From Deinococcales bacterium (lineage in GTDB: Bacteria > Deinococcota > Deinococci > Deinococcales > JAAFIG01), in NCBI GenBank assembly GCA_043778225.1, contig JAYWGM010000070.1, positions 15,831 through 79,830 of the forward strand: a DNA stretch of 64,000 nt, written 5' to 3'. Below the pieces are notes generated by a model. That model had not been told where the DNA came from. It did not search any database and worked only from the letters and a program-made list of their open reading frames with translations. The position numbers and the translations under genes were made by a program. This document shows, in pieces, positions 1 to 64,000 of this stretch (positions are counted from its first letter, which is position 1; every line of letters begins with the position of its first letter).

Positions 1-2
1 AA

Positions 3-506
3 TGGATTCAACGTGGCAACGAGATAGACCTGTCTGCCCTACCAATCGGTAAAAATGTTCGGCTGGGCGCATATGCCTTTGATATTTCAAAAAGCATCAT
101 GCTCTGGGGGGCAAGACGCGAATGCCAAGACCTCCCCAAAAAAGTCAGCCTCGAGTTAAACCAAAGCGCCTCGAGTATTGCTTTTTTACATACGACGGGT
201 TGGCTATCGCCTTTAACCAGCCCACGCACCAAAATCGGAGCGTACACCGTGCAGTACACCGATGGCACAAGTACAGCCATTCCGCTCGAGTACGGACGCA
301 ACATCAGCGCTTGGACTGAGCCACTGATTAAAACCACGCTTTTTGACCCTGTATGGTCTGGACAAACCAAAGGCGGCTTGGAAGTTGGCTTGGTGGTCAT
401 GCCGTGGCAAAACCCCAAGCCGAACGTAAGCATCAAAAGCATCACCCTCGAGAGTGCAGGGCTACAAAGCAACCCAATTCTGATTGGTTTAACGCTGCTG
501 GACTGA
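3..506 (+). CDS. C-terminal part of a probable glycoside hydrolase (carbohydrate-binding-like C-terminal domain); 5' end outside window
   Basis: Frame open from window start; 'IAFLHT...IGAYTVQYTDG...IPLEYGRNISAW...WQNPKP..IKSI' resembles C-terminal modules of GH20/GH2-type enzymes. Confidence 0.45.
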   Translation, partial: WIQRGNEIDLSALPIGKNVRLGAYAFDISKSIMLWGARRECQDLPKKVSLELNQSASSIAFLHTTGWLSPLTSPRTKIGAYTVQYTDGTSTAIPLEYGRNISAWTEPLIKTTLFDPVWSGQTKGGLEVGLVVMPWQNPKPNVSIKSITLESAGLQSNPILIGLTLLD

Positions 507-1952
507 AAAACTCCTCGAGACAAACCCAGCCAAATCCAGCGCCATTTGTTCTAAACTTGGTTTATGAACGTACATCATGTGTCCAGCCTCGTAATACTTG
601 GTCTCGAGGTTCTGACGCAAATGGTTTGGGACTGCCAAGTGGTCAAATACATAGTCCGAAGCCCAATACGGGGTGGCGAGGTCGTAATAACCGTTTAAGA
701 CCATCACCCGTAAGTTTGGGTTCATGTTCATGGCTTTTCGCAAGGTCTCGGAAACATTGACGTATTTATTTTCAAATTCCTTGTATGACCACGGTTGCCA
801 AACTTTCCAACTCAAGATTTCATAGACCACATCGGTTTCAAACCCAAGCTCGGAGCGCACATATTGGTTAAAGGCTGCCGTGTATGCACCATAAATCGCG
901 GCGTAACTCGGGTCAAATTCAAAGTGCTGTCCTGCTGAATCACGGTCAGAAGCGGTAAACCTCGAGTCTAAGCGCCCGATAGTTTTACTTTTATGACGCA
1001 ATAATTCTTTGCAAAAACGCATAATCTCGAGCCGTAAGTGCGAATGCTCAACAAATTCTTTAGAAATTCCGGTCAAACGCGCCACTTCTTTGACGACCCG
1101 CGTTCGTTCGTTGCCCTCGAGCCGATGCCCCTTAAATAAGGCGCTTTGGTAGGCACTTTGGGCAAATTCTTCGGCTTGGCGCAAATGTGACTCGAGCGAT
1201 GCGCCTTTAACCTGACCATGGTAATGCGCCGTGGCAGCAAAAGCGGGCAAGTAAAGGGTGTGCGGTAAATCGTTACCCAGTTCAAAACGAATCGTCGAAA
1301 AATCCAGCACCGTCGAAACCAGCACCAAGCCATTGAGGTAGACCCCGTGGCGTTCTTGCAAGTAACCCGCTAAACCACTGGCTCGGGTTGTGCCGTAACT
1401 TTCGCCAGCCAAAAATTTAGGCGATAACCAGCGCTGTTCGCGGCTGATAAACAAGCGAATAAAATCGCCAACCGACTCTATATCCTTGGTAAAACCATAA
1501 AAATCTTTGGCTTTGCCGCCCTGCACGACCCTCGAGAAACCAGTGCCAACTGGGTCTATAAAGACCAAATCCGAATCTGCCAATAAAGTTTGTGGGTTAT
1601 CCTCGAGACCAAATGGCGGCGGGGTCAGTGCGCCAACATCGCCCATGACCACTTTACGCGGACCAAAGACACCCATGTGCAGCCAGACACTCGAGCTTCC
1701 GGGTCCGCCATTAAAACAAAAAGTAATCGGACGCTTGGCGGTCTCTGTGCCATTTAAGGTGTACGCCACAAAGAAAATCTGGGCTTGGGCTTGTTCGCCT
1801 TCCGAGACACCCTCTTTTTCGATTTCCGAACGCAGCACCATCGTGCCGACTCGAGCCGTGTACTCGAGTTTCTGCCCATGCAGCATCAGGCTGTGCTGGG
1901 TGGTGATGATTTTATCCTCGAGTGGCGGCACAACTTGGGTTTCTTCAGGCAT
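489..1952 (-). CDS. Serine carboxypeptidase, peptidase S10 family
   Basis: FNGGPGSSS, IDPVGTGFS, GESYG nucleophile, C-terminal AGHMMY. Confidence 0.9.
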   Translation of the reverse strand: MPEETQVVPPLEDKIITTQHSLMLHGQKLEYTARVGTMVLRSEIEKEGVSEGEQAQAQIFFVAYTLNGTETAKRPITFCFNGGPGSSSVWLHMGVFGPRKVVMGDVGALTPPPFGLEDNPQTLLADSDLVFIDPVGTGFSRVVQGGKAKDFYGFTKDIESVGDFIRLFISREQRWLSPKFLAGESYGTTRASGLAGYLQERHGVYLNGLVLVSTVLDFSTIRFELGNDLPHTLYLPAFAATAHYHGQVKGASLESHLRQAEEFAQSAYQSALFKGHRLEGNERTRVVKEVARLTGISKEFVEHSHLRLEIMRFCKELLRHKSKTIGRLDSRFTASDRDSAGQHFEFDPSYAAIYGAYTAAFNQYVRSELGFETDVVYEILSWKVWQPWSYKEFENKYVNVSETLRKAMNMNPNLRVMVLNGYYDLATPYWASDYVFDHLAVPNHLRQNLETKYYEAGHMMYVHKPSLEQMALDLAGFVSRSFSVQQR

Positions 1953-1960
1953 AAACCATT

Positions 1961-2416
1961 CTACGGCTTTTGGCGGTCGCTCGAGTCCATAATAATCGTG
2001 ACTGGACCATCGTTGAGTAAACTAACTTTCATATCAGTTTGAAAAATCCCTTCTTGTACTTCCAAACCTTCATTCCGCAGTGCCTCGCAAAATTCACGGT
2101 ATAAACGCCGTCCGTCTTCGCTGCTGGCGGCTTCGAGAAAACTTGGGCGATTACCGCCGCGAGTTTGGCTGTACAAGGTAAACTGCGAAACCGCCAAGAC
2201 CGCGCCGCCAACTTGCTCGAGCGATACATTCATTTTGCCAGCAGGGTCGTTGAAAATCCGCAACTTGGCAATTTTACGCGCCAAATAAGTGGCATCTTCT
2301 CGAGTATCCGATTTTTTAACCCCAAGCAGCACCAAAAAGCCCTGTTTGATGCTCGAGACAATTTTGTTGTCTACGGTCACACTGGCACTCGAAACGCGCT
2401 GCACCACCGCTCTCAC
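1961..2416 (-). CDS. dtd: D-aminoacyl-tRNA deacylase
   Basis: MRAVVQRV start, SQFTL motif, NDGPVT motif. Confidence 0.95.
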   Translation of the reverse strand: MRAVVQRVSSASVTVDNKIVSSIKQGFLVLLGVKKSDTREDATYLARKIAKLRIFNDPAGKMNVSLEQVGGAVLAVSQFTLYSQTRGGNRPSFLEAASSEDGRRLYREFCEALRNEGLEVQEGIFQTDMKVSLLNDGPVTIIMDSSDRQKP

Positions 2417-2694
2417 GCTTGGGCTTTCTCGCCGCTCTCGAGTGGTATTTCTGCCAAAAGCTGGGTCAGGCTTTGCACCGCACTGGTCAAGGTGCTGGCT
2501 TCTTCGGCGTTTAAGTTACCTCGGGTTTTTTGGCTCAACATCTCGAGTAAGCGCAAACTGCGTTCGGCGGTGGCTCGATTGCGGCTCAGACCATCGCGGT
2601 TCATTCGGGCGGTCAGGGCGTTAAATTGTCCAAGGCTGGTTTCGGCAGCCGCCGTTAAGCTATGAATCAGACCCAAAAAATCAGTATTTGCCAT
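2413..2694 (-). CDS. DUF1844-family small protein
   Basis: LLEMLSQKTRGNLNAEE motif; overlaps dtd start by 4 bp. Confidence 0.75.
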   Translation of the reverse strand: MANTDFLGLIHSLTAAAETSLGQFNALTARMNRDGLSRNRATAERSLRLLEMLSQKTRGNLNAEEASTLTSAVQSLTQLLAEIPLESGEKAQA

Positions 2695-2772
2695 GGCTTA
2701 TAAATTAACAGTTTTTTTGCTCGAGCAATGGGCTTCTCGAGCCACCTATTTCTCGGGTACAATAGTCACATC

Positions 2773-4620
2773 ATGACTCAATTTGTTGCTCCATCGGTAC
2801 AAGCCGTCTTACCCATGCCAGTCGGTCAAACCCTCTCGAGGATGTTTTTAGCCACTGCCCAGCGCCGCCAGAATGCCATCGCCCTGCGCCGTAAAGAATT
2901 TGGGGTCTGGAAAGGTATTTCGTGGCTCGAGTACGAGCAACAAGCCAGAGCCGTGGCTGGGGCGCTGCTGGCTTGGGGCTTAGAAGCCAACCAAAGTGTG
3001 GCGGTGCTGGGCGAGAACCGTCCAGAATGGGTGATTGCTGACCAAGGCATCATGTTGGCGGCTGGCGTAACGGCAGGTATTTATGCCACCAATGCCGCCG
3101 AGGGGGTGCAGTATGTTTTAGAGCATTCTGATTCGCGCTTTGTGATTCTCGAGAACATCGAACAGCTTGATAAAGTCCTAGAAGTGCGTGCCAGTCTGCC
3201 AAAACTCGAGCGGATTATCGTCATGGATGTTAAGGGCTTACAAAGTTTCAAAGACCCCATGGTTTTGTTCTGGCAAGATTTTTTACAAATCGGTCTGGCA
3301 TGGCTGCAAAACCCAAGCCACGCCGCCACACTGGAGGCACGGATTGCCAATCGCTTGCCCGACGACCCAGCGCTGTTTATTTATACTTCTGGCACGACTG
3401 GCAGACCCAAAGGCGCAATTTTATCGCATAAAAATTTGGTCTTTGCTTCGGGTTGTATGTCCAATCAGAATCCGATGTACGAAAGCGACGAAGTGCTGTC
3501 GTTTTTGCCGTTGTCGCACATCACCGAACGAATGCTCAGTGTGGCGTTTCCAAGCCGTTATGGCTTTGTGGTCAATTTTGTTGAAAGCCCCGAAATGGTG
3601 CTGCAAAATATCTATGAAGTTCGTCCAACAATCTTTTTTGCCGTGCCGCGCATCTGGGAAAAAATCATGAGCGGTATCGAAATTCGCATGACTCGAGCTG
3701 ATGCCTTAAAGCGGGTTGCCTTTCGCTGGGCGACGGCTCGAGGACGTGAGATGGGACGTGCCAAACTCGAGTCGCGCAGCCCAAGTGTTGCCAGTCAGAT
3801 TGCTTATTTGGGGGTACTGCGAAGCCTCAAACAAAAACTTGGCTTAGACCGAGCGCGTTTTGTGCTGTCGGGTTCTGCACCAATTGCGCCCAGTGTCCTC
3901 GAGTTTTTTCATGGGCTTGGAGTCCAAATCCGCGAAGGTTACGGGCAGACCGAAGGCGCGGCTGCCGCCACAATCCATCAGGGTTTTCCGTTTAAGCTCG
4001 GCACAGTCGGGCAAGCGCTGCTGGGTATCGAGATTAAAATTGCCACAGATGGCGAAATTCTACTGCGTGGCGACCATGTTTTTTTGGGCTACCACAAAGA
4101 CGAACGCGCCACCCAAGAAACGGTTCAAAACGGTTGGTTACTGACTGGCGATATTGGCGAACTGGACGAAGCTGGCAATTTAACGATTACAGGGCGTAAA
4201 AAGGATATTTTTATCACTGCCGCAGGTAAAAATATCGCACCAGCCTATATCGAAAATAAGCTCAAAGCCAGCAGTTTTATCAACGATTCGGTATTGATTG
4301 GCGACGCTAAAAAATTCTTAACCGCGATTGTTATTGTGGATGAAGACAGTGTGTCCGAGTGGGCGCAAGCGCGAAAAATTCCCTTCACGACCTACACCGA
4401 CCTTGTACAAAACGAAGACGTGGTTAAACTCATCGAGGGCGAAATCGAGACGGTCAATAAAACGCTGGCTCGAGCCGAACAGGTCAAAAAATTTAGGATT
4501 CTGCCAAAAAAATTAGCCCAAGAAGACGGTGATGTCACCCCGACCTTAAAAGTCAAACGTGCCAGCATCCTAAAAACCTATGCGGGTTTGATTGATTCCA
4601 TGTACCAAGGCAACGATTAA
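2773..4620 (+). CDS. Long-chain fatty acid-CoA ligase (AMP-dependent synthetase)
   Basis: YTSGTTGRPKG, EGYGQTE, TGDIG, ITGRKKD motifs; start placed at ATG 2773 (track start 2728). Confidence 0.9.
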   Translation: MTQFVAPSVQAVLPMPVGQTLSRMFLATAQRRQNAIALRRKEFGVWKGISWLEYEQQARAVAGALLAWGLEANQSVAVLGENRPEWVIADQGIMLAAGVTAGIYATNAAEGVQYVLEHSDSRFVILENIEQLDKVLEVRASLPKLERIIVMDVKGLQSFKDPMVLFWQDFLQIGLAWLQNPSHAATLEARIANRLPDDPALFIYTSGTTGRPKGAILSHKNLVFASGCMSNQNPMYESDEVLSFLPLSHITERMLSVAFPSRYGFVVNFVESPEMVLQNIYEVRPTIFFAVPRIWEKIMSGIEIRMTRADALKRVAFRWATARGREMGRAKLESRSPSVASQIAYLGVLRSLKQKLGLDRARFVLSGSAPIAPSVLEFFHGLGVQIREGYGQTEGAAAATIHQGFPFKLGTVGQALLGIEIKIATDGEILLRGDHVFLGYHKDERATQETVQNGWLLTGDIGELDEAGNLTITGRKKDIFITAAGKNIAPAYIENKLKASSFINDSVLIGDAKKFLTAIVIVDEDSVSEWAQARKIPFTTYTDLVQNEDVVKLIEGEIETVNKTLARAEQVKKFRILPKKLAQEDGDVTPTLKVKRASILKTYAGLIDSMYQGND

Positions 4621-4640
4621 GGTGTTAGATTAGAGACCGC

Positions 4641-5726
4641 ATGGCAATTACAATTCAGTTACATAAGCAAATGTTTAGCCAAACTCAACACAAGCTGCTC
4701 GAGACTCCAGATTTTCGAGCCGAGACTTTTTTATACCCCAGCGGAGTGCATGGTCTGCGGCTCGAGAACGCTCTTGGGCATTTAATCATGCTGCCGTTTC
4801 AAGGGCAGCAAATCTGGGATGCGGTGCTGCATGGGCGCTGCTTAACCATGAAAAGTATGTTTGAAGCGCCAAAGCCAACCCTGAGCTATTTAGAAAATTA
4901 TGGTGGTTTATTGCTGCACTGTGGAATCACCGCCATGGGTGTGCCAAGCGCAACAGACTCCCACCCGCTTCATGGCGAATTACCCAATGCACCCTATCAA
5001 AGTGCTTATTTGCGTTTATCCCAAGACCAGCACGGGGCATATTTGGCACTTGGCGGCACATACCAGCACACGGTTGCCTTTGCCCACAATTACCAAGCCA
5101 TGCCCGAAGTGCGTTTTTATGCCAACTCGAGCCATGTGGCGGTACATTTTGCAGTTCAAAACCTCAAAAACAGCCCAATGGAACTGATGTATCTGGCGCA
5201 CTTAAACCTGCGCCCCAAAGACGAAGCCGAGTTATTGTACAGCGCTCAGGTTTCGCCACAAACGGTGCGAATTCGCAAGACCATACCGGCTCATGCCCAA
5301 TTCTCGAGCCAAGCGTGGCAACAACTTGAGCAACTCGAGCAGCACCCAGAATGGCATCATCAGCTTAAAACTGGCGTAACTTACGACCCCGAAATTGTCT
5401 TTTTTATAGATTACCAAGCCGACCAAAACGGCTGGGCGCACAGCTTGCAGCAGCACCCGGATGGCACTGCCGACCATGTGATGCACCGCCCGAGCCAGTT
5501 ACCTGTAGGAGTGCGTTGGCTGACCCGCACGCCAGACCAAGATGGGCTAGGACTGGTGCTGCCAGCCACTGCCGAACCAACTGGTTACAGCAGCCAAAAA
5601 GCGGCTGGGCGAATCGTTGAAGTCGCGGCTAAGGCAAGTTGGTCTTGCGAATACCATTTTGCGGTTCTCGAGCCACAAGAAGTTGCCCCAATTGAAGCTA
5701 AAATACAAGCGATTCTCGAGCAGTAG
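4641..5726 (+). CDS. Aldose 1-epimerase-like protein (DUF4432 type)
   Basis: LLHCG...[22 protein letters not shown] motifs; first gene of a sugar operon. Confidence 0.7.
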
Positions 5727-5734
5727 GAGGTCTT

Positions 5735-6739
5735 ATGGCAAGAAGTGTGACATTATTTACTGGGCAATGGGCAGATTTACCACTGGCAGAACTTGCGCCA
5801 CTGGCAAAAAGCATGGGTTATGATGGTCTCGAGTTAGCGTGCTGGGGTGATCATTTTGATGTCCAAGCGGCTTTGGCTAGTCCGAGTTATCTCGAGCAAA
5901 AACACGCTCTTTTGGAACAACATGGTCTGACCTGCCACGCAATTTCGGCGCATTTGGTCGGGCAAGCCGTCTGCGACCATATAGACGAGCGCCACAAGGC
6001 TATTTTGCCGCCTCATGTTTGGGGCGATGGCAACTCCGAAGGTGTGCGCCAAAGAGCAGCCCTCGAGATTGCCGATACGGCTCGAGCGGCGGCAAAATTT
6101 GGAGTCAAGACGGTCAATGGTTTTACTGGCTCGAGCATCTGGCACACCTTGTATGCTTTTCCGCCAACCAGCCAAGCCTATTGGGAGGCGGGTTTTACCG
6201 ATTTTGCTAAGCGTTGGCTACCGATTCTCGAGGTCTTTGACCAGCACGAGATCAATTTCGCACTCGAGGTTCACCCGACCGAAATTGCTTTTGACACCGC
6301 CAGTGCCGAACGGGCTTTATTGGCATTAAACCACCACAAACGCTTTGGTTTTAATTACGACCCAAGTCATTTGGGCTATCAAGGCGTGGATTATGTGCGT
6401 TTCATTCGCACCTTTGCCAAGCAAATTTTCCATGTTCATATGAAGGATGTTTGGTGGGGACATGGCACGGGCGAAGCTGGGGTTTTTGGTGGACACACCA
6501 GCTTTGGCGACTCGAGGCGCTTCTGGGATTTTCGCAGTGTTGGGCGCGGCGATATTCACTTTGAAGAAATTATTGTGGCGCTCAACGACATTGGTTACAC
6601 AGGTCCGCTTTCGGTCGAGTGGGAAGATAGCCGCATGGACAGAATCCATGGCGCAACCGAAAGTGCCGCCTACTGTAAAAAACTCGATTTTAAGCCAAGC
6701 ACCAGAGCTTTTGACAGTGCTTTTGAAAAGGAGCAATAA
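5735..6739 (+). CDS. Sugar phosphate isomerase/epimerase (AP-endonuclease-2 TIM barrel)
   Basis: [47 protein letters not shown]. Confidence 0.85.
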
Positions 6740-6742
6740 ATC

Positions 6743-7888
6743 ATGCAGCGTAAACTCAGGTACGGAATGGTCGGTGGCGGGCGCGATGCCTTTATTGGAG
6801 CAGTTCACCGTAAAGTCATGGCACTGGATGGAATGTATGAACTGGTGGCTGGCGCACTCTCGAGCCACCCCGAAAAAGCGATTTTATCTGGGCAAGACTT
6901 GGGTTTAGCCAGAAATTATGGCACGTGGCAAGCCATGCTCGAGTCCGAAATGGCACTGCCCACCGAACAGCGGATTGATGTTGTCAGCATTGTTACCCCT
7001 AACCATGTGCATTACCCCGTGGCACAGGCTTTTGCATCAGCCGGCATCCATGTGATTTGCGATAAACCCCTTGTCCACACTTCCCAGCAAGCCCAAAGCC
7101 TGCTTGAGACCGTCAAAAAGTCTGGCGTGGTCTTTGCTGTGACCTACAATTACACGGGCTACCCAATGGTCAAGCAAGCTCGAGAAATGGTGCAATCTGG
7201 GCAGCTTGGACAAATCCGCAAAATTATTGTTGAGTACAACCAAGGCTGGCTTGCCACCAAACTCGAGGAATCTGGGCAAAAACAAGCCGATTGGCGCACT
7301 GACCCAGCCAGAAGCGGCGCGGCTGGCTGCATTGGCGACATTGGCTCGCACGCCGAAAACCTGATGCACTGCGTGACTGGACTCGAGCTAGAAAGCATCT
7401 GTGCCGACTTAACAACTTTTGTTGAAGGCAGGCAACTCGACGACGATGGAAATTTGCTGATGCGTTTTGTGGGCGGCGCAAAAGGGGTAATGATTGCTTC
7501 GCAAATCCAGATTGGTGGCGAAAACGATGTCCGTTTGCGGGTTTTTGGTACCCAAGGCGGCATCGAGTGGCATCAGGAAAACCCAAATTATCTCGAGTAC
7601 AACCCAGTTAATGCCCCACGCCAAATCCTGACTCGAGGCTCTGGTTATGTCGGTGCCGCCGCCCAAAAAGCCAGTCGGATTCCGGCGGGGCATCCAGAAG
7701 CTTTTTTAGAAGCCTTTGCCAATGTTTATATTGGTGCTGCCGAAGCCATCCATGCCAAACTCGAAGGGCGCAGCCTTGGCGCACTCGAAGGCGATTACCC
7801 GACCCTCGAGGACGGCGCACGAGGTGTGAAATTTATTGAACGCACCGTAGAAAGCGCTGGCTCGCGCCAGAAATGGACAGCTTTTTAA
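6743..7888 (+). CDS. Gfo/Idh/MocA family oxidoreductase
   Basis: [25 protein letters not shown] motifs. Confidence 0.9.
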
Positions 7889-9072
7889 GGTTTAATTTTC
7901 TCGAGTATATCAGCAGCAATTCGGGCTGCACCACCCGCTAAGCCCATGCGTTCAAGCCCAACCGCTCGAGCCGCTGTCTGGTCGGCTTGGCGAATTGCCC
8001 TGACCAAATCCAAAGGGCTTGGTTGCTCGAGTAAGGTCAATCCAGCCCCAAGTAACCGAGCTTGGGCTTGGGCAAAATTTTTGGTGTACTGTGGTCCTTT
8101 GGTGGCAAAGCCAATTACGGGTTTTCCAAGTCCCACAGCTTGTTCGTTGCCTGTACCGCTCGTGCCAAGTACGACCTGTGCTTGGTGCAGCAAAGCTGCA
8201 AAACTATGGGTGTGCATTAAAACCTGTGCTCCATTGGTGTGCAAGGCTGCTCGAGAGTTATCCACAGAATCTCGAGTTATCCACAGCCAGTTTGTGGATA
8301 ACTCGAGGCGTGAATCAAATTGCGTCAGGGCTGCAAAAGTCTGGTATTCGGGCAGCAGTGCCGCCACCTCAAGCATTTTTGGCAGGCTCTCGAGGTGGTC
8401 GTCACGTGTTCCGGGCAGCAGCAGCAGCACTGGCTGACCATTCAAAATAGGGCTTAAATCCAATTCTGGCTCGAGGCAATCCATCATCAGGTTGCCCAAA
8501 AAACTTGCGTGGGCTACCCCAAGTTCTTGCAGCCATTGGGCGGTGCGGCTATCCCGTGCATAGACATGGCGCACCATATTTTTCATCAGCCATAATTCTG
8601 GAGCAGTAAAACTGTCTACCGTTACACGGTTGAGGCGCTCGAGTTTATTCTTGGCGCTCATTCCGTCTTGGTAGTAGCGACTGACCAAGGGCTGAACCTG
8701 AAAAACAATTGGCTTGGCTTCCTTAAAAGCAAAAAGTTTGGTCACACCAAGCGCATAAATGTCGCCAACCACAATCACTACATCGGCTTTGGCACGACGC
8801 ACCGCCCAGTGTTGTTGGTGGGTCTGTTGGCGCATTCCGTCGCGCCAATCCTCGAGCAACCGCGCCAAGCTGGTAAAGGTAAACCCGCCTGACGGCGGTG
8901 ACCAACGCGGACCCAAAACGCGCACCCCAAGCTGCTCATAAGGATTACCAGCCCCAACAATTGGTACAGCCTCGAGTTCAAAATCTGGGCGTAGCCTCTG
9001 AAATTCTTTTGCCAACCGAGCGCCAAGGGTATCTTCGCCGTGACCGTTGGAAATAAAAAGAATTTTGGGCAT
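7885..9072 (-). CDS. Lipid-A-disaccharide-synthase-related GT-B fold protein
   Basis: SNGHGED start, [39 protein letters not shown]. Confidence 0.75.
8258..8301. promoter_or_regulatory. Cluster of three consensus DnaA boxes inside a CDS
   Basis: TTATCCACA 8258-8266, TTATCCACA 8277-8285, TGTGGATAA 8293-8301; CTCGAG at 8250, 8271, 8302. Confidence 0.7.
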
Positions 9073-9132
9073 AGGCGATATCTAGTTTACCTTGTGTTGT
9101 CACCGCGTAGCGCAAAAAGTAGACTAACAAAC

Positions 9133-9651
9133 ATGAACCCAGAGCGCCCAACGCTAGAAGAACACTTGCCCTACTTCTCGAGGTACATTGACCTTGTGCC
9201 GGAAGGCGACATCAATACCCTGCTCGAGTCGCAATTGATGCCATTTGAAGCCAAGCTCAGAGCTTTGAGTGCTGACCAGTTGCAGCACCGTTACGCCCCA
9301 GAAAAATGGAATACGCTACAAATCATAAAGCACTTGTCGGATACCGAGCGGGTTTTTTCGTATCGAGCCGTCCACTTTGCTCGAGGCGACAGCAGCCCAT
9401 TGCCGAGTTTTGACCAAGATACATGGCTCAAACAGACCACCAGCCAAGACCTCGATAGGTTGTTGCTCGAGTGGCAAAGTGTGCGGCAGTCGGCAGTCTA
9501 TCTTTTCTCGAGCTTAGATGGTGCTGCGTGGTTACGCCGTGGGACTGCCAGTGGTCATCCGATGAGTTCGAGGGCGTGTGCTTATATTATTGTTGGGCAT
9601 CTGATGTATCACCAAGAGTTGCTGCGCCAAAAATATGGCTTGGCGGTTTAA
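9133..9651 (+). CDS. DinB family protein
   Basis: YAPEKW..QIIKHLSDTERVFSYR, GHLMYH; TAGACT -10 7 nt before ATG. Confidence 0.85.
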   Translation: MNPERPTLEEHLPYFSRYIDLVPEGDINTLLESQLMPFEAKLRALSADQLQHRYAPEKWNTLQIIKHLSDTERVFSYRAVHFARGDSSPLPSFDQDTWLKQTTSQDLDRLLLEWQSVRQSAVYLFSSLDGAAWLRRGTASGHPMSSRACAYIIVGHLMYHQELLRQKYGLAV

Positions 9652-9807
9652 GCTAAGTCAAAACGCTAAAGACAAGTTGATTTTCACTTGAGTGAACCAG
9701 CCAAGATAATCCTTATTCTCGAGCCTCAACCACTGGCGGCGGTAGGCTTTCAGGTTGTTGCTGTTTAGGCAAGGCGCGGCTCAGTCGAGAATTGTTCTCT
9801 AAGCCCC

Positions 9808-9826
9808 TTGACATGGAAGCGCTTCC
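9808..9826 (+). promoter_or_regulatory. -35 box plus LacI-family operator upstream of pullulanase
   Basis: TTGACA 9808-9813 followed by perfect palindrome GGAAGCGCTTCC 9815-9826. Confidence 0.6.
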
Positions 9827-9908
9827 TCGGGAAACTGGTACATCCCTTGTCAAATATCCAGCTTTCGAGCCAAAACTCGAGTGCTTTTGACTCGAGTCTT
9901 GGAGGTTT

Positions 9909-12900
9909 ATGAAACAATTTTTGGTGGTCATCGCCCTGATGCTTGGTTTGGCTTTTGCGCTCTCGAGCGCCCAGAGTAACCGCGTCGTCACGCTGCCCGG
10001 CAGCATTCAAAAAGCCCTTGGGGGTAAAGAATGGGATCCGGGCGGCGAAGTCACCCGCATGACCGAAGTCAGTGCCGATTTATACGAATTTGTGGCGGCT
10101 TTCCCCAAAGGCAAATACGAATTCAAAGTGGCGGTTGGTGGCACTTGGGACGAAAATTACGGTAAAAACGGCGAAAAAGGCGGCGCAAATTTAACACTTG
10201 ATGTCCCAGCCGACAATACGATTGTTAAATTTGTGTTTAACTACACAACGAAAAAAATTATGGATAGCCTAAACAACCCCACCGAAGTCACTGCACCCGC
10301 GACCGTTCCTGCTCGAGCCGCCCCCGTTTCTGCCCCGATTAGCGAAGGCACAACTCGCTTTATTGTGCATTACAAGCGCACCAGAGGCGATTATGAAGGC
10401 TGGAATCTGTGGGTTTGGGCAGATGGCAGCGACGGTCAGAGTTATAAATTCAATGGCTCGGATGATTTTGGGCTGGTTGCCACGCTTGATTTACCTGTGG
10501 CGGTGGCAAAAGTCAATTTTATTGTCCGTTTGGGCGATTGGCAAGCCAAAGACACCGAAAGCGATCGCTTTGCAACGGTACAAAATAGCAAAGCCGAAAT
10601 TTGGTTATTGCAAGGCAACAAAGAGGTTTTTGAGTCTCGAGCCAAAGTAGATACCTTTGCAGCCAGTGCTGCCCCGCCACGTGGCGAACCTGCCTTTTTG
10701 GACAGCCCAAGTGTGATTAAAGCCTGGATTCCAAAGGCACTGACCCCAGAAAGTCTCAACGGTAAAATTGCCTTAACCATCAATGGTAAACCACTGGCGA
10801 TTAAATCCATTGGGGCTGGTGGTGCGCCTGTGCTGGCTAATACCGACAGTGTAGACCCCACCAAGGTCGTGCTGGCTGGCACAATCCAAGGCGCTTTGGG
10901 TGGCACAGACTGGAATCCCAACGGCGACATCACCCGCATGACCGAAATTGCTAAGGGTGTCTTTGAATTTGTGGCGGCATTCCCCAAAGGTAATTACGAG
11001 TACAAAGTGGCTCGAGGTGGGGCTTGGACTGAAAATTATGGAGCAGATTTTGCGCCAGACGGTGGCAATATCGGTTTAGCGGTGGCAACCGATGGCACAA
11101 TTGTGCGCTTTGTGGTGGATTTTAATACCAAAACCATTCAAGACAGCCTAAACAACAAAAATATCATTGCACCTGCCACTGTTGTAGCCCGAGCCATAAT
11201 CGCTAAACCAAGCACAGGACCAGTCCAAGTGCTGGCAATCAACCTCGAGAAACCAATGAGCCCCAAAGAAATCAGTGGCTTGATCGAAATGAAAATTGAA
11301 GGTGATTTACCGCGCACGGTCTATGCCCGAGAAATCCTTGACGGCAAAGAGTACCAGTACAATAAAGACGACCTTGGCAATCGCTACAGCAAAAACCAAA
11401 CGGTCTTTAAGGTTTGGTCGCCAGTCTCGAGCAGTGCTGAATTGTTTATTTTTGATAATCTAACCGACGGACCAAGCGAAATCATAGACTTACAACGTGG
11501 CTCGGCTGGGGTCTGGTTTGCAGTCGCCAAAGGCGATTTGCACGGCAAGTATTACCAGTACCGCTTTAAGTCTTATGGCGAAACTCGAGTGGCTGCCGAT
11601 GTCAATTCTTATGCTGCCAGTAGCGATTCGAGCCGCAGCATGGTGGTGGATTTAACGCGCACCAACCCAAAAAACTGGACATTGCCTAAACCAACCCAAC
11701 GCCCACAAACCGAAAGCATTTTGTACGAGCTTCATGTCAGGGACTTGACGAGCGACTCCTCGAGTGGTGTACCCGAAAGCCTGCGTGGCAAGTACCTTGG
11801 CTTTGCCCGTGGTGGCACAAAAACCTCGAGCGGCGCAAGCACTGGCTTGGATTACCTCAAAAGCCTTGGTGTGACCGATTTGCACCTCCTGCCGATTCAG
11901 AATTTTAATCCAAAAAACAGTGGTGTTTATAACTGGGGTTACGAAACCAATTTGTTTAATATGCCCGAGGAACAGTACAGCACCGACCCAAACGACCCAA
12001 TCAAAACCATTCTCGAGACCAAAACCATGTTCCAAGCGATTCGAGAAGCTGGTATGCGGGTGATCATGGATGTTGTTTATAACCATACTGTTCCGGCTCG
12101 GGGCGAAGAAAGCGCTTTTTGGCAAACTGTGCCGTATTATTATTTTCGGACCAACGACCAAGGGCAAGTCTTGAACGAATCTGGTGTCGGCAACGCGCTG
12201 CACGATGACCGCCCAATGGTCCGTAAGTACATCCGCGAGAGTGTTCTGTTTTGGACAAAAGAATACGGCGTAGATGGCTACCGTTTTGATTTAATCGGGA
12301 TGTTCACCAAAGGTACAGTAACCGATTTCACGGCTGCTTTACGCAAAATCCGCCCAGACATTGTGTTGTATGGCGAACCTTGGACGGGTGGCGGACCGAC
12401 CCGTTTTGGCAAGGGTTCGCAGCGCGGCACAGAATTTGCAGTTTTTAACGACAACATCCGCAATGCGATGCGTGGCGATTTGGACGGTACAAAAGCTGGC
12501 TTTGTGATGGGTGGCTTAACCAGCTTAACAGCCATCAAAAAAGGCATTGTCGGCAGCATTAATTACGAAGGTAGCATCGCGGATTTTACCGACAGCCCAC
12601 TCGAGACGATCAACTATATTTCGGCACACGACAACCTAACGCTCTGGGATAAAATGGACAAAGCCATGCCAAACACCCCCATCGCCTTAAAAGCTCGAGC
12701 TGTGCAACTTGGTGGCGCAATTGTGCTGACCAGTCAGGGTGTGCCATTTCTCGAGGGCGGTGTGGAAATGGGGCGCACCAAAGGCGGCAACAACAACAGT
12801 TATAACGCTGGCGATGGTGCAAATAAATTTGACTGGAACAGAGCCGCGCAGTTCCCCGAGGTGCAAAAGTATTACAAAGGTTTAATCGCGATTCGTAAAG

Positions 12901-13199
12901 CCCACCCAGCTTTTAAGCTGACCACCGCCGAGCAAATTCGTAAGCACCTCAAATTCTTACCCGACTCGAGCCTGCCCAGTGGCGTGGTGGCGTATACCCT
13001 CGATGGTACAGCCGCCAAGGACAGTTGGAAACGAATTGTGGTGATTCTGCATGGCACGAAAAGCGAACAGACCATGGCGCTGCCAGCCGGCACTTGGAAT
13101 ATCGCTGCCAACGGCACAAATGCGAGTAACAGCAGCCTTGGTAAAGTCTCGGGTAGCCTCAAGCTCGAGCCACTGAGCGCTTATATTCTTTATCAATAA
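9909..13199 (+). CDS. pulA: Secreted type I pullulanase (GH13) with repeated N-terminal starch-binding modules
   Basis: Signal peptide; YNWGY, MDVVYNH, DGYRFDLIG, YGEPW, YISAHDN; RBS GGAGG. Confidence 0.9.
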   Translation: MKQFLVVIALMLGLAFALSSAQSNRVVTLPGSIQKALGGKEWDPGGEVTRMTEVSADLYEFVAAFPKGKYEFKVAVGGTWDENYGKNGEKGGANLTLDVPADNTIVKFVFNYTTKKIMDSLNNPTEVTAPATVPARAAPVSAPISEGTTRFIVHYKRTRGDYEGWNLWVWADGSDGQSYKFNGSDDFGLVATLDLPVAVAKVNFIVRLGDWQAKDTESDRFATVQNSKAEIWLLQGNKEVFESRAKVDTFAASAAPPRGEPAFLDSPSVIKAWIPKALTPESLNGKIALTINGKPLAIKSIGAGGAPVLANTDSVDPTKVVLAGTIQGALGGTDWNPNGDITRMTEIAKGVFEFVAAFPKGNYEYKVARGGAWTENYGADFAPDGGNIGLAVATDGTIVRFVVDFNTKTIQDSLNNKNIIAPATVVARAIIAKPSTGPVQVLAINLEKPMSPKEISGLIEMKIEGDLPRTVYAREILDGKEYQYNKDDLGNRYSKNQTVFKVWSPVSSSAELFIFDNLTDGPSEIIDLQRGSAGVWFAVAKGDLHGKYYQYRFKSYGETRVAADVNSYAASSDSSRSMVVDLTRTNPKNWTLPKPTQRPQTESILYELHVRDLTSDSSSGVPESLRGKYLGFARGGTKTSSGASTGLDYLKSLGVTDLHLLPIQNFNPKNSGVYNWGYETNLFNMPEEQYSTDPNDPIKTILETKTMFQAIREAGMRVIMDVVYNHTVPARGEESAFWQTVPYYYFRTNDQGQVLNESGVGNALHDDRPMVRKYIRESVLFWTKEYGVDGYRFDLIGMFTKGTVTDFTAALRKIRPDIVLYGEPWTGGGPTRFGKGSQRGTEFAVFNDNIRNAMRGDLDGTKAGFVMGGLTSLTAIKKGIVGSINYEGSIADFTDSPLETINYISAHDNLTLWDKMDKAMPNTPIALKARAVQLGGAIVLTSQGVPFLEGGVEMGRTKGGNNNSYNAGDGANKFDWNRAAQFPEVQKYYKGLIAIRKAHPAFKLTTAEQIRKHLKFLPDSSLPSGVVAYTLDGTAAKDSWKRIVVILHGTKSEQTMALPAGTWNIAANGTNASNSSLGKVSGSLKLEPLSAYILYQ

Positions 13200-13207
13200 G
13201 TAAAATT

Positions 13208-13240
13208 TGCAACCCCTCGAGACCGTCTCGAGGGGTTGCA
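13208..13240. terminator. Probable bidirectional terminator between convergent genes
   Basis: TGCAACCCCTCGAGAC-C-GTCTCGAGGGGTTGCA inverted repeat. Confidence 0.75.
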
Positions 13241-13280
13241 GCTTGAAGGTCAAAAAATCTTATATTTTCCCAAGAAAAAT

Positions 13281-14606
13281 CTAATTCCAATTCTGTTGCA
13301 ACTCGAGTAAATGTGGGCGGGTCTGGAGTGGCATATCAGTCTTCTCAAAGGTCGTGTCTATGCCTTGCACCACCCGAATTGCCTTCTCGAGCATGAGGTC
13401 ACGGGCGTTGGTCTCGAGGGCATCGTAATCTTCATTTTGGGCAAAATTGGGGGTCACTCGAGCCGGTAGAGCGATACCATTTAAGTCGAGGGTACGAACG
13501 GTCGTGATGCTTAGTCCACTGCCATCTTGCAACGCAAAAGTCAGCAGACCCGTATTCAAAATGCCATAACTTGGTTCGCCAATCACTGCCGCCCGTTTGG
13601 CGTTTTGCAGCAGGGCTGGGGTGATTTCGGCACAACTGGCGCTGCCCTTATCGGTCAAAACTGCCACATTGCCCGTAAAATTGGCAACCTCGGAAATACC
13701 CGTCCGACCACCTGTGCTGGCGCTGACTGTGCCATTTTCATAGGTGTATTGGTTACGGCTGGTTTTGCTCGAGAAAATAACCCCATTTCGCCCCATAAAC
13801 GCCCCAGCCACGCTGATGCAGTTGGTGGCTGCGCCGCCAGAGTTACTGCGAAGGTCAAGAATCAGGTTTTTTGCGCCGTTTTTAATCGCTTGATTGATTA
13901 ATTTGTGGCTCAGGTCGGCAACTTGTGGTGGCAAATAATCTGGGATACGCAGCAGGGCGATACTCGAGGGTAGACCAGTCCAACTTTTGAGGCTTGGCAA
14001 GGCGGGTACAGTCGCCAATTTTCCAGTCACTTTGACTTCTCGGATTTTTCCTGCACGGCTGATGCCAAGGCTAAATTCTTGTCCACTGCGAACCAAATCA
14101 CGCAAAGCAAGGGCGCTGGCTTCATCGCCTTTGGGCAGCAATTTTCCATTCAGGCTCTGGATGACATCACCTCGGGTTAATCCAACACTCTCGGCTGCCA
14201 TACCGGGCAGGCTTTCGGTGATTAAACGCCCACTTTCACGGTAAATACTACGAATGCCAAGTATCGCAAAGCTCCCACCTTGTCCACTTCTGGCGCGTTG
14301 CGATTCGGCAAATTGGGCTGGGTTCTCGAGAAAAGTGTGCGGGTCTTGGAGTTGGTCGAGCATCGCCTCGACAACTGGTCGAGCCACTTCGGAGCTACAA
14401 GCACTGCCAAGACTCGAGCAGGCTTTTTGCAAATTGCTTTTACCTTGGCTCAGCACGGTGGGTAATTGCGGCAACGAAAACCCATAGTATTGTTGCTGCA
14501 TCAGTTCGCTGACCTGATTAAAGACTTGTTCGGCTGGGCTATTTCCATTGCTGGCTGGGGCGCAAGCGGCAAGTCCAAACAAAGCCACAAAGATTATTTT
14601 TTTCAT
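13281..14606 (-). CDS. S41 family peptidase (PDZ + tail-specific protease), lipoprotein
   Basis: Lipobox LAAC, DPHT, LILDLRSNSGG, SASCAE, IGEPSYG. Confidence 0.85.
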   Translation of the reverse strand: MKKIIFVALFGLAACAPASNGNSPAEQVFNQVSELMQQQYYGFSLPQLPTVLSQGKSNLQKACSSLGSACSSEVARPVVEAMLDQLQDPHTFLENPAQFAESQRARSGQGGSFAILGIRSIYRESGRLITESLPGMAAESVGLTRGDVIQSLNGKLLPKGDEASALALRDLVRSGQEFSLGISRAGKIREVKVTGKLATVPALPSLKSWTGLPSSIALLRIPDYLPPQVADLSHKLINQAIKNGAKNLILDLRSNSGGAATNCISVAGAFMGRNGVIFSSKTSRNQYTYENGTVSASTGGRTGISEVANFTGNVAVLTDKGSASCAEITPALLQNAKRAAVIGEPSYGILNTGLLTFALQDGSGLSITTVRTLDLNGIALPARVTPNFAQNEDYDALETNARDLMLEKAIRVVQGIDTTFEKTDMPLQTRPHLLELQQNWN

Positions 14607-14629
14607 GGTTTTAGCCTAGCATGAAATGA

Positions 14630-14657
14630 AAAACCCCCCAACAACTTTGGGGGGTTG
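14630..14657. terminator. Probable intrinsic terminator
   Basis: AACCCCCCAA-loop-TTGGGGGGTT hairpin, U-tract on minus strand. Confidence 0.6.
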
Positions 14658-14669
14658 CCATCTCGAGCC

Positions 14670-15599
14670 TTATGGTTTTGGCGTGTTGTTGATGGCTGGA
14701 GCAACACCGCAACCTTGGAAAGTAATCACAATTTTGGTTTTGCTGTCTTCAAAGCTAATCGAGCCTGCGGTCAAACGATTGCTGGCACAAGTTGCACGAT
14801 TGCTGTAGACCAAGCCACTGCTCGAGGCGCTAAAGTTTCGTTCGGCTCGAATGCCGCGTGTCGATTTCCAGTTGCCACTCAAGACCACTGTGCCATTTGG
14901 CAGTTGGGCGTTGTTGCTGATTGTGCCACCCGCATCGGCGGTGTAGGCAAAGGTCAGTTGGTTTGTCCAAGCGATGCCGACCCCACTTGTGCCGTCCACA
15001 CTGCGAACCGACGAGCCAGTCACCTTATGGACTCGAGACAGGGTTGTGCTTGTGCCTTGGGTGATGTTGCGTGAGCCATTGCGACTGGTTGTCCAAACCA
15101 CACTTTTGCCGTTGATCGTGCGTGTCCAGATGGTCTCGAGGTTGGTCAGGGTCTCGGAGTGGTTGCGGTCGTTGCTGTTGCTGGTGTCGGCAATGGTTTT
15201 GCTGCCGCCCCGAGTAATTGTGCCACCTCCGGGCAAGGTGCGTAAGCAGTTGGTTTTGTCAAATGAAACCGTTACGCTGTCTGGGATATTATCGGCATCG
15301 GTGTCGGTCGCAAAAGAACCAGCCGTGACTGAGCGGCAACCACTGGGCAATGCCAACAGACCAATGTTTTGAACCGTCACACCCGTGCTAAAACCAACTG
15401 TAAAACTCTCGGAGAACCCCAAGGTATCGGCTAATTCTTCGCTGTCGTCGGCTGCCAAATCTGCCGAAGCCAGACTTTCCTCGAGAACCACAGGACTCGA
15501 GTTTGTTTCGCTCGGGGTGCTTTGCCCACACGCCATCAGGGTTGCACCAAACGCGATTGCCAATGCCAATTGAAATGCTTGTTTACCAAATACGGTCAT
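14670..15599 (-). CDS. Hypothetical beta-rich lipoprotein
   Basis: RBS AGGAAAGG, lipobox LMAC, Thr/Ser/Gly-rich mature part. Confidence 0.65.
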   Translation of the reverse strand: MTVFGKQAFQLALAIAFGATLMACGQSTPSETNSSPVVLEESLASADLAADDSEELADTLGFSESFTVGFSTGVTVQNIGLLALPSGCRSVTAGSFATDTDADNIPDSVTVSFDKTNCLRTLPGGGTITRGGSKTIADTSNSNDRNHSETLTNLETIWTRTINGKSVVWTTSRNGSRNITQGTSTTLSRVHKVTGSSVRSVDGTSGVGIAWTNQLTFAYTADAGGTISNNAQLPNGTVVLSGNWKSTRGIRAERNFSASSSGLVYSNRATCASNRLTAGSISFEDSKTKIVITFQGCGVAPAINNTPKP

Positions 15600-15679
15600 A
15601 TCAGTACCACCTTTCCTAAGCCGCTTGGCTCGGTAGACATAAGGTACAAAGTGGGGCGTTCCAAGAATGTTCCAAGGGT

Positions 15680-16045
15680 TTAGCACGATTCTAAAACTAC
15701 AGTTGCCACTGCATTCTCGAGGGTGTGCGACAGACTCAGGTGGGCTTTCCAGTGGTTCTCGAGCATGATTGTTTGGAGTGACTTAGAAACCCGAATAGCT
15801 GGTCTGACCCCTTCAAATTCAACCCAGACATCCTGCCAGCCATGGGCTTCAAACCATGTTTTTTGAAAGGCTTCTTTGGCGGCAAAACGGGCAGCAAGGC
15901 TTGGCACTGGATTTTTTTTGGACAAGCAATACTCGAGTTCTTGAGGCGTAAAGGTGCGCTCTAAAAAACGTGCTTGGCTGCTTGAATCAAGGATTTTTTG
16001 GATGCGGTGCAGTTCGATTAAGTCAACGCCAATAGCCACAATCAT
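15680..16045 (-). CDS. acpS: Holo-ACP synthase (4'-phosphopantetheinyl transferase)
   Basis: IGVDLIE, LAARFAAKEA, HLSLSH. Confidence 0.95.
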   Translation of the reverse strand: MIVAIGVDLIELHRIQKILDSSSQARFLERTFTPQELEYCLSKKNPVPSLAARFAAKEAFQKTWFEAHGWQDVWVEFEGVRPAIRVSKSLQTIMLENHWKAHLSLSHTLENAVATVVLESC

Positions 16046-16070
16046 ACTTGGAGTATACGATAGCCACCTC

Positions 16071-18809
16071 TCATACTTGGAGGATACGAGCTAAGGTACT
16101 GCTTTCTTTTAAGGTGCGCTCGAGTAAGCGCACCAAGCGCAATTCCAGATGCCCACTGTGAGCGCTGGCATAAAGTTCGGCAAGGGCGCGTTCGAGCGTA
16201 AAGGCTTCCTTGTAGGTGCGTTTACTTTGCAGCGCGTCAAAGACATCGCAAACCGCAAAGATTCGAGCAGCCAGCGGAATATCTTCGCCAGCTAAACGGG
16301 TTGGGTAGCCAGTTCCATCCCAGCGTTCGTGGTGGTACAAAACAACGTGTTTGGTGGTCAAAGGCAAAAAAGGAATATCTTTAATCAGGTCATAACCATT
16401 TTGTGGGTGTTCCTGCATCACCATTCGTTCGCCCGTGTCGAGTTTTCCGGGCTTACGCAAGACCGAATCCGAAATTGCAAATTTGCCAACATCATGCAAA
16501 TATGCCCCCCAACGAATCGCCCGAATCTCGGGGTCGGATAAACCCAAGGCGCGTGCCATCTGGACTGCCATTTGGGTCACACGGTCGGTGTGATTGCCCG
16601 TCTCGAGGTCGCGCATTTCTAAGGATTTGCCAATCATGGCGAGTGAACCCTCATAGGCGGCTTCTAGGGTTTCTAGGCGCTCTAAACGCGATAACAGTGC
16701 GCCAATCATCCCACCAGCCGCTTCGATTAAAAATTTTTCGCCAGAATTCCAGCCGAGTTGATCAAAGCGGTAGACAATCAGCACGCCGCCACTGTCGAGC
16801 ATTGAAGCCAGCATTGAGCGCACCCCGATTTGGCGCATCGTTAAACCGACAACCTCAGCGCTTAGCTCGAGCCGACGCTGCACAGGTTGGCGCACCCAGA
16901 CCAGCAAAGGCTCGAGTTGGAGGCTCTGCTTAATCGTTTCGGAGGTGGGGGATTTACCAACTTCGAGTTGAATTTTAATCGCATGATTATCTAAACGCAA
17001 CAACAGCGCCACGTCGGCAATCGCCAACTGCCGCACCCGTTCGAGCGCATTTTCAAGGGCTTGGGTATCGTTGCCTTCGAGCAAACGCGCTAAATTGAGG
17101 AGGTTACGGCTTTCAAAAACCTGACGCTCAAGGTTTTCGGATGCACGGATGCGCTCCAATGCCCCACCTGATACCTTAGCAATCACTTCGGTCAGGCGTT
17201 GGTCCAGGTTGGTAAATTGCTCGGGTAAATTGCGAGCCACCAACAATGCTCCCAAAGGCGCACCGCTCGAATCCAGAATCGGCACGGTCAGTTGGCAATG
17301 GGCAGCCACTTCTTCGGGCATAGGGTCATGGGCGCGGGGGTCGTGCAGCGCATCGGCAGAATAAATCGTACCTCGAGCCTCAAGCGCCGCCCACGATAAA
17401 CCAGAACCGCGTGGCACAGCCCCATTGATCATGTTTTGAAATAAACCTCGAGCCGACAAAATCCGCAGCACTTGGTTATCGGTAGAAACCAACAAAAAAC
17501 AGCAATGCGGTACATTTAAGAGCAGAATCGCTTGCTCGAGAACACTTTCGGCAATCTGATAAGGGGTTCGGGCATCGTGCAGGGCTTCGGCAACCGCCTC
17601 GAGCGAAGCAAATTCACGCAGCCTCGCCTCAAGTTCTTTGCGTTCACGCTGAGCGCTCATCAAAGCCCCCATTTGAATTGCAAATTGTCGGGCAGCCCGA
17701 ATCGAATCTTCGCTAAAAGCGGTTTCGTTGCTAAAACTGTCAAGGTTTAAGTCTGCCACCACTTCTGTACCAACCACCACAGGTAAATAGAGGTTGGAGC
17801 GAAGCCGCTTGTTCTGCAAAATTTGTTGCTGATTTTTGACCAAACCAAAAAAAACTTCGGGCATACGGGCAATGCGCGGCTCACCACGATGCCAAGCCAA
17901 CACATCGCCATGCCAGTCTTTGGCATTTTGTTCGTTGAGCTCGAGTGCCAATAAAGCATTGTCGTAACCTTGTTGGGCAACAAATCGAAAACCTACTCCC
18001 GACCGTAAACGCAAACTGCCCCCTTCTGCCCCCGGCACAAGCAGCACGGCGGTACTCAAGAGCCGCGTCCAGAGGTCGTTGTCTTGACTGCCGCTCGCCA
18101 TAATTCGAGCCGTACCAAACAGGGTGGTCACCAAATCGCGTTCAACATTCTGGCGATGCTGGGTTGGATTTGCCAGTTGCTCGAGTGTGCCAAGTAAATT
18201 TTGGTAGGCGGCGACTTCGGCGGCGGGCATGGTTTGCCGTGGGTTACTGCGCTCAAGATAAATCGAAAGTGCCACAAAAGTTGCCAAAAGCAGCAATAGC
18301 TGTGGCTCGAGGCTGTAAGGACGTGCCAATAAACTCCACCAAACCCATGTGCCTAAAGGTAAAATTGCCAACAGACTGATAATTCGAGTCAGCCCCAGCG
18401 ATTTAAGAACCAAATCAATCCCTGTGACCGCCAAAGCAACGCCGATTAAAAATAAGCTGTGCCAAGCAATTGAACTCTCAAAAGGCATGGTTATGGACAG
18501 GCTACCTAAAAAGTTGAGTTGCTCGAGTAAGGCAAAAACAGCCCCAGCCAATGCCGTGGTCAGCATCGTGATGCGCCAAGAAATTGTTTTCTCGAGTAAG
18601 TAGTCGGCAATTAAAGCCGCCTGCATAATAAAATACAGACCATCAGTCAGCCAAGTTTGAGGATACAGTTGCTCGAGTAACCAGACAGCCGTGACCACAA
18701 AAGTCAGCCCGAAAAGAAACGGAACACGCCCCCAACTGACCCGACGGCTGTGTAACCAAAGCAAGACCAGCAAAGCGCTGATTGCGTACAGTAACTCGAG
18801 CCAATTCAT
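16071..18809 (-). CDS. Membrane-anchored multi-GAF HD-GYP phosphodiesterase
   Basis: N-terminal TM helices, GAF-like segments, HTDRV, LHDVGK, HHERWDGTGYP. Confidence 0.85.
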   Translation of the reverse strand: MNWLELLYAISALLVLLWLHSRRVSWGRVPFLFGLTFVVTAVWLLEQLYPQTWLTDGLYFIMQAALIADYLLEKTISWRITMLTTALAGAVFALLEQLNFLGSLSITMPFESSIAWHSLFLIGVALAVTGIDLVLKSLGLTRIISLLAILPLGTWVWWSLLARPYSLEPQLLLLLATFVALSIYLERSNPRQTMPAAEVAAYQNLLGTLEQLANPTQHRQNVERDLVTTLFGTARIMASGSQDNDLWTRLLSTAVLLVPGAEGGSLRLRSGVGFRFVAQQGYDNALLALELNEQNAKDWHGDVLAWHRGEPRIARMPEVFFGLVKNQQQILQNKRLRSNLYLPVVVGTEVVADLNLDSFSNETAFSEDSIRAARQFAIQMGALMSAQRERKELEARLREFASLEAVAEALHDARTPYQIAESVLEQAILLLNVPHCCFLLVSTDNQVLRILSARGLFQNMINGAVPRGSGLSWAALEARGTIYSADALHDPRAHDPMPEEVAAHCQLTVPILDSSGAPLGALLVARNLPEQFTNLDQRLTEVIAKVSGGALERIRASENLERQVFESRNLLNLARLLEGNDTQALENALERVRQLAIADVALLLRLDNHAIKIQLEVGKSPTSETIKQSLQLEPLLVWVRQPVQRRLELSAEVVGLTMRQIGVRSMLASMLDSGGVLIVYRFDQLGWNSGEKFLIEAAGGMIGALLSRLERLETLEAAYEGSLAMIGKSLEMRDLETGNHTDRVTQMAVQMARALGLSDPEIRAIRWGAYLHDVGKFAISDSVLRKPGKLDTGERMVMQEHPQNGYDLIKDIPFLPLTTKHVVLYHHERWDGTGYPTRLAGEDIPLAARIFAVCDVFDALQSKRTYKEAFTLERALAELYASAHSGHLELRLVRLLERTLKESSTLARILQV

Positions 18810-18917
18810 GACAACCTGTCTTTCCTTTTGATAAAAAGCCAAACAGAACCAGATTCGTTCTGCCTCCCATGGCTATTCTATTGCTTTGCTCACATCTTTG
18901 TCCAATAGGCTAGAAAA

Positions 18918-19871
18918 ATGTTTACTTTTAAGAAAAAAATTCCAGTCACGGTGGTGGGTGGCTTTTTAGGCGCGGGTAAAACCACTTTGGTCAATCATTT
19001 AATCAAAACGGGCGGTAAACGCTTTGGTGTAATCGTCAACGAGTTTGGCGATATTAACGTCGATGGCGCACTGATCGAAAATATGGACGAAGACGGCGTG
19101 ACCGAATTTTCTGATGGTTGCCTCTGTTGTGCTGGGCGCGATGACCTCGCCGAAGCGATGCTCAAGTTATCTTTGCGTAAAAATCCGCCACAGCATTTAC
19201 TGATTGAACTCTCTGGGCTTGCCGACCCCGTACCCGTGGCACAGACGGTTCTCGAGCCACAACTGCGCCATATTTTTGATTTGGATGGGATTATTGGGGT
19301 TGCCGATGCCCGCAATCTCGAGCAAACACTGCAAGAAGTTCCCGAAGGCGCAGTCCAACTTGCCTATGCCAGCAGCATTATCCTGAATAAAACCGACCTT
19401 GCCAGTCCCGAGCAATTGCTGGTTTCGCGTGGCTTGCTGCGTCAACTTAATCCGCTTGGGGTGGTCACTGAAAGCATCAATGCGACTGTGGCGGCGGCTG
19501 CCCAACTCGAGCAGGGCGCATTTGATTCCGAATGGCAACCGAGCAACCACGAACACACCCACACCCAAGGAATCGCTACCTTTACTTTGCACCAATCAGA
19601 ACCCTTGGATGCGATGGCGTGGAATGCTTTTATGGAAGAAAAAATTTTGGCACGACCAGGCAATGTTTTTAGAGCCAAAGGATTTTTGGCGTTTCGGCAA
19701 ATTCCCGATGAAATTATTTTTCAGGCGGTGCGCGAAATTGTCAAAGTCACCAAAGGCGCACAACGCCATGAAAATCGCTCGAGTTTGGTGGTGATTGGGC
19801 GCGGACTCGAAGAGAGCGAATACCGCGAGGCATTTGCGAAACTGCATTTGCCCTTGATGTCACGGCGCTAA
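18918..19871 (+). CDS. CobW/COG0523 GTP-dependent metallochaperone
   Basis: GFLGAGKTT, NEFG, GCLCC, NKTD, HEHTH linker. Confidence 0.9.
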   Translation: MFTFKKKIPVTVVGGFLGAGKTTLVNHLIKTGGKRFGVIVNEFGDINVDGALIENMDEDGVTEFSDGCLCCAGRDDLAEAMLKLSLRKNPPQHLLIELSGLADPVPVAQTVLEPQLRHIFDLDGIIGVADARNLEQTLQEVPEGAVQLAYASSIILNKTDLASPEQLLVSRGLLRQLNPLGVVTESINATVAAAAQLEQGAFDSEWQPSNHEHTHTQGIATFTLHQSEPLDAMAWNAFMEEKILARPGNVFRAKGFLAFRQIPDEIIFQAVREIVKVTKGAQRHENRSSLVVIGRGLEESEYREAFAKLHLPLMSRR

Positions 19872-20084
19872 ATTATTAAAGATGTTGCCAAAATTGGAAT
19901 CATACCCACAAAATAATTAAACCCAGCGCTCTAAAGTTCTCGAGGGCAACGACCGTGCCATGCGCCTTTCCCAAAATGCCAAAATGCCAGCCGCCGCCAG
20001 CGATTAAAAAATAAGCTCGAGAAAACCCCCAAGTTACGGCTTGGGGGGTTCTTTGTATTCAGACAACACTGCTATACTTTTTGT

Positions 20085-20294
20085 ATGAAAACCCTAACCG
20101 TAACACTCGAGAACGAACTTGAACAACGCATAACCGACTTAGCGCAACTCGAGCAACGCAGCGAAACAGAAATTATTCTTGAGGCAATTAAAGCCTACAC
20201 CACACCAAAAATCCCAGATTGGGTCGGCATTGGCGCATCTGCCCAAGCCTTATCGGTTCGAGACGAAGAAATTCTTAAAGCAGAGTGGAAATGA
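20085..20294 (+). CDS. RHH/CopG-type antitoxin (VapB-like)
   Basis: MKTLTVTL ribbon-helix-helix start; overlaps PIN gene by ATGA. Confidence 0.75.
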   Translation: MKTLTVTLENELEQRITDLAQLEQRSETEIILEAIKAYTTPKIPDWVGIGASAQALSVRDEEILKAEWK

Positions 20295-20695
20295 AAGTCT
20301 TGGTGGATACCAATGCCATTTTAGCGTTGCTAAACAGCCAAGACCCAAATCACCAAGCAGCCTTGGGTGTCCTGCCAATTCAATTTTTATTACCAAGCCT
20401 GATTCTCCCCGAAGTGGATTATTTGACATCAACAAGATTAGGGACAACTGTTGCTAAGACATTCCAAAGAGCCATTGTACGCGGTGATTTTGAAATTATA
20501 GACAACACCGCCACCGATTACGCTCGAGCGCTCGAAATTCAAGAGCAGTACCAAGACTTGGCATTAGGACTGGTGGACTCGAGCTTGATGGCAATTGCCG
20601 AACGCCTGCGAAACCGGCGGATATTTACATTTGACCGACGACATTTTTTAGCGGTGAAACCTTGTAACCTCGATTATTTTGAGCTACTGCCTTAA
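20291..20695 (+). CDS. vapC: PIN-domain toxin (VapC family)
   Basis: VLVDTNA, LPEVDY, LGLVDSSL, IFTFDRRHF. Confidence 0.9.
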   Translation: MKVLVDTNAILALLNSQDPNHQAALGVLPIQFLLPSLILPEVDYLTSTRLGTTVAKTFQRAIVRGDFEIIDNTATDYARALEIQEQYQDLALGLVDSSLMAIAERLRNRRIFTFDRRHFLAVKPCNLDYFELLP

Positions 20696-20721
20696 CATTC
20701 AAATCGTTTCAAAATGATCAT

Positions 20722-21606
20722 TTACCCCTCGAGAACCCCACGAATCCGTTCTGGTAAATGCCGCCATTCTTTGGGTGTGATGCTGCTTAATGCTTGCTCA
20801 AGCCGAATCGCTAAGTACGCCTTAGCCGTTAGCTCAAGGTAAAAACGCATTTCGCTGGCGTTCTGGGCTAGAATTTGTAGTGCCAGCGTCTCGAGTTGAC
20901 TTTGCAGGTACTCGAGTGCCAAAAATTTAGCGCAGTTCATCAGGTCGTCTGGCTCGCTGTGCCTTAGTAAAACATCTGGGTTGCGGACAATTTTTGAACT
21001 CCATTGTTGGGTCAAGGGTTGGCGCAAGGTTATTCGGCAATGCGTACACGGTTTATGGTTTTCGGTCAGGGTGCTGCAAATTGGACATGGCACAAAACCA
21101 GCCCGTATCCGCTCGAGTCGCGCTCGAGTCATGGATTCAGCCACAACTTGTAAGGTGCTGCGAAGGCGCTCTGGTGTATTCTCGAGACTCTGGGCAATAC
21201 GTTTTTGTTCGGCAGGTGTTAATTTAATTGGGCGGTGCTTAGTGATTTTACCGATTTTCTCGAGTGCGCCAACCGTAAATTGCAATTGGGTTGGGGCAGC
21301 CGTTCCTAAGACCCCACGCAGTTTCTCGAGATACAACGGGGTGTTGAGGCTAAAGAAACTGGCGGCGGTGTTATCCTGTACCCGAATGACCATGATTGTT
21401 TCTTTGGATTCACGGTTTTTACGCCATTCGATGGCTTTGGTGGTGCGTGCCAACTGATGCCCAACCGCATCATCCCAAGCTGCTAAAAGCCGCGCTTTTT
21501 CAAAACTGCGTTTCCAGCCTTTGCGCTCTACAATTCGGTCAAGCACCCCAGAAATCTGGCGTACACCACCGGCTCTGGAGCGCTGAATAACTTTAGAAGG
21601 CATCAA
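20722..21606 (-). CDS. DUF721/DciA-family protein with C-terminal Zn-finger extension
   Basis: W..AVG..LARTT motif; CPIC...CTHC; coupled to recF. Confidence 0.7.
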   Translation of the reverse strand: MMPSKVIQRSRAGGVRQISGVLDRIVERKGWKRSFEKARLLAAWDDAVGHQLARTTKAIEWRKNRESKETIMVIRVQDNTAASFFSLNTPLYLEKLRGVLGTAAPTQLQFTVGALEKIGKITKHRPIKLTPAEQKRIAQSLENTPERLRSTLQVVAESMTRARLERIRAGFVPCPICSTLTENHKPCTHCRITLRQPLTQQWSSKIVRNPDVLLRHSEPDDLMNCAKFLALEYLQSQLETLALQILAQNASEMRFYLELTAKAYLAIRLEQALSSITPKEWRHLPERIRGVLEG

Positions 21607-22652
21607 ATCACCTCGAGTGCGCCATCTTGGATATGCAAAGACTTGTCGGCTCGTGGTGGGGCTTCTGTGCCGGTCACAATCGCTTGAGGGGCGGCGGCTG
21701 CCATGGTCAGTAAATAATCGCGGCGGCTCGAGTCCAGTTCGGCAGTAAAGTCGTCGATTAGCAATATCGGGGCTTCCTTAAATTTCTCGGAGAGCAGTAT
21801 AAATTCGGCTTGGCGCATCGCCAGCGCAATCGTTCGGGCTTCACCTCGAGAAGCGTAATCGGCAGCTTTTGTACCCGCCAGCCTAATCTCGAGGTCGTCG
21901 CGGTGTGGTCCAATAGCCGTGCTGCCACGGGCGATTTCTTCACGGCGTTTTTCTTTTAAGTGGGTTTGTAAATCATCAAGTCGGGCGGTCTCGAGTAATT
22001 TTAATTCCAGAATTTTATTGTTGCCAGCTAAATTGGTGTGCGATTCCTTGGCGATTTCGGTTAAACGATTCATCGCACGGCGGCGCAAACGCATGATTTC
22101 GCTGGCATACTCGAGCAGTTTTTCATCCCAGACCTCGAGCATCCAATCCTCGACTCGCTCGAGTTTTAAGACCGCATTGCGCTGCTGCACGACCCGTTCG
22201 TACTGCCCTAACAACTGCCCGTAACGCGGCGACACCCTCGAGACCAGCGCATCCAAAAAGCCACGCCGCAGCCCTGGATTGCCATGAATCAAATCAGCAT
22301 CTTCGGGGCGAATTAAAACCGCACTGGCATGACGTGCCAATTCTGCCACCCGCACCGTCACACCATCCACTTTGGCACGTTTTTTGCCGGGCGCAAGTCC
22401 AACCTCGAGTTTAGAAATACCATCCTGACGCTCAATTTCTGCGCCAACAAATGCCTCTTTTTCGCTCAGTTGTACCACGGTCTCGAGTTTAGAAACTTCT
22501 AGCACACCTGTTAGGCACAAAAAAATCGCCTCGAGTAAATTGGATTTTCCCATGCCGTTGCCCCCCACAATGGCAGTAATACCGGGCTTAAACTCGAGTT
22601 TACCCGCCTTTAAGTTACGGAAATTGAGGGTCGAAAGCGAACGGAGTAACAC
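21603..22652 (-). CDS. recF: DNA replication/repair protein RecF
   Basis: NFRN, GGNGMGKSNLLEA, GPHRDDL, SRGE, LLIDD. Confidence 0.95.
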   Translation of the reverse strand: MLLRSLSTLNFRNLKAGKLEFKPGITAIVGGNGMGKSNLLEAIFLCLTGVLEVSKLETVVQLSEKEAFVGAEIERQDGISKLEVGLAPGKKRAKVDGVTVRVAELARHASAVLIRPEDADLIHGNPGLRRGFLDALVSRVSPRYGQLLGQYERVVQQRNAVLKLERVEDWMLEVWDEKLLEYASEIMRLRRRAMNRLTEIAKESHTNLAGNNKILELKLLETARLDDLQTHLKEKRREEIARGSTAIGPHRDDLEIRLAGTKAADYASRGEARTIALAMRQAEFILLSEKFKEAPILLIDDFTAELDSSRRDYLLTMAAAAPQAIVTGTEAPPRADKSLHIQDGALEVI

Positions 22653-22775
22653 GACAACAGTTTACAGGCTTTGAGTCCTGCGAAGCCACAAAGCGCCAGT
22701 CACAATTTTGGAGAGATAAGTCACAAGACCCAAATAAATTAAACTAAAATCTCCACTTCGTCTGTTATAGACCCA

Positions 22776-23150
22776 CTATTTTCTTAATAAATCGCGGATT
22801 TCAGCCAATAAGGCTTGGTCTGGAGTCGGTCCAGTTGGCGCGACCACGGCTGGCTTTCGCATTTTTTCCATTGGCACAACCACAAAAAAGTAAACGGCGG
22901 CTGCCACCATCATAAAGCTAATGATTGAATTGATGAATTTTCCAATCATGATTCCACCTTTTCCGTCTGCTCCCGCTCCAAGCACCATACTCGAGAAGTC
23001 TGGCGCACCAAACAACATCCCGATAAGCGGCGTAAAAACATCGGCAACCAAAGAAGCCGTAACCGCTCCAAATGCCCCACCGATAATCACACCAACAGCT
23101 AAATCAACCACATTGCCACGCATCAAAAAATTCTTAAAACCTTCAATCAT
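22776..23150 (-). CDS. mscL: Large-conductance mechanosensitive channel
   Basis: FLMRGNVVDLAVGVIIG, LLAEIRDLL. Confidence 0.97.
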   Translation of the reverse strand: MIEGFKNFLMRGNVVDLAVGVIIGGAFGAVTASLVADVFTPLIGMLFGAPDFSSMVLGAGADGKGGIMIGKFINSIISFMMVAAAVYFFVVVPMEKMRKPAVVAPTGPTPDQALLAEIRDLLRK

Positions 23151-23234
23151 GAGTTTACTCCCTTTCGTACAAAAAGATTGTAAACAGTTCTAAGCCTAAA
23201 ATAAACTGTGCTAAAGTTTAGCTTAAATTACAGT

Positions 23235-24602
23235 TTAAGCGCGGCGCTCTTTTTGGGCATGAGCGCTATAACCAAACTGTGGCAGACTGCTTTGGGCATT
23301 CTCGAGAATCACACGGGCAAGTTCGCCTAAGTTTTTACCACCCGCCCGAACATCCATTTTTAAGTTCTGCCGTAAATCGCTCAGGCTGACATCATCGAGC
23401 ATCAGTTCTGTGCCATAGCGCAGGGTACTTGGACTGACCAGCAGCAAATCGGCTTCGGCTGGCAGCACATTCTCGAGAAAACAGCGCCCCGTCAGTAAGC
23501 CAGAAACAGTCGTGACTGTACCAAAGGTCTTATTTTCTAAAGCCCGCACCTCGAGATGCAGACCACGAATTTGGCGCAGAGGCTCGAGGGCTAAATCAAG
23601 GATTGGCGCGAACAATTTACCTGTGCCAAGAATCACTTTTGTACCGGGAACAGCTTTAGGCAGAGGTGGTAATGAGCCGCTTAAAAAGTCGCGCACCATG
23701 CCAACTCCGTTCTCGAGCATCGGATACCCTTCGTAGGCTTCCTCGGGCGGCAATGGTATACCCGCCAAAATATAGAATTCGTCGGACGGAAAAATAAAGC
23801 GTGTGCCACGTTCAGCAAGCATTTTCTTTTGCCATTTGTGGGCAATGTGCAACACGGCGGCAGCTTCTTGTTGGTTAAATGGGCGCAGTTCGGGCAGATT
23901 GCGGCGGTGGTCGGTTAAACCAAGCGGCACACAGGCGACTGATAAAACGTTGGGTAAACTGCTCAGGTAGGTTAAACTGTCCTCGAGATGCACCCCATCG
24001 TTGCGATTGGGTAGCAGCACCAACTGGGTGTACAAATCTATAGACTCGAGCCGCTTTAAGGTTTCTTGAATTTTGGTGCTTTCGGGGTCTTTGACCTTTA
24101 AGCGCCACCATTTCATCATATCGGCACGCAAGGCTTGGTCGGTGCTGTGAACACTGACATAAAGCGGCGAAAGATTCTCGGACAAAATACGATCAAAATC
24201 TTCTTCGGCTAAATTGGTCAGGGTCACAAACGAGCCATACAAAAACGACAAACGGTAATCGTCGTCCATCACATAAAGGCTTTTGCGAAAACCCTTGGGC
24301 ATCTGATGGACATAGCAAAATTCGCATTTGTTGGCACAAATTTTTATGCCGTCAAACAAAACCTCGCTAAACTCGAGACCGGGGTCTTCCCAAGAAACCG
24401 CAAAATGTAGGCTTGAGCCATCAATGCGTTGCACTTCGAGGGTCACATCGCCAACCTCAAGTTCACGGCGGTAGGCTAAAATATCGGTGATGGCTTTGTT
24501 GTTGACCCGCAGCAAAGAATCGCCCGCTTGGACACCAGCTTTAGCGGCGGCGGAATCAGCTTGCACCCTCGAGACCAAGGCAGGATGGAGTGTGGACATC
24601 AT
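23235..24602 (-). CDS. PDZ + radical-SAM-like DUF512 protein
   Basis: CANKCEFCYVHQMPKG, DDDYRLSFLYG, LENGVG. Confidence 0.85.
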   Translation of the reverse strand: MMSTLHPALVSRVQADSAAAKAGVQAGDSLLRVNNKAITDILAYRRELEVGDVTLEVQRIDGSSLHFAVSWEDPGLEFSEVLFDGIKICANKCEFCYVHQMPKGFRKSLYVMDDDYRLSFLYGSFVTLTNLAEEDFDRILSENLSPLYVSVHSTDQALRADMMKWWRLKVKDPESTKIQETLKRLESIDLYTQLVLLPNRNDGVHLEDSLTYLSSLPNVLSVACVPLGLTDHRRNLPELRPFNQQEAAAVLHIAHKWQKKMLAERGTRFIFPSDEFYILAGIPLPPEEAYEGYPMLENGVGMVRDFLSGSLPPLPKAVPGTKVILGTGKLFAPILDLALEPLRQIRGLHLEVRALENKTFGTVTTVSGLLTGRCFLENVLPAEADLLLVSPSTLRYGTELMLDDVSLSDLRQNLKMDVRAGGKNLGELARVILENAQSSLPQFGYSAHAQKERRA

Positions 24603-24642
24603 GGCTGTACTGTACTTCATTAACTCGAGTATGCTCTAGGGC

Positions 24643-25746
24643 ATGAAATTGGCTGGTCAAATCCTGACCCCTCGAGGTTGGCACAGTGGCGAACTCGAAT
24701 TTGGTTCGCAAATTCTGGGCATTCGTTCAAAATTAAGTGCCCCCAACCGTTTTATCGCGCCTGGCTTTATCGATGTTCATGTCCATGGCGGTGGCGGTGG
24801 CGACACCATGGATGGACTCGAGGGCATCAAAACCCTAGCTGAGTTTCATGCCCAGCATGGCACAACGGCGCTTTTAGCCACGACCATCACCAACCCTTGG
24901 AAAAAAATTATCAGCGCCCTCAAAAACATTCAAAAAGCCATGAAATTAACAACAGGCGCAAGAATTCTTGGAGCGCACCTCGAAGGACCGTTTGTTTCGC
25001 CGCATAAACTTGGCGCACAACCGCCGTTTACGCTCGAGCCAACGCCAGACCGGGTGCAAAAAATTCTCGAGTTGGGCGTGGTCAAAGTCGTGACTCTCGC
25101 CCCAGAAATACCTTCGGCGCTGCAAGCTGCCCAGATGTTTCTCGAGAACAATGTGCGGGTTAGCCTTGGACACACCATCGGTACTGCCGAAGATGCCAAC
25201 ATTATTTTTGCACTTGCCAGCTGCTTAACCCGAGCCTCTCAAGTCAGCGGCACACATCTTTACAATGCCATGGGCGGACTTGAGGGACGCAACCCCGGCG
25301 TACTTGGAGCGCTCTTGGCAAACCCCAATGCCTATGGCGAACTGATTCTGGATTTTCAGCACGTCCATGCCTCGAGTTTTCGGGCGGCTTTTTTTGCCAA
25401 ACCCGAAAAACTGATGCTGATTACTGACGCGATGCGTGCCGCCGGAATGCCAAATGGTCTGTACGACCTTGGCGGGCAAATGGCAACCCTCAAAGATGGC
25501 GCAGTCACCCTACCCGATGGCACATTGGCGGGCAGTGTTTTAACGATGCTCGGAGCGGTTCAAAATGCAGTCAAAGCTGGACTGGCGCTCGAAGTCGCCT
25601 TAAAACTCGCCTCGAGCCACCCAGCCCAGTACCTAGGACTGACCGACTGTGGCAAAATAAGCAAAAACGCTCGAGCCGATTTGGTGGTGCTGCGCTCAGA
25701 CCTGAGTCTCGAGGCAGTCTACATTGGCGGACAAAGGCAAGGTTAA
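24643..25746 (+). CDS. nagA: N-acetylglucosamine-6-phosphate deacetylase
   Basis: PGFIDVHVHG, HLEGPF, THLYNAM, ITDAM, LAGS. Confidence 0.93.
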   Translation: MKLAGQILTPRGWHSGELEFGSQILGIRSKLSAPNRFIAPGFIDVHVHGGGGGDTMDGLEGIKTLAEFHAQHGTTALLATTITNPWKKIISALKNIQKAMKLTTGARILGAHLEGPFVSPHKLGAQPPFTLEPTPDRVQKILELGVVKVVTLAPEIPSALQAAQMFLENNVRVSLGHTIGTAEDANIIFALASCLTRASQVSGTHLYNAMGGLEGRNPGVLGALLANPNAYGELILDFQHVHASSFRAAFFAKPEKLMLITDAMRAAGMPNGLYDLGGQMATLKDGAVTLPDGTLAGSVLTMLGAVQNAVKAGLALEVALKLASSHPAQYLGLTDCGKISKNARADLVVLRSDLSLEAVYIGGQRQG

Positions 25747-25774
25747 AAGTTTTGACCCTTTTAACCTTTTGACC
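25734..25774. repeat. Short 8-nt-period inverted repeat (AAAAGGTN family)
   Basis: AAGGTTAAAAG...TTTGACCCTTTTAACCTTTTGACC; related copy at 54560-54639. Confidence 0.6.
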
Positions 25775-25780
25775 TAGCTT

Positions 25781-26092
25781 TCACTCGTGATTGATGTGCA
25801 TTAGCCAAGTTCCAATCGCAAAACTCACGGCGGCTGTTCCTAGTTTCCAGAGCATCGCTTCGGCTGTTAATTCTTTGCCGGGAAAAAAAGAATCGGCTGT
25901 CCAGTAGACAAAAAAAGCAAATGTGCCATTGCCAATCAGCCAGCCAGCTAGGCGCTTTGGGTCAGATGGAATGTTTAAGAAAGCAATTTTTTTAGCGTCA
26001 GACGGTTGCATGAGCATCAGCATAGCGGCAGGCGGAGGGACATTCAATATCTCGAGAGAATTTGAGTTGGCTTTGGGCAGACTCGAGTCCAA
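25781..26092 (-). CDS. Hypothetical small membrane protein
   Basis: 103 aa ORF with two hydrophobic segments filling an intergenic gap. Confidence 0.5.
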   Translation of the reverse strand: MDSSLPKANSNSLEILNVPPPAAMLMLMQPSDAKKIAFLNIPSDPKRLAGWLIGNGTFAFFVYWTADSFFPGKELTAEAMLWKLGTAAVSFAIGTWLMHINHE

Positions 26093-26241
26093 AACCGCAA
26101 TTTAGAACGTTTCCAACAGTAAAAATTAGGCATCAAAAATTATAAACGACTTGACCGACACAAGTTTTTGCGGATTTCAAGATTTTAAGGCTCGAGGACG
26201 ACTTGCAACGCTTGTGAAAATCGTGTGCTATGATTCTACAG

Positions 26242-27834
26242 ATGCGATTCAATTCTTTGCGCCTTCTTGTAGCGGTTCTTGGCGTTGCTGCGCTGCCCAG
26301 CGCATTGGCGCAAACTGCCTCGTCTTCTTCTGGTTGCGGCGACGTGAGGGCTTTACAAGCCTCGCTAACGTCAAGTCCGCAAAGTGTATCAGCCTTGGTC
26401 AAACTTGGCGAAGCCCAGTTGTGTCTGGGGCGAACGCAAAAGTCTCGAGCTTTTTTGGTGGCTGCCCGCGATAACCTCGAGTCGGCTTCAAATATAGATG
26501 GTAAAAACTTTGAAGCCCGTTTTTTATTGGGGCAAGCCTATTACGAACTTGGCGATTTTGATGCAGCCATCCTCGAGTTTACCCAACTGACCAAACTTTT
26601 CCCAGACCGCGCCGATGCGTTTTACCAACTGGGTGTGGTTCATGCCCGAATCCGTAAAACCGATGATGCGATTGCTGCCTTTAATAATGCTGCCCAACTT
26701 GCAAAAAGTGGTCGGCTCGAGATTGCTTTTCAGCGCGATGTCAATGTTGCGCTGGCGGGGCAACTTTTAGCCAAACGCGATTATGCCAGTGCTGCCGCCG
26801 CTTTTAAGGCAGCCCAAGAATTTGCCCCAAATGAAATCGACTTGCAGGTCAGCGAAGCCCAAGCCTGGTTTGATGCGGGTCGCAACACCGAAGCCCTTGA
26901 AGTGGTCAATCGGGTCTTGGCAAAAAACCGTGGCAACATTGGAGCGGCTTGGCTGATTGCCAGCATCTACGAAAAAGAAAAACAACTCGACCGAGCAGTG
27001 CGCGAACTCAATCGTTCCTTGGCGGTGGTGACTGCACCAAAAGACCGCGCTGTTTTGCTGCTCAAACGCGGTTTGGTCGAAAGTACCCAAGGCAGAGCCG
27101 ATGCCTCGCTCGAGACCTTGCGCCAAGCGGTCAGTAACGATGGCACACTTTTCGAGGCTCGCTATGCTTACGGCTCAGCTTTGCTCTCGAGCAGCAAGCC
27201 TAACGCTCGAGCCGCTTACAGCCAATTTATCGAAGCCAATAAATTGCGGGCTGGCGATGGTGAAGTCCAACTTGGGCTTGCCAATGCCCAAAGCCAACTG
27301 GGCAACCATGTCTCTGCCTATCAGAATGCCCAAGCTGCGATTCGTCTGTTAGCCACCGACCCTTCCCGAGTTGCTGCCGCCCGTTATGTGGCGGGACGCA
27401 GTGCCTACTTGGCTGGCTTAACGGCTTCGGCAGCCAAAGCTGATTTATTGCGTAAAGCCACAATCGAATTCCGAGCTTTGGTGGCTCAAGATGCAAGCAG
27501 TGCCGAGTACAGGTATTGGTTGGGTCTGACCTTGCTGCAACGTAAAGACTACACGCCAGCCATTGAAAGCCTGATTGAAGCCGTCAAACTTGCGCCCAAC
27601 GACCTCGAGATTCGGATTGCCTTGAGTGCTGCTTATATTGGTGCAAAGCGCTTCTCGGATGCTGAAACTGTGGCTCGAGCCGTGGTCAAAGCTGCGCCGA
27701 ACAATGCCGATGCGTGGTTTAACTTAGGTTTGGCGCTGCTCAACCAAGGACGTGCCGCCGAAGGCAAAAAAGCTGTTCAGAGCGCTGCCAAACTTGGCAA
27801 TCAAGCTGCCCAAAATTTACTCAAGAAACTCTAG
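26242..27834 (+). CDS. Secreted tetratricopeptide-repeat protein
   Basis: Signal peptide, many A..LG..Y/P TPR motifs; TATGAT 7 nt before ATG 26242. Confidence 0.85.
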   Translation: MRFNSLRLLVAVLGVAALPSALAQTASSSSGCGDVRALQASLTSSPQSVSALVKLGEAQLCLGRTQKSRAFLVAARDNLESASNIDGKNFEARFLLGQAYYELGDFDAAILEFTQLTKLFPDRADAFYQLGVVHARIRKTDDAIAAFNNAAQLAKSGRLEIAFQRDVNVALAGQLLAKRDYASAAAAFKAAQEFAPNEIDLQVSEAQAWFDAGRNTEALEVVNRVLAKNRGNIGAAWLIASIYEKEKQLDRAVRELNRSLAVVTAPKDRAVLLLKRGLVESTQGRADASLETLRQAVSNDGTLFEARYAYGSALLSSSKPNARAAYSQFIEANKLRAGDGEVQLGLANAQSQLGNHVSAYQNAQAAIRLLATDPSRVAAARYVAGRSAYLAGLTASAAKADLLRKATIEFRALVAQDASSAEYRYWLGLTLLQRKDYTPAIESLIEAVKLAPNDLEIRIALSAAYIGAKRFSDAETVARAVVKAAPNNADAWFNLGLALLNQGRAAEGKKAVQSAAKLGNQAAQNLLKKL

Positions 27835-27841
27835 GCTATAT

Positions 27842-28849
27842 ATGGACTGGTTAAAACGCAACTGGGTGGATGTGCTGATGGCAGGATTAATCCTTGCTGT
27901 CGTCGGTGGTTTTCTCACCCTTTTGTTGCGCGGTGGTGTTTTTGTCAATAATTCCCAACCTGTAGATAGCACCACGACCCTAACCACTGTTCCAGCCCCA
28001 ACAGGGACACCCAGTACCCCCACGTCGAGTACGCCAAGCTCGAGTACCTCAAAACCAGTTGTATCGCCTAAGCCCACAACTCCGCTCGATGTTCCAGATA
28101 TTCCAGAAGCCCCTGCGACCATACCGTCGGCTACTGGTACAAGTGGTTCAACTTCAAATGCAAGCGGTTCAAACATAGGCAACTCAAGCACAGGAACGAC
28201 CAACTCGAGTAGCACGACCACACCAACTCGTCCAACAGCAGCGATTGCCACAGCCCCCAGTCTTGGCAGCCAAAAAACAACTCCAGAAGCCACCAAGCCA
28301 CCAAGCACCAAAGGCAGTTATGCCCGTGCCGATTTTCTACGTAATTATCGTGTGGCGGCTGGCTCATACTCGAGTCTTGAGCGAGCTAAAAAAGCGGTGA
28401 CCCAATTGCGCGGTCGTGGCTTGCCCGCTCAAACCTTCCCAAGTGGGAATTCCCATGTGGTGGTGGTTGGACCTTATGCCCGCGAAGCCTCGGCGCGGTC
28501 AGCTTTGAAGCAAGTGCGTCAATCGTTTCCAGACGCTATTTTGTATCGCCCAGATGGAACTCGAGAAGCCTCTGCCCGAGTGGTTGCGCCGCAAACTCCT
28601 GCGGGTGGTGCGGGTACACCAGCCACACTGACGGCTGATACGAGCTACTTACAAGTTGGAGCTTTTAAGGATGTCAAAGGAGCAACTGCCTTGCTCGAGA
28701 AATTGCAAAATGCTGGTTTCAAGCCACTCACCAAAAACATCAGTGGTTTACTGCGAGTTCTGGTCGGTCCACTCAGCAGCAGCCAATTAGAAACCACCCG
28801 CACCGACCTCAAGAATTCTGGCTTTGAAGCCTTTGCGGTTAATTTATGA
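27842..28849 (+). CDS. SPOR-domain cell-division protein
   Basis: N-terminal TM, T/S/P-rich linker, two SPOR motifs (YRVAAGSY...VVGPY; YLQVGAF...VLVGP). Confidence 0.85.
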   Translation: MDWLKRNWVDVLMAGLILAVVGGFLTLLLRGGVFVNNSQPVDSTTTLTTVPAPTGTPSTPTSSTPSSSTSKPVVSPKPTTPLDVPDIPEAPATIPSATGTSGSTSNASGSNIGNSSTGTTNSSSTTTPTRPTAAIATAPSLGSQKTTPEATKPPSTKGSYARADFLRNYRVAAGSYSSLERAKKAVTQLRGRGLPAQTFPSGNSHVVVVGPYAREASARSALKQVRQSFPDAILYRPDGTREASARVVAPQTPAGGAGTPATLTADTSYLQVGAFKDVKGATALLEKLQNAGFKPLTKNISGLLRVLVGPLSSSQLETTRTDLKNSGFEAFAVNL

Positions 28850-29520
28850 GCCAAAAACCCCCTCTGAGCATTCCCAATGCCACCATCTCGAGGATGGTCA
28901 CCTATTTACGCATCCTCACGACCCTCGAAAAAGATGGAATCAATCGTACCTCGAGCGAACTGCTTGCCGAACAAGCTCAAGTCTCGGCATTTCAAGTCCG
29001 CAAAGACCTTGCTTATTTTGGACGTTTTGGCACACGAGGTATGGGCTATACAGTCTTAACCTTACGCCGAGAATTACAACGAATTCTTGGTTTGAATCGG
29101 CGTTGGAGTTGCGTCATTATCGGTATGGGTCGTTTAGGACAAGCCCTCGCAGATTACCCCGGTTATATGGAGTCGAACCTGTATGAATTCGAGTTAAAAG
29201 GACTATTCGACATTGACCCCCACAAGGTGGGGATGCAATTGCGTGGCATCAGTGTGCAACATATCAGTGAACTCGAGCAGTGCGTCCGTAGCCACGGCGT
29301 GGACATGGGATTTATCACTGTTCCAGTTGAAAAAGCTCAGGACGCTGCCGATGCGCTTGTCAAAGCTGGAGTTCGTGGTATTCTCAACTTCGCACCGACT
29401 GTACTCGAGGTTTCCGAAGAAATCGCCGTCGAGCAAGTGGATTTTATGGCTGGTATGAAACGATTGGCATTTTATATCCTAAACCCGCACCTCAAAGCCC
29501 TTTCTGATCAGGAGGAATAA
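28846..29520 (+). CDS. rex: Redox-sensing transcriptional repressor Rex
   Basis: IP.ATISR..YLR, QVRKDLAYFG.FGTRG.GY, IIGMGRLG, ILNFAP. Confidence 0.95.
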   Translation: MSQKPPLSIPNATISRMVTYLRILTTLEKDGINRTSSELLAEQAQVSAFQVRKDLAYFGRFGTRGMGYTVLTLRRELQRILGLNRRWSCVIIGMGRLGQALADYPGYMESNLYEFELKGLFDIDPHKVGMQLRGISVQHISELEQCVRSHGVDMGFITVPVEKAQDAADALVKAGVRGILNFAPTVLEVSEEIAVEQVDFMAGMKRLAFYILNPHLKALSDQEE

Positions 29521-29524
29521 ATAG

Positions 29525-29983
29525 ATGAAAAAGATTTTAGCTGTTTTAATGTTGGTTGTACCGATGGCTTTGACCGCTTGTAACAACGACCTTGGTAATT
29601 ATGTGGTTGGCGTACCAACCGTTTTTCCAACCTTTACGAAAGCCAGTGGTACTTACAATCCTTTGACAAACCAGACAACTGGTGCCTATCAAGTTTCTTT
29701 CAAGGTTGCACCTGGCTCCCCAGGCGGTGTTGTTCAAGCATTTACTGCCGCCGATGGTACGTTATTACCCTTGGGGGTGTCTGTTCCAAGTTGCTCAGTT
29801 ATGCTTGGCAGTGTTCCTCGAGTAGACCCCTGTGATGGGGCTGCCAGTGGTGATATTGGCTTTAGCGCTCCAGGTAGTATTGAAACACTACGGATAAAAG
29901 GCATCAAGGTACAAGGCTTTAATGGTTTGTCCAAGGATATTGTTTGGTCTGGACAAATACCTCTTGTTCCAATGAATCCGTAA
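29525..29983 (+). CDS. Hypothetical lipoprotein
   Basis: RBS AGGAGG, lipobox LTAC. Confidence 0.65.
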   Translation: MKKILAVLMLVVPMALTACNNDLGNYVVGVPTVFPTFTKASGTYNPLTNQTTGAYQVSFKVAPGSPGGVVQAFTAADGTLLPLGVSVPSCSVMLGSVPRVDPCDGAASGDIGFSAPGSIETLRIKGIKVQGFNGLSKDIVWSGQIPLVPMNP

Positions 29984-30002
29984 TAAATATCTTCTAACTA
30001 TA

Positions 30003-30038
30003 GAGGAGGGGTCTTTGCGATGAATGAGACCCCTTCTC
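30003..30038. terminator. Probable terminator between convergent lipoprotein genes
   Basis: GAGGAGGGGTCT...AGACCCCTTCTC hairpin. Confidence 0.55.
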
Positions 30039-30046
30039 TTAGTTAC

Positions 30047-31078
30047 TTAAAAAATCAATAGAAAGGATGTGGTGAGTGACTCGTTATTGGTTGTGAAGTT
30101 AAGATTAGCACGAATAAATACACCTTCAGGAACTGGTGGCTCAAAAGCCAATTTGATACAACCTGCACCTTGGGTTGAGTTGAAAATACCATTAAATGCA
30201 CCTTTGAGAGCAAGAGGTGTTCCAGCAAATGAGTATGTTCCGCCTGTTCCTGATGAAACTTTAAGCATATCAGCGTTTGTGATTGCTAAGCCAACCATAT
30301 GAACTTTGATACCATTGGCTTTAGCTAAAGCAATGACTTCAGTAGGTGTTTTCATGCTCGAATTATCTTCACCATCAGTGAGTACAATTGCCATCTTGTT
30401 TGGTGCTGTTTGTGTCATGGCAAGCTTGACAGAATCATAAGCTGCATCCCAGAGATTAGTACCACCATTTTCGGAAGTGGCGTTATCAATAGCAGTCCCT
30501 AGTAAAATTTTATCTGATGAAAAATCCTGCCACAGTTTCAGGGCAAGATTAGGGGATGTCGCAGGAAAGTCGCCTCCGCTTGAAAATGAACCAATAAGTG
30601 CAGTATCGGATACACTCATACGATTTACGAAAAGTTTACTGGCAGCATTACGACTGGTTTGGGTTTTGTTGCTATTAGGAATTGGATCATTGGTTGACAT
30701 TGAACCAGTCGCATCTAATGCGATGACTGCAGCAATCGCTCCACTCGAAATACCCGAAATAGAACCACACGTAGTAGCTGTGACTTTAGTTGGTTTATAG
30801 GCAGTTCCTCCAACTATGTTATTAGAAACAGTAAATGGGTATACAGAACCTAGTGGCACATTCGGGTTGAGCAATACAGCATTTTCCAATAAATTGCCAT
30901 CTGGTTTCACTGCACTGACACTCAAATTAACTTGTTGCGCCACACTAGCAGAATCAAGATTAAAACCATTAACAATACCAATTAATTTAAGTGGTTCTGG
31001 CTTTGGTTCAGTCGAAGTACAAGCAGTTAGCGCGAATGTTACAATTCCAAACACAACACCAATTCTCAGTTTATTCAT
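30047..31078 (-). CDS. von Willebrand factor A domain lipoprotein
   Basis: Lipobox LTAC; LDATGSM (MIDAS-like), GGTNLWDA, VLTDGEDN; AT-richer and CTCGAG-free. Confidence 0.8.
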   Translation of the reverse strand: MNKLRIGVVFGIVTFALTACTSTEPKPEPLKLIGIVNGFNLDSASVAQQVNLSVSAVKPDGNLLENAVLLNPNVPLGSVYPFTVSNNIVGGTAYKPTKVTATTCGSISGISSGAIAAVIALDATGSMSTNDPIPNSNKTQTSRNAASKLFVNRMSVSDTALIGSFSSGGDFPATSPNLALKLWQDFSSDKILLGTAIDNATSENGGTNLWDAAYDSVKLAMTQTAPNKMAIVLTDGEDNSSMKTPTEVIALAKANGIKVHMVGLAITNADMLKVSSGTGGTYSFAGTPLALKGAFNGIFNSTQGAGCIKLAFEPPVPEGVFIRANLNFTTNNESLTTSFLLIF

Positions 31079-31199
31079 TTTGTTCTCCTCACTAATTTTG
31101 CCTATTAGGGCACGTCTGTAGTATATCTTAATAAATTACAAATCTGTGGTCAATTCCCGCACACTATTGCTTACATTTTATAGCTATAGTTACAGCATA

Positions 31200-31889
31200 G
31201 TGAATATCCTCGCAATCTTTGCCCATCCCGATGACGAAATCAGTTGCCTTGGCGCACTTGCTAAACACGCGGCTCGAGGCGACCATGTAAAACTGGTCTG
31301 GACAACTTACGGCGAACTGGCTTCGCAATTTGGCAATACACCAGCCGCCCAAGTCCAAGCCACTCGAGAATCCCATGGACGTTTTGTGGCACAAACAATT
31401 GGTGCAAGTTATCAGTTTTTTGATATGGGCGATTCAAAAATGCTTGGTTCTCGAGAAGAAGCGCTGGCATTGGCACGTTTGTATGCTGAGTTTAAGCCAG
31501 ATGCAATCATCACTTGGGATGACTTTAACCGTCATCCAGACCACCGCGCCACCGCAAAAATTGCTTTTGATGCCCTGACCTTTGTGCGGATTCCCAAAAT
31601 CTTAAACGAAGGGCGTACCGACACACTCGAGCCACACCGAGCAGCGATTACTTTTTATCAGTATGTCTGTTCAGATTCTAACCGCCCTGTGGTTCATGTG
31701 GACATCAGCCATACTTTCGATATTGCCTTAAAAATTCGTGATTACTACGCCGAGTTTTACAAATGGACATGGAGCAGCGACGATTTTAGGTCGTCTCGAG
31801 CCACTTGGGGGCAAGCCGTTGGAGTCAAATACGCTGAGCGCTTTACAATTCAACGCTCAGTCCATCCACCACTCGAGTATCTGGTCTAA
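31200..31889 (+). CDS. PIG-L/LmbE family deacetylase
   Basis: FAHPDDE and RHPDH motifs. Confidence 0.88.
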   Translation: MNILAIFAHPDDEISCLGALAKHAARGDHVKLVWTTYGELASQFGNTPAAQVQATRESHGRFVAQTIGASYQFFDMGDSKMLGSREEALALARLYAEFKPDAIITWDDFNRHPDHRATAKIAFDALTFVRIPKILNEGRTDTLEPHRAAITFYQYVCSDSNRPVVHVDISHTFDIALKIRDYYAEFYKWTWSSDDFRSSRATWGQAVGVKYAERFTIQRSVHPPLEYLV

Positions 31890-32038
31890 ACGAGTCTGGT
31901 CTCGAGTACAAAAATTACTTGTTTCTTGTCAAGGACGGTCTAGGTCTTGATTTTAATGTCTCGTGTCTCGAGTCGGGTGACAACTTTAGCTCAGAAAGTT
32001 CACAGGCAATCGGCTACTGGCTTTGCTATGGTCTGGCG

Positions 32039-32638
32039 ATGTTGCTTAAACGCCTATTGATTGCTGCTTTGCTTTGCTCGAGTGCGGCGGTTGCCAAGAC
32101 CTATACTGTTCAATCTGGCGATACACTTTATCGTATTGCACAAAAAAACAGCCTTAGCACCACGCGGCTCTTGATGCTTAATCCGGGCATTCAAGAAAAT
32201 CTGCGAATTGGGCAGCAAATCAATTTGGGTGGTGTAGCCAGTCGTTCTACAATCAGCAGTAGTCGCTCAAGCAGCAGTGTCGTGCGTGTGGCATTCGCCA
32301 AAATTGGGGCAAATTACCGTTGGGGTGCAAGTGGACCTTATAGTTTTGATTGCAGTGGTTTTAGCAGCTATGTGATGAAGCAAATGGGTGTAACCTTGCC
32401 ACGCTCGAGCCGCGCTCAGTTTAATGGTGGTCGGGCAGTCTCGAGAAATGGCTTATTGCCTGGCGATTTGGTCTTTTTTCAAGGATTCAATGGACGCGGT
32501 GGAGTTGGACACGTTGGTGTGTATATTGGCAACAATAAAATGGTTCATGCCAGCACCCCAAGCACAGGTGTGATTATCTCGAGTTTATCGGAACGCTACT
32601 ACCTCAGTCGTTACCTTGGGGCGCGTCGGTACTTATAA
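32039..32638 (+). CDS. LysM + NlpC/P60 cell-wall peptidase
   Basis: YTVQSGDTLYRIA, FDCSG, PGDLVFF, HVGVY, VHAS. Confidence 0.92.
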   Translation: MLLKRLLIAALLCSSAAVAKTYTVQSGDTLYRIAQKNSLSTTRLLMLNPGIQENLRIGQQINLGGVASRSTISSSRSSSSVVRVAFAKIGANYRWGASGPYSFDCSGFSSYVMKQMGVTLPRSSRAQFNGGRAVSRNGLLPGDLVFFQGFNGRGGVGHVGVYIGNNKMVHASTPSTGVIISSLSERYYLSRYLGARRYL

Positions 32639-32709
32639 ATAACCTGTCAAAAACAGGGTTCTAGCCCCATTTCGCGGCATCATTTTGTTTTGGTGCTAGA
32701 CTGTAGAAT

Positions 32710-33945
32710 ATGAAAGCTAAGTTACATAATTGGCACGCTGGGGTTCTCAGTTTTTTTTTACTCGCAGGCTTGGTGGCTTGTCCCACACCTGTTGAGCCTG
32801 TTGTGCTTCCCCCTGACAACGATGGTATCCCAGACAGTGCGGAAATGCCGGGCAGTACCTTTGCTGGCTTAGATTTATACGCTCTGGGCGCTCGAGTTGG
32901 TCAGCGCGACATTTTCTTAGAAATTGACCATATGGATTCAAGCGAAGCTGGCTTAAATCCACAAAAAGCTGCCTTCGATAAAATTGTGGCGGCTTTTGCA
33001 GCAAAAAACATTGTGCTGCACATTGATGCGGGTAATGTGTTTAGTGCTGGTTTTGACCCAAGCAATTACAACCTTGGCAATACTGACCGCTTATTGCCCT
33101 ACAATTCACGTATCGCTTTAACCCCTCAAGCTGGATATGCCAGTGTTCAAGAACTCAAAAGCCAAAATTTTGATCCCAAACGCAATCAAATTTTTTACTA
33201 CATGGTGATGGGGAGTTCTCAAAACAGCGATGGTTCGGCTGGCTCGAGTGGAAGAGCCGAGATTCTGGGTAATGACGGCATGGTGACTTTTGGTAACTGG
33301 GCATTAAATAAATCCTCAGAGACTAAAATCAATCAATTGAACAACATCGTGGCAAGCACAATCATGCACGAATTTGGGCACAACCTTGGATTACGCCACG
33401 GCGGGAACGAAAACAAAAACTATAAGACCAATTACGTCAGCATCATGAACTATATGTACCAACTTGATTGCATTGGACCAAGCAGTGGGCAAGGGGTGGC
33501 TGACCGTTATTTTCGCAATTTCAATTCGGTCAAGTACCCAGAAAGCAGCTTGGTCAACAATGCCAGAAGTGCTGGTTGTGCAATCGACTTTTCAAATGGA
33601 AGCTCGAGTACCTTAAATGAAGAAACACTCAATGAAAATGCTGGTATGGGACGAGGGGCTGTTTTTGTAGATTGGAATGACAATGGTACAGTTCAGAATA
33701 GTCTAAGCCTAAACTTAAATCCGCAACCGGTAAACCAAGGCGGCGACACCATTAAAGATACCCACGCCGACCACGATGATTGGACAAATATCCGTCTGGG
33801 CTTTGCAAATCTCGAGGCAGTCGACATACGCCAACTCAGTACCCAACAATTACAAAAACCATTATCGAATCTCAATCAAGAGGTCTCGGACGAAATACCG
33901 CCAAGTCCTGAATACTTTTTGAATTTACACCAAGAGACAAAATGA
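32710..33945 (+). CDS. Lipoprotein zinc metalloprotease (metzincin-type)
   Basis: Lipobox LVAC; HEFGHNLGLRH zinc motif; SIMNY Met-turn. Confidence 0.75.
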   Translation: MKAKLHNWHAGVLSFFLLAGLVACPTPVEPVVLPPDNDGIPDSAEMPGSTFAGLDLYALGARVGQRDIFLEIDHMDSSEAGLNPQKAAFDKIVAAFAAKNIVLHIDAGNVFSAGFDPSNYNLGNTDRLLPYNSRIALTPQAGYASVQELKSQNFDPKRNQIFYYMVMGSSQNSDGSAGSSGRAEILGNDGMVTFGNWALNKSSETKINQLNNIVASTIMHEFGHNLGLRHGGNENKNYKTNYVSIMNYMYQLDCIGPSSGQGVADRYFRNFNSVKYPESSLVNNARSAGCAIDFSNGSSSTLNEETLNENAGMGRGAVFVDWNDNGTVQNSLSLNLNPQPVNQGGDTIKDTHADHDDWTNIRLGFANLEAVDIRQLSTQQLQKPLSNLNQEVSDEIPPSPEYFLNLHQETK

Positions 33946-34532
33946 AGTACATCTCAGCCCTACTGCTGTTTTCGGCGTTGGCGTTAGCGCAACGCGACAC
34001 CATAGGGCAAAGTATGGTAGTGCGTGGTGTAGATTCCGAGCCAACCAGAAGCCAAGTCAAAAGTATGCGGCTCGAGCAGCAGACCATGACCCTCGAGACC
34101 AACACAGGGCAAATCAGCATTATTGGCTACCCTGTTTGGCTTGAGCGGCAACAACTGGCGGGGACATCCTTGGTCAGCGATTCTTGGTTGCGCCCAGATG
34201 GTCCCGAAACTCGTTTAGAGTTTGCACGGACGTACTCGCCTTTTTTGATTCTTGGTTCACATACCAGTCCAAATTCTGGATTGCTCGGTGGTTGGCGATT
34301 CACCAGCCGCATTGCCGAAAAAACCGCCTTTGTGCAGTTGCTCGAGAAAACCACCGCCCTGCCACTCGAGCGCAATGTGTTGATTAAACAGGGTCTCCTG
34401 CTCTGGTGTGTGCGCCTAGCAGCCCTACACCTGCCACAAGCCACTCAACCCAATGTTTCCAACGAAGCCGAGACTCCGCGTTTTGACTGGGCAGCCCTGC
34501 GGGTTGGTAAAGCCAGCCTGTGCCATAATTAA
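33942..34532 (+). CDS. Hypothetical secreted protein
   Basis: Signal peptide; ATGA overlap with upstream protease. Confidence 0.6.
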   Translation: MKYISALLLFSALALAQRDTIGQSMVVRGVDSEPTRSQVKSMRLEQQTMTLETNTGQISIIGYPVWLERQQLAGTSLVSDSWLRPDGPETRLEFARTYSPFLILGSHTSPNSGLLGGWRFTSRIAEKTAFVQLLEKTTALPLERNVLIKQGLLLWCVRLAALHLPQATQPNVSNEAETPRFDWAALRVGKASLCHN

Positions 34533-34536
34533 GGAT

Positions 34537-35349
34537 ATGAAGCTCGAGACCTACCTCAATCGAATTGCTTACACGGGCGCTCGAGAACCGACGCTGACGG
34601 TTTTGAATGCCTTGCAGGAAGCTCATTTAAGTGCCATTCCCTACGAGAATCTCGATATTCACCTTGGGCGACCTGTGCTGTTAGACCAATCTCGAGCCTA
34701 CGAAAAAATCGTACTGCAAAAACGCGGTGGCTGGTGCTACGAAATGAACGTACTTTTTGCATGGGCATTGCGAGAAATTGGCTTTGAAGTCCAGTACCTT
34801 TCTTCGGGGGTTTTGCGCCCCAATGGACAAACCCCAGATGGCGACCACCTGATTTTATTGGTCAATCAGGCATACCTTGCCGATGTCGGTTTTGGCGATG
34901 GGGCGATTTGTGCTTTGCCAATCCTTCAAGGCACATACCAAGCTGGTTTTCTCGAGTACCGCATCAGCCTAGAAGACAATTGGACAATGCACAACCCAAC
35001 CCAAAGCAACACGGCTGGGTTTGTTTTTTCGCTCGAGCCTCGGAAACTCGAGTTTTTCCAAGAGCGCTGCACCGATTTACAAACCAGCCCAGACAGTGGT
35101 TTTGTTCGCACCACTGTTTGTCAGCGCATAACTCAAGAAGCGCTGTATACTCTGCGTGGTGCGGTGCTGACCATACTGACCAAGACAGGTGAAAGCCGAC
35201 GCACCGTTGAGAATCTTGAGGATTACCAAAAAGTGCTGCTTGAGCATTTTAAGCTCGAACTGCTTCAAGCACCTGTGCTGTGGGAAAAAATCTGGACACG
35301 ACACCTCGAATTTCAAGCAACTCGAGCTTTGTCTACGAGTGCAACTTGA
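34537..35349 (+). CDS. Arylamine N-acetyltransferase
   Basis: IPYENL, RGGWCYE, DHL, ADVGFG (Cys-His-Asp triad). Confidence 0.92.
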   Translation: MKLETYLNRIAYTGAREPTLTVLNALQEAHLSAIPYENLDIHLGRPVLLDQSRAYEKIVLQKRGGWCYEMNVLFAWALREIGFEVQYLSSGVLRPNGQTPDGDHLILLVNQAYLADVGFGDGAICALPILQGTYQAGFLEYRISLEDNWTMHNPTQSNTAGFVFSLEPRKLEFFQERCTDLQTSPDSGFVRTTVCQRITQEALYTLRGAVLTILTKTGESRRTVENLEDYQKVLLEHFKLELLQAPVLWEKIWTRHLEFQATRALSTSAT

Positions 35350-35382
35350 TTATTCTATCGTTGGCGCTTTAGACTCCTAAAT

Positions 35383-36138
35383 ATGGAATGGATTTCAGAC
35401 CCCGCCGCTTGGACGGCTCTTTTAACACTGACTGCTTTAGAAATTGTGCTTGGCGTGGATAACGTCATTTTTATCAGTATCTTGGCTGCCAAGTTACCGC
35501 AAGAACAACAAGCCAAAGCTCGCCAAACTGGTTTATTGATGGCGGGTGGAATGCGAATTTTATTCTTATTTTCGATTTCCTTAATTTTACAACTCAAATC
35601 GGATTTATTTACTGTATTGGGGCAAGGTATTTCAGGTAAAGACCTGATTTTGCTGGCGGGAGGCTTGTTTTTACTTTACAAAGCCACCAAAGAAATTCAC
35701 GATAAACTCGAGGGCGAACACGGCGAAGTCTCGAGTCGGGTAGCACCGACTTTTGCAGCCGTGATTGGTCAGGTTTTAATTCTCGATTTGGTTTTTAGTA
35801 TTGACAGTGTGATTACTGCTGTTGGCATGACCACAATCGTGCCAGTCATGGTGATTGCCGTTTTGGTTTCGGTCGGGATTATGCTTTTTGCTTCTGGTGG
35901 CATTTTTAACTTTGTCAATCAGCACCCCAGTGTCAAGATTCTTGCGTTGTCATTTTTACTTTTAATTGGTTTTACCCTGATTGCTGAAGCATTTGAAGTC
36001 AAGATTCCTAAAGGTTATGTTTACTTCGCCATGGGCTTCTCGGTGATGGTTGAATTCCTCAACATTCGTGCCAGTACCCGTAAAGCCAAGCCGGTCGAAC
36101 TGCATCAGCCAATCGTTGCAGAAAATCCCAAGGCTTAG
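35383..36138 (+). CDS. TerC family membrane protein
   Basis: LEIVLGVDN, DLVFSIDSVITAVG, KGYVYFAMGFS. Confidence 0.93.
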   Translation: MEWISDPAAWTALLTLTALEIVLGVDNVIFISILAAKLPQEQQAKARQTGLLMAGGMRILFLFSISLILQLKSDLFTVLGQGISGKDLILLAGGLFLLYKATKEIHDKLEGEHGEVSSRVAPTFAAVIGQVLILDLVFSIDSVITAVGMTTIVPVMVIAVLVSVGIMLFASGGIFNFVNQHPSVKILALSFLLLIGFTLIAEAFEVKIPKGYVYFAMGFSVMVEFLNIRASTRKAKPVELHQPIVAENPKA

Positions 36139-36176
36139 CTGGCTGTTGGCTCACAGAAGAAAGGTGCGGAATAAGT

Positions 36177-36353
36177 TCACAGATTGTCCTCGCGTTTGTC
36201 TCGTAATTCTCGGATACCCGTGCTGACCAGTTTCCTGTTGCGTGGAATAGTGGTTGGTAGGTGCGGCTCGAATTTTTGCATGGCTGGGTATGGAATTACT
36301 TTTTTAGGCTCGAGTCTGATTAACTGCCCAATAATCTCGTCTAAACTCGAGTC
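36177..36353 (-). pseudogene. Possible remnant of a small antitoxin-like gene interrupted by the adjacent TIR element
   Basis: Reads DSSLDEIIGQL...GIRELRDKREDNL*; upstream part consists of element sequence. Confidence 0.3.
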
Positions 36354-36368
36354 ATACCGAATTAACTT

Positions 36369-36489
36369 ATACCAAGTTAAGCTAATCAGTCTCGTATGAT
36401 TCATCTCGATGAGAATATATTTGCTTGACTGACGCATTCGTAAAATTCATGAAAGATTTTTAAGTGAAACGTACACCTTAACTTGGTAT
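36369..36489. mobile_element. 121-bp MITE-like element with 13-bp perfect terminal inverted repeats
   Basis: ATACCAAGTTAAG (36369-36381) / CTTAACTTGGTAT (36477-36489); directly preceded by a related end ATACCGAATTAACTT (36354-36368). Confidence 0.7.
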
Positions 36490-36627
36490 GAGTGCTTTTG
36501 ATTTTCAGGTTGAAATTGGTTGGATGGATTATGGTTTTTCGCTTCAAGGGATTGTGGGTTTAGACTTTTTGTTGAAAACCCGTGCAGTGATTGATCTTGC
36601 AGATTTGGAATTGCGGTCTGTCTCGAG

Positions 36628-38922
36628 CTAAACCCTTATATTGGCTATAGTCACGCCATGCCCGCCTTCGTTGGGGTTGGCATCGCTGTAACTCGAGACA
36701 CGCTTGTCGGTTTTTAGGTAATCCCGCACCACACGCCGCAGTATTCCTTCGCCCTTGCCGTGCAAAATCCTGATTTGTCCTTCGCGCAGGGCTTGGGCTT
36801 CTGAAATAAAATTGCGAACTTCTTCAATCGCTTCTTCAACATGAGCGCCGCGTAAATTCAATTCTTTGGTGAAACTCGAGGGAGAGATATAAACCCCGCC
36901 ACTGGCAGCCTTGACGGTTACACCTGTTGGGTTTTTGAGGCGCACATCGCGGCGCTTCAAAGTTACTTTTAAGAGCCCCATCTGTACCAGCACATCGTCG
37001 CCGCGCAACTCGAGAATTTTGCCATTTGTGCCGTAACTCGGCACTTCGACGCTTGCGCCGGCTTTTAAGGCTTCTGGTTCGCGTTGCACCGCACTCATTT
37101 GTGGGCGTTCAGCTTGGGCAGCCGCCCTGAGGTCGCGCAGTTCCTGCATCACTTTGGGGCGTTCGGTTTGTAAGTCGTTTTGGGTGCGGTTTTTAAGTTG
37201 CCGTACTTGCTCGATGGCACTGCGGTAAACGCTATCGGCTTTGGCTTGGGCATCGGTCAGAAACTGATTCTTTTGCTGTTCTAAACTCTCGAGTTTCTGG
37301 CGTAAGTCTTTTTGTTCGCGTTCGGCATTTTCTTTGGCAACTCGAGCCGCAGCAGCATCGGTCTCGAGGTTCTTGCGTTCTATTTCAAGGGCTTCGAGTA
37401 ACTTTTCGACTTGCAGTCCTTCTGGTCCTAAAATCGTTTCGCCTCTGGTCACGACGCTGTTTGGAAATCCCAAGCGCCGCGCAATTGCCAAGGCATACGA
37501 GCGTCCGGGTGCGCCGATGCTTAATTTATAAGTCGGGCGAAGATTCTCAACATCAAAGCTCATGCTGGCATTGACCACATCTTGGCGTTCGGAAGCAAAG
37601 ATTTTTAGGGGCGTGAGGTGGCTTGTGATAATCCCCCTTGCGCCTTGGGTTAAAAGCTGTTCTATCATCGCTTGAGAAAGTGCTGCGCCTTCGGCAGGGT
37701 CTGTGCCGCTTCCTAGCTCGTCAATTAAAACGAGCGTGCCAGATTTGGCTCGCTCGAGAATTGTGGCTAGGTTTTTCAGGTGGGCGGCAAAGGTGCTTAG
37801 GCTCTCGAGTAAGTTCTGACCATCGCCAATATCGCACAGGATTTCTTCAACAATCGGTAATTTGGCGCTGTAGGCTTTGACAAATAAGCCGCTTTGGTGC
37901 ATCGCAATTGCTAAGCCCAAACTTTTTAGGGTTACGGTTTTACCGCCCATGTTTGGACCAGTTATTAAAAGTAAGCGTCGCCTCGAGTCAAGGCGAAACG
38001 AATTGGGGATACAATCTGTAATTAAAGGGTGGCGAATATCGATAACTTCAAAGTCGCCTTCTGGGCTGACATCGGGGCGGGTTAAATCCCATTCTTTACA
38101 CAAAGCAGCTTTGGCAGCAATCAAATCGAGTTCGGCAATCGCCCGCAAGGTTTCCCACAAGCCCGGTTCGTCGGCAACCATACGGGTAAGCTCGAGCAAA
38201 ATTCGGGCGACTTCTTGTTCTTCTTCGATGACTGTGCGGGCAAGTTCGTTATTCAGTGGCACAACACTGGCGGGTTCGATAAAGACCGTTTGTTGGCTGG
38301 CGCTCGAGTCCACGACAATCCCGGGGACTTGATTTTCAAAACTCGAGCGGACTGGAATCACGTATCTATCGCGGCGAATGGTGATGATTTTGTCTTGCAG
38401 GTATTCGCCGTTTCTTTCCATGATGCGCGTTAAACTGTCGCGGATTTGGCTGCGAAGCGGTTCGATACGGCGGCGCAGTTGCCTGAGTTTTGGGCTGGCA
38501 TCGTCGCGCACTGTACCATCACGGTTGAGTTTCTCGAGAACACTGCGGGTTAAAATCGTGTGCTGACCGATGCGTTCGGCAACGTGCATCAATGGACCAA
38601 CACTATGCTGACCGATGCTGCGCCGCAAGGTCATGGCAGCCTCGAGCGTATACGCCACATCGAGTAATTCTGGCGCGGCGACCAATTGTCCTTGGTTGAG
38701 TTTACTCAGCACCCCACGCACATCGGTAATCCCGCCAAGGTGTAAACTCGAGCCAATCAGGGCATCCTCGAGTTGTTCAATCATGGTGCGAATCTGGTAG
38801 GCATCAGAAGTTGGCATTAAAGCCAAAGCCAGTTCGCGTCCCATGGTGGTACTCGAGCGTTCCGCAATCGCTTGGCGAATCGGCTGAAACTCTAGAACTT
38901 CTAAGGCTCGGTTGGTTATCAC
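36628..38922 (-). CDS. mutS2: MutS2 family protein (with C-terminal Smr domain)
   Basis: ITGPNMGGKT, STFAAH, IDELGSGTDP, LNLRG, ILHGKGEG, EGGHGVT. Confidence 0.95.
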   Translation of the reverse strand: MITNRALEVLEFQPIRQAIAERSSTTMGRELALALMPTSDAYQIRTMIEQLEDALIGSSLHLGGITDVRGVLSKLNQGQLVAAPELLDVAYTLEAAMTLRRSIGQHSVGPLMHVAERIGQHTILTRSVLEKLNRDGTVRDDASPKLRQLRRRIEPLRSQIRDSLTRIMERNGEYLQDKIITIRRDRYVIPVRSSFENQVPGIVVDSSASQQTVFIEPASVVPLNNELARTVIEEEQEVARILLELTRMVADEPGLWETLRAIAELDLIAAKAALCKEWDLTRPDVSPEGDFEVIDIRHPLITDCIPNSFRLDSRRRLLLITGPNMGGKTVTLKSLGLAIAMHQSGLFVKAYSAKLPIVEEILCDIGDGQNLLESLSTFAAHLKNLATILERAKSGTLVLIDELGSGTDPAEGAALSQAMIEQLLTQGARGIITSHLTPLKIFASERQDVVNASMSFDVENLRPTYKLSIGAPGRSYALAIARRLGFPNSVVTRGETILGPEGLQVEKLLEALEIERKNLETDAAAARVAKENAEREQKDLRQKLESLEQQKNQFLTDAQAKADSVYRSAIEQVRQLKNRTQNDLQTERPKVMQELRDLRAAAQAERPQMSAVQREPEALKAGASVEVPSYGTNGKILELRGDDVLVQMGLLKVTLKRRDVRLKNPTGVTVKAASGGVYISPSSFTKELNLRGAHVEEAIEEVRNFISEAQALREGQIRILHGKGEGILRRVVRDYLKTDKRVSSYSDANPNEGGHGVTIANIRV

Positions 38923-39118
38923 AAATACTCCACTCGAGATGAAAATAACATCTCAGCCGAGGATTATAAATCCCATACCCACAAAAAGAATGCGCGTAAC
39001 GGCGTAGTTTGTATTCTCATTATGGCGTAGGTCAAACGGAGTAGTTAAAATCTTGTTTTGGCGAATTTAAGTACGTTTTGTTTGTTGCATTTATTTCGAT
39101 GAAATTCTATCATCAGGC

Positions 39119-39559
39119 ATGATTGCTGCTTTGCACATCCCAAGTCCGTCAGATAGCCAAATCGCTCAGGATTCCCAAGCGGTCTTAGCCAAGCACAGAA
39201 CTAAAAATCTTGAATTGCAAGTGGTAGGTTCAAGCGATAAACTAACGCTTTCGGTGGCTGCAACAAATTTACTCGAGCAGATTCTACAAGAAATGGCAGG
39301 TGGTCGGGCGGTCAAACTCACCAGCCTCGAAGCCGAATTAACCAGTCAGCAAGCTGCCGATTTGCTTTTTGTTTCAAGACCCTATTTCATTAAACTTCTC
39401 GAGCGTGGCACAATCCCTTTTCGTAAAGTCGGTAAGCATCGGCGGATACAATTAGCCGATGTGATTCACTATAAGCAGCAAACTGATTCATTGCGGCTTG
39501 AGGTATTGCGTGAACTGTCCGCCCAAGCTCAGGAACTCGGAATGGGTTATGAACTGTGA
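39119..39559 (+). CDS. Excisionase-like HTH protein, probable antitoxin
   Basis: ELTSQQAADLL.VSRPY.IKLLE.G.IPFRKVGKHRRI. Confidence 0.85.
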   Translation: MIAALHIPSPSDSQIAQDSQAVLAKHRTKNLELQVVGSSDKLTLSVAATNLLEQILQEMAGGRAVKLTSLEAELTSQQAADLLFVSRPYFIKLLERGTIPFRKVGKHRRIQLADVIHYKQQTDSLRLEVLRELSAQAQELGMGYEL

Positions 39560-40110
39560 TTGTGTTGCTGGATGCGAGTGTCTTATATCCTGCTCCATTG
39601 CGTGATTTATGGATGAATTTGGCATTGCTTGATGTGATACAAGCACGTTGGACAAGCGAAATTCATACCGAATGGATTCGTAATGTCCTCAAGAATCGTC
39701 CTGATTTAACACGCAGTCAACTCGAGCGCACCCAAACCCTGATGGATTTTCATGTGCGTGACGCATTGGTAACGGGGTACGAACATCTGCAAACTGGATT
39801 GCAGTTACCAGACCCAAATGATTGCCATGTTTTAGCGGCTGCAATTCAGGCTCGAGCCAAACTGCTTGTGACCAGTAATCTAAAGCATTTTCCAAATGAT
39901 TACTTGGTGTCATTTTCGGTTATGGCATGGCATCCGAATCAATTGGTTTTGTATTTACTTAAAACCAATCCAACTGGTTTATTGGCGGGATTACGCCAAC
40001 AACGTGCTACTCTGCGTAACCCACCCATCACTACCTTGCAAATGCTGAAAATGCTGACAAAAGTTGGTTTAGTAGACAGTGCAACCGCACTCGGGGAATT
40101 CGATTTCTAA
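39556..40110 (+). CDS. PIN-domain protein, probable toxin
   Basis: VLLDASVLYPAPLRD, LPDPNDCHVLAAA, VTSNLKHFP; GTGA overlap. Confidence 0.85.
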   Translation: MIVLLDASVLYPAPLRDLWMNLALLDVIQARWTSEIHTEWIRNVLKNRPDLTRSQLERTQTLMDFHVRDALVTGYEHLQTGLQLPDPNDCHVLAAAIQARAKLLVTSNLKHFPNDYLVSFSVMAWHPNQLVLYLLKTNPTGLLAGLRQQRATLRNPPITTLQMLKMLTKVGLVDSATALGEFDF

Positions 40111-40985
40111 CGCAGCGCCGTCACGAGTGTGCTGATGTTGTGCTGAAAAGCCTTGAAATAAGTGTCGCCACTCGAGCCAACCGCACCAAGCGCATCGGTG
40201 TATAAGGCTGGGGCAATTTTAGCCCCAGTTTCTCGAGCAATGGTTTGGGCAAGTTTAGCATTAAGTACATTCTCGGTGAAAATAGCTTTGACTTTCTCGC
40301 GGCGAATAATACGGATTAAATCAGCCGTTTCTTTAGCACTTGGGGCGCGTTCGGTGCTGCCGCCAGGAATCACTGTTCCCACCACCCGAAAACCATAGCG
40401 GTCTGCGAGGTAGCCGAGTGCATCGTGATTGGTCACAATTTTGCGGCTCGAGACTGGAATTTTTTGCACCTCGAGTTTTGCCCAAGCGTCCAGATTTGCC
40501 AATTGGCGGTTGTATAAAGCCGCGTTGTTCCAATACGTATTTTTGTTACTCGAATCGGCAATCGTCAGGGCATTGCGGATTTTATTGATATAGCTCATCA
40601 TATGGATTGGATTCCACCAGATGTGCGGGTCGGACTCGCCAATTTCGTCGCCTTCGGTGAATTTACGGGTCGTTAAGCCTTTAGACAGTTCGATTATCTT
40701 GGCTTTGCCACCCGCATTTTTAGCCAGTTTTGCAAACCATGTCTCGAGTCCAAGTCCACTGATAAACACCACTTTGGCTTGTGCAAGGGCTTTGACATCT
40801 TGAGCGCTGGGTTGGTAGCCATGGGCATCGCCATCTCGAGGGACAAAATTGGTCAGGCTGATTTTATCGCCACCAACATTCTTAACCAAGTCCTCGAGAA
40901 TCGAGAAACTGGTGGTAACTTGCAGGGTTTGGGCGTAACTAAGGCTCGAGAGCAAAAAAAGAATAAGAGTGATAACACGTTTCAT
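40107..40985 (-). CDS. Zn/Mn ABC transporter substrate-binding protein
   Basis: DAHGYQP, DPHIW, TNHDALGY, LYTDAL. Confidence 0.9.
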   Translation of the reverse strand: MKRVITLILFLLSSLSYAQTLQVTTSFSILEDLVKNVGGDKISLTNFVPRDGDAHGYQPSAQDVKALAQAKVVFISGLGLETWFAKLAKNAGGKAKIIELSKGLTTRKFTEGDEIGESDPHIWWNPIHMMSYINKIRNALTIADSSNKNTYWNNAALYNRQLANLDAWAKLEVQKIPVSSRKIVTNHDALGYLADRYGFRVVGTVIPGGSTERAPSAKETADLIRIIRREKVKAIFTENVLNAKLAQTIARETGAKIAPALYTDALGAVGSSGDTYFKAFQHNISTLVTALR

Positions 40986-40992
40986 AGCTTAA

Positions 40993-41008
40993 TGATAATT
41001 TATTATCA
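40993..41008. promoter_or_regulatory. Fur/Zur-like palindrome overlapping the promoter of the metal SBP
   Basis: TGATAAT-TT-ATTATCA. Confidence 0.55.
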
Positions 41009-41027
41009 ATTAGAAATATAGGGCAAT

Positions 41028-42059
41028 CTATGCCGCTTCAAAACCAAGCAGCACATTGACCGCATTGACTCCGATTTCCTCGACTGCATACCCGCCCTCC
41101 ATTACAAATAAGGTTGGCTTATTCAGCTTGGCAATTCTCGAGCCAATGTGTAGGTAATCGGGACTCTCGAGCAAAAACTGTGAAATCGGGTCGCCCTTAA
41201 AGGTATCCACGCCCAGCGAAACCAGCAGCACATCGGGGGCATACGCTAAAAGCCGCGCACACGCCAACTCGAGACTCGAAAACCACGTTTCAAAGTTTGT
41301 CCCATGCGGCATCGGATAATTGACGTTAAAGCCCTCGCCAGCACCAACCCCTGTTTCGTCGGCGTACCCCAGAAAATATGGATATTCGACACTCGGGTCG
41401 CCATGTAGGTTGACCACCAGCACATCATCTCGAGCATAAAAAATGCTTTGCGTACCGTTACCATGGTGATAATCAATGTCCAGAATCGCCACTCGAGCCG
41501 CGCCCGAATCCAGAAAATACTGGGCTGCAATTGCCACATTATTCAAGTAACAATACCCGCCCATATAATCGGCTGCCGCATGATGCCCCGGCGGACGGCA
41601 CAGCGCAAACGCGCTGCCCGAGCCAGATTGCACCAACTCAGCACCAGTGAGCGCCACATTGACACTGCTTAAAATGGCTGTCCAAGTGGTTGGTGTAATT
41701 GGCGCAGCCGCATCCAAGCTGTAGAACCCAAGTTTGGCTTCGATTGCCACCGGTTCTCGAGCCTGATTCATGCCCCGCACCGCCCATGTGTACGGCAGCG
41801 CGTGCTTGGCATGACCAGCCGCAATCCACTCCGCCCACGCATTCTCGAGAAAGCGCACATAGGCTGGCGAATGCACCCGCGTAATTGGTGTGACTCCCAA
41901 ATCCTTTGGCTCGAGAATTTCGCCAAGGTTCATTTTTTGGACTCGAGCCAGAATAATTTCTGCCCGACGCGGCATTTCAAAGACTGGCACAAGCCCATCG
42001 GCGACCAGTTCAAAATCGCCATGATGGAGTTTATGGGCTAGAGAGTAAATGGTTTTCAT
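41028..42059 (-). CDS. Acetylpolyamine amidohydrolase (histone deacetylase family)
   Basis: RPPGHHA, GGYCYLNN, DIDYHHGNGTQ, GVDT, MEGGY. Confidence 0.9.
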   Translation of the reverse strand: MKTIYSLAHKLHHGDFELVADGLVPVFEMPRRAEIILARVQKMNLGEILEPKDLGVTPITRVHSPAYVRFLENAWAEWIAAGHAKHALPYTWAVRGMNQAREPVAIEAKLGFYSLDAAAPITPTTWTAILSSVNVALTGAELVQSGSGSAFALCRPPGHHAAADYMGGYCYLNNVAIAAQYFLDSGAARVAILDIDYHHGNGTQSIFYARDDVLVVNLHGDPSVEYPYFLGYADETGVGAGEGFNVNYPMPHGTNFETWFSSLELACARLLAYAPDVLLVSLGVDTFKGDPISQFLLESPDYLHIGSRIAKLNKPTLFVMEGGYAVEEIGVNAVNVLLGFEAA

Positions 42060-42103
42060 GTTTTTCCTTTCAAAAAATAGCGAACTCGCGTATTCCAAAA
42101 AAC

Positions 42104-42129
42104 AGGGCGAACACAAGGTTCGCCCCTAC
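42104..42129 (-). repeat. GTAG-type REP-like hairpin
   Basis: Minus strand GTAG-GGGCGAAC-CTTGT-GTTCGCCC-T, intergenic. Confidence 0.6.
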
Positions 42130-42146
42130 AAAGACGTATAAATCAC

Positions 42147-43051
42147 CTACCTTTTCAAACGAGTCCAAACCTTGTCCCGCAGAGCGATATTGGCACTCGA
42201 GCAGAGTTTATTGGCACGGAAACGATTGGTCAGGTTGGCTGGTGTGTTGACCGCAGGGTCAGTTTTTAAGGCAGCGTCAAAGAATTTATCTGCGCCTTTA
42301 ATGCTGTTGTTGTAGCCCGTGAAATTGCTGGCAATTGCAATGGCTTCTGGGGTCATCATCCAGTTGATAAATTTGATCGCTTCGGCTTTGTTCTTGGAAG
42401 ATTTTGGCACGGCGAAATTATCATTCCAGAAAGGAATTCCTTCTCGAGGGTACACAAACACACCAGTTTTGAGTTTTTCTTTGGTGCGATGGGCTGCGCC
42501 ATTCCATTGGTGGTGCATAATCACTTCGCCAGCCTGCATCCGCTCGATTGTACCGTCAGAATTATAAGCTGCCAAAAACGGTTTTTGTTTCTCGAGCAGC
42601 GCTAAGACCCGTTCGCCATTGGAAGCAACCGTGGTGCATTGGTCTATTTTGAGGTAAATTGTGGCAGCGTTCCACAATTCGGTCGGGTCGTTCAGTGCCA
42701 CAATTTGCCCACGTAAGGCTTCGGGTGGTTCAAAAAACGATTTCCAAGAATCATCGAGTTTGCCGCCCGAAACTCGAGCCGAATCGTAAGTAAAGCCAGT
42801 CACGCCCCACATATACGGGGCGCTGTAGACTCGAGCCGCATCGAATGGTGGTTTAGCCGAGAAGCCTTGTACATTCTTCCAATTGGATAATTTTGTGGCA
42901 AAAATTGGCTCGAGAATTTTCTCGTCAATCATGATTTTAACCATGTAATCGGACGGCACAATGATGTCATAACCCGTTGCCCCAGCTTGAAGTTTTGCCA
43001 GCAGGGATTCGTTAGAATCGTAAACATCCAAATTAACCCGCACACCAGTAT
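42147..43051 (-). pseudogene. potD: Polyamine ABC substrate-binding protein, 5'-truncated
   Basis: TGVRVNLDVYDSNE, YDIIVPSDY, PYMWG, PREG; no signal peptide. Confidence 0.75.
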
Positions 43052-43195
43052 GTATTGCCCCCATTTCACGCCACCAAATTGCCCCGGCTCGAGCCATGAC
43101 ATCAAACCCATTAAAAGCATTGGTAAAACCATAAAAACCAAAATCAGAAGTCCAGCAGGGGAGAGCAGCGCCCAGCGCCCAAGGTTATTTTTCAT
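43052..43195 (-). pseudogene. potB: N-terminal fragment of polyamine ABC permease
   Basis: [25 protein letters not shown]...GGVKWGQY, then joins potD out of frame. Confidence 0.65.
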
Positions 43196-44315
43196 TTTTG
43201 TCCTCGAGTATTCCCAATGCCTCGGATGGTTCGTGCGTTCCCAATGCCTCGGATGGTTCAAGTATCCGCACCGCATCGGCTGGAATCAGCAATTGAACAG
43301 TTTCGCCAAGGCTAACCATTTTGGCTGCTCCACCCGAATTTTGCATTCGCACCTTAAAAACCTCAGATGCCAACTCGAGGTAGACCACAGTATCCGTGCC
43401 AACATAGACCACTTCGCGTACCTTGGCAGTTAAGCCCCTGCCTTCTCGAGCAATTAAAGCTCGTTCTGGACGCACTGCCACATCCACACTTGAGCCAAAT
43501 GTTCGGTTGTGCTGGGTCTCGAGCAATTGACCGTCTGATAAACGTAAGCCGTTTGTTTGTGCAATACCAGTTAAGAAATTGGTTTCGCCAATAAAATCTG
43601 CCACATAGCGGGTGCGCGGAAAATCATAAATTTCGGTCGGTGTACCAATTTGCTCGAGTTTGCCGTTTTTCATGACCGCAATTCGGTCAGACATGGTTAA
43701 AGCCTCTTCTTGGTCGTGGGTCACGAACACAAAAGTAATGCCAGTTTCGAGTTGTAAGCGCTTGAGTTCTAGCTGCATTTCTTTGCGTAACTTGGCATCC
43801 AAAGCCGAAAGCGATTCATCGAGCAAAAGCACTTTGGGACGATTTGCCAAGGCTCGAGCCAATGCCACACGCTGTTGCTGCCCTCCCGAGAGTTGAGCAG
43901 GCTTACGCGCTCCCAAGTCCTTTAATTGCACCAATTCAAGCATTCCAGAGACAATTTTTTGCGTCTCCAGCTTAGAAAAACGCTGCATCTCGAGACCAAA
44001 GGCGATATTTTGCGCCACACTCATGTGTGGAAAAAGTGCGTAGCTCTGAAAAACCGTGTTCACAGGGCGCTTAAATGGCGGTAAACCCTCGAGCCTCTGC
44101 CCATACAGACTTATCGAACCGTTGGTGGGTTGTTCAAAACCAGCAATTAAACGCAGCAGCGTGGTTTTGCCACAGCCACTTGGTCCAAGCAAGGTAAAAA
44201 ATTCGTTAGAATCAATCTCGAGACTGACCCCAGCCAAGGCAGTGACCGCATCTGCACCCGTACCGAAAACCATTCCGATATTGTCAATCACAATGGCGCT
44301 TCGAGAAGAGGTCAT
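43185..44315 (-). CDS. potA: Polyamine ABC transporter ATP-binding protein
   Basis: [39 protein letters not shown]. Confidence 0.9.
43211..43259. repeat. Direct repeat at 27-bp spacing in potA 3' end
   Basis: TTCCCAATGCCTCGGATGGTTC at 43211-43232 and 43238-43259. Confidence 0.9.
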
Positions 44316-44443
44316 CTTGGGCAGGAGTTCTAACCTAAAAAAGTTTAGGAATGGGCAGCAAAATCCACATTTTTTGGAGGGTCTTGAAGTTCATTATTAA
44401 AATTTCGAGGTGAAATTCAAATCCATCCGTTATAATCAGCCAC

Positions 44444-45568
44444 ATGATTGCTTTCCTTCAAGAAATTCTGCGGCTCGAGAGTCGAACTGGTTCTGAGGCT
44501 GCTTTGGCGGCTCGAGTGGTTTCTGAAATGCAGCATCGTTCTTTTGATGCTGCTTGGATTGATTCAACTGGTAATGCGCTTGGTTTGGTGCGTGGTTCGG
44601 AACGTGGTGCGGCTACGATGCTTTTAACGCATCTTGATCATATTGATGTTGGTGATACAACCCTGTGGGCGCATCCGCCTTTTGCGGGTGTTCTCGAGGC
44701 TGGGGTGCTGCATGGGCGTGGTGCAGTGGACATTAAAGGTCCGTTAGCAGCACAACTTTTTGCGTTGGCTGGGTTGCTCGAGCAGGGTTTACGTCCTAAG
44801 CACGATGTGCTGCTGGCGATTCCTGTGGAAGAAGAAACGGGTGGGCGTGGCATGGCGGAACTGATGGCAAACTTGCCAGTTAAAACTCCTTTTGGGTTGC
44901 TCGATCTCGGGGCGTGCGTGGTTGGTGAACCAAGTGGCAATAAGGTCATGCTTGGGCATCGTGGGGGGTGTCGTTGTACAGTGCGTTTTCATGGACGGGC
45001 GCATCATGCCAGTCTGGCTTTGCATAGCGAAAATCCGCATTTTGCTTTGGCAGTGTTTTTAGAGCGGTTGCGGCTCGAGAAGTTGTCAAGTCATGCCATT
45101 CTTGGGCGTTCGAGTATTTCGCCAACCATGATTCATGCCGATACGAGCAGCAATAATCTTACGCCGAACACAATTACTTTAACGCTGGATTGGCGTACCA
45201 CTTCAGAAGATGGCGCGGAGGTCAGGCGTATTCTCGAGCAATTACTCGAGGGTTTACCAGCTTCTTTTGTTTCGTTTAACGATTGGGAGGGTGGTGTGGA
45301 TGGAGTCAAGTTTCCTGGTTTTATCACCGAACCGAATCATAATTTGGTAACGGCGATTCATGAGGCTCGAGATTCGCTGCTTGGCACGTCCGAGACGGGT
45401 ATTTGGCAATTTGCCACTGATGGGCGTTGGGCGCATAAAGTTGGAATTCCTTGTGTTGGTTTTGGACCGGGCGCAGAAGAATTGGCGCACACCACCCAAG
45501 AACGCATCGAAGTTGAACAACTTTTGCAACACGTCAAAGTGCTGCAAAAGTTTCTGCTCGAGTATTAA
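44444..45568 (+). CDS. M20/M25/M40 metallo-hydrolase (ArgE/DapE-like)
   Basis: THLDH, GRGAVDIKG, VEEETGG, GEP, ATDG, FGPG...AH. Confidence 0.88.
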   Translation: MIAFLQEILRLESRTGSEAALAARVVSEMQHRSFDAAWIDSTGNALGLVRGSERGAATMLLTHLDHIDVGDTTLWAHPPFAGVLEAGVLHGRGAVDIKGPLAAQLFALAGLLEQGLRPKHDVLLAIPVEEETGGRGMAELMANLPVKTPFGLLDLGACVVGEPSGNKVMLGHRGGCRCTVRFHGRAHHASLALHSENPHFALAVFLERLRLEKLSSHAILGRSSISPTMIHADTSSNNLTPNTITLTLDWRTTSEDGAEVRRILEQLLEGLPASFVSFNDWEGGVDGVKFPGFITEPNHNLVTAIHEARDSLLGTSETGIWQFATDGRWAHKVGIPCVGFGPGAEELAHTTQERIEVEQLLQHVKVLQKFLLEY

Positions 45569-45573
45569 AAGTC

Positions 45574-46668
45574 CTAAGTCTGTGTCCAAGATTTGCGTTG
45601 TTGCTGCGTGTATTCTGCCGTTCGGCGCACTTCTTGGCTTGGGTCTTGGCTGAGTTGTCCAAGGATTTTATCCGAAACTGCCCCGACATACGCCACTTGG
45701 TAACGAACATCTTCGTGTGGGTCGTTTGCCAGTCGCTCGAGAACCCACTCTGGCAATTTGCTGCTTCGGGCATAAGCCAAGGCACGCCTTATATCTGGAT
45801 TGGTGTCTTGCAGTAGAATCTCAAAAATAGCCTTGGTTTGGTCTTCGCGGCGGGCAATAGACAAGCGTATTTGGTCTATTGGGTCATTGGCAAATTTTGC
45901 CATCAAGGTTAAAGGGAGTTCATGATGCTCGGCTAAGGTTTGGCGTATTTTTTCGTCGGAATCAGCTACCAATTGACCATGAAATTCTTTAACCCAGATA
46001 AAAAGTTCGGCAATTTTCAGGCGAACTTCGGGGGCAGGGTCTTGAGTTAAAGCCAAAAGCAATGTAACTTCGCCGCGTCGTCGCAGGTTATCCACACTCG
46101 AGGCACGCACGGCTGCTGCTGGGTCAGTGGCTAGAATTCGCAGTTCTTTGGTTGGTACATTGGCATTGCAGGCGACCATATCCCGCACAGGGCTTTCTGG
46201 GTCGTAAGCCAGTTGCTCGAGTACCACCACTGGACAGGCATGACTCATGGCGACTGCCGAACGAACATAGGTTTCTAAATCTTGGCTGAGCAAGGTAAAA
46301 ATGGCATCTGAACAAAGTGCATGGTTGGTCACGGCTTGGCGCACCTCAGCATCTGGATGCTTTGCCAGTTGCTCGAGCAGTTGCACGGGTGTGTTACGGC
46401 TTTGGGCAACAGCTAGACAAACCGAAAACTGTTTGTGTTTAGCCAATTTCTCGAGAATGGTTACACTGACATTTGGGTTCAGTGCCACGGCTTTGAGGAT
46501 TGTCCATTTGCCATGCCCACTTAAATACTCGAGTGCCGCAACAGGCGCGTTGGGATGACTTGCTACAGCGTACTGCACCGTTGGGTCTGGAGTTTTGGCT
46601 AACTCGAGCAACCGCGCTGCAAGGGTTTTTCTGTTTTTGGCTTCTTTTTTAAGGGCAGCAATATCCAT
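45574..46668 (-). CDS. LRV/HEAT-like helical repeat protein
   Basis: ~24 aa repeats of L..LA.D....VR.AVA.N...P. Confidence 0.75.
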   Translation of the reverse strand: MDIAALKKEAKNRKTLAARLLELAKTPDPTVQYAVASHPNAPVAALEYLSGHGKWTILKAVALNPNVSVTILEKLAKHKQFSVCLAVAQSRNTPVQLLEQLAKHPDAEVRQAVTNHALCSDAIFTLLSQDLETYVRSAVAMSHACPVVVLEQLAYDPESPVRDMVACNANVPTKELRILATDPAAAVRASSVDNLRRRGEVTLLLALTQDPAPEVRLKIAELFIWVKEFHGQLVADSDEKIRQTLAEHHELPLTLMAKFANDPIDQIRLSIARREDQTKAIFEILLQDTNPDIRRALAYARSSKLPEWVLERLANDPHEDVRYQVAYVGAVSDKILGQLSQDPSQEVRRTAEYTQQQRKSWTQT

Positions 46669-46684
46669 AGCTAAAATTCTAGCA

Positions 46685-47131
46685 TCAAAAACCAAATGCC
46701 TCGAGAACCACGGATGGAATTCGTTTTGGTCGGCTGGTGATTGGGTCTATCCAAACCCAGTTGGTTTTGATTTGCACCAGCAGCGCATTATCCTCGAGTC
46801 GCCGCATTTCGTGGTAACGCACGGCTCTAAAACCCGCGCATTCGGCTGTCCAAGTGGTGTCCTCGAGTGTATCGCCCAGCACCGCCGATTTGTGGTATTT
46901 GATGATGTGACCATGAACCACTGGCACAATCCCAAGGCTTTTCATTTTGTTAAATGCCATGCCTAGCCGCGCCGAATGAATAATCGCAGCCGTATCAGCA
47001 TAGCGCAAGTACACACTGTTATTGACGTGTTCGAGTTCGTCTATATCGGCAGCTGCCACAATAAAGTCTTGTTTATGAAACCGACGCTCACTCAGGGTCG
47101 GGTCAAAGTCTTGGAATACGAATTCGGGCAT
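46685..47131 (-). CDS. Acyl-CoA thioesterase (hot-dog fold)
   Basis: DIDELEHVNNSVY; TAGACT 7 nt before ATG 47131. Confidence 0.85.
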   Translation of the reverse strand: MPEFVFQDFDPTLSERRFHKQDFIVAAADIDELEHVNNSVYLRYADTAAIIHSARLGMAFNKMKSLGIVPVVHGHIIKYHKSAVLGDTLEDTTWTAECAGFRAVRYHEMRRLEDNALLVQIKTNWVWIDPITSRPKRIPSVVLEAFGF

Positions 47132-47147
47132 TCTAGGCAGTCTAGCA

Positions 47148-47330
47148 TCATGAGCGGGTATGCTTGCGGTACGCTGATGGCGATGTACCACAGGCTTGTT
47201 CAAAGGCGGCATAAAAGCGGCTGGCAGAACCAAAACCAGATTCAAAAGCAATCTCGAGGATGCTTTGCTTGGTTGTGACCAACAAACGCTGGGCATGGGC
47301 AAGGCGGTGCTGGGTCAGGTACTCGAGTAT
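47148..47330 (-). pseudogene. C-terminal remnant of AraC family regulator
   Basis: EYLTQHRLAHAQRLL...ILEIAFESGFGSASRFYAAF...SPSAYRK; only the second HTH is present. Confidence 0.75.
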
Positions 47331-47418
47331 CGCCTGCCTGAGAATACAGGACAAAAACAGTATTTTTCGGGATGTTTTTATTGTTTTGTTGCGCTAGATT
47401 ATTCCTAAGGAGAAAATC

Positions 47419-48402
47419 ATGTCATCCATGCCAGAAGTCTCAAACCCAGATGTTCGTGTTGTTCATGTGCCACCAATGCCCGTACCAACCGAGCAGCGCA
47501 GCCAATTTCATTTATCGCCAGAACAAATCCAGTTCTTTGACGATAACGGTTATTTGGTTTTGCGCGGCTTGATTAGCGGGCAGTTACTCGAGCGTTTACA
47601 AGCCGCAGGTTCGGGCTGGATTGAACGTGGACTCGAGACAACCCCACAAGACCCACACTACACCGATTATCAATTTGCCAAGCGCAGCTACGGACAAGTC
47701 TTTTACCGCGTAGACTACTTACACAATAAATCCGAAGTGGCTTCGCTCGAGTTGCTTGGTTGCCCCCAAGTGCTGGGGATTGCCGAAAGCCTTTGTGGTC
47801 AAAATTTTGTGCCAACTTACGAGAGCATGGTTTTTAAGCAAGCTGGCGATGGTGAGCAAATTCCTTGGCATCAGGACGCGGTACATCCACGGCAGTACCG
47901 TGTTTTTAACTTGGATTTATATTTGGATCGCTCGAGTATTGATGGTGGTGCATTGCGGGTTGTTCCGGGGACACAGAATAAAATTCTTGATATTTGTGAA
48001 ATTCAAGACCGCTTTGGTTGGGATGCGCCAAGTGTGATTCAAGTCGAGATGCAACCCGGCGATGTATTGCTGCACGATGTCATGGTGCTTCATGGCTCTG
48101 AACGTACCCAAGGACAAGCGTTGCGGCGCACGATTTACTATGAATTTCGAGCCGCTGAAGAAATTCTTGCCGATGGTCCGTGGGATGCTGATTGGATTGA
48201 AAAACGCCTTAGGCTTGTGCCACTTGGCTTAAATGCTTTTGCAAAAACCTTTCCAAACTTGCCACAATTCGATTGGCAAGTCAGCCAGAATTTTTGCCCA
48301 ACACCCCTCGAGAATGCCGAAGAAGAACTCAAGGTAGCCCATCTTGTCCATATGAATGGTACTTATTGCAGCGCTGGCGATGCCAAGAAAACAAAAAATT
48401 AA
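47419..48402 (+). CDS. Phytanoyl-CoA dioxygenase (PhyH) family 2OG-Fe(II) oxygenase
   Basis: FFDDNGYL, PWHQD, LRVVPGT, PGDVLLH...HGS. Confidence 0.85.
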   Translation: MSSMPEVSNPDVRVVHVPPMPVPTEQRSQFHLSPEQIQFFDDNGYLVLRGLISGQLLERLQAAGSGWIERGLETTPQDPHYTDYQFAKRSYGQVFYRVDYLHNKSEVASLELLGCPQVLGIAESLCGQNFVPTYESMVFKQAGDGEQIPWHQDAVHPRQYRVFNLDLYLDRSSIDGGALRVVPGTQNKILDICEIQDRFGWDAPSVIQVEMQPGDVLLHDVMVLHGSERTQGQALRRTIYYEFRAAEEILADGPWDADWIEKRLRLVPLGLNAFAKTFPNLPQFDWQVSQNFCPTPLENAEEELKVAHLVHMNGTYCSAGDAKKTKN

Positions 48403-48448
48403 AGCCGAGGAAAGAGGAGGGTTGGAATTTCCTCTTTCCTCTTTCCTC

Positions 48449-49321
48449 CTAACCTTTAGTCGCACCAACCGTCAAACCACCAATAAAGTAGCGTTGTAGA
48501 GCAAAAAACACAATTAAAGTTGGAGCGCACGCCAGAATACTTCCCGCCACAATCAGTGGATAGTCGGTGGTGAATTGACCGCGCAAATTGGATAAGCCAG
48601 TAGTGATTGGCTTTAAGGCGTTGTCTGTGACCAGTACCAATGCCCAAAGGTAATCATTAAAAATCCAAGTGAACTCGAGGGTGGCTAAACTGGCAATACC
48701 GGGCATCATTAACGGAAAAGCAATCCGTAAAAAGATCGTCCATTCGGTTGCACCGTCAATCTGGGCGCTTTCAAACAAGCTGGCTGGAACAGTTTTCATA
48801 AAGTTACGCAGCACAAAGGTGCTAAAAGCCAATTGAAAAGCGGTATGAAAGAAAATCAGCGCCCAATAAGTATTGTAAATGTTGAGGTCGTTGCTGAGCT
48901 TGAAGACTGGCAGCAATAACATCTGAAAAGGCAGCAATAAGCCACCAACAAACATAAAGTAAATTGGTTTGGCTAACTTAAACTGAAAGCGCACCAAGGC
49001 ATAAGCGCACATCGAAGAGAGCATAATGCAACCAAAAAGCGAAGGTAAGGTAATAATAAAGCTATTTAAGAGGTATTTATCAATGCCCATTTTACCCCAC
49101 GCTCTTATATAATTATCGAGCGAAATGGTTTCGGGAATGCTCCAAAAACCACGGGCGTTAAAGTCATCAAAGCCCCGTAAACTGGTCAGAACAGAACCTG
49201 CAATTGGCACAAGCCACAAAAATGCACCAAACCAAACAATAAACAAAATAACTGGATGCACTCCTTTTTTTGTTTTTGGTTTAGATTTGACAACTGGAAT
49301 TTCTTGGGCAGTGGCACTCAT
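48449..49321 (-). CDS. Carbohydrate ABC permease (MalG-like)
   Basis: LFESAQIDGA EAA loop, WIFNDYLW. Confidence 0.9.
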   Translation of the reverse strand: MSATAQEIPVVKSKPKTKKGVHPVILFIVWFGAFLWLVPIAGSVLTSLRGFDDFNARGFWSIPETISLDNYIRAWGKMGIDKYLLNSFIITLPSLFGCIMLSSMCAYALVRFQFKLAKPIYFMFVGGLLLPFQMLLLPVFKLSNDLNIYNTYWALIFFHTAFQLAFSTFVLRNFMKTVPASLFESAQIDGATEWTIFLRIAFPLMMPGIASLATLEFTWIFNDYLWALVLVTDNALKPITTGLSNLRGQFTTDYPLIVAGSILACAPTLIVFFALQRYFIGGLTVGATKG

Positions 49322-50238
49322 CAGCTTTCCTCCTGTTTCATCACTTCTCGTAAGTACAAGAAAATAAAGATTAAACTAATCGCAAATAGCACCACAGCGA
49401 TACTGGCAGCATAACCCATGCGGTAATCCTCGAAACTTAAATACATATAATTTGCCAGTACGTTGCTCGAGTCAAATGGATTGCCCCTTGTCATGATGTT
49501 GACCATATCAAACGAACGCAAGCTGTCGATAACGCTAATCACCACCACAATCGTGGTAACTGGGGCAAGCATTGGGAAAACCATGTACCTAAACAGTGTC
49601 CAGCCTTCTGCACCATCCATTTTGGCTGCCTCGAGAACTTCTTGGTCTACGGTTTTTAAGCCCGCCAAGTACAAGATCATCACATAACCAACTTGTCGCC
49701 AGACGGCGGCGGCAATGACACTAAAAATAGCTAAGTTTGGGTCGCCCAGCCACTGAATTTCAAAGGCTTTATTGCCAATAAACAACGATAAAAAGGTGTT
49801 CAGTAAGCCCGAACGCGGATTGTAAATCCCTTGCGCCCAAACCAAAGCCGTCACCACGGTGGCTAAAACCAAAGGCAAATAATAGGCAATTTTTAGGAAG
49901 CGATCAAATTTCACATCGGTGTTTAAGACCATCGCTAAACCAAGCCCAGCCGCCGGTGGAATGGTGATAAAAACAATAATCCAAATAATGTTGTTGACAA
50001 TTGATTTGCGAAACGGCTCTTCGCTCCAAAGCCGCTCGAAGTTAGCAAAACCGACACTGTTCCAAGTGTCCGAAAGACCATCCCAGTCGGTGGTGGACAG
50101 TAAAAGTGTCTGAAAAGTCGGGTAAATCACCCAGACCGTATACAAAAGTAATGGCACACCCAGAAACGACATGATCGTTATGAATTGATTAAAGGCACGT
50201 TGCTGCCGATTGACTGTTCGCACAGGTGCTTGCACCAT
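49321..50238 (-). CDS. Carbohydrate ABC permease (MalF-like)
   Basis: LYLAGL...LEAAKMDGA, MTRGNP. Confidence 0.9.
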   Translation of the reverse strand: MVQAPVRTVNRQQRAFNQFITIMSFLGVPLLLYTVWVIYPTFQTLLLSTTDWDGLSDTWNSVGFANFERLWSEEPFRKSIVNNIIWIIVFITIPPAAGLGLAMVLNTDVKFDRFLKIAYYLPLVLATVVTALVWAQGIYNPRSGLLNTFLSLFIGNKAFEIQWLGDPNLAIFSVIAAAVWRQVGYVMILYLAGLKTVDQEVLEAAKMDGAEGWTLFRYMVFPMLAPVTTIVVVISVIDSLRSFDMVNIMTRGNPFDSSNVLANYMYLSFEDYRMGYAASIAVVLFAISLIFIFLYLREVMKQEES

Positions 50239-50278
50239 GAAATCCCCTTTCTCGAGCTTAAAGTTTCTAAAGGTAAAA

Positions 50279-50303
50279 CCCCGCCCGAATCTAAGGGCGG
50301 GGC
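50279..50303. terminator. Intra-operon stem-loop after SBP gene
   Basis: CCCCGCCC-loop-GGGCGGGG. Confidence 0.55.
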
Positions 50304-50320
50304 ATTGAATCAGCACAAAT

Positions 50321-51577
50321 TTATTGGAAAATGCGCTTACGAGCAACTTCAAGGCGCTTTAAGATGTTGTCGAGTTGGGCTGGGTTGGACATAAATTCTT
50401 GGAAACCTTTCATGCCAATGTTTGCCATTTCTGGGTCGGTATCGCGGTCGTAGAATTGAGCGATTGCGTCGGCTTTACCAATAATCGTGGCTTGGGCTTT
50501 GGCAATTTGTGGTTTAGAGGCGTAGAGGCTTGCATCTACGTCGGAACGTGGGGCAAGGCGACCCAATTCTTTAACGCCTTTTTCCATTTGCTCTTTAGAA
50601 CCAATAAAGCCCAAGAAGAGTTTAGCATTCTCGAGGTTCTTGGCTTTGGCTGGCAAGAAGTAACCATCGGTTGGAGCTTCTTCGCCAACTGGTATTTTGG
50701 AATCAATGATTGGGAATCTAAAGAAATCTAATTGAGTTTTCTCGAGTCCGTCTTTCCATTGGTCACGCACAAAATCACCGATTAAGAACATACCGCCTTT
50801 TGGCTCGTTAGCGGTCATCAGGGCAGCCGCTTCGTGCCAATCCAAGCTGGCGCTGTCGGAGTTAAAGCACTTTCTGTCCATTAACTGCTTCCAGTAGGTA
50901 AAGACTTTACGAACTCGAGCATCGGTGTACGGGATTTTTCCGTCAGTCACATCAAAGTGGAATTTTGGTCCGTTGACGCGCATATTCAAGAAGTCAAACC
51001 AACCGCCCAAAGGCCACAAGAACTTGCTGCCAGTCACCATTGGGGTCACGCCGGCGGCATTGAGTTTGTCGCAGAGGGTCAGCAGTTGAGTCCACGTTTG
51101 GGCTTCTTTTAGCCCAAGTTTGGCAAACAAATCTTTGCGGTAGTACATTGCCCACCAGTAGTAATTGGTTGGTACAAAAACAAACTTACCATCGGACTTA
51201 GACAGTTCCTGCATACCCTTTGGAAATGTTTTTGTCCAGCCGTTCTTGTTCCAGACATCACCAATATCAGCTGCCAAGCCACGTTCGGCAAAAGCACGCA
51301 TACGGTTGCCGGCGTACCATGTCAGCACGTCTGGTGGATTATCCGAAGCCAAGTAGGTACGGATGGCGGTCTTGAAACCTTCAATGTCTACCGTGTTGTG
51401 GGTGAAATTGATGCCGGGGTAAGCCTTCTTAAAAAGCGCCACTTGCTCTTCGTCGAATTTACGCGGGGCTGGGTCTGATGCCTGCGAGTTGTAGACCAAG
51501 TTACCGCCACCTTGAGCCATAACTGCTGCCGCACCTGCGACAACAGCACCGAGTGCCACTAAAAGCCACTTTTTCAT
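50321..51577 (-). CDS. Carbohydrate ABC substrate-binding protein
   Basis: RBS AGGAGG, signal peptide, PPDVLTWYAG, QFYDRD. Confidence 0.88.
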   Translation of the reverse strand: MKKWLLVALGAVVAGAAAVMAQGGGNLVYNSQASDPAPRKFDEEQVALFKKAYPGINFTHNTVDIEGFKTAIRTYLASDNPPDVLTWYAGNRMRAFAERGLAADIGDVWNKNGWTKTFPKGMQELSKSDGKFVFVPTNYYWWAMYYRKDLFAKLGLKEAQTWTQLLTLCDKLNAAGVTPMVTGSKFLWPLGGWFDFLNMRVNGPKFHFDVTDGKIPYTDARVRKVFTYWKQLMDRKCFNSDSASLDWHEAAALMTANEPKGGMFLIGDFVRDQWKDGLEKTQLDFFRFPIIDSKIPVGEEAPTDGYFLPAKAKNLENAKLFLGFIGSKEQMEKGVKELGRLAPRSDVDASLYASKPQIAKAQATIIGKADAIAQFYDRDTDPEMANIGMKGFQEFMSNPAQLDNILKRLEVARKRIFQ

Positions 51578-51653
51578 CTTTACTCCTCCTAAGTTGTATT
51601 GCGAACCACAGCCTAACATAAAATTGCGCCATATCAATTAGATTTTTTTGGCT

Positions 51654-52601
51654 TTAACCTCCTTTCAAATTTGGTGCAGTTGACTCGCGTAAAATTAAAC
51701 GTGGGGAAATCATTTCAATTGGTGGCATTGGAAAGCCGCGCAGTTTGGTAATTAAAAGACTGGCTGCCCTTGCGCCTTGTTGCTCGAGCGGTTGCTGGAC
51801 AGTTGTCAGGGCTGGCGTGAAGTGTTTGGCAAGTGGAATATCGTCAAAACCAACCAAAGAAATATCTTCGGGGACACGCAGACCCTTGTTGCGAAGCCCA
51901 TGAAGTAAACCAAGCGCAATATAATCGTTGGCAGCAAAAAGCGCCGTTGGACGATGCGCTAAGGCAGACTCGAGCAATGCAAAACCACTTTCGACTGTCC
52001 AATCTCCGGCGTACCAAGGTGCATCTGGGAAATGCTCGAGTAAACCCGTATAGCGCCCTGTGGCGTGTGGTGCAGCGCTTGGACCGCCGACAAAGACCAC
52101 TTTTGTATGCCCAAACTCCAAGAGATGCCGCGCCACCAAACAGCCACCAGTTCGGTGATCCATCGGGACATCATCGAGTTCAACAAGCGGTAATTGGGTT
52201 AGGTATTCTCTGGCTCTAAAGTTCTGAGGCTCGAGTACCAAGACTCCATCTACGCGGTGTTCGGCGAGTATCCCGCCCTTATCCGAAGCTGATTCAAAAT
52301 CTGCAACCAAAACACTGTACCCCAAGGCTCGAGCTTCGCGCTCTGCACCCGAAAAAAGCGTCCCAAAATTTGGGTCGGTTAGGTGCGGTACAAGCATGGC
52401 GATTAAATGGGTGCGCTGTGTGACCATGCTGCGAGCCGCCGCCGATGGACGATAGCCAAGTTCAGAAATCGCCTGCAGAACCCGTTCTTTGGTTTCCAAA
52501 GCAACATAAGGCTTACCCGACAAGACCCGCGAAACCGTTGGGTAAGTAACCCCAGCAGCTTTAGCAACATCTTTGATCGTTGGGCGGCGAGCCAGTGTCA
52601 T
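51654..52601 (-). CDS. LacI family transcriptional regulator
   Basis: PTIKDVAKAAGV...TVSRVL, VPEDISLVGFDD, LTTV. Confidence 0.93.
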   Translation of the reverse strand: MTLARRPTIKDVAKAAGVTYPTVSRVLSGKPYVALETKERVLQAISELGYRPSAAARSMVTQRTHLIAMLVPHLTDPNFGTLFSGAEREARALGYSVLVADFESASDKGGILAEHRVDGVLVLEPQNFRAREYLTQLPLVELDDVPMDHRTGGCLVARHLLEFGHTKVVFVGGPSAAPHATGRYTGLLEHFPDAPWYAGDWTVESGFALLESALAHRPTALFAANDYIALGLLHGLRNKGLRVPEDISLVGFDDIPLAKHFTPALTTVQQPLEQQGARAASLLITKLRGFPMPPIEMISPRLILRESTAPNLKGG

Positions 52602-52655
52602 AGGGTAATCCTTGAGAGAAAGAACCAATGCCCTTGGAGGCGCATGGTGGGTTTC

Positions 52656-52694
52656 TGTAAACGTTTGTCTAAACGTGTGCAGAATACTTGTCAA
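52656..52694 (-). promoter_or_regulatory. Promoter and LacI-type operator(s) of the lacI-ABC operon
   Basis: Minus strand TTGACA (52694-52689), 17 nt, TAGACA; AAACGTTT core palindrome at 52659-52666. Confidence 0.5.
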
Positions 52695-52831
52695 CGCCAA
52701 GACTGTCAAGTGGAAATTGCTGCCTCTTGTTGTTTTGGCATTGCTCGAGTAATCTCAAATTGGCTACGAATTGTTGGGCATGAATTGATGTGCCATTTGT
52801 AAAATCAATCTCAACACTCGAGAGGAAGAAT

Positions 52832-54574
52832 TTGAACACACCACGCATCGCACTTGTTTTGTACGCCCATCAACCCGTCGGTAATCTCGAGGAAGGGGTG
52901 CGACGGGCGTTGCGCGAAGCCTATTTACCGGCTTTGGCGGCACTCGAGGCACACACCAAGCTCAAAAGTAATTTATATTTGTCTGGGGCATTGCTCGAAT
53001 GGCTCGAACGGCTCGAGCCGATTGCCCTTTCAAGGTTAGCTGCCTTACGCGCACGGGTCGAATTTTTGGCTGGGGCAATGTATCACCCACTTTTAGCCCA
53101 GACTCCCAAAGCTGATGTCGAAGGGCAAGTCAAAGCCCATATTGGCTTACTCGAAAAGTTTTTTAACGCCACACCACGCGGTCTTTGGATTCCAGAATTT
53201 GCTTGGGAAGCGCAGCTGCCAGCCCATCTTGCCGAGACTGGCTTAGCGTACACGGTGCTGCCCGAATCACTTTTTGCAGCCGTTGGCATCCAAAATGGGG
53301 TGCTGTTCTCGAGCGAAGAATTTGGTCAGAGCCTGCGGATTTTTCGAGCTTCGCAAGCCAACTTGGAAAGTCTGCCAAGCCTAACGGGCGATTTGGTGCT
53401 GCTGGTTAAACTCGAGGATTTGGCAGGGCGGGTTAAGGGTTTTGCCGCCCTGCTCGAGCATTTAGAACACTTTGAAACAATGCGCTTATCGACCATGCTC
53501 GATGCCAGTCGCCGCAGCGATTTGGTCTATTTACCCAACGCTAAGCCCGAAAAGTATTCGAGTTGGCGAGAAATCCTGCACCGACACCGCGGCATTGGGC
53601 ATTTACAACAACGGATTGCTTATGTTTCCGAAAAACTGAATGCCGTTTTTCGAGTTCCCGAAGAGGCTTTTTTGCACCTCTGGCGCGCCCAAGACAGCGC
53701 TGTACTGCACGAGGCTGGCGCACAGCGCAATTATTTGCGCTTTGAAGCCTACCGCCACCTGATTCAAGCCGAGAATATGCTCGAGCCACGCAAATATGGC
53801 TGGCTCGAGATTGATTACCGCGACCTAGACTTTGACGGCGTACCCGATGTGATTGCCGAAGCTCACACCATGAATCTCTATTTTAGTGCTGCCCAAGGTG
53901 GCGGGATTCTCGAGTTTGATGCTCGAGAAGTGGCAGCCAACTTGTGCGACCCATTTTGCAGCCCACTTTCTTTGACCGACCACTTTTTAGAACCCGAAGC
54001 CACGACTGTCCAGAATTTTGCCAACGGTACATACCTCGAGTTGGGCGATTTTACCGATGGCTTGTACGAAATCGGCAAGTACCGCGACCGCGTGACCCTG
54101 ACCCGTCTTGGCACAGTTCGTGGACCGGCTGGCGCACCTGTGGCGGTCGAAATTAAAAAAGCGGTGCGCTTAAAACCCAAAGAAAATACCCTTGAAATCG
54201 AGTACCAGATTCACAATAAAGGCGACTGGGATATTGTGCTGCGCTTTGGTAGCCTCTGGAACTTTGCATTGCTTGCACCACACTCGAGCCAACGCCAATT
54301 TACCGTGGCTGGGCAAGCCGTCAGCGACCTCGGCGCAACTTTGGAGCATCGCAATGTGCTTCAGGCAGGTTGGCGCGACGAATGGCTTGGCGCAGAACTA
54401 ATTTTTGATTTTCCGCGTGAAACCACGCTCTGGACACACCCTGTTTACACCGAATCAGAAGGGCAAAAGCACTATCAGTCCAGCGTTTTTATGCCGCTCT
54501 GGGATGTGGATGTGCCAAAGCGTCGCTCGAGACGACTCGAGTACAGCATCAGGCTTGAGAAGGTAAAAAGGTAA
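52832..54574 (+). CDS. GH57 alpha-amylase/4-alpha-glucanotransferase-like protein
   Basis: AHQPVGN, YLP, RGLWIPE, DLDFDG, ELGDF; TTG start after GAGGAAG. Confidence 0.75.
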   Translation: MNTPRIALVLYAHQPVGNLEEGVRRALREAYLPALAALEAHTKLKSNLYLSGALLEWLERLEPIALSRLAALRARVEFLAGAMYHPLLAQTPKADVEGQVKAHIGLLEKFFNATPRGLWIPEFAWEAQLPAHLAETGLAYTVLPESLFAAVGIQNGVLFSSEEFGQSLRIFRASQANLESLPSLTGDLVLLVKLEDLAGRVKGFAALLEHLEHFETMRLSTMLDASRRSDLVYLPNAKPEKYSSWREILHRHRGIGHLQQRIAYVSEKLNAVFRVPEEAFLHLWRAQDSAVLHEAGAQRNYLRFEAYRHLIQAENMLEPRKYGWLEIDYRDLDFDGVPDVIAEAHTMNLYFSAAQGGGILEFDAREVAANLCDPFCSPLSLTDHFLEPEATTVQNFANGTYLELGDFTDGLYEIGKYRDRVTLTRLGTVRGPAGAPVAVEIKKAVRLKPKENTLEIEYQIHNKGDWDIVLRFGSLWNFALLAPHSSQRQFTVAGQAVSDLGATLEHRNVLQAGWRDEWLGAELIFDFPRETTLWTHPVYTESEGQKHYQSSVFMPLWDVDVPKRRSRRLEYSIRLEKVKR

Positions 54575-54639
54575 GGAGAAGGTCAAAAGGTTAAAAGTAA
54601 GTACGGATTTGACCCTTTAACCTTTTGACCCTTTCACCC
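54560..54639. repeat. Short 8-nt-period inverted repeat cluster
   Basis: GGTCAAAAGGTTAAA (54581-) pairs with TTTAACCTTTTGACC (-54630). Confidence 0.7.
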
Positions 54640-54652
54640 TAAGCTCTTATTT

Positions 54653-55540
54653 ATGATTAAACTTGCACAAGGCATTTATTATCTGGCGGGCGGCGTGAAC
54701 TGTGGCATTCTCGAGACTCCTGATGGTGGCTGTATTTTCGTGGATACAGGCAATTCTGAAGACAGTGGAAAAAAACTTTTGAAAGCTGCTCGGGCTGCAA
54801 ACCTCGAGCCAAGGGCAATTATCAATACCCATGCTCATGCCGACCATTACGGCGGCAATGCGTATTTGGTCAAGCACCTCGAGATTCCAGTCTATGCCCC
54901 GATTTTTGAGGAAAGCATTTTGCGTTATCCGATTCTCGAGCCAATTTATTTGTGGAGTGGCGCAAGGGCGCACAAACAACTGCACAATAAATTTTTGCTG
55001 GCTGCTCCAAGCCCTGCCAAGGTACTAAACGAAGCTGGGACACGCAAAATCGCTGGGCTAGAAATCGAACTGCTCGAGGTTTCGGGTCATGCCCACATTC
55101 AATTTGCGGTTTTGTCAGGCGATGTACTTTTTGCTGCCGATGCGGTTTTTGGTATAAACATTCTCGAGAAATACCCGCTTAGTTTTATGGTGGATATACA
55201 AAATGCCAAAGATGCAATCGAAAACGTGCGCTACAGTGGTGCAAAAATTGTGCTGCCTGGACACGGCGAACCAACCACCGAAATAGCTGCGCTTTGTGAT
55301 GCGAATTTAGCTGCCCTCGAAAATGCCAACCAAGCTGTTCTTAGGGCTTGCGCTCAAGCTGGAACAACCCCAGAAATACTGGCTCGAGTTTGCCACATAT
55401 TCGGTATTGAAATGACCGACTTAACAGGGTATGTGCTGAATCAAACGGCGGTCATCGCGCACCTAACCAATCTCGAGGAACGTGGGTTGATACGACACGC
55501 AATTGTGCAAAATACACTGGTTTGGCAGCGACTTGATTGA
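54653..55540 (+). CDS. MBL-fold metallo-hydrolase
   Basis: THAHADHYGG, SGH, AD, PGHG. Confidence 0.88.
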   Translation: MIKLAQGIYYLAGGVNCGILETPDGGCIFVDTGNSEDSGKKLLKAARAANLEPRAIINTHAHADHYGGNAYLVKHLEIPVYAPIFEESILRYPILEPIYLWSGARAHKQLHNKFLLAAPSPAKVLNEAGTRKIAGLEIELLEVSGHAHIQFAVLSGDVLFAADAVFGINILEKYPLSFMVDIQNAKDAIENVRYSGAKIVLPGHGEPTTEIAALCDANLAALENANQAVLRACAQAGTTPEILARVCHIFGIEMTDLTGYVLNQTAVIAHLTNLEERGLIRHAIVQNTLVWQRLD

Positions 55541-55604
55541 GCATTTTATACAGTCCAAGGATTCATGCCTAAGAAGGCTAACCGCTCGAGGAAATCACCA
55601 TGAA

Positions 55605-56060
55605 TTATTTTTGGTCTGGCTCGAGCAGGTCGCGCAGTGCATTGCGAAGAATCCCCATGCGGTATTTGCCCAATGTGCTTTCGTAGTTGTTCTCGATTTC
55701 TTTTTTGATTTCATACGCATCTTGCAGTAATCCCCAGCCTTGTTCGGTGAAGGTAATAATGCTGGCGCGTCCGTCAGTATTGTCGGGTTGGCGTTGCACG
55801 TACTTGGCAGTCTCGAGTTCGGTAATTAAAACCCCAATGGCTTGTTTGCTGATACCTGCGCGTTCTGCCAGTTCCGAGGCTCGAGTACCGTTTAAGTCTA
55901 TGTGGGCTATCAGTCCAATGGCACTCGAGCTTATTTGGTGTCCTCGAGCTTGGAGTTTTTGGCTGGCAGTGTCGGCGAATTGCCGGTAGGCACGGAGCAG
56001 TAACCGTCCGATGTGGTCTTGACGGAGTTCTTGGATTTGTTGGGTGCTGACGGGGTTCAT
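55605..56060 (-). CDS. MarR family regulator
   Basis: SELAERAGISKQA...DGRA...TEQG. Confidence 0.9.
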   Translation of the reverse strand: MNPVSTQQIQELRQDHIGRLLLRAYRQFADTASQKLQARGHQISSSAIGLIAHIDLNGTRASELAERAGISKQAIGVLITELETAKYVQRQPDNTDGRASIITFTEQGWGLLQDAYEIKKEIENNYESTLGKYRMGILRNALRDLLEPDQK

Positions 56061-56097
56061 TGGCGTTAGTTTAGCGTGTTTGCTAATCAAGAAATTG

Positions 56098-56136
56098 GTA
56101 AATCTAGTTGACAAATTAGACAATCAAGTTTACTAT
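56098..56136 (+). promoter_or_regulatory. Sigma70 promoter overlapped by two similar imperfect palindromes (probable MarR sites)
   Basis: TTGACA 56108-56113, 17 nt, TACTAT 56131-56136; GTAAATCTAGTTGAC and GACAATCAAGTTTAC. Confidence 0.55.
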
Positions 56137-56175
56137 ATTCGCAATGCCAAGTAAATTCTGGCACAAGGAGAAAAA

Positions 56176-56727
56176 ATGCAGCTTCAAACAGGAAAACCCG
56201 CCCCAAGCGTCGAGACTCGAGATGTGTTTGACCAGACCATCACCATCGGCGGCACTTCACAACACTGGACACTGATTTCATTTTTACGCAATGGGGCTTG
56301 TGCCATGTGTAACCTCAGAATCCACATGATGATTGCCCAGTACCCAGCATTAAAGAACCTCGGACTCGAGATGATTGCCATTTTTGAATCTCCAGTCTCG
56401 AGTATCCGCGCAAACGTTACCAAGCAGAATGTGCCATTTGCTTTACTCAGCGACCCAGAAGCCAAATTGTACGAATTGTACGGTGTTGAAACATCCCAAG
56501 AAAAAGTGGCATTGACCATGCAAATGCCAGAAACTCAGGTTGCCATTCAACAAGCCGCCAATCTTGGTTATGCCCTCATCCCAGAAGAAGGCAGTAATTT
56601 CTACCGCATCCCAGCCGATTTTTTAATAGACCCAAACGGTAACTTGCGAATTGCACATTATGCCAATCACCTGACTGACCATCTCTCGTTTGAACAAATC
56701 CGACAAACCATACTCGAGCGCCAATAA
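56176..56727 (+). CDS. AhpC/TSA (peroxiredoxin-like) protein
   Basis: FLRNGACAMC, LLSDP, PADFLID. Confidence 0.8.
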   Translation: MQLQTGKPAPSVETRDVFDQTITIGGTSQHWTLISFLRNGACAMCNLRIHMMIAQYPALKNLGLEMIAIFESPVSSIRANVTKQNVPFALLSDPEAKLYELYGVETSQEKVALTMQMPETQVAIQQAANLGYALIPEEGSNFYRIPADFLIDPNGNLRIAHYANHLTDHLSFEQIRQTILERQ

Positions 56728-56775
56728 GTTCTTGTGCGTATTGCCCAACCAAACCTAAACCTGTAGATTTTACTC

Positions 56776-57348
56776 ATGCAAATTTCGGTTTTTATTGCCA
56801 CCAGCTTAGATGGTTTTATTGCTCGAGCAAACAGCGATTTGGACTGGCTGCCTCAAGACCAAAGTGAAGACCACGGATACAATGCGTTCTTCTCGAGCAT
56901 AGATACAATGCTGATGGGTCGCAAAACTTACGAGACAATTCTTGGGTTTTCGCCGTTCCCATACGAGGGTAAGCGCGTGGTGGTGTGCAGCCGCACCCTG
57001 ACCGCAGCGCCAGACCACTTGATTGGCAAACTCGAGTTTCGGGCTGAACCACTGCCAGACTTGGTAAAAATGCTCAAGGCAGACGGTGCAAAGCACATTT
57101 ATGCTGATGGTGGGCAGATTATTACGGCATTACTCGAGGCTGGGTTGGTCAACCGCTTGGTGCTGACTCGAGTGCCAGTCTTGCTGGGTTCTGGGATTCC
57201 TCTTTTTGGGGCTTTAAGTGCTGATATTACCTTGCAGCACATTGAAACAAAGTCTTTTGTAAACGGCTTGGTGCAAAGTGTGTATGAAATTAAGCCCCAA
57301 GACACGCAACTCGAGACAATAAAATCCTTGATTGATTTTGGATTGTAA
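56776..57348 (+). CDS. Dihydrofolate reductase/RibD C-terminal family protein
   Basis: IATSLDGFIA, MGRKTYE, YADGG, PVLLGSGIPLF. Confidence 0.9.
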   Translation: MQISVFIATSLDGFIARANSDLDWLPQDQSEDHGYNAFFSSIDTMLMGRKTYETILGFSPFPYEGKRVVVCSRTLTAAPDHLIGKLEFRAEPLPDLVKMLKADGAKHIYADGGQIITALLEAGLVNRLVLTRVPVLLGSGIPLFGALSADITLQHIETKSFVNGLVQSVYEIKPQDTQLETIKSLIDFGL

Positions 57349-57514
57349 AGTGCCGAAGTGGGGCGGGTATCTGTGCTAAAAGATGATTTGATTTCAGAAA
57401 TCAAGTTGTTAGGGCGGACTCGAGCAGGATTGTTGGAAAATAGTTGAAGATGCCTGCGTCACCCCCAAAAATACGCCTCTTGCATAAAGCCTCGAGTACG
57501 GTATACTACATGGC

Positions 57515-60500
57515 GTGACGCGACGTACCGCACAAGCGGCGGGGTCGTCGGGCGTTTTACAACCAGTCAGCAAACCAACAGCCAAATCTGCTGCTGGTGC
57601 TGCGCGGTTGCTTGCCCGCGCCCAACTCGCCATTTTTTCCTTAAAACCACTCGAGACTGGCTTATACGCTGGGCTTCCCCAAGTGGCACGTTTAATGCTG
57701 TTTGCTCGAGATGACCAAGCGGTGCTGCTGACCACACCAGAACGGATGCGGCTTTACAAGGACTTAGCGGTGCTGGGTCGGCAATCGAGCATCAATCCTG
57801 GAATTGCTGATTGGGCTGAACTGGAGAATCATGTGGTCTTAGACATTGCCACGGCACTCGAGGATTTTCCGTCTGAACCAAATGCTTTTAGGCTCGAGTT
57901 AAGGGTTGGTACAAGCTACACTCGAGATGATTTTTTAACGCGGCTCGAGGCTTTGGGCTACGAGCGCGAAGAAAATCTGGACAAAGCCGATTTTGAAAAA
58001 ACCGATGGGTTTTTTAAGGTTTTGGGCGATACTTTAGAAATTACCATTAACCGCTCTGGGCAGGATAAAACAAGGCGAGAAGTCCGAGCCGAATTTTTTG
58101 GCGATGACCTCGAGACCTTAAAACTCAACAACGAGAAAATTAAGCATTTTAGCCTCGCGCCGCTTGGCGATTACGTGCCAGAAGTGGCGTGGGACAGTAC
58201 ACGGCTCGAGCGAGTTGCTGGGCGGGTCTATCTGGATTCGCCAGAGTTTTTTGAAGGCTATTTAACAACCAAGCAGCATCAGCGTTTATGGGCGCATTTA
58301 GCCACTCGAGCCGTGATTTCTTTTGGGGCAACACCACTGTTCCTCGAGACCAAACAATCTTTGCTTGAACCTATGGCGTTTTATCGTGCCAGACTTAAAA
58401 TGTTTGCCGAGGATGCCAAGAACTGGATAGAGGAGGGCTACCGTGTGCAAGTGCTGCTGAAACACGAGCGCACTGGGGCGTATTTGCAAACCAATGTCCT
58501 CAATGCCGAAAGTGGTGTGCCGATGGTCTGGGAATGGCGGGCTGAGCCGCAAGTTGGTAAAGTCACACTGACCCTCGGGACTGCCGAAGCTGGTTTTATT
58601 GACCGCGAAAATAAATTGGTTGTCCTGACCGAAGATGCGCTGTACGGTTTTACCGGTGGCGCGAGTTTGCGAATGCGAAAGCTGCGTGGCAATCCAGTTT
58701 CGGACACGATGGCATTAACCGTCAACGATTACCTGATTCACCCCGAACACGGCATTGGGCAGTTCCTCGGACTCGAGGCACGGCTGGTGCTGGGCGTGAT
58801 GCGCGATTACATTCATTTGCGCTATGCCAACGATGCTCGAATTTACTTGCCTGTCGAGCAACTGCCATTCCTCAAACGCCATCCCGGTACGACCGACGAC
58901 CCGCCGCGTTTAAGTACCTTAGGCACAAACGACTGGGCAAAGGCTCGAGAAAAAGCCAAGAAGAACGCCGAGGAATTGGCACAGAAACTCTTAATTCAGT
59001 ACGCGGCACGGCAAGCCACTTCGGGCATTTCGTACCCTCCAGCCCCGATGGAATGGGACACGGACTTCAACAAGAACTTCCCATTTGAATTTACCAAAGA
59101 CCAAGGCAGAGCCATTAAGGATGTCTACAAAGACCTCGAGCGTGCCATGCCGATGGATAGACTTGTTTCAGGCGATGTGGGCTTTGGTAAAACCGAAGTG
59201 GCGGTGCGTGCCGCCCACCGAGTTGTTGCCAATGGTCGCCAAGTTGCGATTCTCGTGCCAACCACGCTTCTAGCCGAACAGCACCTCGAGACAATACGGC
59301 GGCGCTTTGCCGATACGCCAGTCATCGTGGCGGGATTAAGCCGCTTTACGCCAAACAAAGAAGTTGAGGGTGTCTTCAAGCACCTGCGCGAAGGTAAAAT
59401 TGATATTGTCATCGGTACGCATCGCCTTCTTGCTGAGCAGCTTAGTTTCAAAAACCTTGGATTACTGATTATTGACGAAGAACATCGTTTTGGTGTGATG
59501 CAAAAAGAAAAACTCAAAGCCCTCAAAGCCGGCGAACTCTCCCTCTCGAGTTTTCGGGATGTTGTCCTCGAGAATGAAAAAGACTCCAAGCCCAAAGCCC
59601 GAAAAAGTGGCTCGAGAACGGCTCAAGCCGCCTCAGTCATTGCCCACGACCTCTCGAGCATTATGGGCAATGTGATTGGGGTCAAGCGCGAACGCAAAGT
59701 TGAATTGACCGAACACGCCATAGATGTCATGACCCTTTCTGCCACGCCGATTCCGCGCACCTTGTACATGAGCATGGTTGGTCTGCGTGATATGAGCCAC
59801 ATTGCCACGCCACCTGCGGGGCGCAAACCGATTCAGACCGTCCTTTCGCCATTTGACCCATTCACAGTCCGAGACGCAGTTCTGCACGAAATGGAACGCG
59901 GCGGCAAATGCTTTTATATTCATGACCGCGTGGCAAGCATTGGCAGACGCGCCCAGTACCTACAAACCCTGATTCCAGAAGCTCGGATTGCGGTGGCGCA
60001 CGGTCAAATGCCCGATGGCGAAATCGAAGAAATCATGCAGGGCTTTGAAGAAGGTGCGTTTGATGTGCTGGTTGCCACAACGATTGTTGAATCGGGCTTG
60101 GATATTCCAGAAGCAAATACAATTTTAATAGAACGCTCAGACCGCCTTGGCTTGGCGCAACTCTACCAACTGCGCGGACGTGTGGGTCGCCGTCAAACCG
60201 AGGCATTCGCCTATTTCTTTTATCCGCCGCGCCTGTCCGAAAATGCCGAGCGTCGTCTCTGGGCAATTGCGGATTTAACCGACCTTGGCAGTGGGCATTT
60301 ATTAGCCGAAAAAGACATGGAAATTCGCGGGGTTGGCAATATTCTTGGCGCAGAGCAACATGGGCATATTCAAAATGTGTCACTCGAGGTCTACACCGAA
60401 CTGCTTGGCGAAGCGATTGGAAAACTCAAGGGCGAAGAAAAAGTTATTCCACCACGACTTGCGATAGACCTAAAAGTCAATGCCCGACTCGAGCCAGAGT

Positions 60501-60886
60501 ATATTCCCGAAGAACTCGAGCGAATCGAATACTATGGGCGCTTATCCGAAAGCACCAGCCTTGGCGAAATTAGCCGAGTTGAACGCGAAATGAAATCTAA
60601 ACACGGGGTTGTGCCGCTCGAGGTGCAGAATTTTCTCGAGTTAGCCCGTTTACGTGTGGTTGGTACAGCCAAAGGCGCAATGAGCGTCGGCGAAACCATG
60701 ACCCAATTGGTGGTGCAGTTTGCGCCAAATCGTGGCAGTTTGGATTATGATGCAAGGGCAGCCAAAAACCACCCGAATAAATTACTGGTCACAAAGTACC
60801 CGCCGGGTTTTACGCTCGAGAAGAAAGGCTTAAAACCCGAGGAGTACGCAAGAGCAATTCTCGAGGCGCTGTATGCCTTTGCTTGA
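57515..60886 (+). CDS. mfd: Transcription-repair coupling factor
   Basis: HPEHGIG (CarD-like RID), [37 protein letters not shown]-terminus. Confidence 0.95.
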
Positions 60887-60899
60887 GATATAATTGCCC

Positions 60900-63230
60900 A
60901 TGCCCGATTTTGACTTAACAGAGAATTACAAAGAAATTCGATTAGACCAAATTAAAGATGAGGTTAAAGAGTTCCATCCATTATTGATGCAGCTTTTTCA
61001 AAAACTCCCTCGTGTACTGGATGTTGAATATACACATGGAACTCAAGAATTTGGAGCTGACATTATACTTCAGCGCGATGAAGAGATTCTTGGTAATTCA
61101 GAATATATTGGTATTGTTATCAAGTCGAAACCGATTAAACAAGATTTGGCTGAAATAATCAGGCAAATTGACGAGTGCTTCCAAATTCCAAGAACTTTTA
61201 AGAATGGCAAAGAAAACATCAGGATTTCTACTGTGTGGGTTGTAACGAACTCAAAAATTGAACATAATGCAAAAGTAAAAATCAATTCTCAGTTTGCAAG
61301 TAGAAAAGTTGAATTTGTGGATGGTAGTCGTATCAAATCACTCATAGACAAATATCTACCGTCTTATTGGTCAAACATCGATTATGTCATTGGTAATTTC
61401 CTCTCCATATCCTTGTCTAAAGTTTCTTCTGATGACGAAAAAGCTAGTCTACTTAGTGAGATTGACGATGAATTTTACATTGAACAAGATATTTACTTGC
61501 TGCCAGAAAATCCGAAAATTAAACGAAAGACCTTTAAATTCAAGCCTACGAATCAAAAAATTGACATTTTTAGCATTATTGAAAAAGAAGATTTTATTCT
61601 TGTAGAAGGAGGAATGGGTTTCGGCAAATCCAAACTTCTCAGAAAAGTGTGTAGCCACTATTTGAAACCCGAAATTTTTTTGGCTTCAAATATAATTCCC
61701 ATACTTATCCCATTCAAAGATTTTTTCGATAAATATGAAATGAAGTTGGAAAATCTAATTTCTGCTTTAGTGCCAAAGGATGTAATTGAAAAATTTTCAG
61801 GTGGGCAATTTTTATTCTTAATTGATGGATTTGACGAAAAAAGAAGCGAAAATCATGACCGACTCAAGCAAATCCAAGAACTGCGCCAAGACCTAGCTAA
61901 ACTAGAATTCGGGAAAATACTTTTGAGTACAAGAAGTTTAAGGGGATTAGATATTTCAACGCTTGATTTACCTAAGTCTTCCCGCTTAGAAATACAACCA
62001 CTATCTTTAAGGTCGACATTGCAGTTCATCAATCGATATTGCAAAAAATTCAACATAAGCGAGAATATTCTGGAAGACATAAAGAATTCACCTTTATTTT
62101 TTAATCTGCCTCAAAGCCCGATAGCAGCAATTTTATTGGCAAAGTTAATAACTGAAAATTCTCAAGATATTCCTTCAAACTTGACTGAACTCTATTCAAA
62201 ATATACTGAGCTGTCATTAGGGCGTTGGGACTTAAATAAAGGACTACAGTCTCAAAAAGAGTATGAAGTGATATTTGCAATCATTCAAGAAATTTCAGTT
62301 TATAGTGTAGATAACGAATTCCCCCCTATATCTTCAGAAGAAGTAAAAGGTTTTTTTGTAAACTATTTGGCAAAAAGAAACTTAGGAATTACTGCCGAAG
62401 AATTACATAACAAATTAGTAAGTAGGTCAGATATTATTTTTGAGGATCAAACTACCAATATGTTCACTTTTCGACATAAGACCTTTGCGGAATTTTTTTA
62501 TGCAAAAAGCAAGCTAGGTGCAAAAGCAATTTCAATTGACCAAAAAGCCTTTGATTTCTATTGGGGAGAGGTATATTTTTTCTACTTGGGTCTAATCAAA
62601 GATGCTCCAAATGAGATAAAAATGCTTCGAGAATTAGTTCTTGAAAATGAATTCTCGGAGTTTATTAGAATTGTCTATCTGGGAAATTACATGATGGCTG
62701 CCTACACAACTCCGTATGAAGAAGTCATTGAAACATTGAAATTTATTGCTCTGAGGGCTTCAAACTTATACCTAGCAATTTCATCAGATGGGTCGCAGAC
62801 ATTTTTTGATAATTTATTTGCCAATTTGGAAATAACTAAAGGGCAGCTATTAAGATTCTTCAAATTTTTAATTAAACATAGCTATTCTTTTAAATTTTTT
62901 GAACAGGCTATTCAAGAAGCCATTCTTCGGATTGCCGTTGATACTCATTCGTCTGATGATGAAAAATCTTATGCAGCTTTTTTTCTAGCAAGTATTTCAT
63001 TTGAAAAACAGCAGGACGCTTTAAATTTGTTCATATCTAATATTAAAAATATTCCTATGGAAATTAGGTACATACTGTTAAACGACTCAGGTAAAAAACC
63101 TTTGGATTTAAGTCAAGCAATTAAAAAACTTAATAGAAAGACCGAAAAAGCGCTTAAAAACGCAAATCTAGGCTCAACTATAGCTAAAATTTTAGATTCA
63201 CCAATTAAAAATTCTAAAATCCCAAAATAG
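60900..63230 (+). CDS. Mrr-like nuclease domain fused to NACHT/STAND NTPase (candidate defence protein)
   Basis: N-terminal HG..EFGADI...YIGIVIK; Walker A GGMGFGKS; Walker B LFLIDGFDE; FTFRHKTFAEFF; AT-rich and CTCGAG-free. Confidence 0.75.
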   Translation: MPDFDLTENYKEIRLDQIKDEVKEFHPLLMQLFQKLPRVLDVEYTHGTQEFGADIILQRDEEILGNSEYIGIVIKSKPIKQDLAEIIRQIDECFQIPRTFKNGKENIRISTVWVVTNSKIEHNAKVKINSQFASRKVEFVDGSRIKSLIDKYLPSYWSNIDYVIGNFLSISLSKVSSDDEKASLLSEIDDEFYIEQDIYLLPENPKIKRKTFKFKPTNQKIDIFSIIEKEDFILVEGGMGFGKSKLLRKVCSHYLKPEIFLASNIIPILIPFKDFFDKYEMKLENLISALVPKDVIEKFSGGQFLFLIDGFDEKRSENHDRLKQIQELRQDLAKLEFGKILLSTRSLRGLDISTLDLPKSSRLEIQPLSLRSTLQFINRYCKKFNISENILEDIKNSPLFFNLPQSPIAAILLAKLITENSQDIPSNLTELYSKYTELSLGRWDLNKGLQSQKEYEVIFAIIQEISVYSVDNEFPPISSEEVKGFFVNYLAKRNLGITAEELHNKLVSRSDIIFEDQTTNMFTFRHKTFAEFFYAKSKLGAKAISIDQKAFDFYWGEVYFFYLGLIKDAPNEIKMLRELVLENEFSEFIRIVYLGNYMMAAYTTPYEEVIETLKFIALRASNLYLAISSDGSQTFFDNLFANLEITKGQLLRFFKFLIKHSYSFKFFEQAIQEAILRIAVDTHSSDDEKSYAAFFLASISFEKQQDALNLFISNIKNIPMEIRYILLNDSGKKPLDLSQAIKKLNRKTEKALKNANLGSTIAKILDSPIKNSKIPK

Positions 63231-63271
63231 CTGCTTTGAATAATACTCAATTCGGTTTTCCTAAAGCCCTT

Positions 63272-63613
63272 TCACCGTGGGCGCAACTCAAGATGAACTT
63301 CTAAGTCCAAAGCCGCCGCATAGCGCGTCAGGGTTTTTAACTCGAGGTTCGCATGGGCTTGCTCGAGTTGCGAAACTCTGGCTTTACTGACCTGTAAAAC
63401 TTTTGCCACATTATCCAGCGTTAAACCACGTTTGACTCGAGCTTCTTTGAGCATTGCACCAATTTGTTTGCCAATGGTTATTTGTTCAACTCGAGCGCGA
63501 ATTTCTTGTGGGGTGCTGACCTCGAGTAAACCTTTTGGTGGTGTTCCTTTGATTTCGCCAGTGGCAATTTCTTCGGCACTAAATTCGGCTAGTAAAGCAG
63601 CTAGTTTATTCAT
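63272..63613 (-). CDS. XRE/HTH antitoxin (HigA-like)
   Basis: LKEARVKRGLTLDNVAKVLQVSKARVSQLE. Confidence 0.8.
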   Translation of the reverse strand: MNKLAALLAEFSAEEIATGEIKGTPPKGLLEVSTPQEIRARVEQITIGKQIGAMLKEARVKRGLTLDNVAKVLQVSKARVSQLEQAHANLELKTLTRYAAALDLEVHLELRPR

Positions 63614-63999
63614 GATGACCTCTCTTTCATGACTCTAGGGTTGTGTTTGAAGGCTAAGGCAACCTCGAGAACTTCAATAAGTTTTGCCTCGCTTGGTTCG
63701 TCACCATCTTTTATTTCTGCATTGACGATGACCGCAGCCGTTTTGGTTTCTGGTGTGTAAAAAAATAGGTACACTCGAGCGCCACCTTTTTGTCCACCTC
63801 GAGAACGGGTTTTTAATGCCCAGACCAAATTGTTTTTCATTTTTTTGAGAAATCTCGAGTCTCTTCCCATTTGGTGTAAATCGGTTAGCATTTCAATCAT
63901 CGAGTCATACCGAATTAACTTAATCACTCTCGTTTGCCAAAAAACGGCAAACTGCCGTTCTCGCGTTAAATTCGGTATCGTTAATACTCCCGTTGGTCG
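63610..63999 (-). CDS. RelE/HigB-like toxin; frame open to the window end, contains a TIR element
   Basis: LVWALK...GGARVYLFF motif; ATGA overlap with the HTH gene; true start uncertain. Confidence 0.55.
   Translation of the reverse strand, partial: RPTGVLTIPNLTRERQFAVFWQTRVIKLIRYDSMIEMLTDLHQMGRDSRFLKKMKNNLVWALKTRSRGGQKGGARVYLFFYTPETKTAAVIVNAEIKDGDEPSEAKLIEVLEVALAFKHNPRVMKERSS
63907..63978. mobile_element. 72-bp MITE-like element with terminal inverted repeats
   Basis: ATACCGAATTAAC ... GTTAAATTCGGTAT; internal hairpin GTTTGCC-N7-GGCAAAC; first 27 nt match the 36369 element at 22 positions. Confidence 0.7.
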
Positions 64000-64000
64000 G

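Follow-up and report, generated by a model that had tools for sequence, protein, structure and literature searches.

The highly iterated palindromes (HIPs) of cyanobacteria have been an open puzzle for three decades, and Xu et al. (2018, PMC5861425) is said to be a further source on HIP1 and the alternate HIPs. The USS of Pasteurellaceae and the DUS of Neisseriaceae are lineage-wide, non-palindromic words of 9–12 bases that accumulated via uptake bias and recombination; they occur about once per kb, often in terminators, and also lie inside genes, where they shape peptides, and are scarce in imported DNA. For the palindrome CTCGAG, the closest known system is cyanobacterial HIP1 (GCGATCGC) with the alternate HIPs, such as the hexamer GGCGCC in Calothrix PCC 7103 (PMC4390886). 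According to the relevant passages of Elhai (2015), every genome rich in HIPs had its cognate methyltransferase (PMC4390886). HIP1 is described as raising transformation in a way that depends on methylation, and a self-mark role has also been proposed for it. In Campylobacter jejuni, methylated RAATTY is reported to be required for DNA uptake (PMC10046745).

In SMRT methylomes of three cultured relatives of the organism studied here, Marinithermus hydrothermalis, Meiothermus ruber and M. chliarophilus, CTCGAG is N6-adenine-methylated, the listed shares of modified sites being 94.6%, 94.1% and 99.5% (table S3 of Blow et al. 2016, PMC4752239). The same table names the orphan enzymes M.Mru1279II, M.Mch9957IV and M.Mhy14884I and lists no cognate restriction enzyme for them. 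Unmodified CTCGAG sites of Marinithermus are listed in table S5, and Allomeiothermus silvanus is given without CTCGAG methylation (PMC4752239). The passages of Blow et al. on Meiothermus and Marinithermus are silent on the abundance of the word.

Abundance and codon context of CTCGAG

The analyzed stretch of DNA (hereafter, the window) comprises 64,000 bases of G000, a 4.03 Mb, 89% complete genome of an uncultured Deinococcales relative of Deinococcus. CTCGAG occurs 398 times in the window (1..64000; 6.2 per kb), in genes on both strands and in intergenic DNA. The mean of 100 dinucleotide-preserving shuffles was 8.39 (sd 2.78, maximum 16), and none of the 100 reached 398. An exact recount returned the 26 copies that the initial annotation had counted by hand in positions 1–3000, and the high density that it had described through most of the window was reproduced, with 10–33 sites in each 4-kb bin and no bin empty; the poorest bins were 48001–52000 (10 sites) and 60001–64000 (16 sites, GC 0.388). 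The whole genome contains 24,877 copies, i.e., one per 162 bp or approximately 6,170 per Mb, which is 26.7 times the zero-order expectation. CTCGAG is the top hexamer of the genome, three times as frequent as the runner-up, and the reversed word GAGCTC has only 24 copies. The excess in window and genome is confirmed as real; a search of the literature on the abundance of CTCGAG in genomes yielded nothing relevant.

The occurrence of sites in three frames, in genes on both strands and in intergenic DNA, from which codon bias had been judged an insufficient cause, was seen in the per-ORF and genome-wide frame counts. The genome-wide observed/expected (O/E) ratio under a codon-shuffled model, which the annotation had proposed as a check, was not near 1: 22,156 coding sites were observed versus approximately 2,420 after within-gene synonymous shuffling (five replicates), an excess of about 9-fold. 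By frame, 13,056, 4,468 and 4,632 sites were observed versus approximately 1,690, 407 and 326 in the shuffles, an excess of 8–14 fold in all frames and of 11–14 fold off frame. Intergenic density (6.30 per kb; 27 fold over zero order) equals that of coding DNA (6.17 per kb). That the word arises as a side effect of composition, at the level of codons, dipeptides or bases, would fit frame 0 (Leu-Glu) holding 59% of the coding sites, CTC and GAG being favoured codons in high-GC relatives, and a Thermus-like locus whose 14 copies match its shuffle (20.8). This explanation is refuted, and in our judgment as good as eliminated, by the 9-fold excess over shuffles that themselves carry the inflated codon use, by the off-frame excess, by the intergenic density and by the rarity of GAGCTC.

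The proteome is affected as well. The O/E ratio of Leu-Glu in G000 was 2.33 versus 0.97 for Glu-Leu, and CTCGAG is the spelling of 13,056 of the 18,909 Leu-Glu pairs; the loci of relatives within the family gave a Leu-Glu ratio of 2.14, versus 1.03 in Thermus-like and Deinococcus-like loci. An excess of Ser-Ser in G000 (O/E 1.59) was rejected as an effect of CTCGAG, non-enriched relatives being equally high (1.35–1.57). The counts show that the force maintaining CTCGAG acts on the hexamer itself, site by site, that its strength is similar in all reading frames and in intergenic DNA, and that it is strong enough to raise Leu-Glu 2.3 times in the proteome.

Words one base away from CTCGAG were scarce when they differ by a transversion (CACGAG, 270 copies; CTAGAG, 158; CTG-GAG codon pairs, 95) and about as frequent as expected when they differ by a transition. 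Among the 64 hexamer palindromes, 53 had O/E below 0.5 and 29 below 0.05, and GGCC occurred 131 times versus 14,138 expected. The variant pattern is in line with a methylation-independent, site-by-site biased repair or gene conversion, in which a repair or nicking activity would turn near-CTCGAG mismatches or heteroduplexes into CTCGAG, and the near-erasure of 29 palindromes demonstrates very strong sequence-specific forces on this DNA. The general loss of palindromes, together with the approximately 24 methyltransferase genes of G000, might also suggest that CTCGAG is the lone safe palindrome under extreme restriction pressure, or the relic of a past restriction-modification system. We consider this highly improbable: sparing predicts an O/E near 1 and is contradicted by an excess of 27, and CTCGAG is re-created to the point of altering protein sequence. 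A search for the XhoI-family nuclease (PF04555) gave no hit in the 19 genomes of the family, weak evidence given that the control search matched 0 of 14 genomes; restriction at CTCGAG would also lead to avoidance of the word instead of enrichment.

Spacing and position of sites

Inter-site distances had a CV of 0.998, and the pair correlation was approximately 1.0 beyond about 60 bp with a variance/mean of 1.0 at 1 kb, i.e., the spacing is Poisson-like. Pair-correlation analysis revealed no periodicity. Near neighbours were depleted at 6–60 bp (g(r) 0.39–0.95); pairs closer than approximately 18 bp were 2.5 times rarer than expected, and at distance 9 there were 33 pairs versus 147 expected. 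A regulatory role was rejected, the density being flat from −300 to +300 at 3,415 ORF starts except for lower values over the first 30 bp. Origin-type clusters were likewise rejected, since no cluster in the assembled contigs went past the Poisson tail; the densest 400-bp windows held 9–11 sites, close to that tail for 24,877 trials.

The independence of the sites, their similar fold-enrichment in intergenic DNA and in all frames, and the lack of concentration at gene starts are what biased repair would produce, and the 6–60 bp neighbour deficit is not simply predicted by it. The rarity of pairs below about 18 bp is what a footprint would cause, and CTCGAG may alternatively be bound by a chromosomal protein of high abundance, for example a SeqA-like reader of (hemi)methylation active after replication or a nucleoid-organizing dimer, with a tiny additive benefit per site. 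A palindrome of 6 bp is well suited to binding by a dimer, genes and spacers show a uniform density along their length, and the orphan enzymes of cultured relatives leave a few CTCGAG unmethylated, as listed for Marinithermus in table S5 of PMC4752239. Against such a protein, which we regard as quite unlikely, stand the lack of clusters at any landmark and of a cognate methyltransferase among those searched for in the family of G000 (see below), and no such protein was found in our analysis. We know of no abundant chromosomal protein that binds CTCGAG.

Conservation among relatives and absence from imported genes

The excess is lineage-specific, as had been proposed: all 19 genomes of the uncultured Deinococcales family of G000 carry 4.3–6.8 CTCGAG per kb at a GC content of 44–59%. 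Enrichment is also seen in genus g22, in two genomes that are 99% complete (2.9 and 3.4 per kb), and the word is avoided in a Deinococcus-like genus. The mfd gene of the window (transcription-repair coupling factor; 57515..60886, + strand, identified by its Pfam domains; 25 CTCGAG) served to find relatives and to test the conservation of orthologous sites. In the ortholog alignments, a check that had also been suggested, sites were kept far above background: 60 of 87 CTCGAG were conserved at locus L022 (approximately 80% nucleotide identity) versus 32% of all hexamers, and at approximately 68% identity about 60% versus 17%. Conserved Leu-Glu pairs kept the CTCGAG spelling in 120/148, 47/60 and 68/69 cases in three comparisons, versus 55/158, 9/56 and 5/48 identical control Leu-X codon pairs, these pairs being not independent and mostly from one gene neighbourhood. 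On these alignments, CTCGAG sites are conserved past neutral expectation.

The longest CTCGAG-free stretch of the window (60860..63341, + strand; 2,481 bp) holds a NACHT-domain gene (60894–63230) with a GC content of 0.327 and no site, for which the Poisson probability over 2,337 bp is 5e-7. At L022, approximately 600 bp separate mfd from the orthologues of the downstream genes, versus approximately 2.4 kb in the window, and no NACHT match is present at that locus; judged from this comparison, the NACHT gene is an insertion relative to this close relative. Recently imported genes are shown to be without CTCGAG, and in practice a missing CTCGAG marks imported genes in these genomes. A second site-free stretch (29817..31273, − strand; 1,456 bp) covers a VWA-domain gene (30047–31078; GC 0.403, no CTCGAG), and sugar ABC-transporter genes (48449..51637, − strand) have a low density of 1.1–2.9 per kb.

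Methylation of CTCGAG and the search for a cognate enzyme

M.Mru1279II, M.Mch9957IV and M.Mhy14884I fall into at least two lineages that are not related to each other. Genomes taken as the Meiothermus and Marinithermus groups are moderately enriched in CTCGAG (4–5 fold off frame). In genus g13, seven of ten genomes have one type of CTCGAG enzyme and the other three an unrelated type; this swap of enzyme type within one genus suggests that methylation itself is the thing maintained there. Ten loci of genomes with a CTCGAG methyltransferase had 78 off-frame sites versus 16.4 shuffled, and 15 loci without a methyltransferase match had 65 versus 39.9, so the presence of the enzyme is partially linked to enrichment. 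The first 50 kb of plasmid pMESIL01 of Allomeiothermus silvanus hold 63 CTCGAG, with small counts of eight off frame (1.8 shuffled) and five intergenic (3.6 expected). The link between the CTCGAG excess and the published methylation of CTCGAG by orphan enzymes in sister families is new here.

No orthologue of the three CTCGAG-enzyme lineages (type A, type B and TaqI-like) was found by tblastn in the 89% complete G000; the only matches were partial, of 21–34% identity, in two unrelated larger genes. The search for a solitary CTCGAG methyltransferase in the genome, which the initial annotation had called for, therefore returned none of the three known lineages. In the family as a whole (19 genomes), searching with the TaqI-like protein found no orthologue, with only weak matches (E 6e-9 or weaker) in six; the type A query gave no strong and one weak match; and the type B query reached at best 32% identity, in one genome, with 12 of the 19 lacking a match. 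Comparison of five Pfam families revealed no methyltransferase orthologous group common to six family genomes. The sole single-contig family genome, G025, contains 23,515 CTCGAG and looks short of candidate CTCGAG methyltransferases: it has no PF01555, one C5 gene of low GC with no CTCGAG, and PF07669 and PF02384 only in type I or type ISP enzymes. The two g22 genomes have no PF07669 gene.

Candidates in G000 were rejected as the family enzyme. A 650-aa protein (L001; Eco57I + TaqI_C) with the architecture of known CTCGAG enzymes has orthologues in just two of 18 other family genomes, and a 1,341-aa, type IIG-like protein (C93) in just one of 18. D12-class enzymes occur in all six genomes compared and are not orthologous. 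NCBIfam and PDB sequence searches assigned no specificity to any G000 methyltransferase. As stated in the annotation, the window contains no CTCGAG methyltransferase: tblastn with the collected methyltransferase proteins gave 0 matches, and no DNA methyltransferase was found among the 38 of 58 window ORFs given to Pfam. The orphan methyltransferase that it had invoked stands for the cultured relatives, with m6A at CTCGAG and no restriction partner, and is not supported for G000, neither that genome nor the 19 family genomes having yielded an orthologue.

Repair and uptake genes

The annotation had named methyl-directed repair as a possible partner of methylation. MutH (PF02976) is absent from G000 and present in two of 19 family genomes, and no Vsr (PF03852) was found in G000; with MutH missing from G000 and most of the family, a MutH-type methyl-directed repair would be without its enzymes. 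MutS is present in 17 of 19 and MutL in 19 of 19 family genomes (18 MutL above the cut-off). These genes, and the methylation of CTCGAG in cultured relatives, would fit Elhai's HIP1 model of a strand-discrimination mark for mismatch repair, in which a nearby methylated site is selected for. We hold this to be very unlikely here: in addition to the lack of MutH, the model's predicted saturation lies near one site per kb in the relevant passage (PMC4390886), a density exceeded 6 times, and the sites have no even kb-scale spacing and no conserved family methyltransferase.

ComEC and DprA each had a match in 18 of the 19 genomes of the family (the control search matched 10–11 of 14 genomes). Their presence is weak evidence for a role in uptake, because both are present in most bacteria.

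Proposed explanation

We tentatively propose that CTCGAG may be a methyl-marked, family-wide self word that is recognized during DNA uptake or recombination. CTCGAG, methylated where an enzyme exists, would be read as own DNA by a putative reader in the natural-transformation or recombination machinery; alleles with CTCGAG would enter more frequently by uptake or recombination, and sites would then build up by molecular drive or very weak selection per site. Against the self word stand the failure to find a cognate methyltransferase in G000 or its 19-genome family, the differing methyltransferase sets of the family genomes and the enrichment of genus g22 without the PF07669 enzyme family. A signal for which one site suffices should also saturate well below one per 160 bp and be evenly spaced, and the spacing is Poisson-like.

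Biased repair is a close rival, possible if somewhat unlikely. It would work as a drive in polyploid, recombination-prone Deinococcota, and it accommodates enrichment without a cognate methyltransferase found in the whole family, in G025 and in g22. It is weakened by the lack of a Vsr-family gene in the 89% complete G000 and of a candidate enzyme, and known very-short-patch repair gives mild enrichment only. More speculatively, and rather unlikely in our view, a sequence-specific drive, based on gene conversion or repair in cells that are polyploid and transformable, might have built and kept the word in the family without a cognate methyltransferase, with a drive of the same kind but opposite sign having nearly erased most other 6-bp palindromes; the orphan CTCGAG enzymes known from Meiothermus and Marinithermus would then have followed the word and not caused it, having been acquired independently, several times over, by genomes in which it already abounded. 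If so, molecular drive would be the main force shaping the word content of these genomes, and methylation would not be needed for HIP-type words.

Returning to the self word and the role of methylation as cause or companion, natural experiments are offered by the strongest enrichment without a cognate enzyme found (the G000 family and g22), by the replacement of the enzyme type within one genus and by the avoidance of CTCGAG in the Deinococcus-like genus.

Comparison with known systems

Vsr, the known parallel for biased repair, favours CCWGG in E. coli, and m6A does not deaminate to a mismatch. Dcm/Vsr is a sequence-specific repair bias favouring the methyltransferase's own word; it differs from the present case in that G000 has no Vsr gene and methylation in relatives is m6A. 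Vsr partners are listed for the m5C CTCGAG methyltransferases of Nocardia and Rhodopseudomonas palustris (PMC4752239, table S3).

The RAATTY of C. jejuni resembles CTCGAG in being a frequent 6-bp palindrome, and, as described in PMC10046745, is m6A-methylated by an orphan enzyme in a naturally transformable host; uptake dependence was shown there, whereas for CTCGAG we infer it.

To our knowledge, no comparable fold-enrichment or proteome effect exists for RAATTY. Like USS and DUS, CTCGAG is over-represented, lineage-specific and scarce in imported DNA; unlike them, it is a palindrome, 6 bases long, with one copy per 160 bp and without positional preference. The systems of M.Mru1279II, M.Mch9957IV and M.Mhy14884I share the word and the order of bacteria, but neither G000 nor its family yielded an orthologue of any of the three.

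CTCGAG differs from HIP1 in phylum and word, in density (approximately 6,170 per Mb versus 300–2,700 per Mb given for HIP1 in PMC4390886) and in spacing, the quasi-periodic distribution described as a HIP1 trait (PMC13756078) being absent (CV 0.998; flat pair correlation beyond 60 bp). Unlike in HIP-rich cyanobacteria, no cognate methyltransferase was found in the G000 family. Like HIP1, CTCGAG is a GC-rich palindrome in tens-fold excess, lineage-wide in coding and non-coding DNA, conserved past neutral expectation, scarce in imported DNA and, in relatives, the target of methyltransferases without a restriction partner. CTCGAG is best regarded as a highly iterated palindrome similar to the HIP1 of cyanobacteria. 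As a second, denser case in an unrelated phylum, with one site per 160 bp and a doubled dipeptide, it indicates that the phenomenon is general, and the cultured, sequenced relatives that methylate CTCGAG with orphan enzymes make the HIP question accessible to bench tests.

Abundance, spacing and site-free stretches

The window carries 398 copies of CTCGAG, against 8.39 (sd 2.78) in dinucleotide-preserving shuffles, and none of 100 shuffles reached 398. A recount of positions 1–3000 gave exactly the 26 copies reported in the initial annotation, and the strong excess described there throughout native DNA extends to the whole genome of this uncultured Deinococcales bacterium (G000; 4.03 Mb, 107 contigs, 48.7% GC, 89% complete), of which the window is C70:15831–79830. 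In G000 the word occurs 24,877 times, or once every 162 bp, which is 26.7 times the zero-order expectation; all contigs carry 4.0–6.6 per kb. CTCGAG is three times as frequent as the next commonest hexamer, and the next hexamers are overlaps of it; the enriched unit is the hexamer, its flanking positions being near random. Of all TCGA tetramers in G000, 68% sit within CTCGAG. Only 243 copies of the 8-base palindrome CCTCGAGG are present, while each of the 15 remaining flank combinations has 1,117–2,203; an 8-base restriction system may target it.

The distance between sites in G000 had a mean of 161 bp and a CV of 0.998. The pair correlation was 0.39 at 6–17 bp, 0.81–0.95 at 18–65 bp and 1.0–1.09 beyond, with no periodicity seen, and the variance-to-mean ratio of counts was 0.82 in 200-bp, 1.0 in 1-kb and 1.2–1.6 in 2–10 kb windows. 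The densest 400-bp windows contained 9–11 sites, about the Poisson tail. No pair occurred at distance 6, a spacing that would make GAGCTC, of which G000 has 24 copies. Past a short exclusion zone, the sites behave independently of one another. A chromosomal protein binding CTCGAG would account for the exclusion zone below 18 bp; as an explanation of the enrichment, we consider it improbable. Around 3,415 ORF starts the density was flat from -300 to +300 (6.0–7.0 per kb), except that it fell to 4.6 within the first 30 bp.

Long stretches without CTCGAG (1.9–5.6 kb) in G000 are mostly of low GC, 10 of 14 lying at 0.31–0.39. The longest such gap of the window (60860–63341) is a gene with NACHT and NCH1 domains (60894–63230, + strand, 778 aa, GC 0.327, no CTCGAG) directly 3' of mfd. 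It is missing at the same place in a relative (L022) whose Mfd is 96% identical, and may encode a recently acquired defence-type NTPase. Because this low-GC, site-free gene is missing from the relative, the lack of CTCGAG is taken as a marker of imported DNA in G000.

Codon use and protein composition

As a gene proxy we used 3,500 ORFs (non-overlapping and 100 aa or longer; our own uncurated calls, covering 89% of G000), within each of which synonymous codons were permuted so that protein sequence and codon use were kept. These ORFs contain 22,156 CTCGAG, against 2,343–2,473 in five replicates of the shuffle; the codon use kept in the shuffle already reflects inflation by the word itself. The observed copies were 13,056 in frame 0 (shuffle about 1,690), 4,468 in frame 1 (about 407) and 4,632 in frame 2 (about 326), and the density was 6.30 per kb in non-coding and 6.17 in coding DNA. 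Codon bias alone, already doubted in the initial annotation, thus fails to account for the word, since all frames lie far above the synonymous shuffle and non-coding density matches coding density. The fold-excess was also similar across contexts: 27-fold in intergenic DNA and, for Leu-Glu, 69% of codon pairs spelled CTCGAG where about 9% would be expected. By our own arithmetic this amounts to a scaled per-site advantage of about 3.

In the ORFs of G000, Leu-Glu occurred at 2.33 times expectation (18,909 pairs, 13,056 of them spelled CTC-GAG), against 0.97 for Glu-Leu. Loci from family relatives gave a Leu-Glu ratio of 2.14, compared with 1.03 for Thermus-like and Deinococcus-like ones. The proteins are reshaped by the word. 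An excess of Ser-Ser (O/E 1.59) was considered as a further effect and rejected, because it is equally present in relatives that are not enriched. Among Leu-Glu pairs in G000, the spellings TTG-GAA (303), CTG-GAA (173), CTG-GAG (95) and TTG-GAG (268) are very rare, even though no Leu codons are used more often than TTG and CTG; there may be a separate avoidance of words containing TGGA.

Conservation of orthologous sites

The window was aligned by blastn with 17 loci of relatives. At about 80% nucleotide identity (L022), where synonymous positions are near-saturated given that Mfd is 96% identical in protein, 60 of 87 CTCGAG (69%) were unchanged, against 32% of all hexamers, so that the check for conservation or turnover proposed in the initial annotation came out as retention beyond background. 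At about 68% identity the values were about 60% and about 17%. At conserved Leu-Glu pairs the CTCGAG spelling was retained at 120/148, 47/60 and 68/69 positions in close, middle and far relatives, against 55/158, 9/56 and 5/48 identical codon pairs for the controls (Leu followed by Lys, Gln, Asp, Asn or His); where the window spells Leu-Glu otherwise, the relative has CTCGAG at 16/36, 6/8 and 11/11. These codon-pair counts overlap, setting the same window sites, mostly around one gene, against several kin, and give a direction and not independent counts.

Other palindromes

Of the 64 hexamer palindromes, 29 have an O/E below 0.05 in G000, 41 below 0.2 and only six above 1. GACGTC, AGGCCT and GGGCCC have one copy each, GGCC has 131 against 14,138 expected and GATC 2,061 against 15,717; in the window GGCC and GAGCTC occur once and TTCGAA is missing. 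The median palindrome O/E was 0.14–0.33 in loci of family relatives and 0.58 in loci of other families of the order.

Distribution over the order

The relatives recovered via Mfd are uncultured Deinococcales MAGs. Loci with Mfd identity of 66–98% all carried 4.0–7.5 CTCGAG per kb at 41–59% GC, and Deinococcus pimensis (56% identity) had 0.22. In a pattern search of 151 genomes of the order, with genome sizes rounded, all 19 genomes of the family of G000 (f1) had 4.3–6.8 CTCGAG per kb, and in 16 of them the reversed word GAGCTC had 0–25 copies. A genus that we guess to be Deinococcus-like (g7, 35 genomes) avoids the word, with 37–1,193 copies per 1.9–4.8-Mb genome; sister lineages therefore enrich and avoid the same word. 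GAGCTC is as rare as CTCGAG in g7. A genus guessed to be Thermus-like (g9, 22 genomes) had 0.6–1.1 per kb, which fits codon use. Other genera showed moderate enrichment in all frames and in intergenic DNA. In frame tests that used one 6–20 kb locus per genome, with ORF calls that are rough in high-GC DNA, counts in the three frames were 14/3/0 (shuffle 20.8/1.1/0.7) for g9, 42/5/11 (17.8/0.3/1.1) for G116 and 39/6/9 (13.4/1.1/2.5) for G128, the latter two being other genomes of the order.

Methyltransferases linked to CTCGAG

Table S3 of Blow et al. 2016 (PMC4752239) lists m6A at CTCGAG by type II enzymes, with the "cognate RE" entry empty, in three organisms: Marinithermus hydrothermalis DSM 14884 (M.Mhy14884I, Marky_0034, 94.6% of sites detected), where it is the sole motif detected, Meiothermus chliarophilus DSM 9957 (M.Mch9957IV, MeichDRAFT_0814, 94.1%) and Meiothermus ruber DSM 1279 (M.Mru1279II, Mrub_2385, 99.5%). 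The table's fourth Deinococcota organism, Meiothermus silvanus, is listed without the motif, and the available text of the paper makes no mention of CTCGAG abundance in these organisms. Genome G008 of the order has a single PF07669-like gene, encoding a 447-aa Eco57I + TaqI_C protein (33,943–35,286), a few genes ahead of an AMP-binding ligase spanning position 38,455, a position that table S5 of the same paper assigns to Marky_0038; from this placement, the protein is probably M.Mhy14884I. Genome G029 encodes a 597-aa Eco57I + TaqI_C protein (type B; 2,437,352–2,439,142), with a PF01555 methyltransferase and BglII-family nuclease pair 12–13 ORFs downstream. Mrub_2398 (RGATCY, with a cognate RE) is tabulated 13 locus tags after Mrub_2385 (PMC4752239); the downstream pair would fit Mrub_2398, and the type B protein is probably M.Mru1279II.

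A further lineage, type A (556–569 aa, M_Eco57I_C domain), gave strong matches (E <1e-140) in 24 of 151 genomes: 7/10 in genus g13, 17/37 in family f2 and 0/19 in f1. The gene sits among housekeeping genes without an adjoining nuclease, and we infer that the enzyme recognises CTCGAG. Type B occurs in the remaining three of ten g13 genomes (loci L286–L299) and is scattered elsewhere. Types A and B are unrelated and mutually exclusive within g13, a pattern resembling the non-orthologous replacement of a single function. Type A family loci from other phyla had a CTCGAG O/E of mostly 0.2–3.4. L227, from a MAG labelled Myxococcota, is a contig of 12 kb that surrounds a type A gene; CTCGAG is its most frequent hexamer, with 45 copies (10.8 times expectation), and GAGCTC is missing. 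Either the contig belongs to Deinococcota and was mis-binned, or the case is independent. The third lineage, TaqI-like, has strong orthologues (51–58% identity) in all 22 g9 genomes and in g30, which are not enriched, and weak matches elsewhere. The specificity of M.TaqI is TCGA. Thermus-like loci (L177–L199 and L170, together 115 kb) are depleted in TCGA, with 191 copies where 364 would be expected; 109 of these 191 lie within CTCGAG.

G000 has about 24 DNA methyltransferase genes, most at near-native CTCGAG density, of the C5, N4/N6, Eco57I-type, type I, type ISP, MmeI-like and D12 classes; a D12-class gene (C89:23686–24828) lies about 1.5 kb downstream of dprA. By tblastn, G000 yielded no orthologue of the TaqI-like, type A or type B enzymes, the best matches being partial (21–34%) and to two unrelated larger genes. 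Across the 19 f1 genomes, all but one of them fragmented MAGs in which plasmids may be missing, the TaqI-like query gave weak matches in six and nothing stronger, type A one weak and no strong match, and type B at best 32% identity in one genome, with no match at E <=1e-5 in 12. No orthologous methyltransferase group of PF00145, PF01555, PF07669, PF02384 or PF02086, the families covered, spanned G000 and five further f1 genomes, one per genus. Two G000 genes with the Eco57I + TaqI_C architecture of known CTCGAG enzymes, C65:15245–17197 and a type IIG-like gene on C93, were considered as the family enzyme and set aside as accessory, with orthologues in 2/18 and 1/18 other f1 genomes. G025, the single-contig genome of the family (23,515 CTCGAG), lacks PF01555; it carries two D12-class genes, enzymes of types I and ISP, and a single C5 gene, which is low in GC and contains no CTCGAG. 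The orphan methyltransferase suggested in the initial annotation thus has a counterpart in the m6A without cognate RE tabulated for three cultured relatives (PMC4752239), and its link to G000 and f1 gained no support, as no orthologue of the three lineages was found there.

XhoI nuclease (PF04555) was found in 0/19 f1 genomes by a search whose control was also silent, and Vsr (PF03852) was not found in G000. MutH (PF02976) occurs in 2/19 f1 genomes, G000 not among them, MutS domain I (PF01624) in 17/19, the MutL C-terminal domain (PF08676) in 19/19 (18 over cut-off), and ComEC (PF03772) and DprA (PF02481) in 18/19 each.

Ten loci of genomes with type A, type B or the G008 enzyme had 78 off-frame CTCGAG (shuffle 16.4) and 277 in frame 0 (131), and 15 loci of f2 and f4 genomes without a match had 65 (39.9) and 279 (176); these loci include kin that are not independent, and the type B matches do not come from a direct order-wide search. 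G128, G054 and G064, also without a match, had 32 off-frame (7.1), and neither G128 nor G054 (both 99% complete) has a PF07669 gene. The association of enzyme presence with enrichment is suggestive only.

Discussion

The force on CTCGAG is hexamer-specific and works at the level of DNA, irrespective of what the sites encode; it is near-independent from site to site and common to the whole of f1. It acts over long times, because imported genes lack the word. Our best guess, offered tentatively, is that CTCGAG, methylated where an orphan enzyme exists, would serve the uptake or recombination machinery as a tag of self DNA, and that the word would thereby spread by drive. In part this rests on analogy: methylated RAATTY is reported to be needed for DNA uptake in C. 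jejuni (PMC10046745), and HIP1, the highly iterated palindrome of cyanobacteria, is described as raising transformation in a methylation-dependent way. Against it, no cognate enzyme was found in f1, genus g22 (including G128 and G054) is enriched without such an enzyme, and a signal for which one site suffices predicts neither the density nor the Poisson-like spacing. A methylation-independent, site-by-site bias of repair or conversion agrees better with the spacing and with enrichment where no cognate enzyme was found, but is not tied to any known enzyme; we regard it as a close rival, though an unlikely one.

We found no paper on CTCGAG abundance in Deinococcota in a search that covered sources other than subscription journals and REBASE. 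Added here are the published CTCGAG methylation in cultured relatives, the three enzyme lineages with their replacement pattern, not found in f1, the spacing statistics and the finding that these genomes have lost nearly all copies of most other 6-bp palindromes. For HIP1, a phylogenetically corrected regression of enrichment on gene presence has been carried out (PMC13756078). Elhai found a cognate enzyme in every HIP-rich cyanobacterial genome, as given in PMC4390886, whereas none was found in f1. The phenomenon is of the same class as cyanobacterial HIP1, but it occurs in another phylum, with another word, and is denser and Poisson-spaced.

Follow-up and report, generated by a model that had tools for sequence, protein, structure and literature searches.

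The window, a 64,000-nucleotide stretch of a contig from an uncultured Deinococcales bacterium, contains what comparison with related genomes identifies as a real, conserved, intragenic DnaA-box module away from the replication origin, overprinted on a variable hairpin of the encoded protein. We believe, with a probability of roughly 0.55, that the module serves as a non-origin sink or inactivation site for DnaA, resembling the DnaA-box clusters (DBCs) of Bacillus and acting independently of the CTCGAG sites among which it lies.

Sequence and conservation of the three-box module

Read letter by letter, positions 8250-8307 contain three perfect TTATCCACA boxes, at 8258..8266 (+), 8277..8285 (+) and 8293..8301 (–), all of them intragenic. 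Together they make up a 44-bp module (8258..8301, minus strand) composed of a convergent pair and one tandem box; on the gene strand the order is a forward box, 7 bp, a reverse box, 10 bp and a second reverse box. CTCGAG occurs at 8250..8255, separated by AG from the box at 8258-8266, at 8271..8276, preceded by GAAT, and at 8302..8307. Positions 8271-8285 and 8293-8307 form a perfect 15-bp inverted repeat around a 7-bp spacer. Both the interleaving of three perfect boxes with three CTCGAG sites inside a coding sequence and the inverted repeat are exactly as the sequence-only reading had described them. The window holds four perfect boxes compared to 0.30 in shuffled sequence (none of 100 shuffles reached four), and the single-box rate predicts a three-box cluster within 50 bp only ~4e-6 times per genome. 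Box number and clustering therefore far exceed chance, in keeping with the earlier view that the 9-mer is rare by chance in the window. A single perfect box with CTCGAG directly after it (46088-46102) is isolated and consistent with background. The contigs of two public runs showed no differing letter at the module; this DNA may have come from those very runs, which therefore do not count as independent.

The host gene (7885..9072, minus strand, 395 aa) matched TIGR03492, a lipid-A-disaccharide-synthase-related GT-B protein, in a profile search with E 1e-93, above the cut-off; Pfam has no model for the protein. Its predicted structure has a GT-B fold (pLDDT 92), with UDP-GlcNAc 2-epimerases and GT-B glycosyltransferases as the best Foldseek matches. 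The peptide quoted earlier for the minus strand is read through in this frame, and the strand still appears to encode a GT-B protein, as had been stated. Residues 258-272, which the boxes span, form a loop and beta-hairpin in the predicted structure (block pLDDT 81-88), and this segment varies in length across the order. The box at 8293..8301 encodes Leu258-Ser259-Thr260 (TTA TCC ACA), that at 8277..8285 overlaps codons 263-266 and employs the rare Ile codon ATA (8.5% usage), and that at 8258..8266 overlaps codons 269-272.

Orthologues were searched for in 41 genomes; the gene was found in 33, and 30 loci were read (in G003 the gene was unmatched with the query used). In genus g1, all three boxes are perfect in five of the seven genes found. 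G002 has two perfect boxes and a middle box with two mismatches, together with three further perfect boxes elsewhere in the same gene, and G006 has the gene with the boxes absent. The sister genus g5 carries the module at the same codons in five of six genes, mostly as TTGTCCACA-type variants, each box deviating from the consensus at one position (one box of G017 at two); from the G015 gene, which lies 9 kb from oriC, the module has been deleted. It was absent from all five g2-g4 genes and from all 12 loci of other families. Because G006 and G015 retain the gene without boxes, the site is either dispensable or replaceable.

Among four diverged g1 lineages, 25 of 27 nucleotides are invariant in the boxes compared to 4 of 17 in the spacers. 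Third codon positions are invariant at 9 of 9 sites in the boxes, some of them Trp positions, versus 84 of 364 gene-wide, and box codons have a synonymous identity of 100%, the figure for comparison being 49-63%. Two residues track the boxes: Ser259 occurs only alongside the TCC box, at a position where 11 of 17 family rows retain Pro; residue 271 is Asp in each of the 11 box-bearing genes and Glu in box-less orthologues. This retention of boxes at synonymous positions, which the ortholog alignment had been proposed to test, together with the invariant third positions and the Pro259Ser and Glu271Asp changes, indicates that the boxes are under selection at the DNA level. The conservation points to selection on DNA and by itself leaves undecided which DnaA activity is served.

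We also considered that the boxes were selected when the gene adjoined oriC and are now an inert, decaying relic in the source genome. The two independent-looking absences (G006 and G015) and the movement of the source-genome gene away from oriC would fit such decay. The g1 boxes, however, are perfect and nearer consensus than those of the origin-linked g5 genes, although half of the synonymous sites have turned over, and retention is perfect across four diverged lineages, which makes a relic very improbable. A gene tree of 28 rows, from which two partial rows were left out, does not resolve genus g1, and one gain with two losses is indistinguishable from two gains. An origin of the module from a mobile repeat or CRISPR leader was rejected: box-bearing genes and box-less orthologues can be aligned codon by codon across the boxes, and neither repeat array of the source genome has a box within 250 bp.

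A second intragenic case is found in fdhD, where a convergent pair with a 15-bp spacer, accompanied by a distant perfect box (G000:C11:8585-8848), is present in 6 of 6 g1 genes and none of 10 others. CTCGAG is not beside this pair, which in G007 lies ~9 kb from dnaA. Further perfect convergent or tandem pairs were seen in coding sequences, namely the LacI gene of G003, a trmB-like gene of g5, an sppA-like gene of G018 and locus L007 of G002. Intragenic DnaA could also act as a transcription roadblock or operator, making expression of this envelope glycosyltransferase follow the replication cycle. In E. coli, roadblock termination caused by DnaA within genes is described in the introduction of PMC11317965, and some Bacillus clusters regulate neighbouring genes according to the portion of PMC2533591 at hand. 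We nevertheless regard this role as unlikely: the gene is the last of its unit with a convergent, non-conserved neighbour, a promoter and terminator scan of 7700-9200 found none at the boxes, and similar pairs occur in unrelated genes (fdhD, LacI, trmB, sppA) of other lineages, an indication that location matters rather than the particular gene.

CTCGAG and the boxes

E. coli oriC is gated by GATC methylation (Dam) together with SeqA, and the sequence-only reading had proposed that (hemi)methylation of CTCGAG gates DnaA access to the module in an analogous way. Two of the three boxes of the module do abut CTCGAG. The hexamer is the commonest of the source genome, with 24,877 copies (6.17/kb, one about every 160 bp) and 398 in the window, and CTCGAG triplets within 58 bp occur 284 times genome-wide. 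Its density is similar across the whole family f1 and low in Deinococcus loci; 69% of Leu-Glu codon pairs are written as CTCGAG. Only one site of the module is common to relatives, that at 8302..8307, which encodes Leu256-Glu257, is shared by box-less orthologues and behaves as a background word. The site at 8250..8255, 2 bp from the box in the source genome, corresponds in relatives to codons where CTCGAG lies 5 or 14 bp from the box or is missing, and is retained in one box-less orthologue. The middle site (8271..8276) is private to the source genome, being missing in all 10 box-bearing orthologues, and it creates the 15-bp inverted repeat.

Selection might have acted on the inverted repeat itself, through a hairpin in RNA or a cruciform in DNA, with the DnaA match incidental. 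Its fold in the source genome is stable (–28.8 kcal/mol, z –5.6), and many convergent pairs of the family lie between gene ends. We consider this highly unlikely, since the 15-bp stem is exclusive to the source genome, four of five g5 genes break the pairing of the first two boxes with each box still near consensus, and a hairpin requires neither a third box, nor the exact 9-mer, nor convergent over divergent arms.

Across the family, 14 of 99 AG-flanked boxes abut CTCGAG compared to 14.3 expected; in the strictest context the expectation is 9.1 (P 0.07). Taken by itself, the source genome has CTCGAG next to 4 of its 12 clustered boxes with an AG flank (P 0.08 or 0.02 depending on the background chosen), a count that would favour gating. 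Clustered boxes favour an AG or GAG 5' flank, in CTCGAG-poor Deinococcus as well (41 of 133, none of them CTCGAG), and an AG-type 5' flank is also listed for E. coli DnaA sites (PMC11317965, Table 1). The flank is a preference of DnaA boxes. In the dnaA loci of G001, G003, G005 and G007 and in the oriC of G000, G014 and G016 a box lies directly next to CTCGAG, and such instances count in favour of gating. The oriC clusters of the family (n = 16, kin that are not independent), however, contain 8 CTCGAG in 4,913 bp where ~20 would be expected.

SeqA (PF03925) was not found in the 89%-complete source genome, with the E. coli control detected; a reader of hemimethylated DNA of another family may exist. 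TaqI_C-type methyltransferases were present in just 6 of 19 genomes and the XhoI family in 0 of 19, the latter in a search without a responding positive control, so that these two families offered no candidate for a family-wide CTCGAG methyltransferase in the 19 genomes; other methyltransferase classes were searched for in the source genome only. There, more than 20 DNA methyltransferase matches of several classes were observed, most of them beside nuclease-like ORFs. The literature search found no paper on over-representation of CTCGAG in Meiothermus or on CTCGAG as a highly iterated palindrome. A parallel for gating comes from Nocardia, in which CTCGAG clusters at oriC together with an orphan methyltransferase, as far as the part of PMC4752239 available to us tells.

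With adjacency to boxes no greater than the background density predicts, origins poor in CTCGAG, the middle site unconserved, SeqA not found and the same module occurring in CTCGAG-poor Deinococcus, the gating proposal is largely refuted by sequence, and we hold it to be exceedingly improbable. In this family CTCGAG is, judging from its distribution, a hyper-abundant word tied neither to origins nor to DnaA boxes.

Position relative to oriC and spacer geometry

In the source genome, oriC lies between dnaA and dnaN on contig C89 and has 11 boxes. A large box array with an AT-rich unwinding element adjoins dnaA/dnaN there (C89:46,127-46,334) and not at the module, and the possibility that the module is a replication origin was discarded on this ground. 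The module lies on a separate contig, C70, at least ~48 kb from oriC, so that several close consensus boxes are found outside oriC, as in a non-origin DBC. The genome contains 62 perfect boxes, 24 of them clustered, around oriC, at C30, C11 and C41, and at the module. Attempts to place C70 relative to oriC gave a flat GC skew and a parS-like search that was uninformative beyond dnaA, and synteny is shuffled even within the genus and gives no position for the contig. The box-bearing g5 genes of G018 and G014 lie ~9.5 and ~19 kb from oriC. In G013, the only complete family genome (chromosome of 5.09 Mb), the four non-origin clusters lie 5, 21, 244 and ~483 kb from oriC, all within 10% of the chromosome, and the copy of the host gene, ~0.86 Mb from oriC, is box-less.

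We envisage that DnaA binds the module in vivo, with two molecules meeting head-to-head on the convergent pair and a third on the same helical face. The module would titrate or inactivate the initiator once the fork has passed, as in the Bacillus clusters, with a net negative effect on initiation, and point mutations may have built it within the gene while the gene lay near oriC. Conservation against synonymous drift, the residue changes, the near-oriC position in g5, the geometry of a pyk-adjacent locus described below and the independence from CTCGAG favour such a sink. One TTATCCACA suffices for binding by D. radiodurans DnaA in vitro (PMC7988490, text seen in part). Binding of E. coli DnaA in vivo is mainly to tandem boxes 2-3 bp apart, in the consulted portion of PMC11317965; the module has no such tandem boxes, which counts against binding in vivo. 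The box-less G006 and G015 genes and the distance of the source-genome module from oriC also count against a sink.

A GTDB scan for the three-box layout with 7- and 10-bp spacers (7/10) yielded 38 stretches, of which 28 are from Deinococcota, nine from Clostridia and one from Saprospiraceae. The Deinococcota stretches comprise 21 intergenic modules beside pyk, three inside oriC and four in the host gene. The 21 pyk-adjacent modules belong to Deinococcus-type genomes and are without CTCGAG. In all six Deinococcus-type genomes read, the locus lies ~4 kb from oriC, between pyk and a convergent gene; four have the exact 7/10 arrangement, one has 6/10 and one has the outer boxes only. Genus g2, of the same family as the window, has a 6/11 version downstream of eno-pyk, and the source genome is box-free at the eno-pyk position. 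The pyk-adjacent matches represent one homologous locus, and the 7/10 match counts as one coincidence, noticed after about ten clusters had been viewed; we take it as suggestive. Within the gene, the coding frame lets spacers change only by multiples of three.

Convergent pairs outnumber divergent ones by 74 to 25 in 18 relatives, and the convergent spacers are helically phased at ~5, 15 and 25 bp (Rayleigh R 0.51, p ~3e-4; n = 31 values collapsed by hand, with nested pairs included). The three-box matches span 41-46 bp, with one exception. Such phasing is what contact between DNA-bound proteins would give. One may speculate, with considerable doubt, that the 44-bp 7/10 arrangement is an undescribed Deinococcales switch of DnaA activity, in which a head-to-head DnaA pair of strict geometry mediates nucleotide exchange or hydrolysis. 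It would have been rebuilt by point mutation inside a coding gene, rewriting the protein, in a lineage without the ancestral pyk-adjacent copy, and would be the replication-control element of polyploid Deinococcus.

Several related arrangements were seen elsewhere. The nine Clostridia genomes hold the 7/10 layout in at least three different contexts, one of them downstream of dnaA. A conserved element at G000:C30:4162-4321 carries two convergent DnaA pairs ~130 bp apart, with a TTGACA-type –35 hexamer after one pair, and often lies upstream of trpF; among the Deinococcus copies is an exact DARS-type core with 5- and 3-bp spacers (G020:C60:174914). This element, possibly a DnaA-controlled promoter or small RNA, was unmatched in Rfam, and the Rfam search of 10 cluster loci returned one unrelated riboswitch only. 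Eleven CRISPR arrays in three genomes (G034, G030 and G031) from two other Deinococcales families carry a convergent pair of perfect boxes in the leader, always 61-65 bp away from the repeat seed and with a spacer of 7 or 8 bp; the leader pair of G025 has a spacer of 10 bp, and similar leader-like sequence is present at loci L116, L127 and L128. Such boxes might tie the acquisition of spacers or the transcription of arrays to DnaA, and no report of DnaA boxes in CRISPR leaders was found in the literature accessible to us.

Significance and comparison with known systems

The means by which Deinococcales, lacking SeqA and Hda, restrict re-initiation are left open in PMC7988490, in the sections available, and searches of the open-access literature showed no paper that, by its title or the start of its abstract, deals with non-origin DnaA-box clusters in this order. 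The small, precisely spaced and conserved module that many culturable Deinococcus species carry ~4 kb from oriC offers a candidate replication-control site. The copies that seem to have arisen de novo within genes show that codon choice can yield to selection for DnaA sites, which can even alter conserved residues. An attractive false lead, CTCGAG as a replication-linked word in this family, is removed.

The module had been described earlier as a datA/DARS-like element. Conservation, codon constraint and geometry uphold this in the broad sense of a non-origin DnaA-box control element; the sequence does not establish it as a datA or DARS site in the strict sense. Both of the E. coli loci are described as non-coding, in the text of PMC4585315 that could be consulted. 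The module resembles datA, the DDAH locus, in having high-affinity boxes away from the origin and a likely negative role. It differs in lacking the tandem double box and the long interval with an IHF site, for which the 7- and 10-bp spacers are too short. The source genome encodes two HU/IHF-family proteins, both below the IHF cut-offs.

With the core of DARS1 and DARS2 it shares three boxes in the order forward, reverse, reverse and a head-to-head pair (PMC6868365, consulted in part). On this basis the module might be a reactivating site, at which head-to-head DnaA on the convergent pair releases ADP and promotes initiation. A head-to-head arrangement of boxes is what drives the release of ADP in E. 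coli, and the passages of PMC6868365 on DARS1 that we could consult make no mention of a need for IHF or Fis. Such a role is nevertheless rather unlikely. The spacers are 7 and 10 bp instead of 5 and 3, the DARS-critical Gln208 is Asn in all three Deinococcales DnaA proteins aligned, the origin-proximal position better suits negative control, and another Deinococcus locus has a core with 5/3 spacing that matches more closely. The module is, moreover, intragenic, and no Fis/IHF region is shown for it.

The likeness to Dam/GATC/SeqA at E. coli oriC and to CTCGAG in Nocardia is confined to the presence of CTCGAG beside boxes. In those organisms oriC is rich in the motif, whose occurrence follows that of an orphan methyltransferase (for Nocardia, from the portion of PMC4752239 cited above), whereas in the source genome CTCGAG is spread genome-wide, poor at oriC and unconserved at the boxes, and SeqA was not found.

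The B. subtilis DBCs, as far as the consulted parts of PMC2533591 and PMC3245932 describe them, are intergenic, contain 4-8 boxes and are proven to be DnaA-bound, whereas the module has three boxes, lies inside a coding sequence with accompanying residue changes and is known from sequence alone. They are alike in comprising several perfect boxes off oriC with lineage-specific gene neighbours; the B. subtilis clusters are mostly origin-proximal, as the module is in two g5 genomes, and they, too, belong to a bacterium without SeqA or Hda. Loss of the B. subtilis clusters leads to early initiation, and their effect depends on closeness to oriC (PMC3245932 and PMC2533591, same parts).

Follow-up and report, generated by a model that had tools for sequence, protein, structure and literature searches.

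The window, a 64,000-nucleotide stretch of DNA from a Deinococcales bacterium, contains an intact open reading frame (ORF) of 776 aa with an ATG start at 60900-63230 (+ strand). From the ORF, Pfam and BLASTP matches, alignment, and an AlphaFold2 (AF2) model, this gene is assigned to the bNACHT25 family (nuclease, NACHT, and NCH1 domains). On its left is mfd (57515..60886, + strand), which encodes the transcription-repair coupling factor and is the left anchor of a variable slot. The mfd stop codon at 60886 leaves a gap of 13 bp before the nuclease-NACHT ORF begins at 60900. On the right is an HTH_3 antitoxin-like gene (63272..63613, - strand), a flank common to the relative G003. Its partner ORF (63610..63927, - strand) has no family match and is presumably toxin-like, judging from the layout of the pair and a known motif. 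Homology of this ORF to its 133-aa version in G003 ends at ~63907, where a multi-copy repeat starts. The repeat (~100 bp, 63903-64000) is found in dozens of copies, often at contig ends, and takes the place of the 5' end of the toxin-like ORF relative to G003.

The protein's N-terminal portion (residues ~8-158; 60921..61373, + strand) is a PD-(D/E)XK (Mrr-like) nuclease domain according to Pfam, conservation, the AF2 model, and fold matches. The Pfam Mrr_cat match (residues 23-149) scores 21.0 bits, which is at the cut-off. On the basis of conservation, the candidate catalytic set is E21, E50, D54 (61059-61061), K75 (61122-61124), Q89 (61164-61166), and E92 (+ strand). The NACHT NTPase core (Pfam PF05729, residues 232-382; 61593..62045, + strand) scores above the cut-off and carries the invariant R345. 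It includes Walker A, GGMGFGKS (residues 237-244, with K243; 61608-61631, + strand), and Walker B, LIDGFDE (residues 307-313, with D309, D312, and E313; + strand), the latter read in the sequence. The winged-helix domain (WHD) motif is FRHKTFAEFF (residues 524-533; 62469..62498, + strand). The chain ends with the helical domain NCH1 (Pfam PF22728, residues 596-772; 62685..63215, + strand), matched over profile positions 1-172 of 173 with E=9.7e-23 and 81.2 bits against a cut-off of 27. The C-terminal ~230 aa are predicted by AF2 to be all-helical, and Pfam gave no TPR or WD40 family match in the 776-aa protein. The first-pass annotation had described an Mrr-like N-terminus, Walker A/B, a winged-helix motif, and a helical C-terminus without TPR or WD40 repeats, and Pfam, sequence, and AF2 agree with this. 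Its D...V-I-K reading of the nuclease motif is also present in the sequence (D54...V73-I74-K75). The C-terminus is not a novel sensor as it had suggested, since it is the named NCH1 domain.

Mean pLDDT in AF2 is 91 over the full chain, and the N-domain reaches 94. The N-domain model matches MspJI, AspBHI, AF1548, FokI, and the Avs4 nuclease at Z 9.9-10.9, and the remainder matches NLRP3, NLRC4, and NOD2 at Z 22-25. The model is close to the closed forms of these three proteins (rmsd 3.3-4.4) and distant from the active forms (rmsd 13-17). Residues 161-676 align with NLRP3 (7alv) at Z 23.4 and rmsd 3.4 over 415 residues (VIA-align), and the stretch aligned to NLRP3 NACHT-domain structures includes residues ~546-676. 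Because model residues 161-676 cover the NLRP3 NACHT-domain crystal structures, only ~100 helical residues remain past the NACHT-like module. The PDB sequence search gave no relative of the protein, and the search of a phage collection gave only two partial NACHT matches. NCBIfam gave just weak DS8 and EruA matches; both identities were rejected because the scores are far under the cut-off.

Composition and expression of the gene

The nuclease-NACHT gene has a GC content of 0.326, compared with 0.487 for the genome, and only 0.16% of 7618 genome windows of the same size have a GC content as low. The edges of the low-GC block are sharp, at ~60900 and ~63300. The GC3 value is 0.28 for this gene and 0.52 for mfd. 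The palindrome CTCGAG is highly overrepresented in this genome: base composition predicts 931 sites, and 24,877 are present. With a host density of 6.17/kb, 14.4 sites would be expected in the nuclease-NACHT gene, and it has none; genome windows of this size without any CTCGAG amount to 0.2%. From its own base composition, however, just 0.19 sites would be expected. The zero count thus means that the gene is unadapted to the host, not that it avoids the site. The gene is foreign-looking, with low GC and no CTCGAG, and coordinates, GC, and window statistics all bear out the first-pass description of a 2.3 kb, sharply AT-rich, CTCGAG-free insert 13 bp after mfd. Contigs of two runs (possibly source samples) span the end of mfd, the NACHT gene, and the downstream pair with identical letters throughout and thus give no hint that the assembly is chimeric. 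Four further ORFs of 865-1067 aa in this genome (C48:45361, C104:10734, C28:6079, and C35:12194) are above the Pfam NACHT cut-off.

A TATAAT box at 60889..60894 (+ strand) ends 5 nt before the ATG and is likely a leaderless -10 promoter of the host style. Across the genome (1543 long ORFs), TANNNT peaks 5-8 nt before first ATGs, with frequencies of 0.040 vs 0.004 at gap 5 and 0.122 vs 0.005 at gap 6. Such a leaderless pattern has been described for Deinococcus-Thermus (PMC12340547). A sigma-70 and terminator scan, which does not score a lone -10 box, stayed at chance level. It is likely, from the position of the box, that the gene is expressed from its own leaderless promoter. In G003, the cargo gene of the slot likewise has TANNNT 5 nt before its ATG. 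Taken with the TATAAT box here, this suggests that incoming genes may use leaderless promoters of the host style.

Family membership and the nuclease site

bNACHT25 and bNACHT32 are clade-6 proteins that combine a PD-(D/E)XK DNase with NACHT and NCH1 and are 81% identical to each other (PMC12169576; the clade-6 placement also in bioRxiv 10.1101/2022.07.19.500537). BLASTP aligns the protein encoded here with WP_001702659.1 (bNACHT25) collinearly from end to end (241/759 identical, 32%; E=3e-129), and the Pfam architecture of the two is alike. Identity is 41.8% in the nuclease, 33.4% in NACHT, and 23.4% in the C-terminus. Corresponding residues (this protein = bNACHT25) are D54=D48, K75=K69, Q89=Q83, E92=E86, E50=E44, E21=E15, K243=K226, H526=H506, and T528=S508. 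All the bNACHT25 residues with a tested role (D48, H506, and S508) are therefore kept, with Thr for Ser at the last. WP_001702659.1 was located in an E. coli record via an Enterobacter plasmid homologue. This E. kobei plasmid protein shares 81.2% identity with bNACHT25 and has WP_057688290/291 at its flanks, and for these two reasons it is probably an allele of bNACHT32 (reference accession WP_057688292).

In NACHT-module trees (64 rows in a quick IQ-TREE run; 63 rows in FastTree, with one junk row omitted), 46 rows containing the query and bNACHT25/32-like proteins are separated from 17 distant REase-NACHTs with support 100 by a long branch in unrooted trees. Within the 46 rows the query and bNACHT25 fall on different sub-branches, that of the query being weakly resolved. 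Judged from its sequence, the protein is a new, intact, full-length member of the bNACHT25/32 family. The suggestion of a possibly undescribed subtype has to be dropped, since the whole protein aligns as a full-length homologue of bNACHT25/32, whose DNase, NACHT, and NCH1 architecture has already been published. Two other assignments do not apply. Clade 14 (bNACHT01-like) is described with an SNaCT C-terminus and no discernible effector (PMC12169576), and the protein encoded here has an N-terminal nuclease and NCH1. The Avs1-24 types have a repeat sensor of at least 400 aa, the size above which Lee et al. clustered sensors (PMC13581612), and here ~230 aa without a repeat family match follow the WHD. 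PADLOC was run, as the first-pass annotation had proposed, and gave no match. bNACHT25 and the bNACHT32-like protein escape it as well, so its silence is uninformative; with PADLOC 2.0 passing over this protein and bNACHT25 alike, such genes are under-counted in defence surveys.

In the canonical Mrr motif, D...QxK, Gln or an acidic residue is located two residues before the Lys. As shown by an alignment of the 120 best of 226 matches (query included), this motif is not found in the family: position 73 (K-2) is hydrophobic in all 120 sequences (Ile in 89, Val in 29, Leu in 2), and acid or Gln is found in none. Among the same 120, D54, E50, and Q89 are conserved in 120/120, K75 in 119, and E21 in 117 (with 3 gaps), and the column of E92 has Glu in 110, Asp in 6, and Gln in 4. 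By conservation, the nuclease ranks second among the regions of the protein (22/147 columns at ≥90%). In the AF2 model the strand 67-75 ends at K75, and Q89 is on the helix 84-95. The spacing is D54-X20-K75-X13-Q89, placing Q89 on the next helix, 14 residues past K75.

The departure from the canonical motif could indicate that the nuclease is dead and that the protein serves as a scaffold or is in decay. This reading is favored by the valine at K-2 (V73), neither acid nor Gln, and by an Mrr_cat score only at the cut-off. bNACHT25, however, has a hydrophobic residue there too (D...I-C-K, against D...V-I-K here), and its degradation of DNA upon infection depends on D48 (PMC12169576). The non-canonical site is thus a trait of the family rather than a sign of decay. 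With the ORF intact, the candidate catalytic residues conserved almost throughout, and migration of the acid to the second helix documented in active enzymes (PMC3424549, PMC4652773), a dead nuclease is very improbable, and the first-pass idea of an inactive site does not hold.

The other half of that idea, a rearranged site, is plausible given the invariant Q89, whose spacing and helix position would fit. In Cfr10I the acid was described as having moved to the second core helix (PMC3424549), and the CCGG-family motif is PD-X21-53-K-X12-13-E (PMC4652773). Conservation and spacing point to Q89, or to E92 one turn later, as the probable substitute for the missing residue; that Q89 itself stands in for the missing strand-3 acid is somewhat favored. 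The residues K69, Q83, E86, and E44 of bNACHT25 are absent from the main text of PMC12169576, and the papers listed in the literature search include no structural one on bNACHT25. Q89/E92 is a concrete prediction for a nuclease site that the papers cited here map only at D48. A distant REase-NACHT sister group (~22-30% identity, ~800 aa, many of them in Bacteroidota) shares the non-canonical nuclease motif, and the pattern E-x-G-x-D, hydrophobic-x-K, QI is kept in most of its rows.

Proposed action and trigger

As a homologue of bNACHT25, the protein quite probably stays inactive until the cell is infected, when it degrades DNA and so arrests the cell. bNACHT25 and bNACHT32 protect against DNA phages as well as RNA phages, degrade DNA, and need D48 and dnaJ (PMC12169576). 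The MS2 coat protein is not bound by bNACHT25, which purifies together with DnaJ and depends on the DnaJ-DnaK cycle (PMC12169576); exchange of its auto-inhibitory His (H506L) makes it hyperactive (PMC12169576; bioRxiv 10.1101/2022.07.19.500537). By analogy with bNACHT25 and with NLR biology, the protein would rest as an ADP-bound closed monomer held by H526. Infection would be sensed indirectly, possibly through the chaperone cycle of host DnaJ/DnaK as in bNACHT25/32. Nucleotide exchange and oligomerization, a step known from NLR/STAND proteins in general, would then gather the nuclease domains. D54 and K75 would cleave DNA broadly, Q89 (or E92) likely standing in for the strand-3 acid, and growth of the infected cell would stop. 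The gene would act alone, and it is the one that at present fills an exchangeable slot behind mfd.

The trigger is the part of this proposal that may differ from bNACHT25, since the protein is on another sub-branch and only 23% identical in its C-terminus. The host genome has two DnaJ_C genes, one of them with a zinc finger. Given the C-terminal divergence, dependence on DnaJ has about even odds. A weaker but serious possibility keeps the family and the DNase output and changes the trigger: the diverged NCH1 region would bind a phage protein directly or guard a host factor other than DnaJ. The low C-terminal identity, the low conservation of NCH1 (4/175 columns at ≥90%), and the separate sub-branch all fit this, and many STAND families bind phage proteins directly (PMC13581612). 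On the other hand, the ~100 residues past the NACHT-like span are few for a pattern receptor (at least 400 aa in Lee et al.), and both tested family members need dnaJ, bNACHT25 showing no binding of MS2 coat protein. The protein offers a way to test whether the chaperone-guarding of bNACHT25 extends to 23% C-terminal identity and to a distant host.

Homologues have a patchy distribution. A scan of species genomes gave at least 79 loci from many phyla. Of these, 44 were kept (near full-length, ≥30%) and 35 dropped (13 partial or short-flanked, 22 distant). NCH1 is found in 2/251 genomes of a phylum sample, and bNACHT25-like genes in 18/5426 E. coli genomes, where they lie in a Rac-like prophage in the two regions that were inspected. 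In 4/18 of these E. coli loci (H34, H35, H36, and H39) the gene is annotated as two pieces, which suggests repeated loss by frameshift. Among the matches listed, the GC content of the homologue is below that of its flanks in 44/44 kept loci. Within the family of the host, 3/19 genomes have a match: this genome, G010 (39% identity, elsewhere in the genome), and G005 (a 3' remnant, 90% identity). The remnant (G005:C126:1-1989), from the same genus, adjoins an unrelated 300-aa ORF, and the mfd slot of G005 holds a different gene.

Neighbors were taken from 43 loci as the 166 nearest ORFs (two on each side), 150 of which were scanned. Among the matches listed, these 150 ORFs include no recurring partner gene. 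A restriction, toxin-antitoxin (TA), or nuclease gene is near the homologue in 6/43 loci and an integrase or transposase in 7/43, either class in 12/43, leaving one IstB/DnaA-like match uncounted (again among the matches listed). The defence-island association that had been proposed as a check is therefore modest, and as these are raw counts without a background, enrichment is not established. The homologue neighborhoods consist mostly of housekeeping genes, the mfd slot is otherwise rich in TA genes, and a chaperone guard could respond to stress other than phage. These observations would suit a non-phage role, such as anti-plasmid activity, suicide in response to stress, or that of a selfish, addiction-like cassette spreading via the mfd slot. 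An antidote partner is absent in the 43 neighborhoods, however, and both tested relatives are anti-phage (PMC12169576), and such a role is considered unlikely. With its bNACHT25 homology and low GC, the gene stands as a foreign, single-gene, NLR-like anti-phage candidate of the nuclease-NACHT type, as first proposed.

The slot behind mfd and comparison with known systems

The sequence after mfd is readable in 15/18 family relatives, and within the stretch read none of the 15 has the NACHT gene there. Other accessory genes follow mfd in 14/15; G002 goes straight to a T2SSF/PilC gene. The 14 occupied slots begin with 11 different first genes (G004 and G005 share one, as do G015 and G018), several of them with GC of 0.27-0.38. 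G003 has the same mfd and HTH flanks as this genome (86% DNA identity in the right flank) with a 164-aa gene between the two stop codons. TA or defence-type matches are found in 9/13 slot loci scanned: AAA_15/AAA_21 ATPases, PADLOC PDC-M21A/B and PDC-M36A, Panacea, PemK, PIN, Phd, RelE/HTH, an IrrE-like peptidase with HTH, and AbiTii (below cut-off). For several occupants there is no family match (288, 164, 210, and 262 aa), and another unannotated one of 479 aa is PDC-M36A-like. No integrase match was found among 39 slot ORFs scanned. In 12 genomes of other families, read by eye, the region after mfd is mostly host-like. A DUF559 nuclease-like gene, or pieces of it, is found repeatedly just after the variable cargo in genus g5. 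The position after mfd is very probably a variable slot rich in TA and defence genes. It is a better lead than the nuclease-NACHT gene itself and yields a short list of unannotated candidate defence genes.

CTCGAG may also mark the joints of such cassettes. In G009 and G016 a second copy of the last ~24 mfd codons lies downstream of the first cargo, and CTCGAG stands at the start of each copy. In this genome (G000), 18/70 local direct repeats have CTCGAG at the boundary in both copies, compared with 11/412 in random and 19/334 in motif-protected simulations (p=1e-9 and 3e-6). By independent clusters the count is 10/45, with a mean identity of 0.30 outside the boundary. Soft-flank controls (4/31 and 2/6) are underpowered, and a replicate on 1.2 Mb of G013 was not significant (2/18 vs 8/269 simulated, p=0.12). 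In comparison with G003, the NACHT gene is bordered by the stop codons of mfd and HTH and not by CTCGAG. Published work associates HIP1 with recombination, both site-specific and illegitimate (PMC4390886). CTCGAG-anchored joining of cassettes is a tentative idea. Equally speculative is the combined picture, in which the 3' end of mfd would be a core defence hotspot throughout the family, with integrase-free swapping, CTCGAG-joined cassettes, and an NLR nuclease site of the form D-x20-K-x13-Q. If it were true, the CTCGAG palindrome would gain a function and the unannotated slot occupants would be candidates for new defence genes.

Among known systems, the core defence hotspots of P. aeruginosa (cDHS; PMC10250203) and the minimal mobile elements of Neisseria (PMC1797815) likewise place alternative accessory genes beside a core gene. 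The mfd slot differs in being small (usually 1-6 genes), in having no integrase match, and in its anchor, mfd. No mfd hotspot was found among the matches listed in the literature search. The nuclease site resembles those of Cfr10I, NgoMIV, and BsaWI in its hydrophobic K-2 and in having, on the next helix and 14 positions past the Lys, a polar residue that is invariant. In those enzymes this residue is Glu, whereas here it is Gln, with E92 one turn later. They are also sequence-specific restriction enzymes, unlike the broad cleavage proposed here.

Avs4 and Avs3 share the fusion of an N-terminal PD-(D/E)XK nuclease to a STAND NTPase, and the Avs4 nuclease (8dgf) matches the fold of the nuclease domain at Z 9.9 and rmsd 3.1 over 137 residues. 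Their chains are 1500-2000 aa long, however, and terminase or portal is bound directly by their large sensors; the protein encoded here has no such sensor and no PADLOC Avs match. The closest likeness is with bNACHT25/32, which shares the nuclease-NACHT-NCH1 order, a similar length (752 aa in bNACHT25, 776 aa here), 32% end-to-end identity, the same non-canonical D...(I/V)-x-K site, the WHD His with Ser/Thr, and a stand-alone gene. The differences are the sub-branch, the C-terminus of 23% identity, an uncultured non-enteric host, and a slot behind mfd in place of a Rac-like prophage or plasmid.
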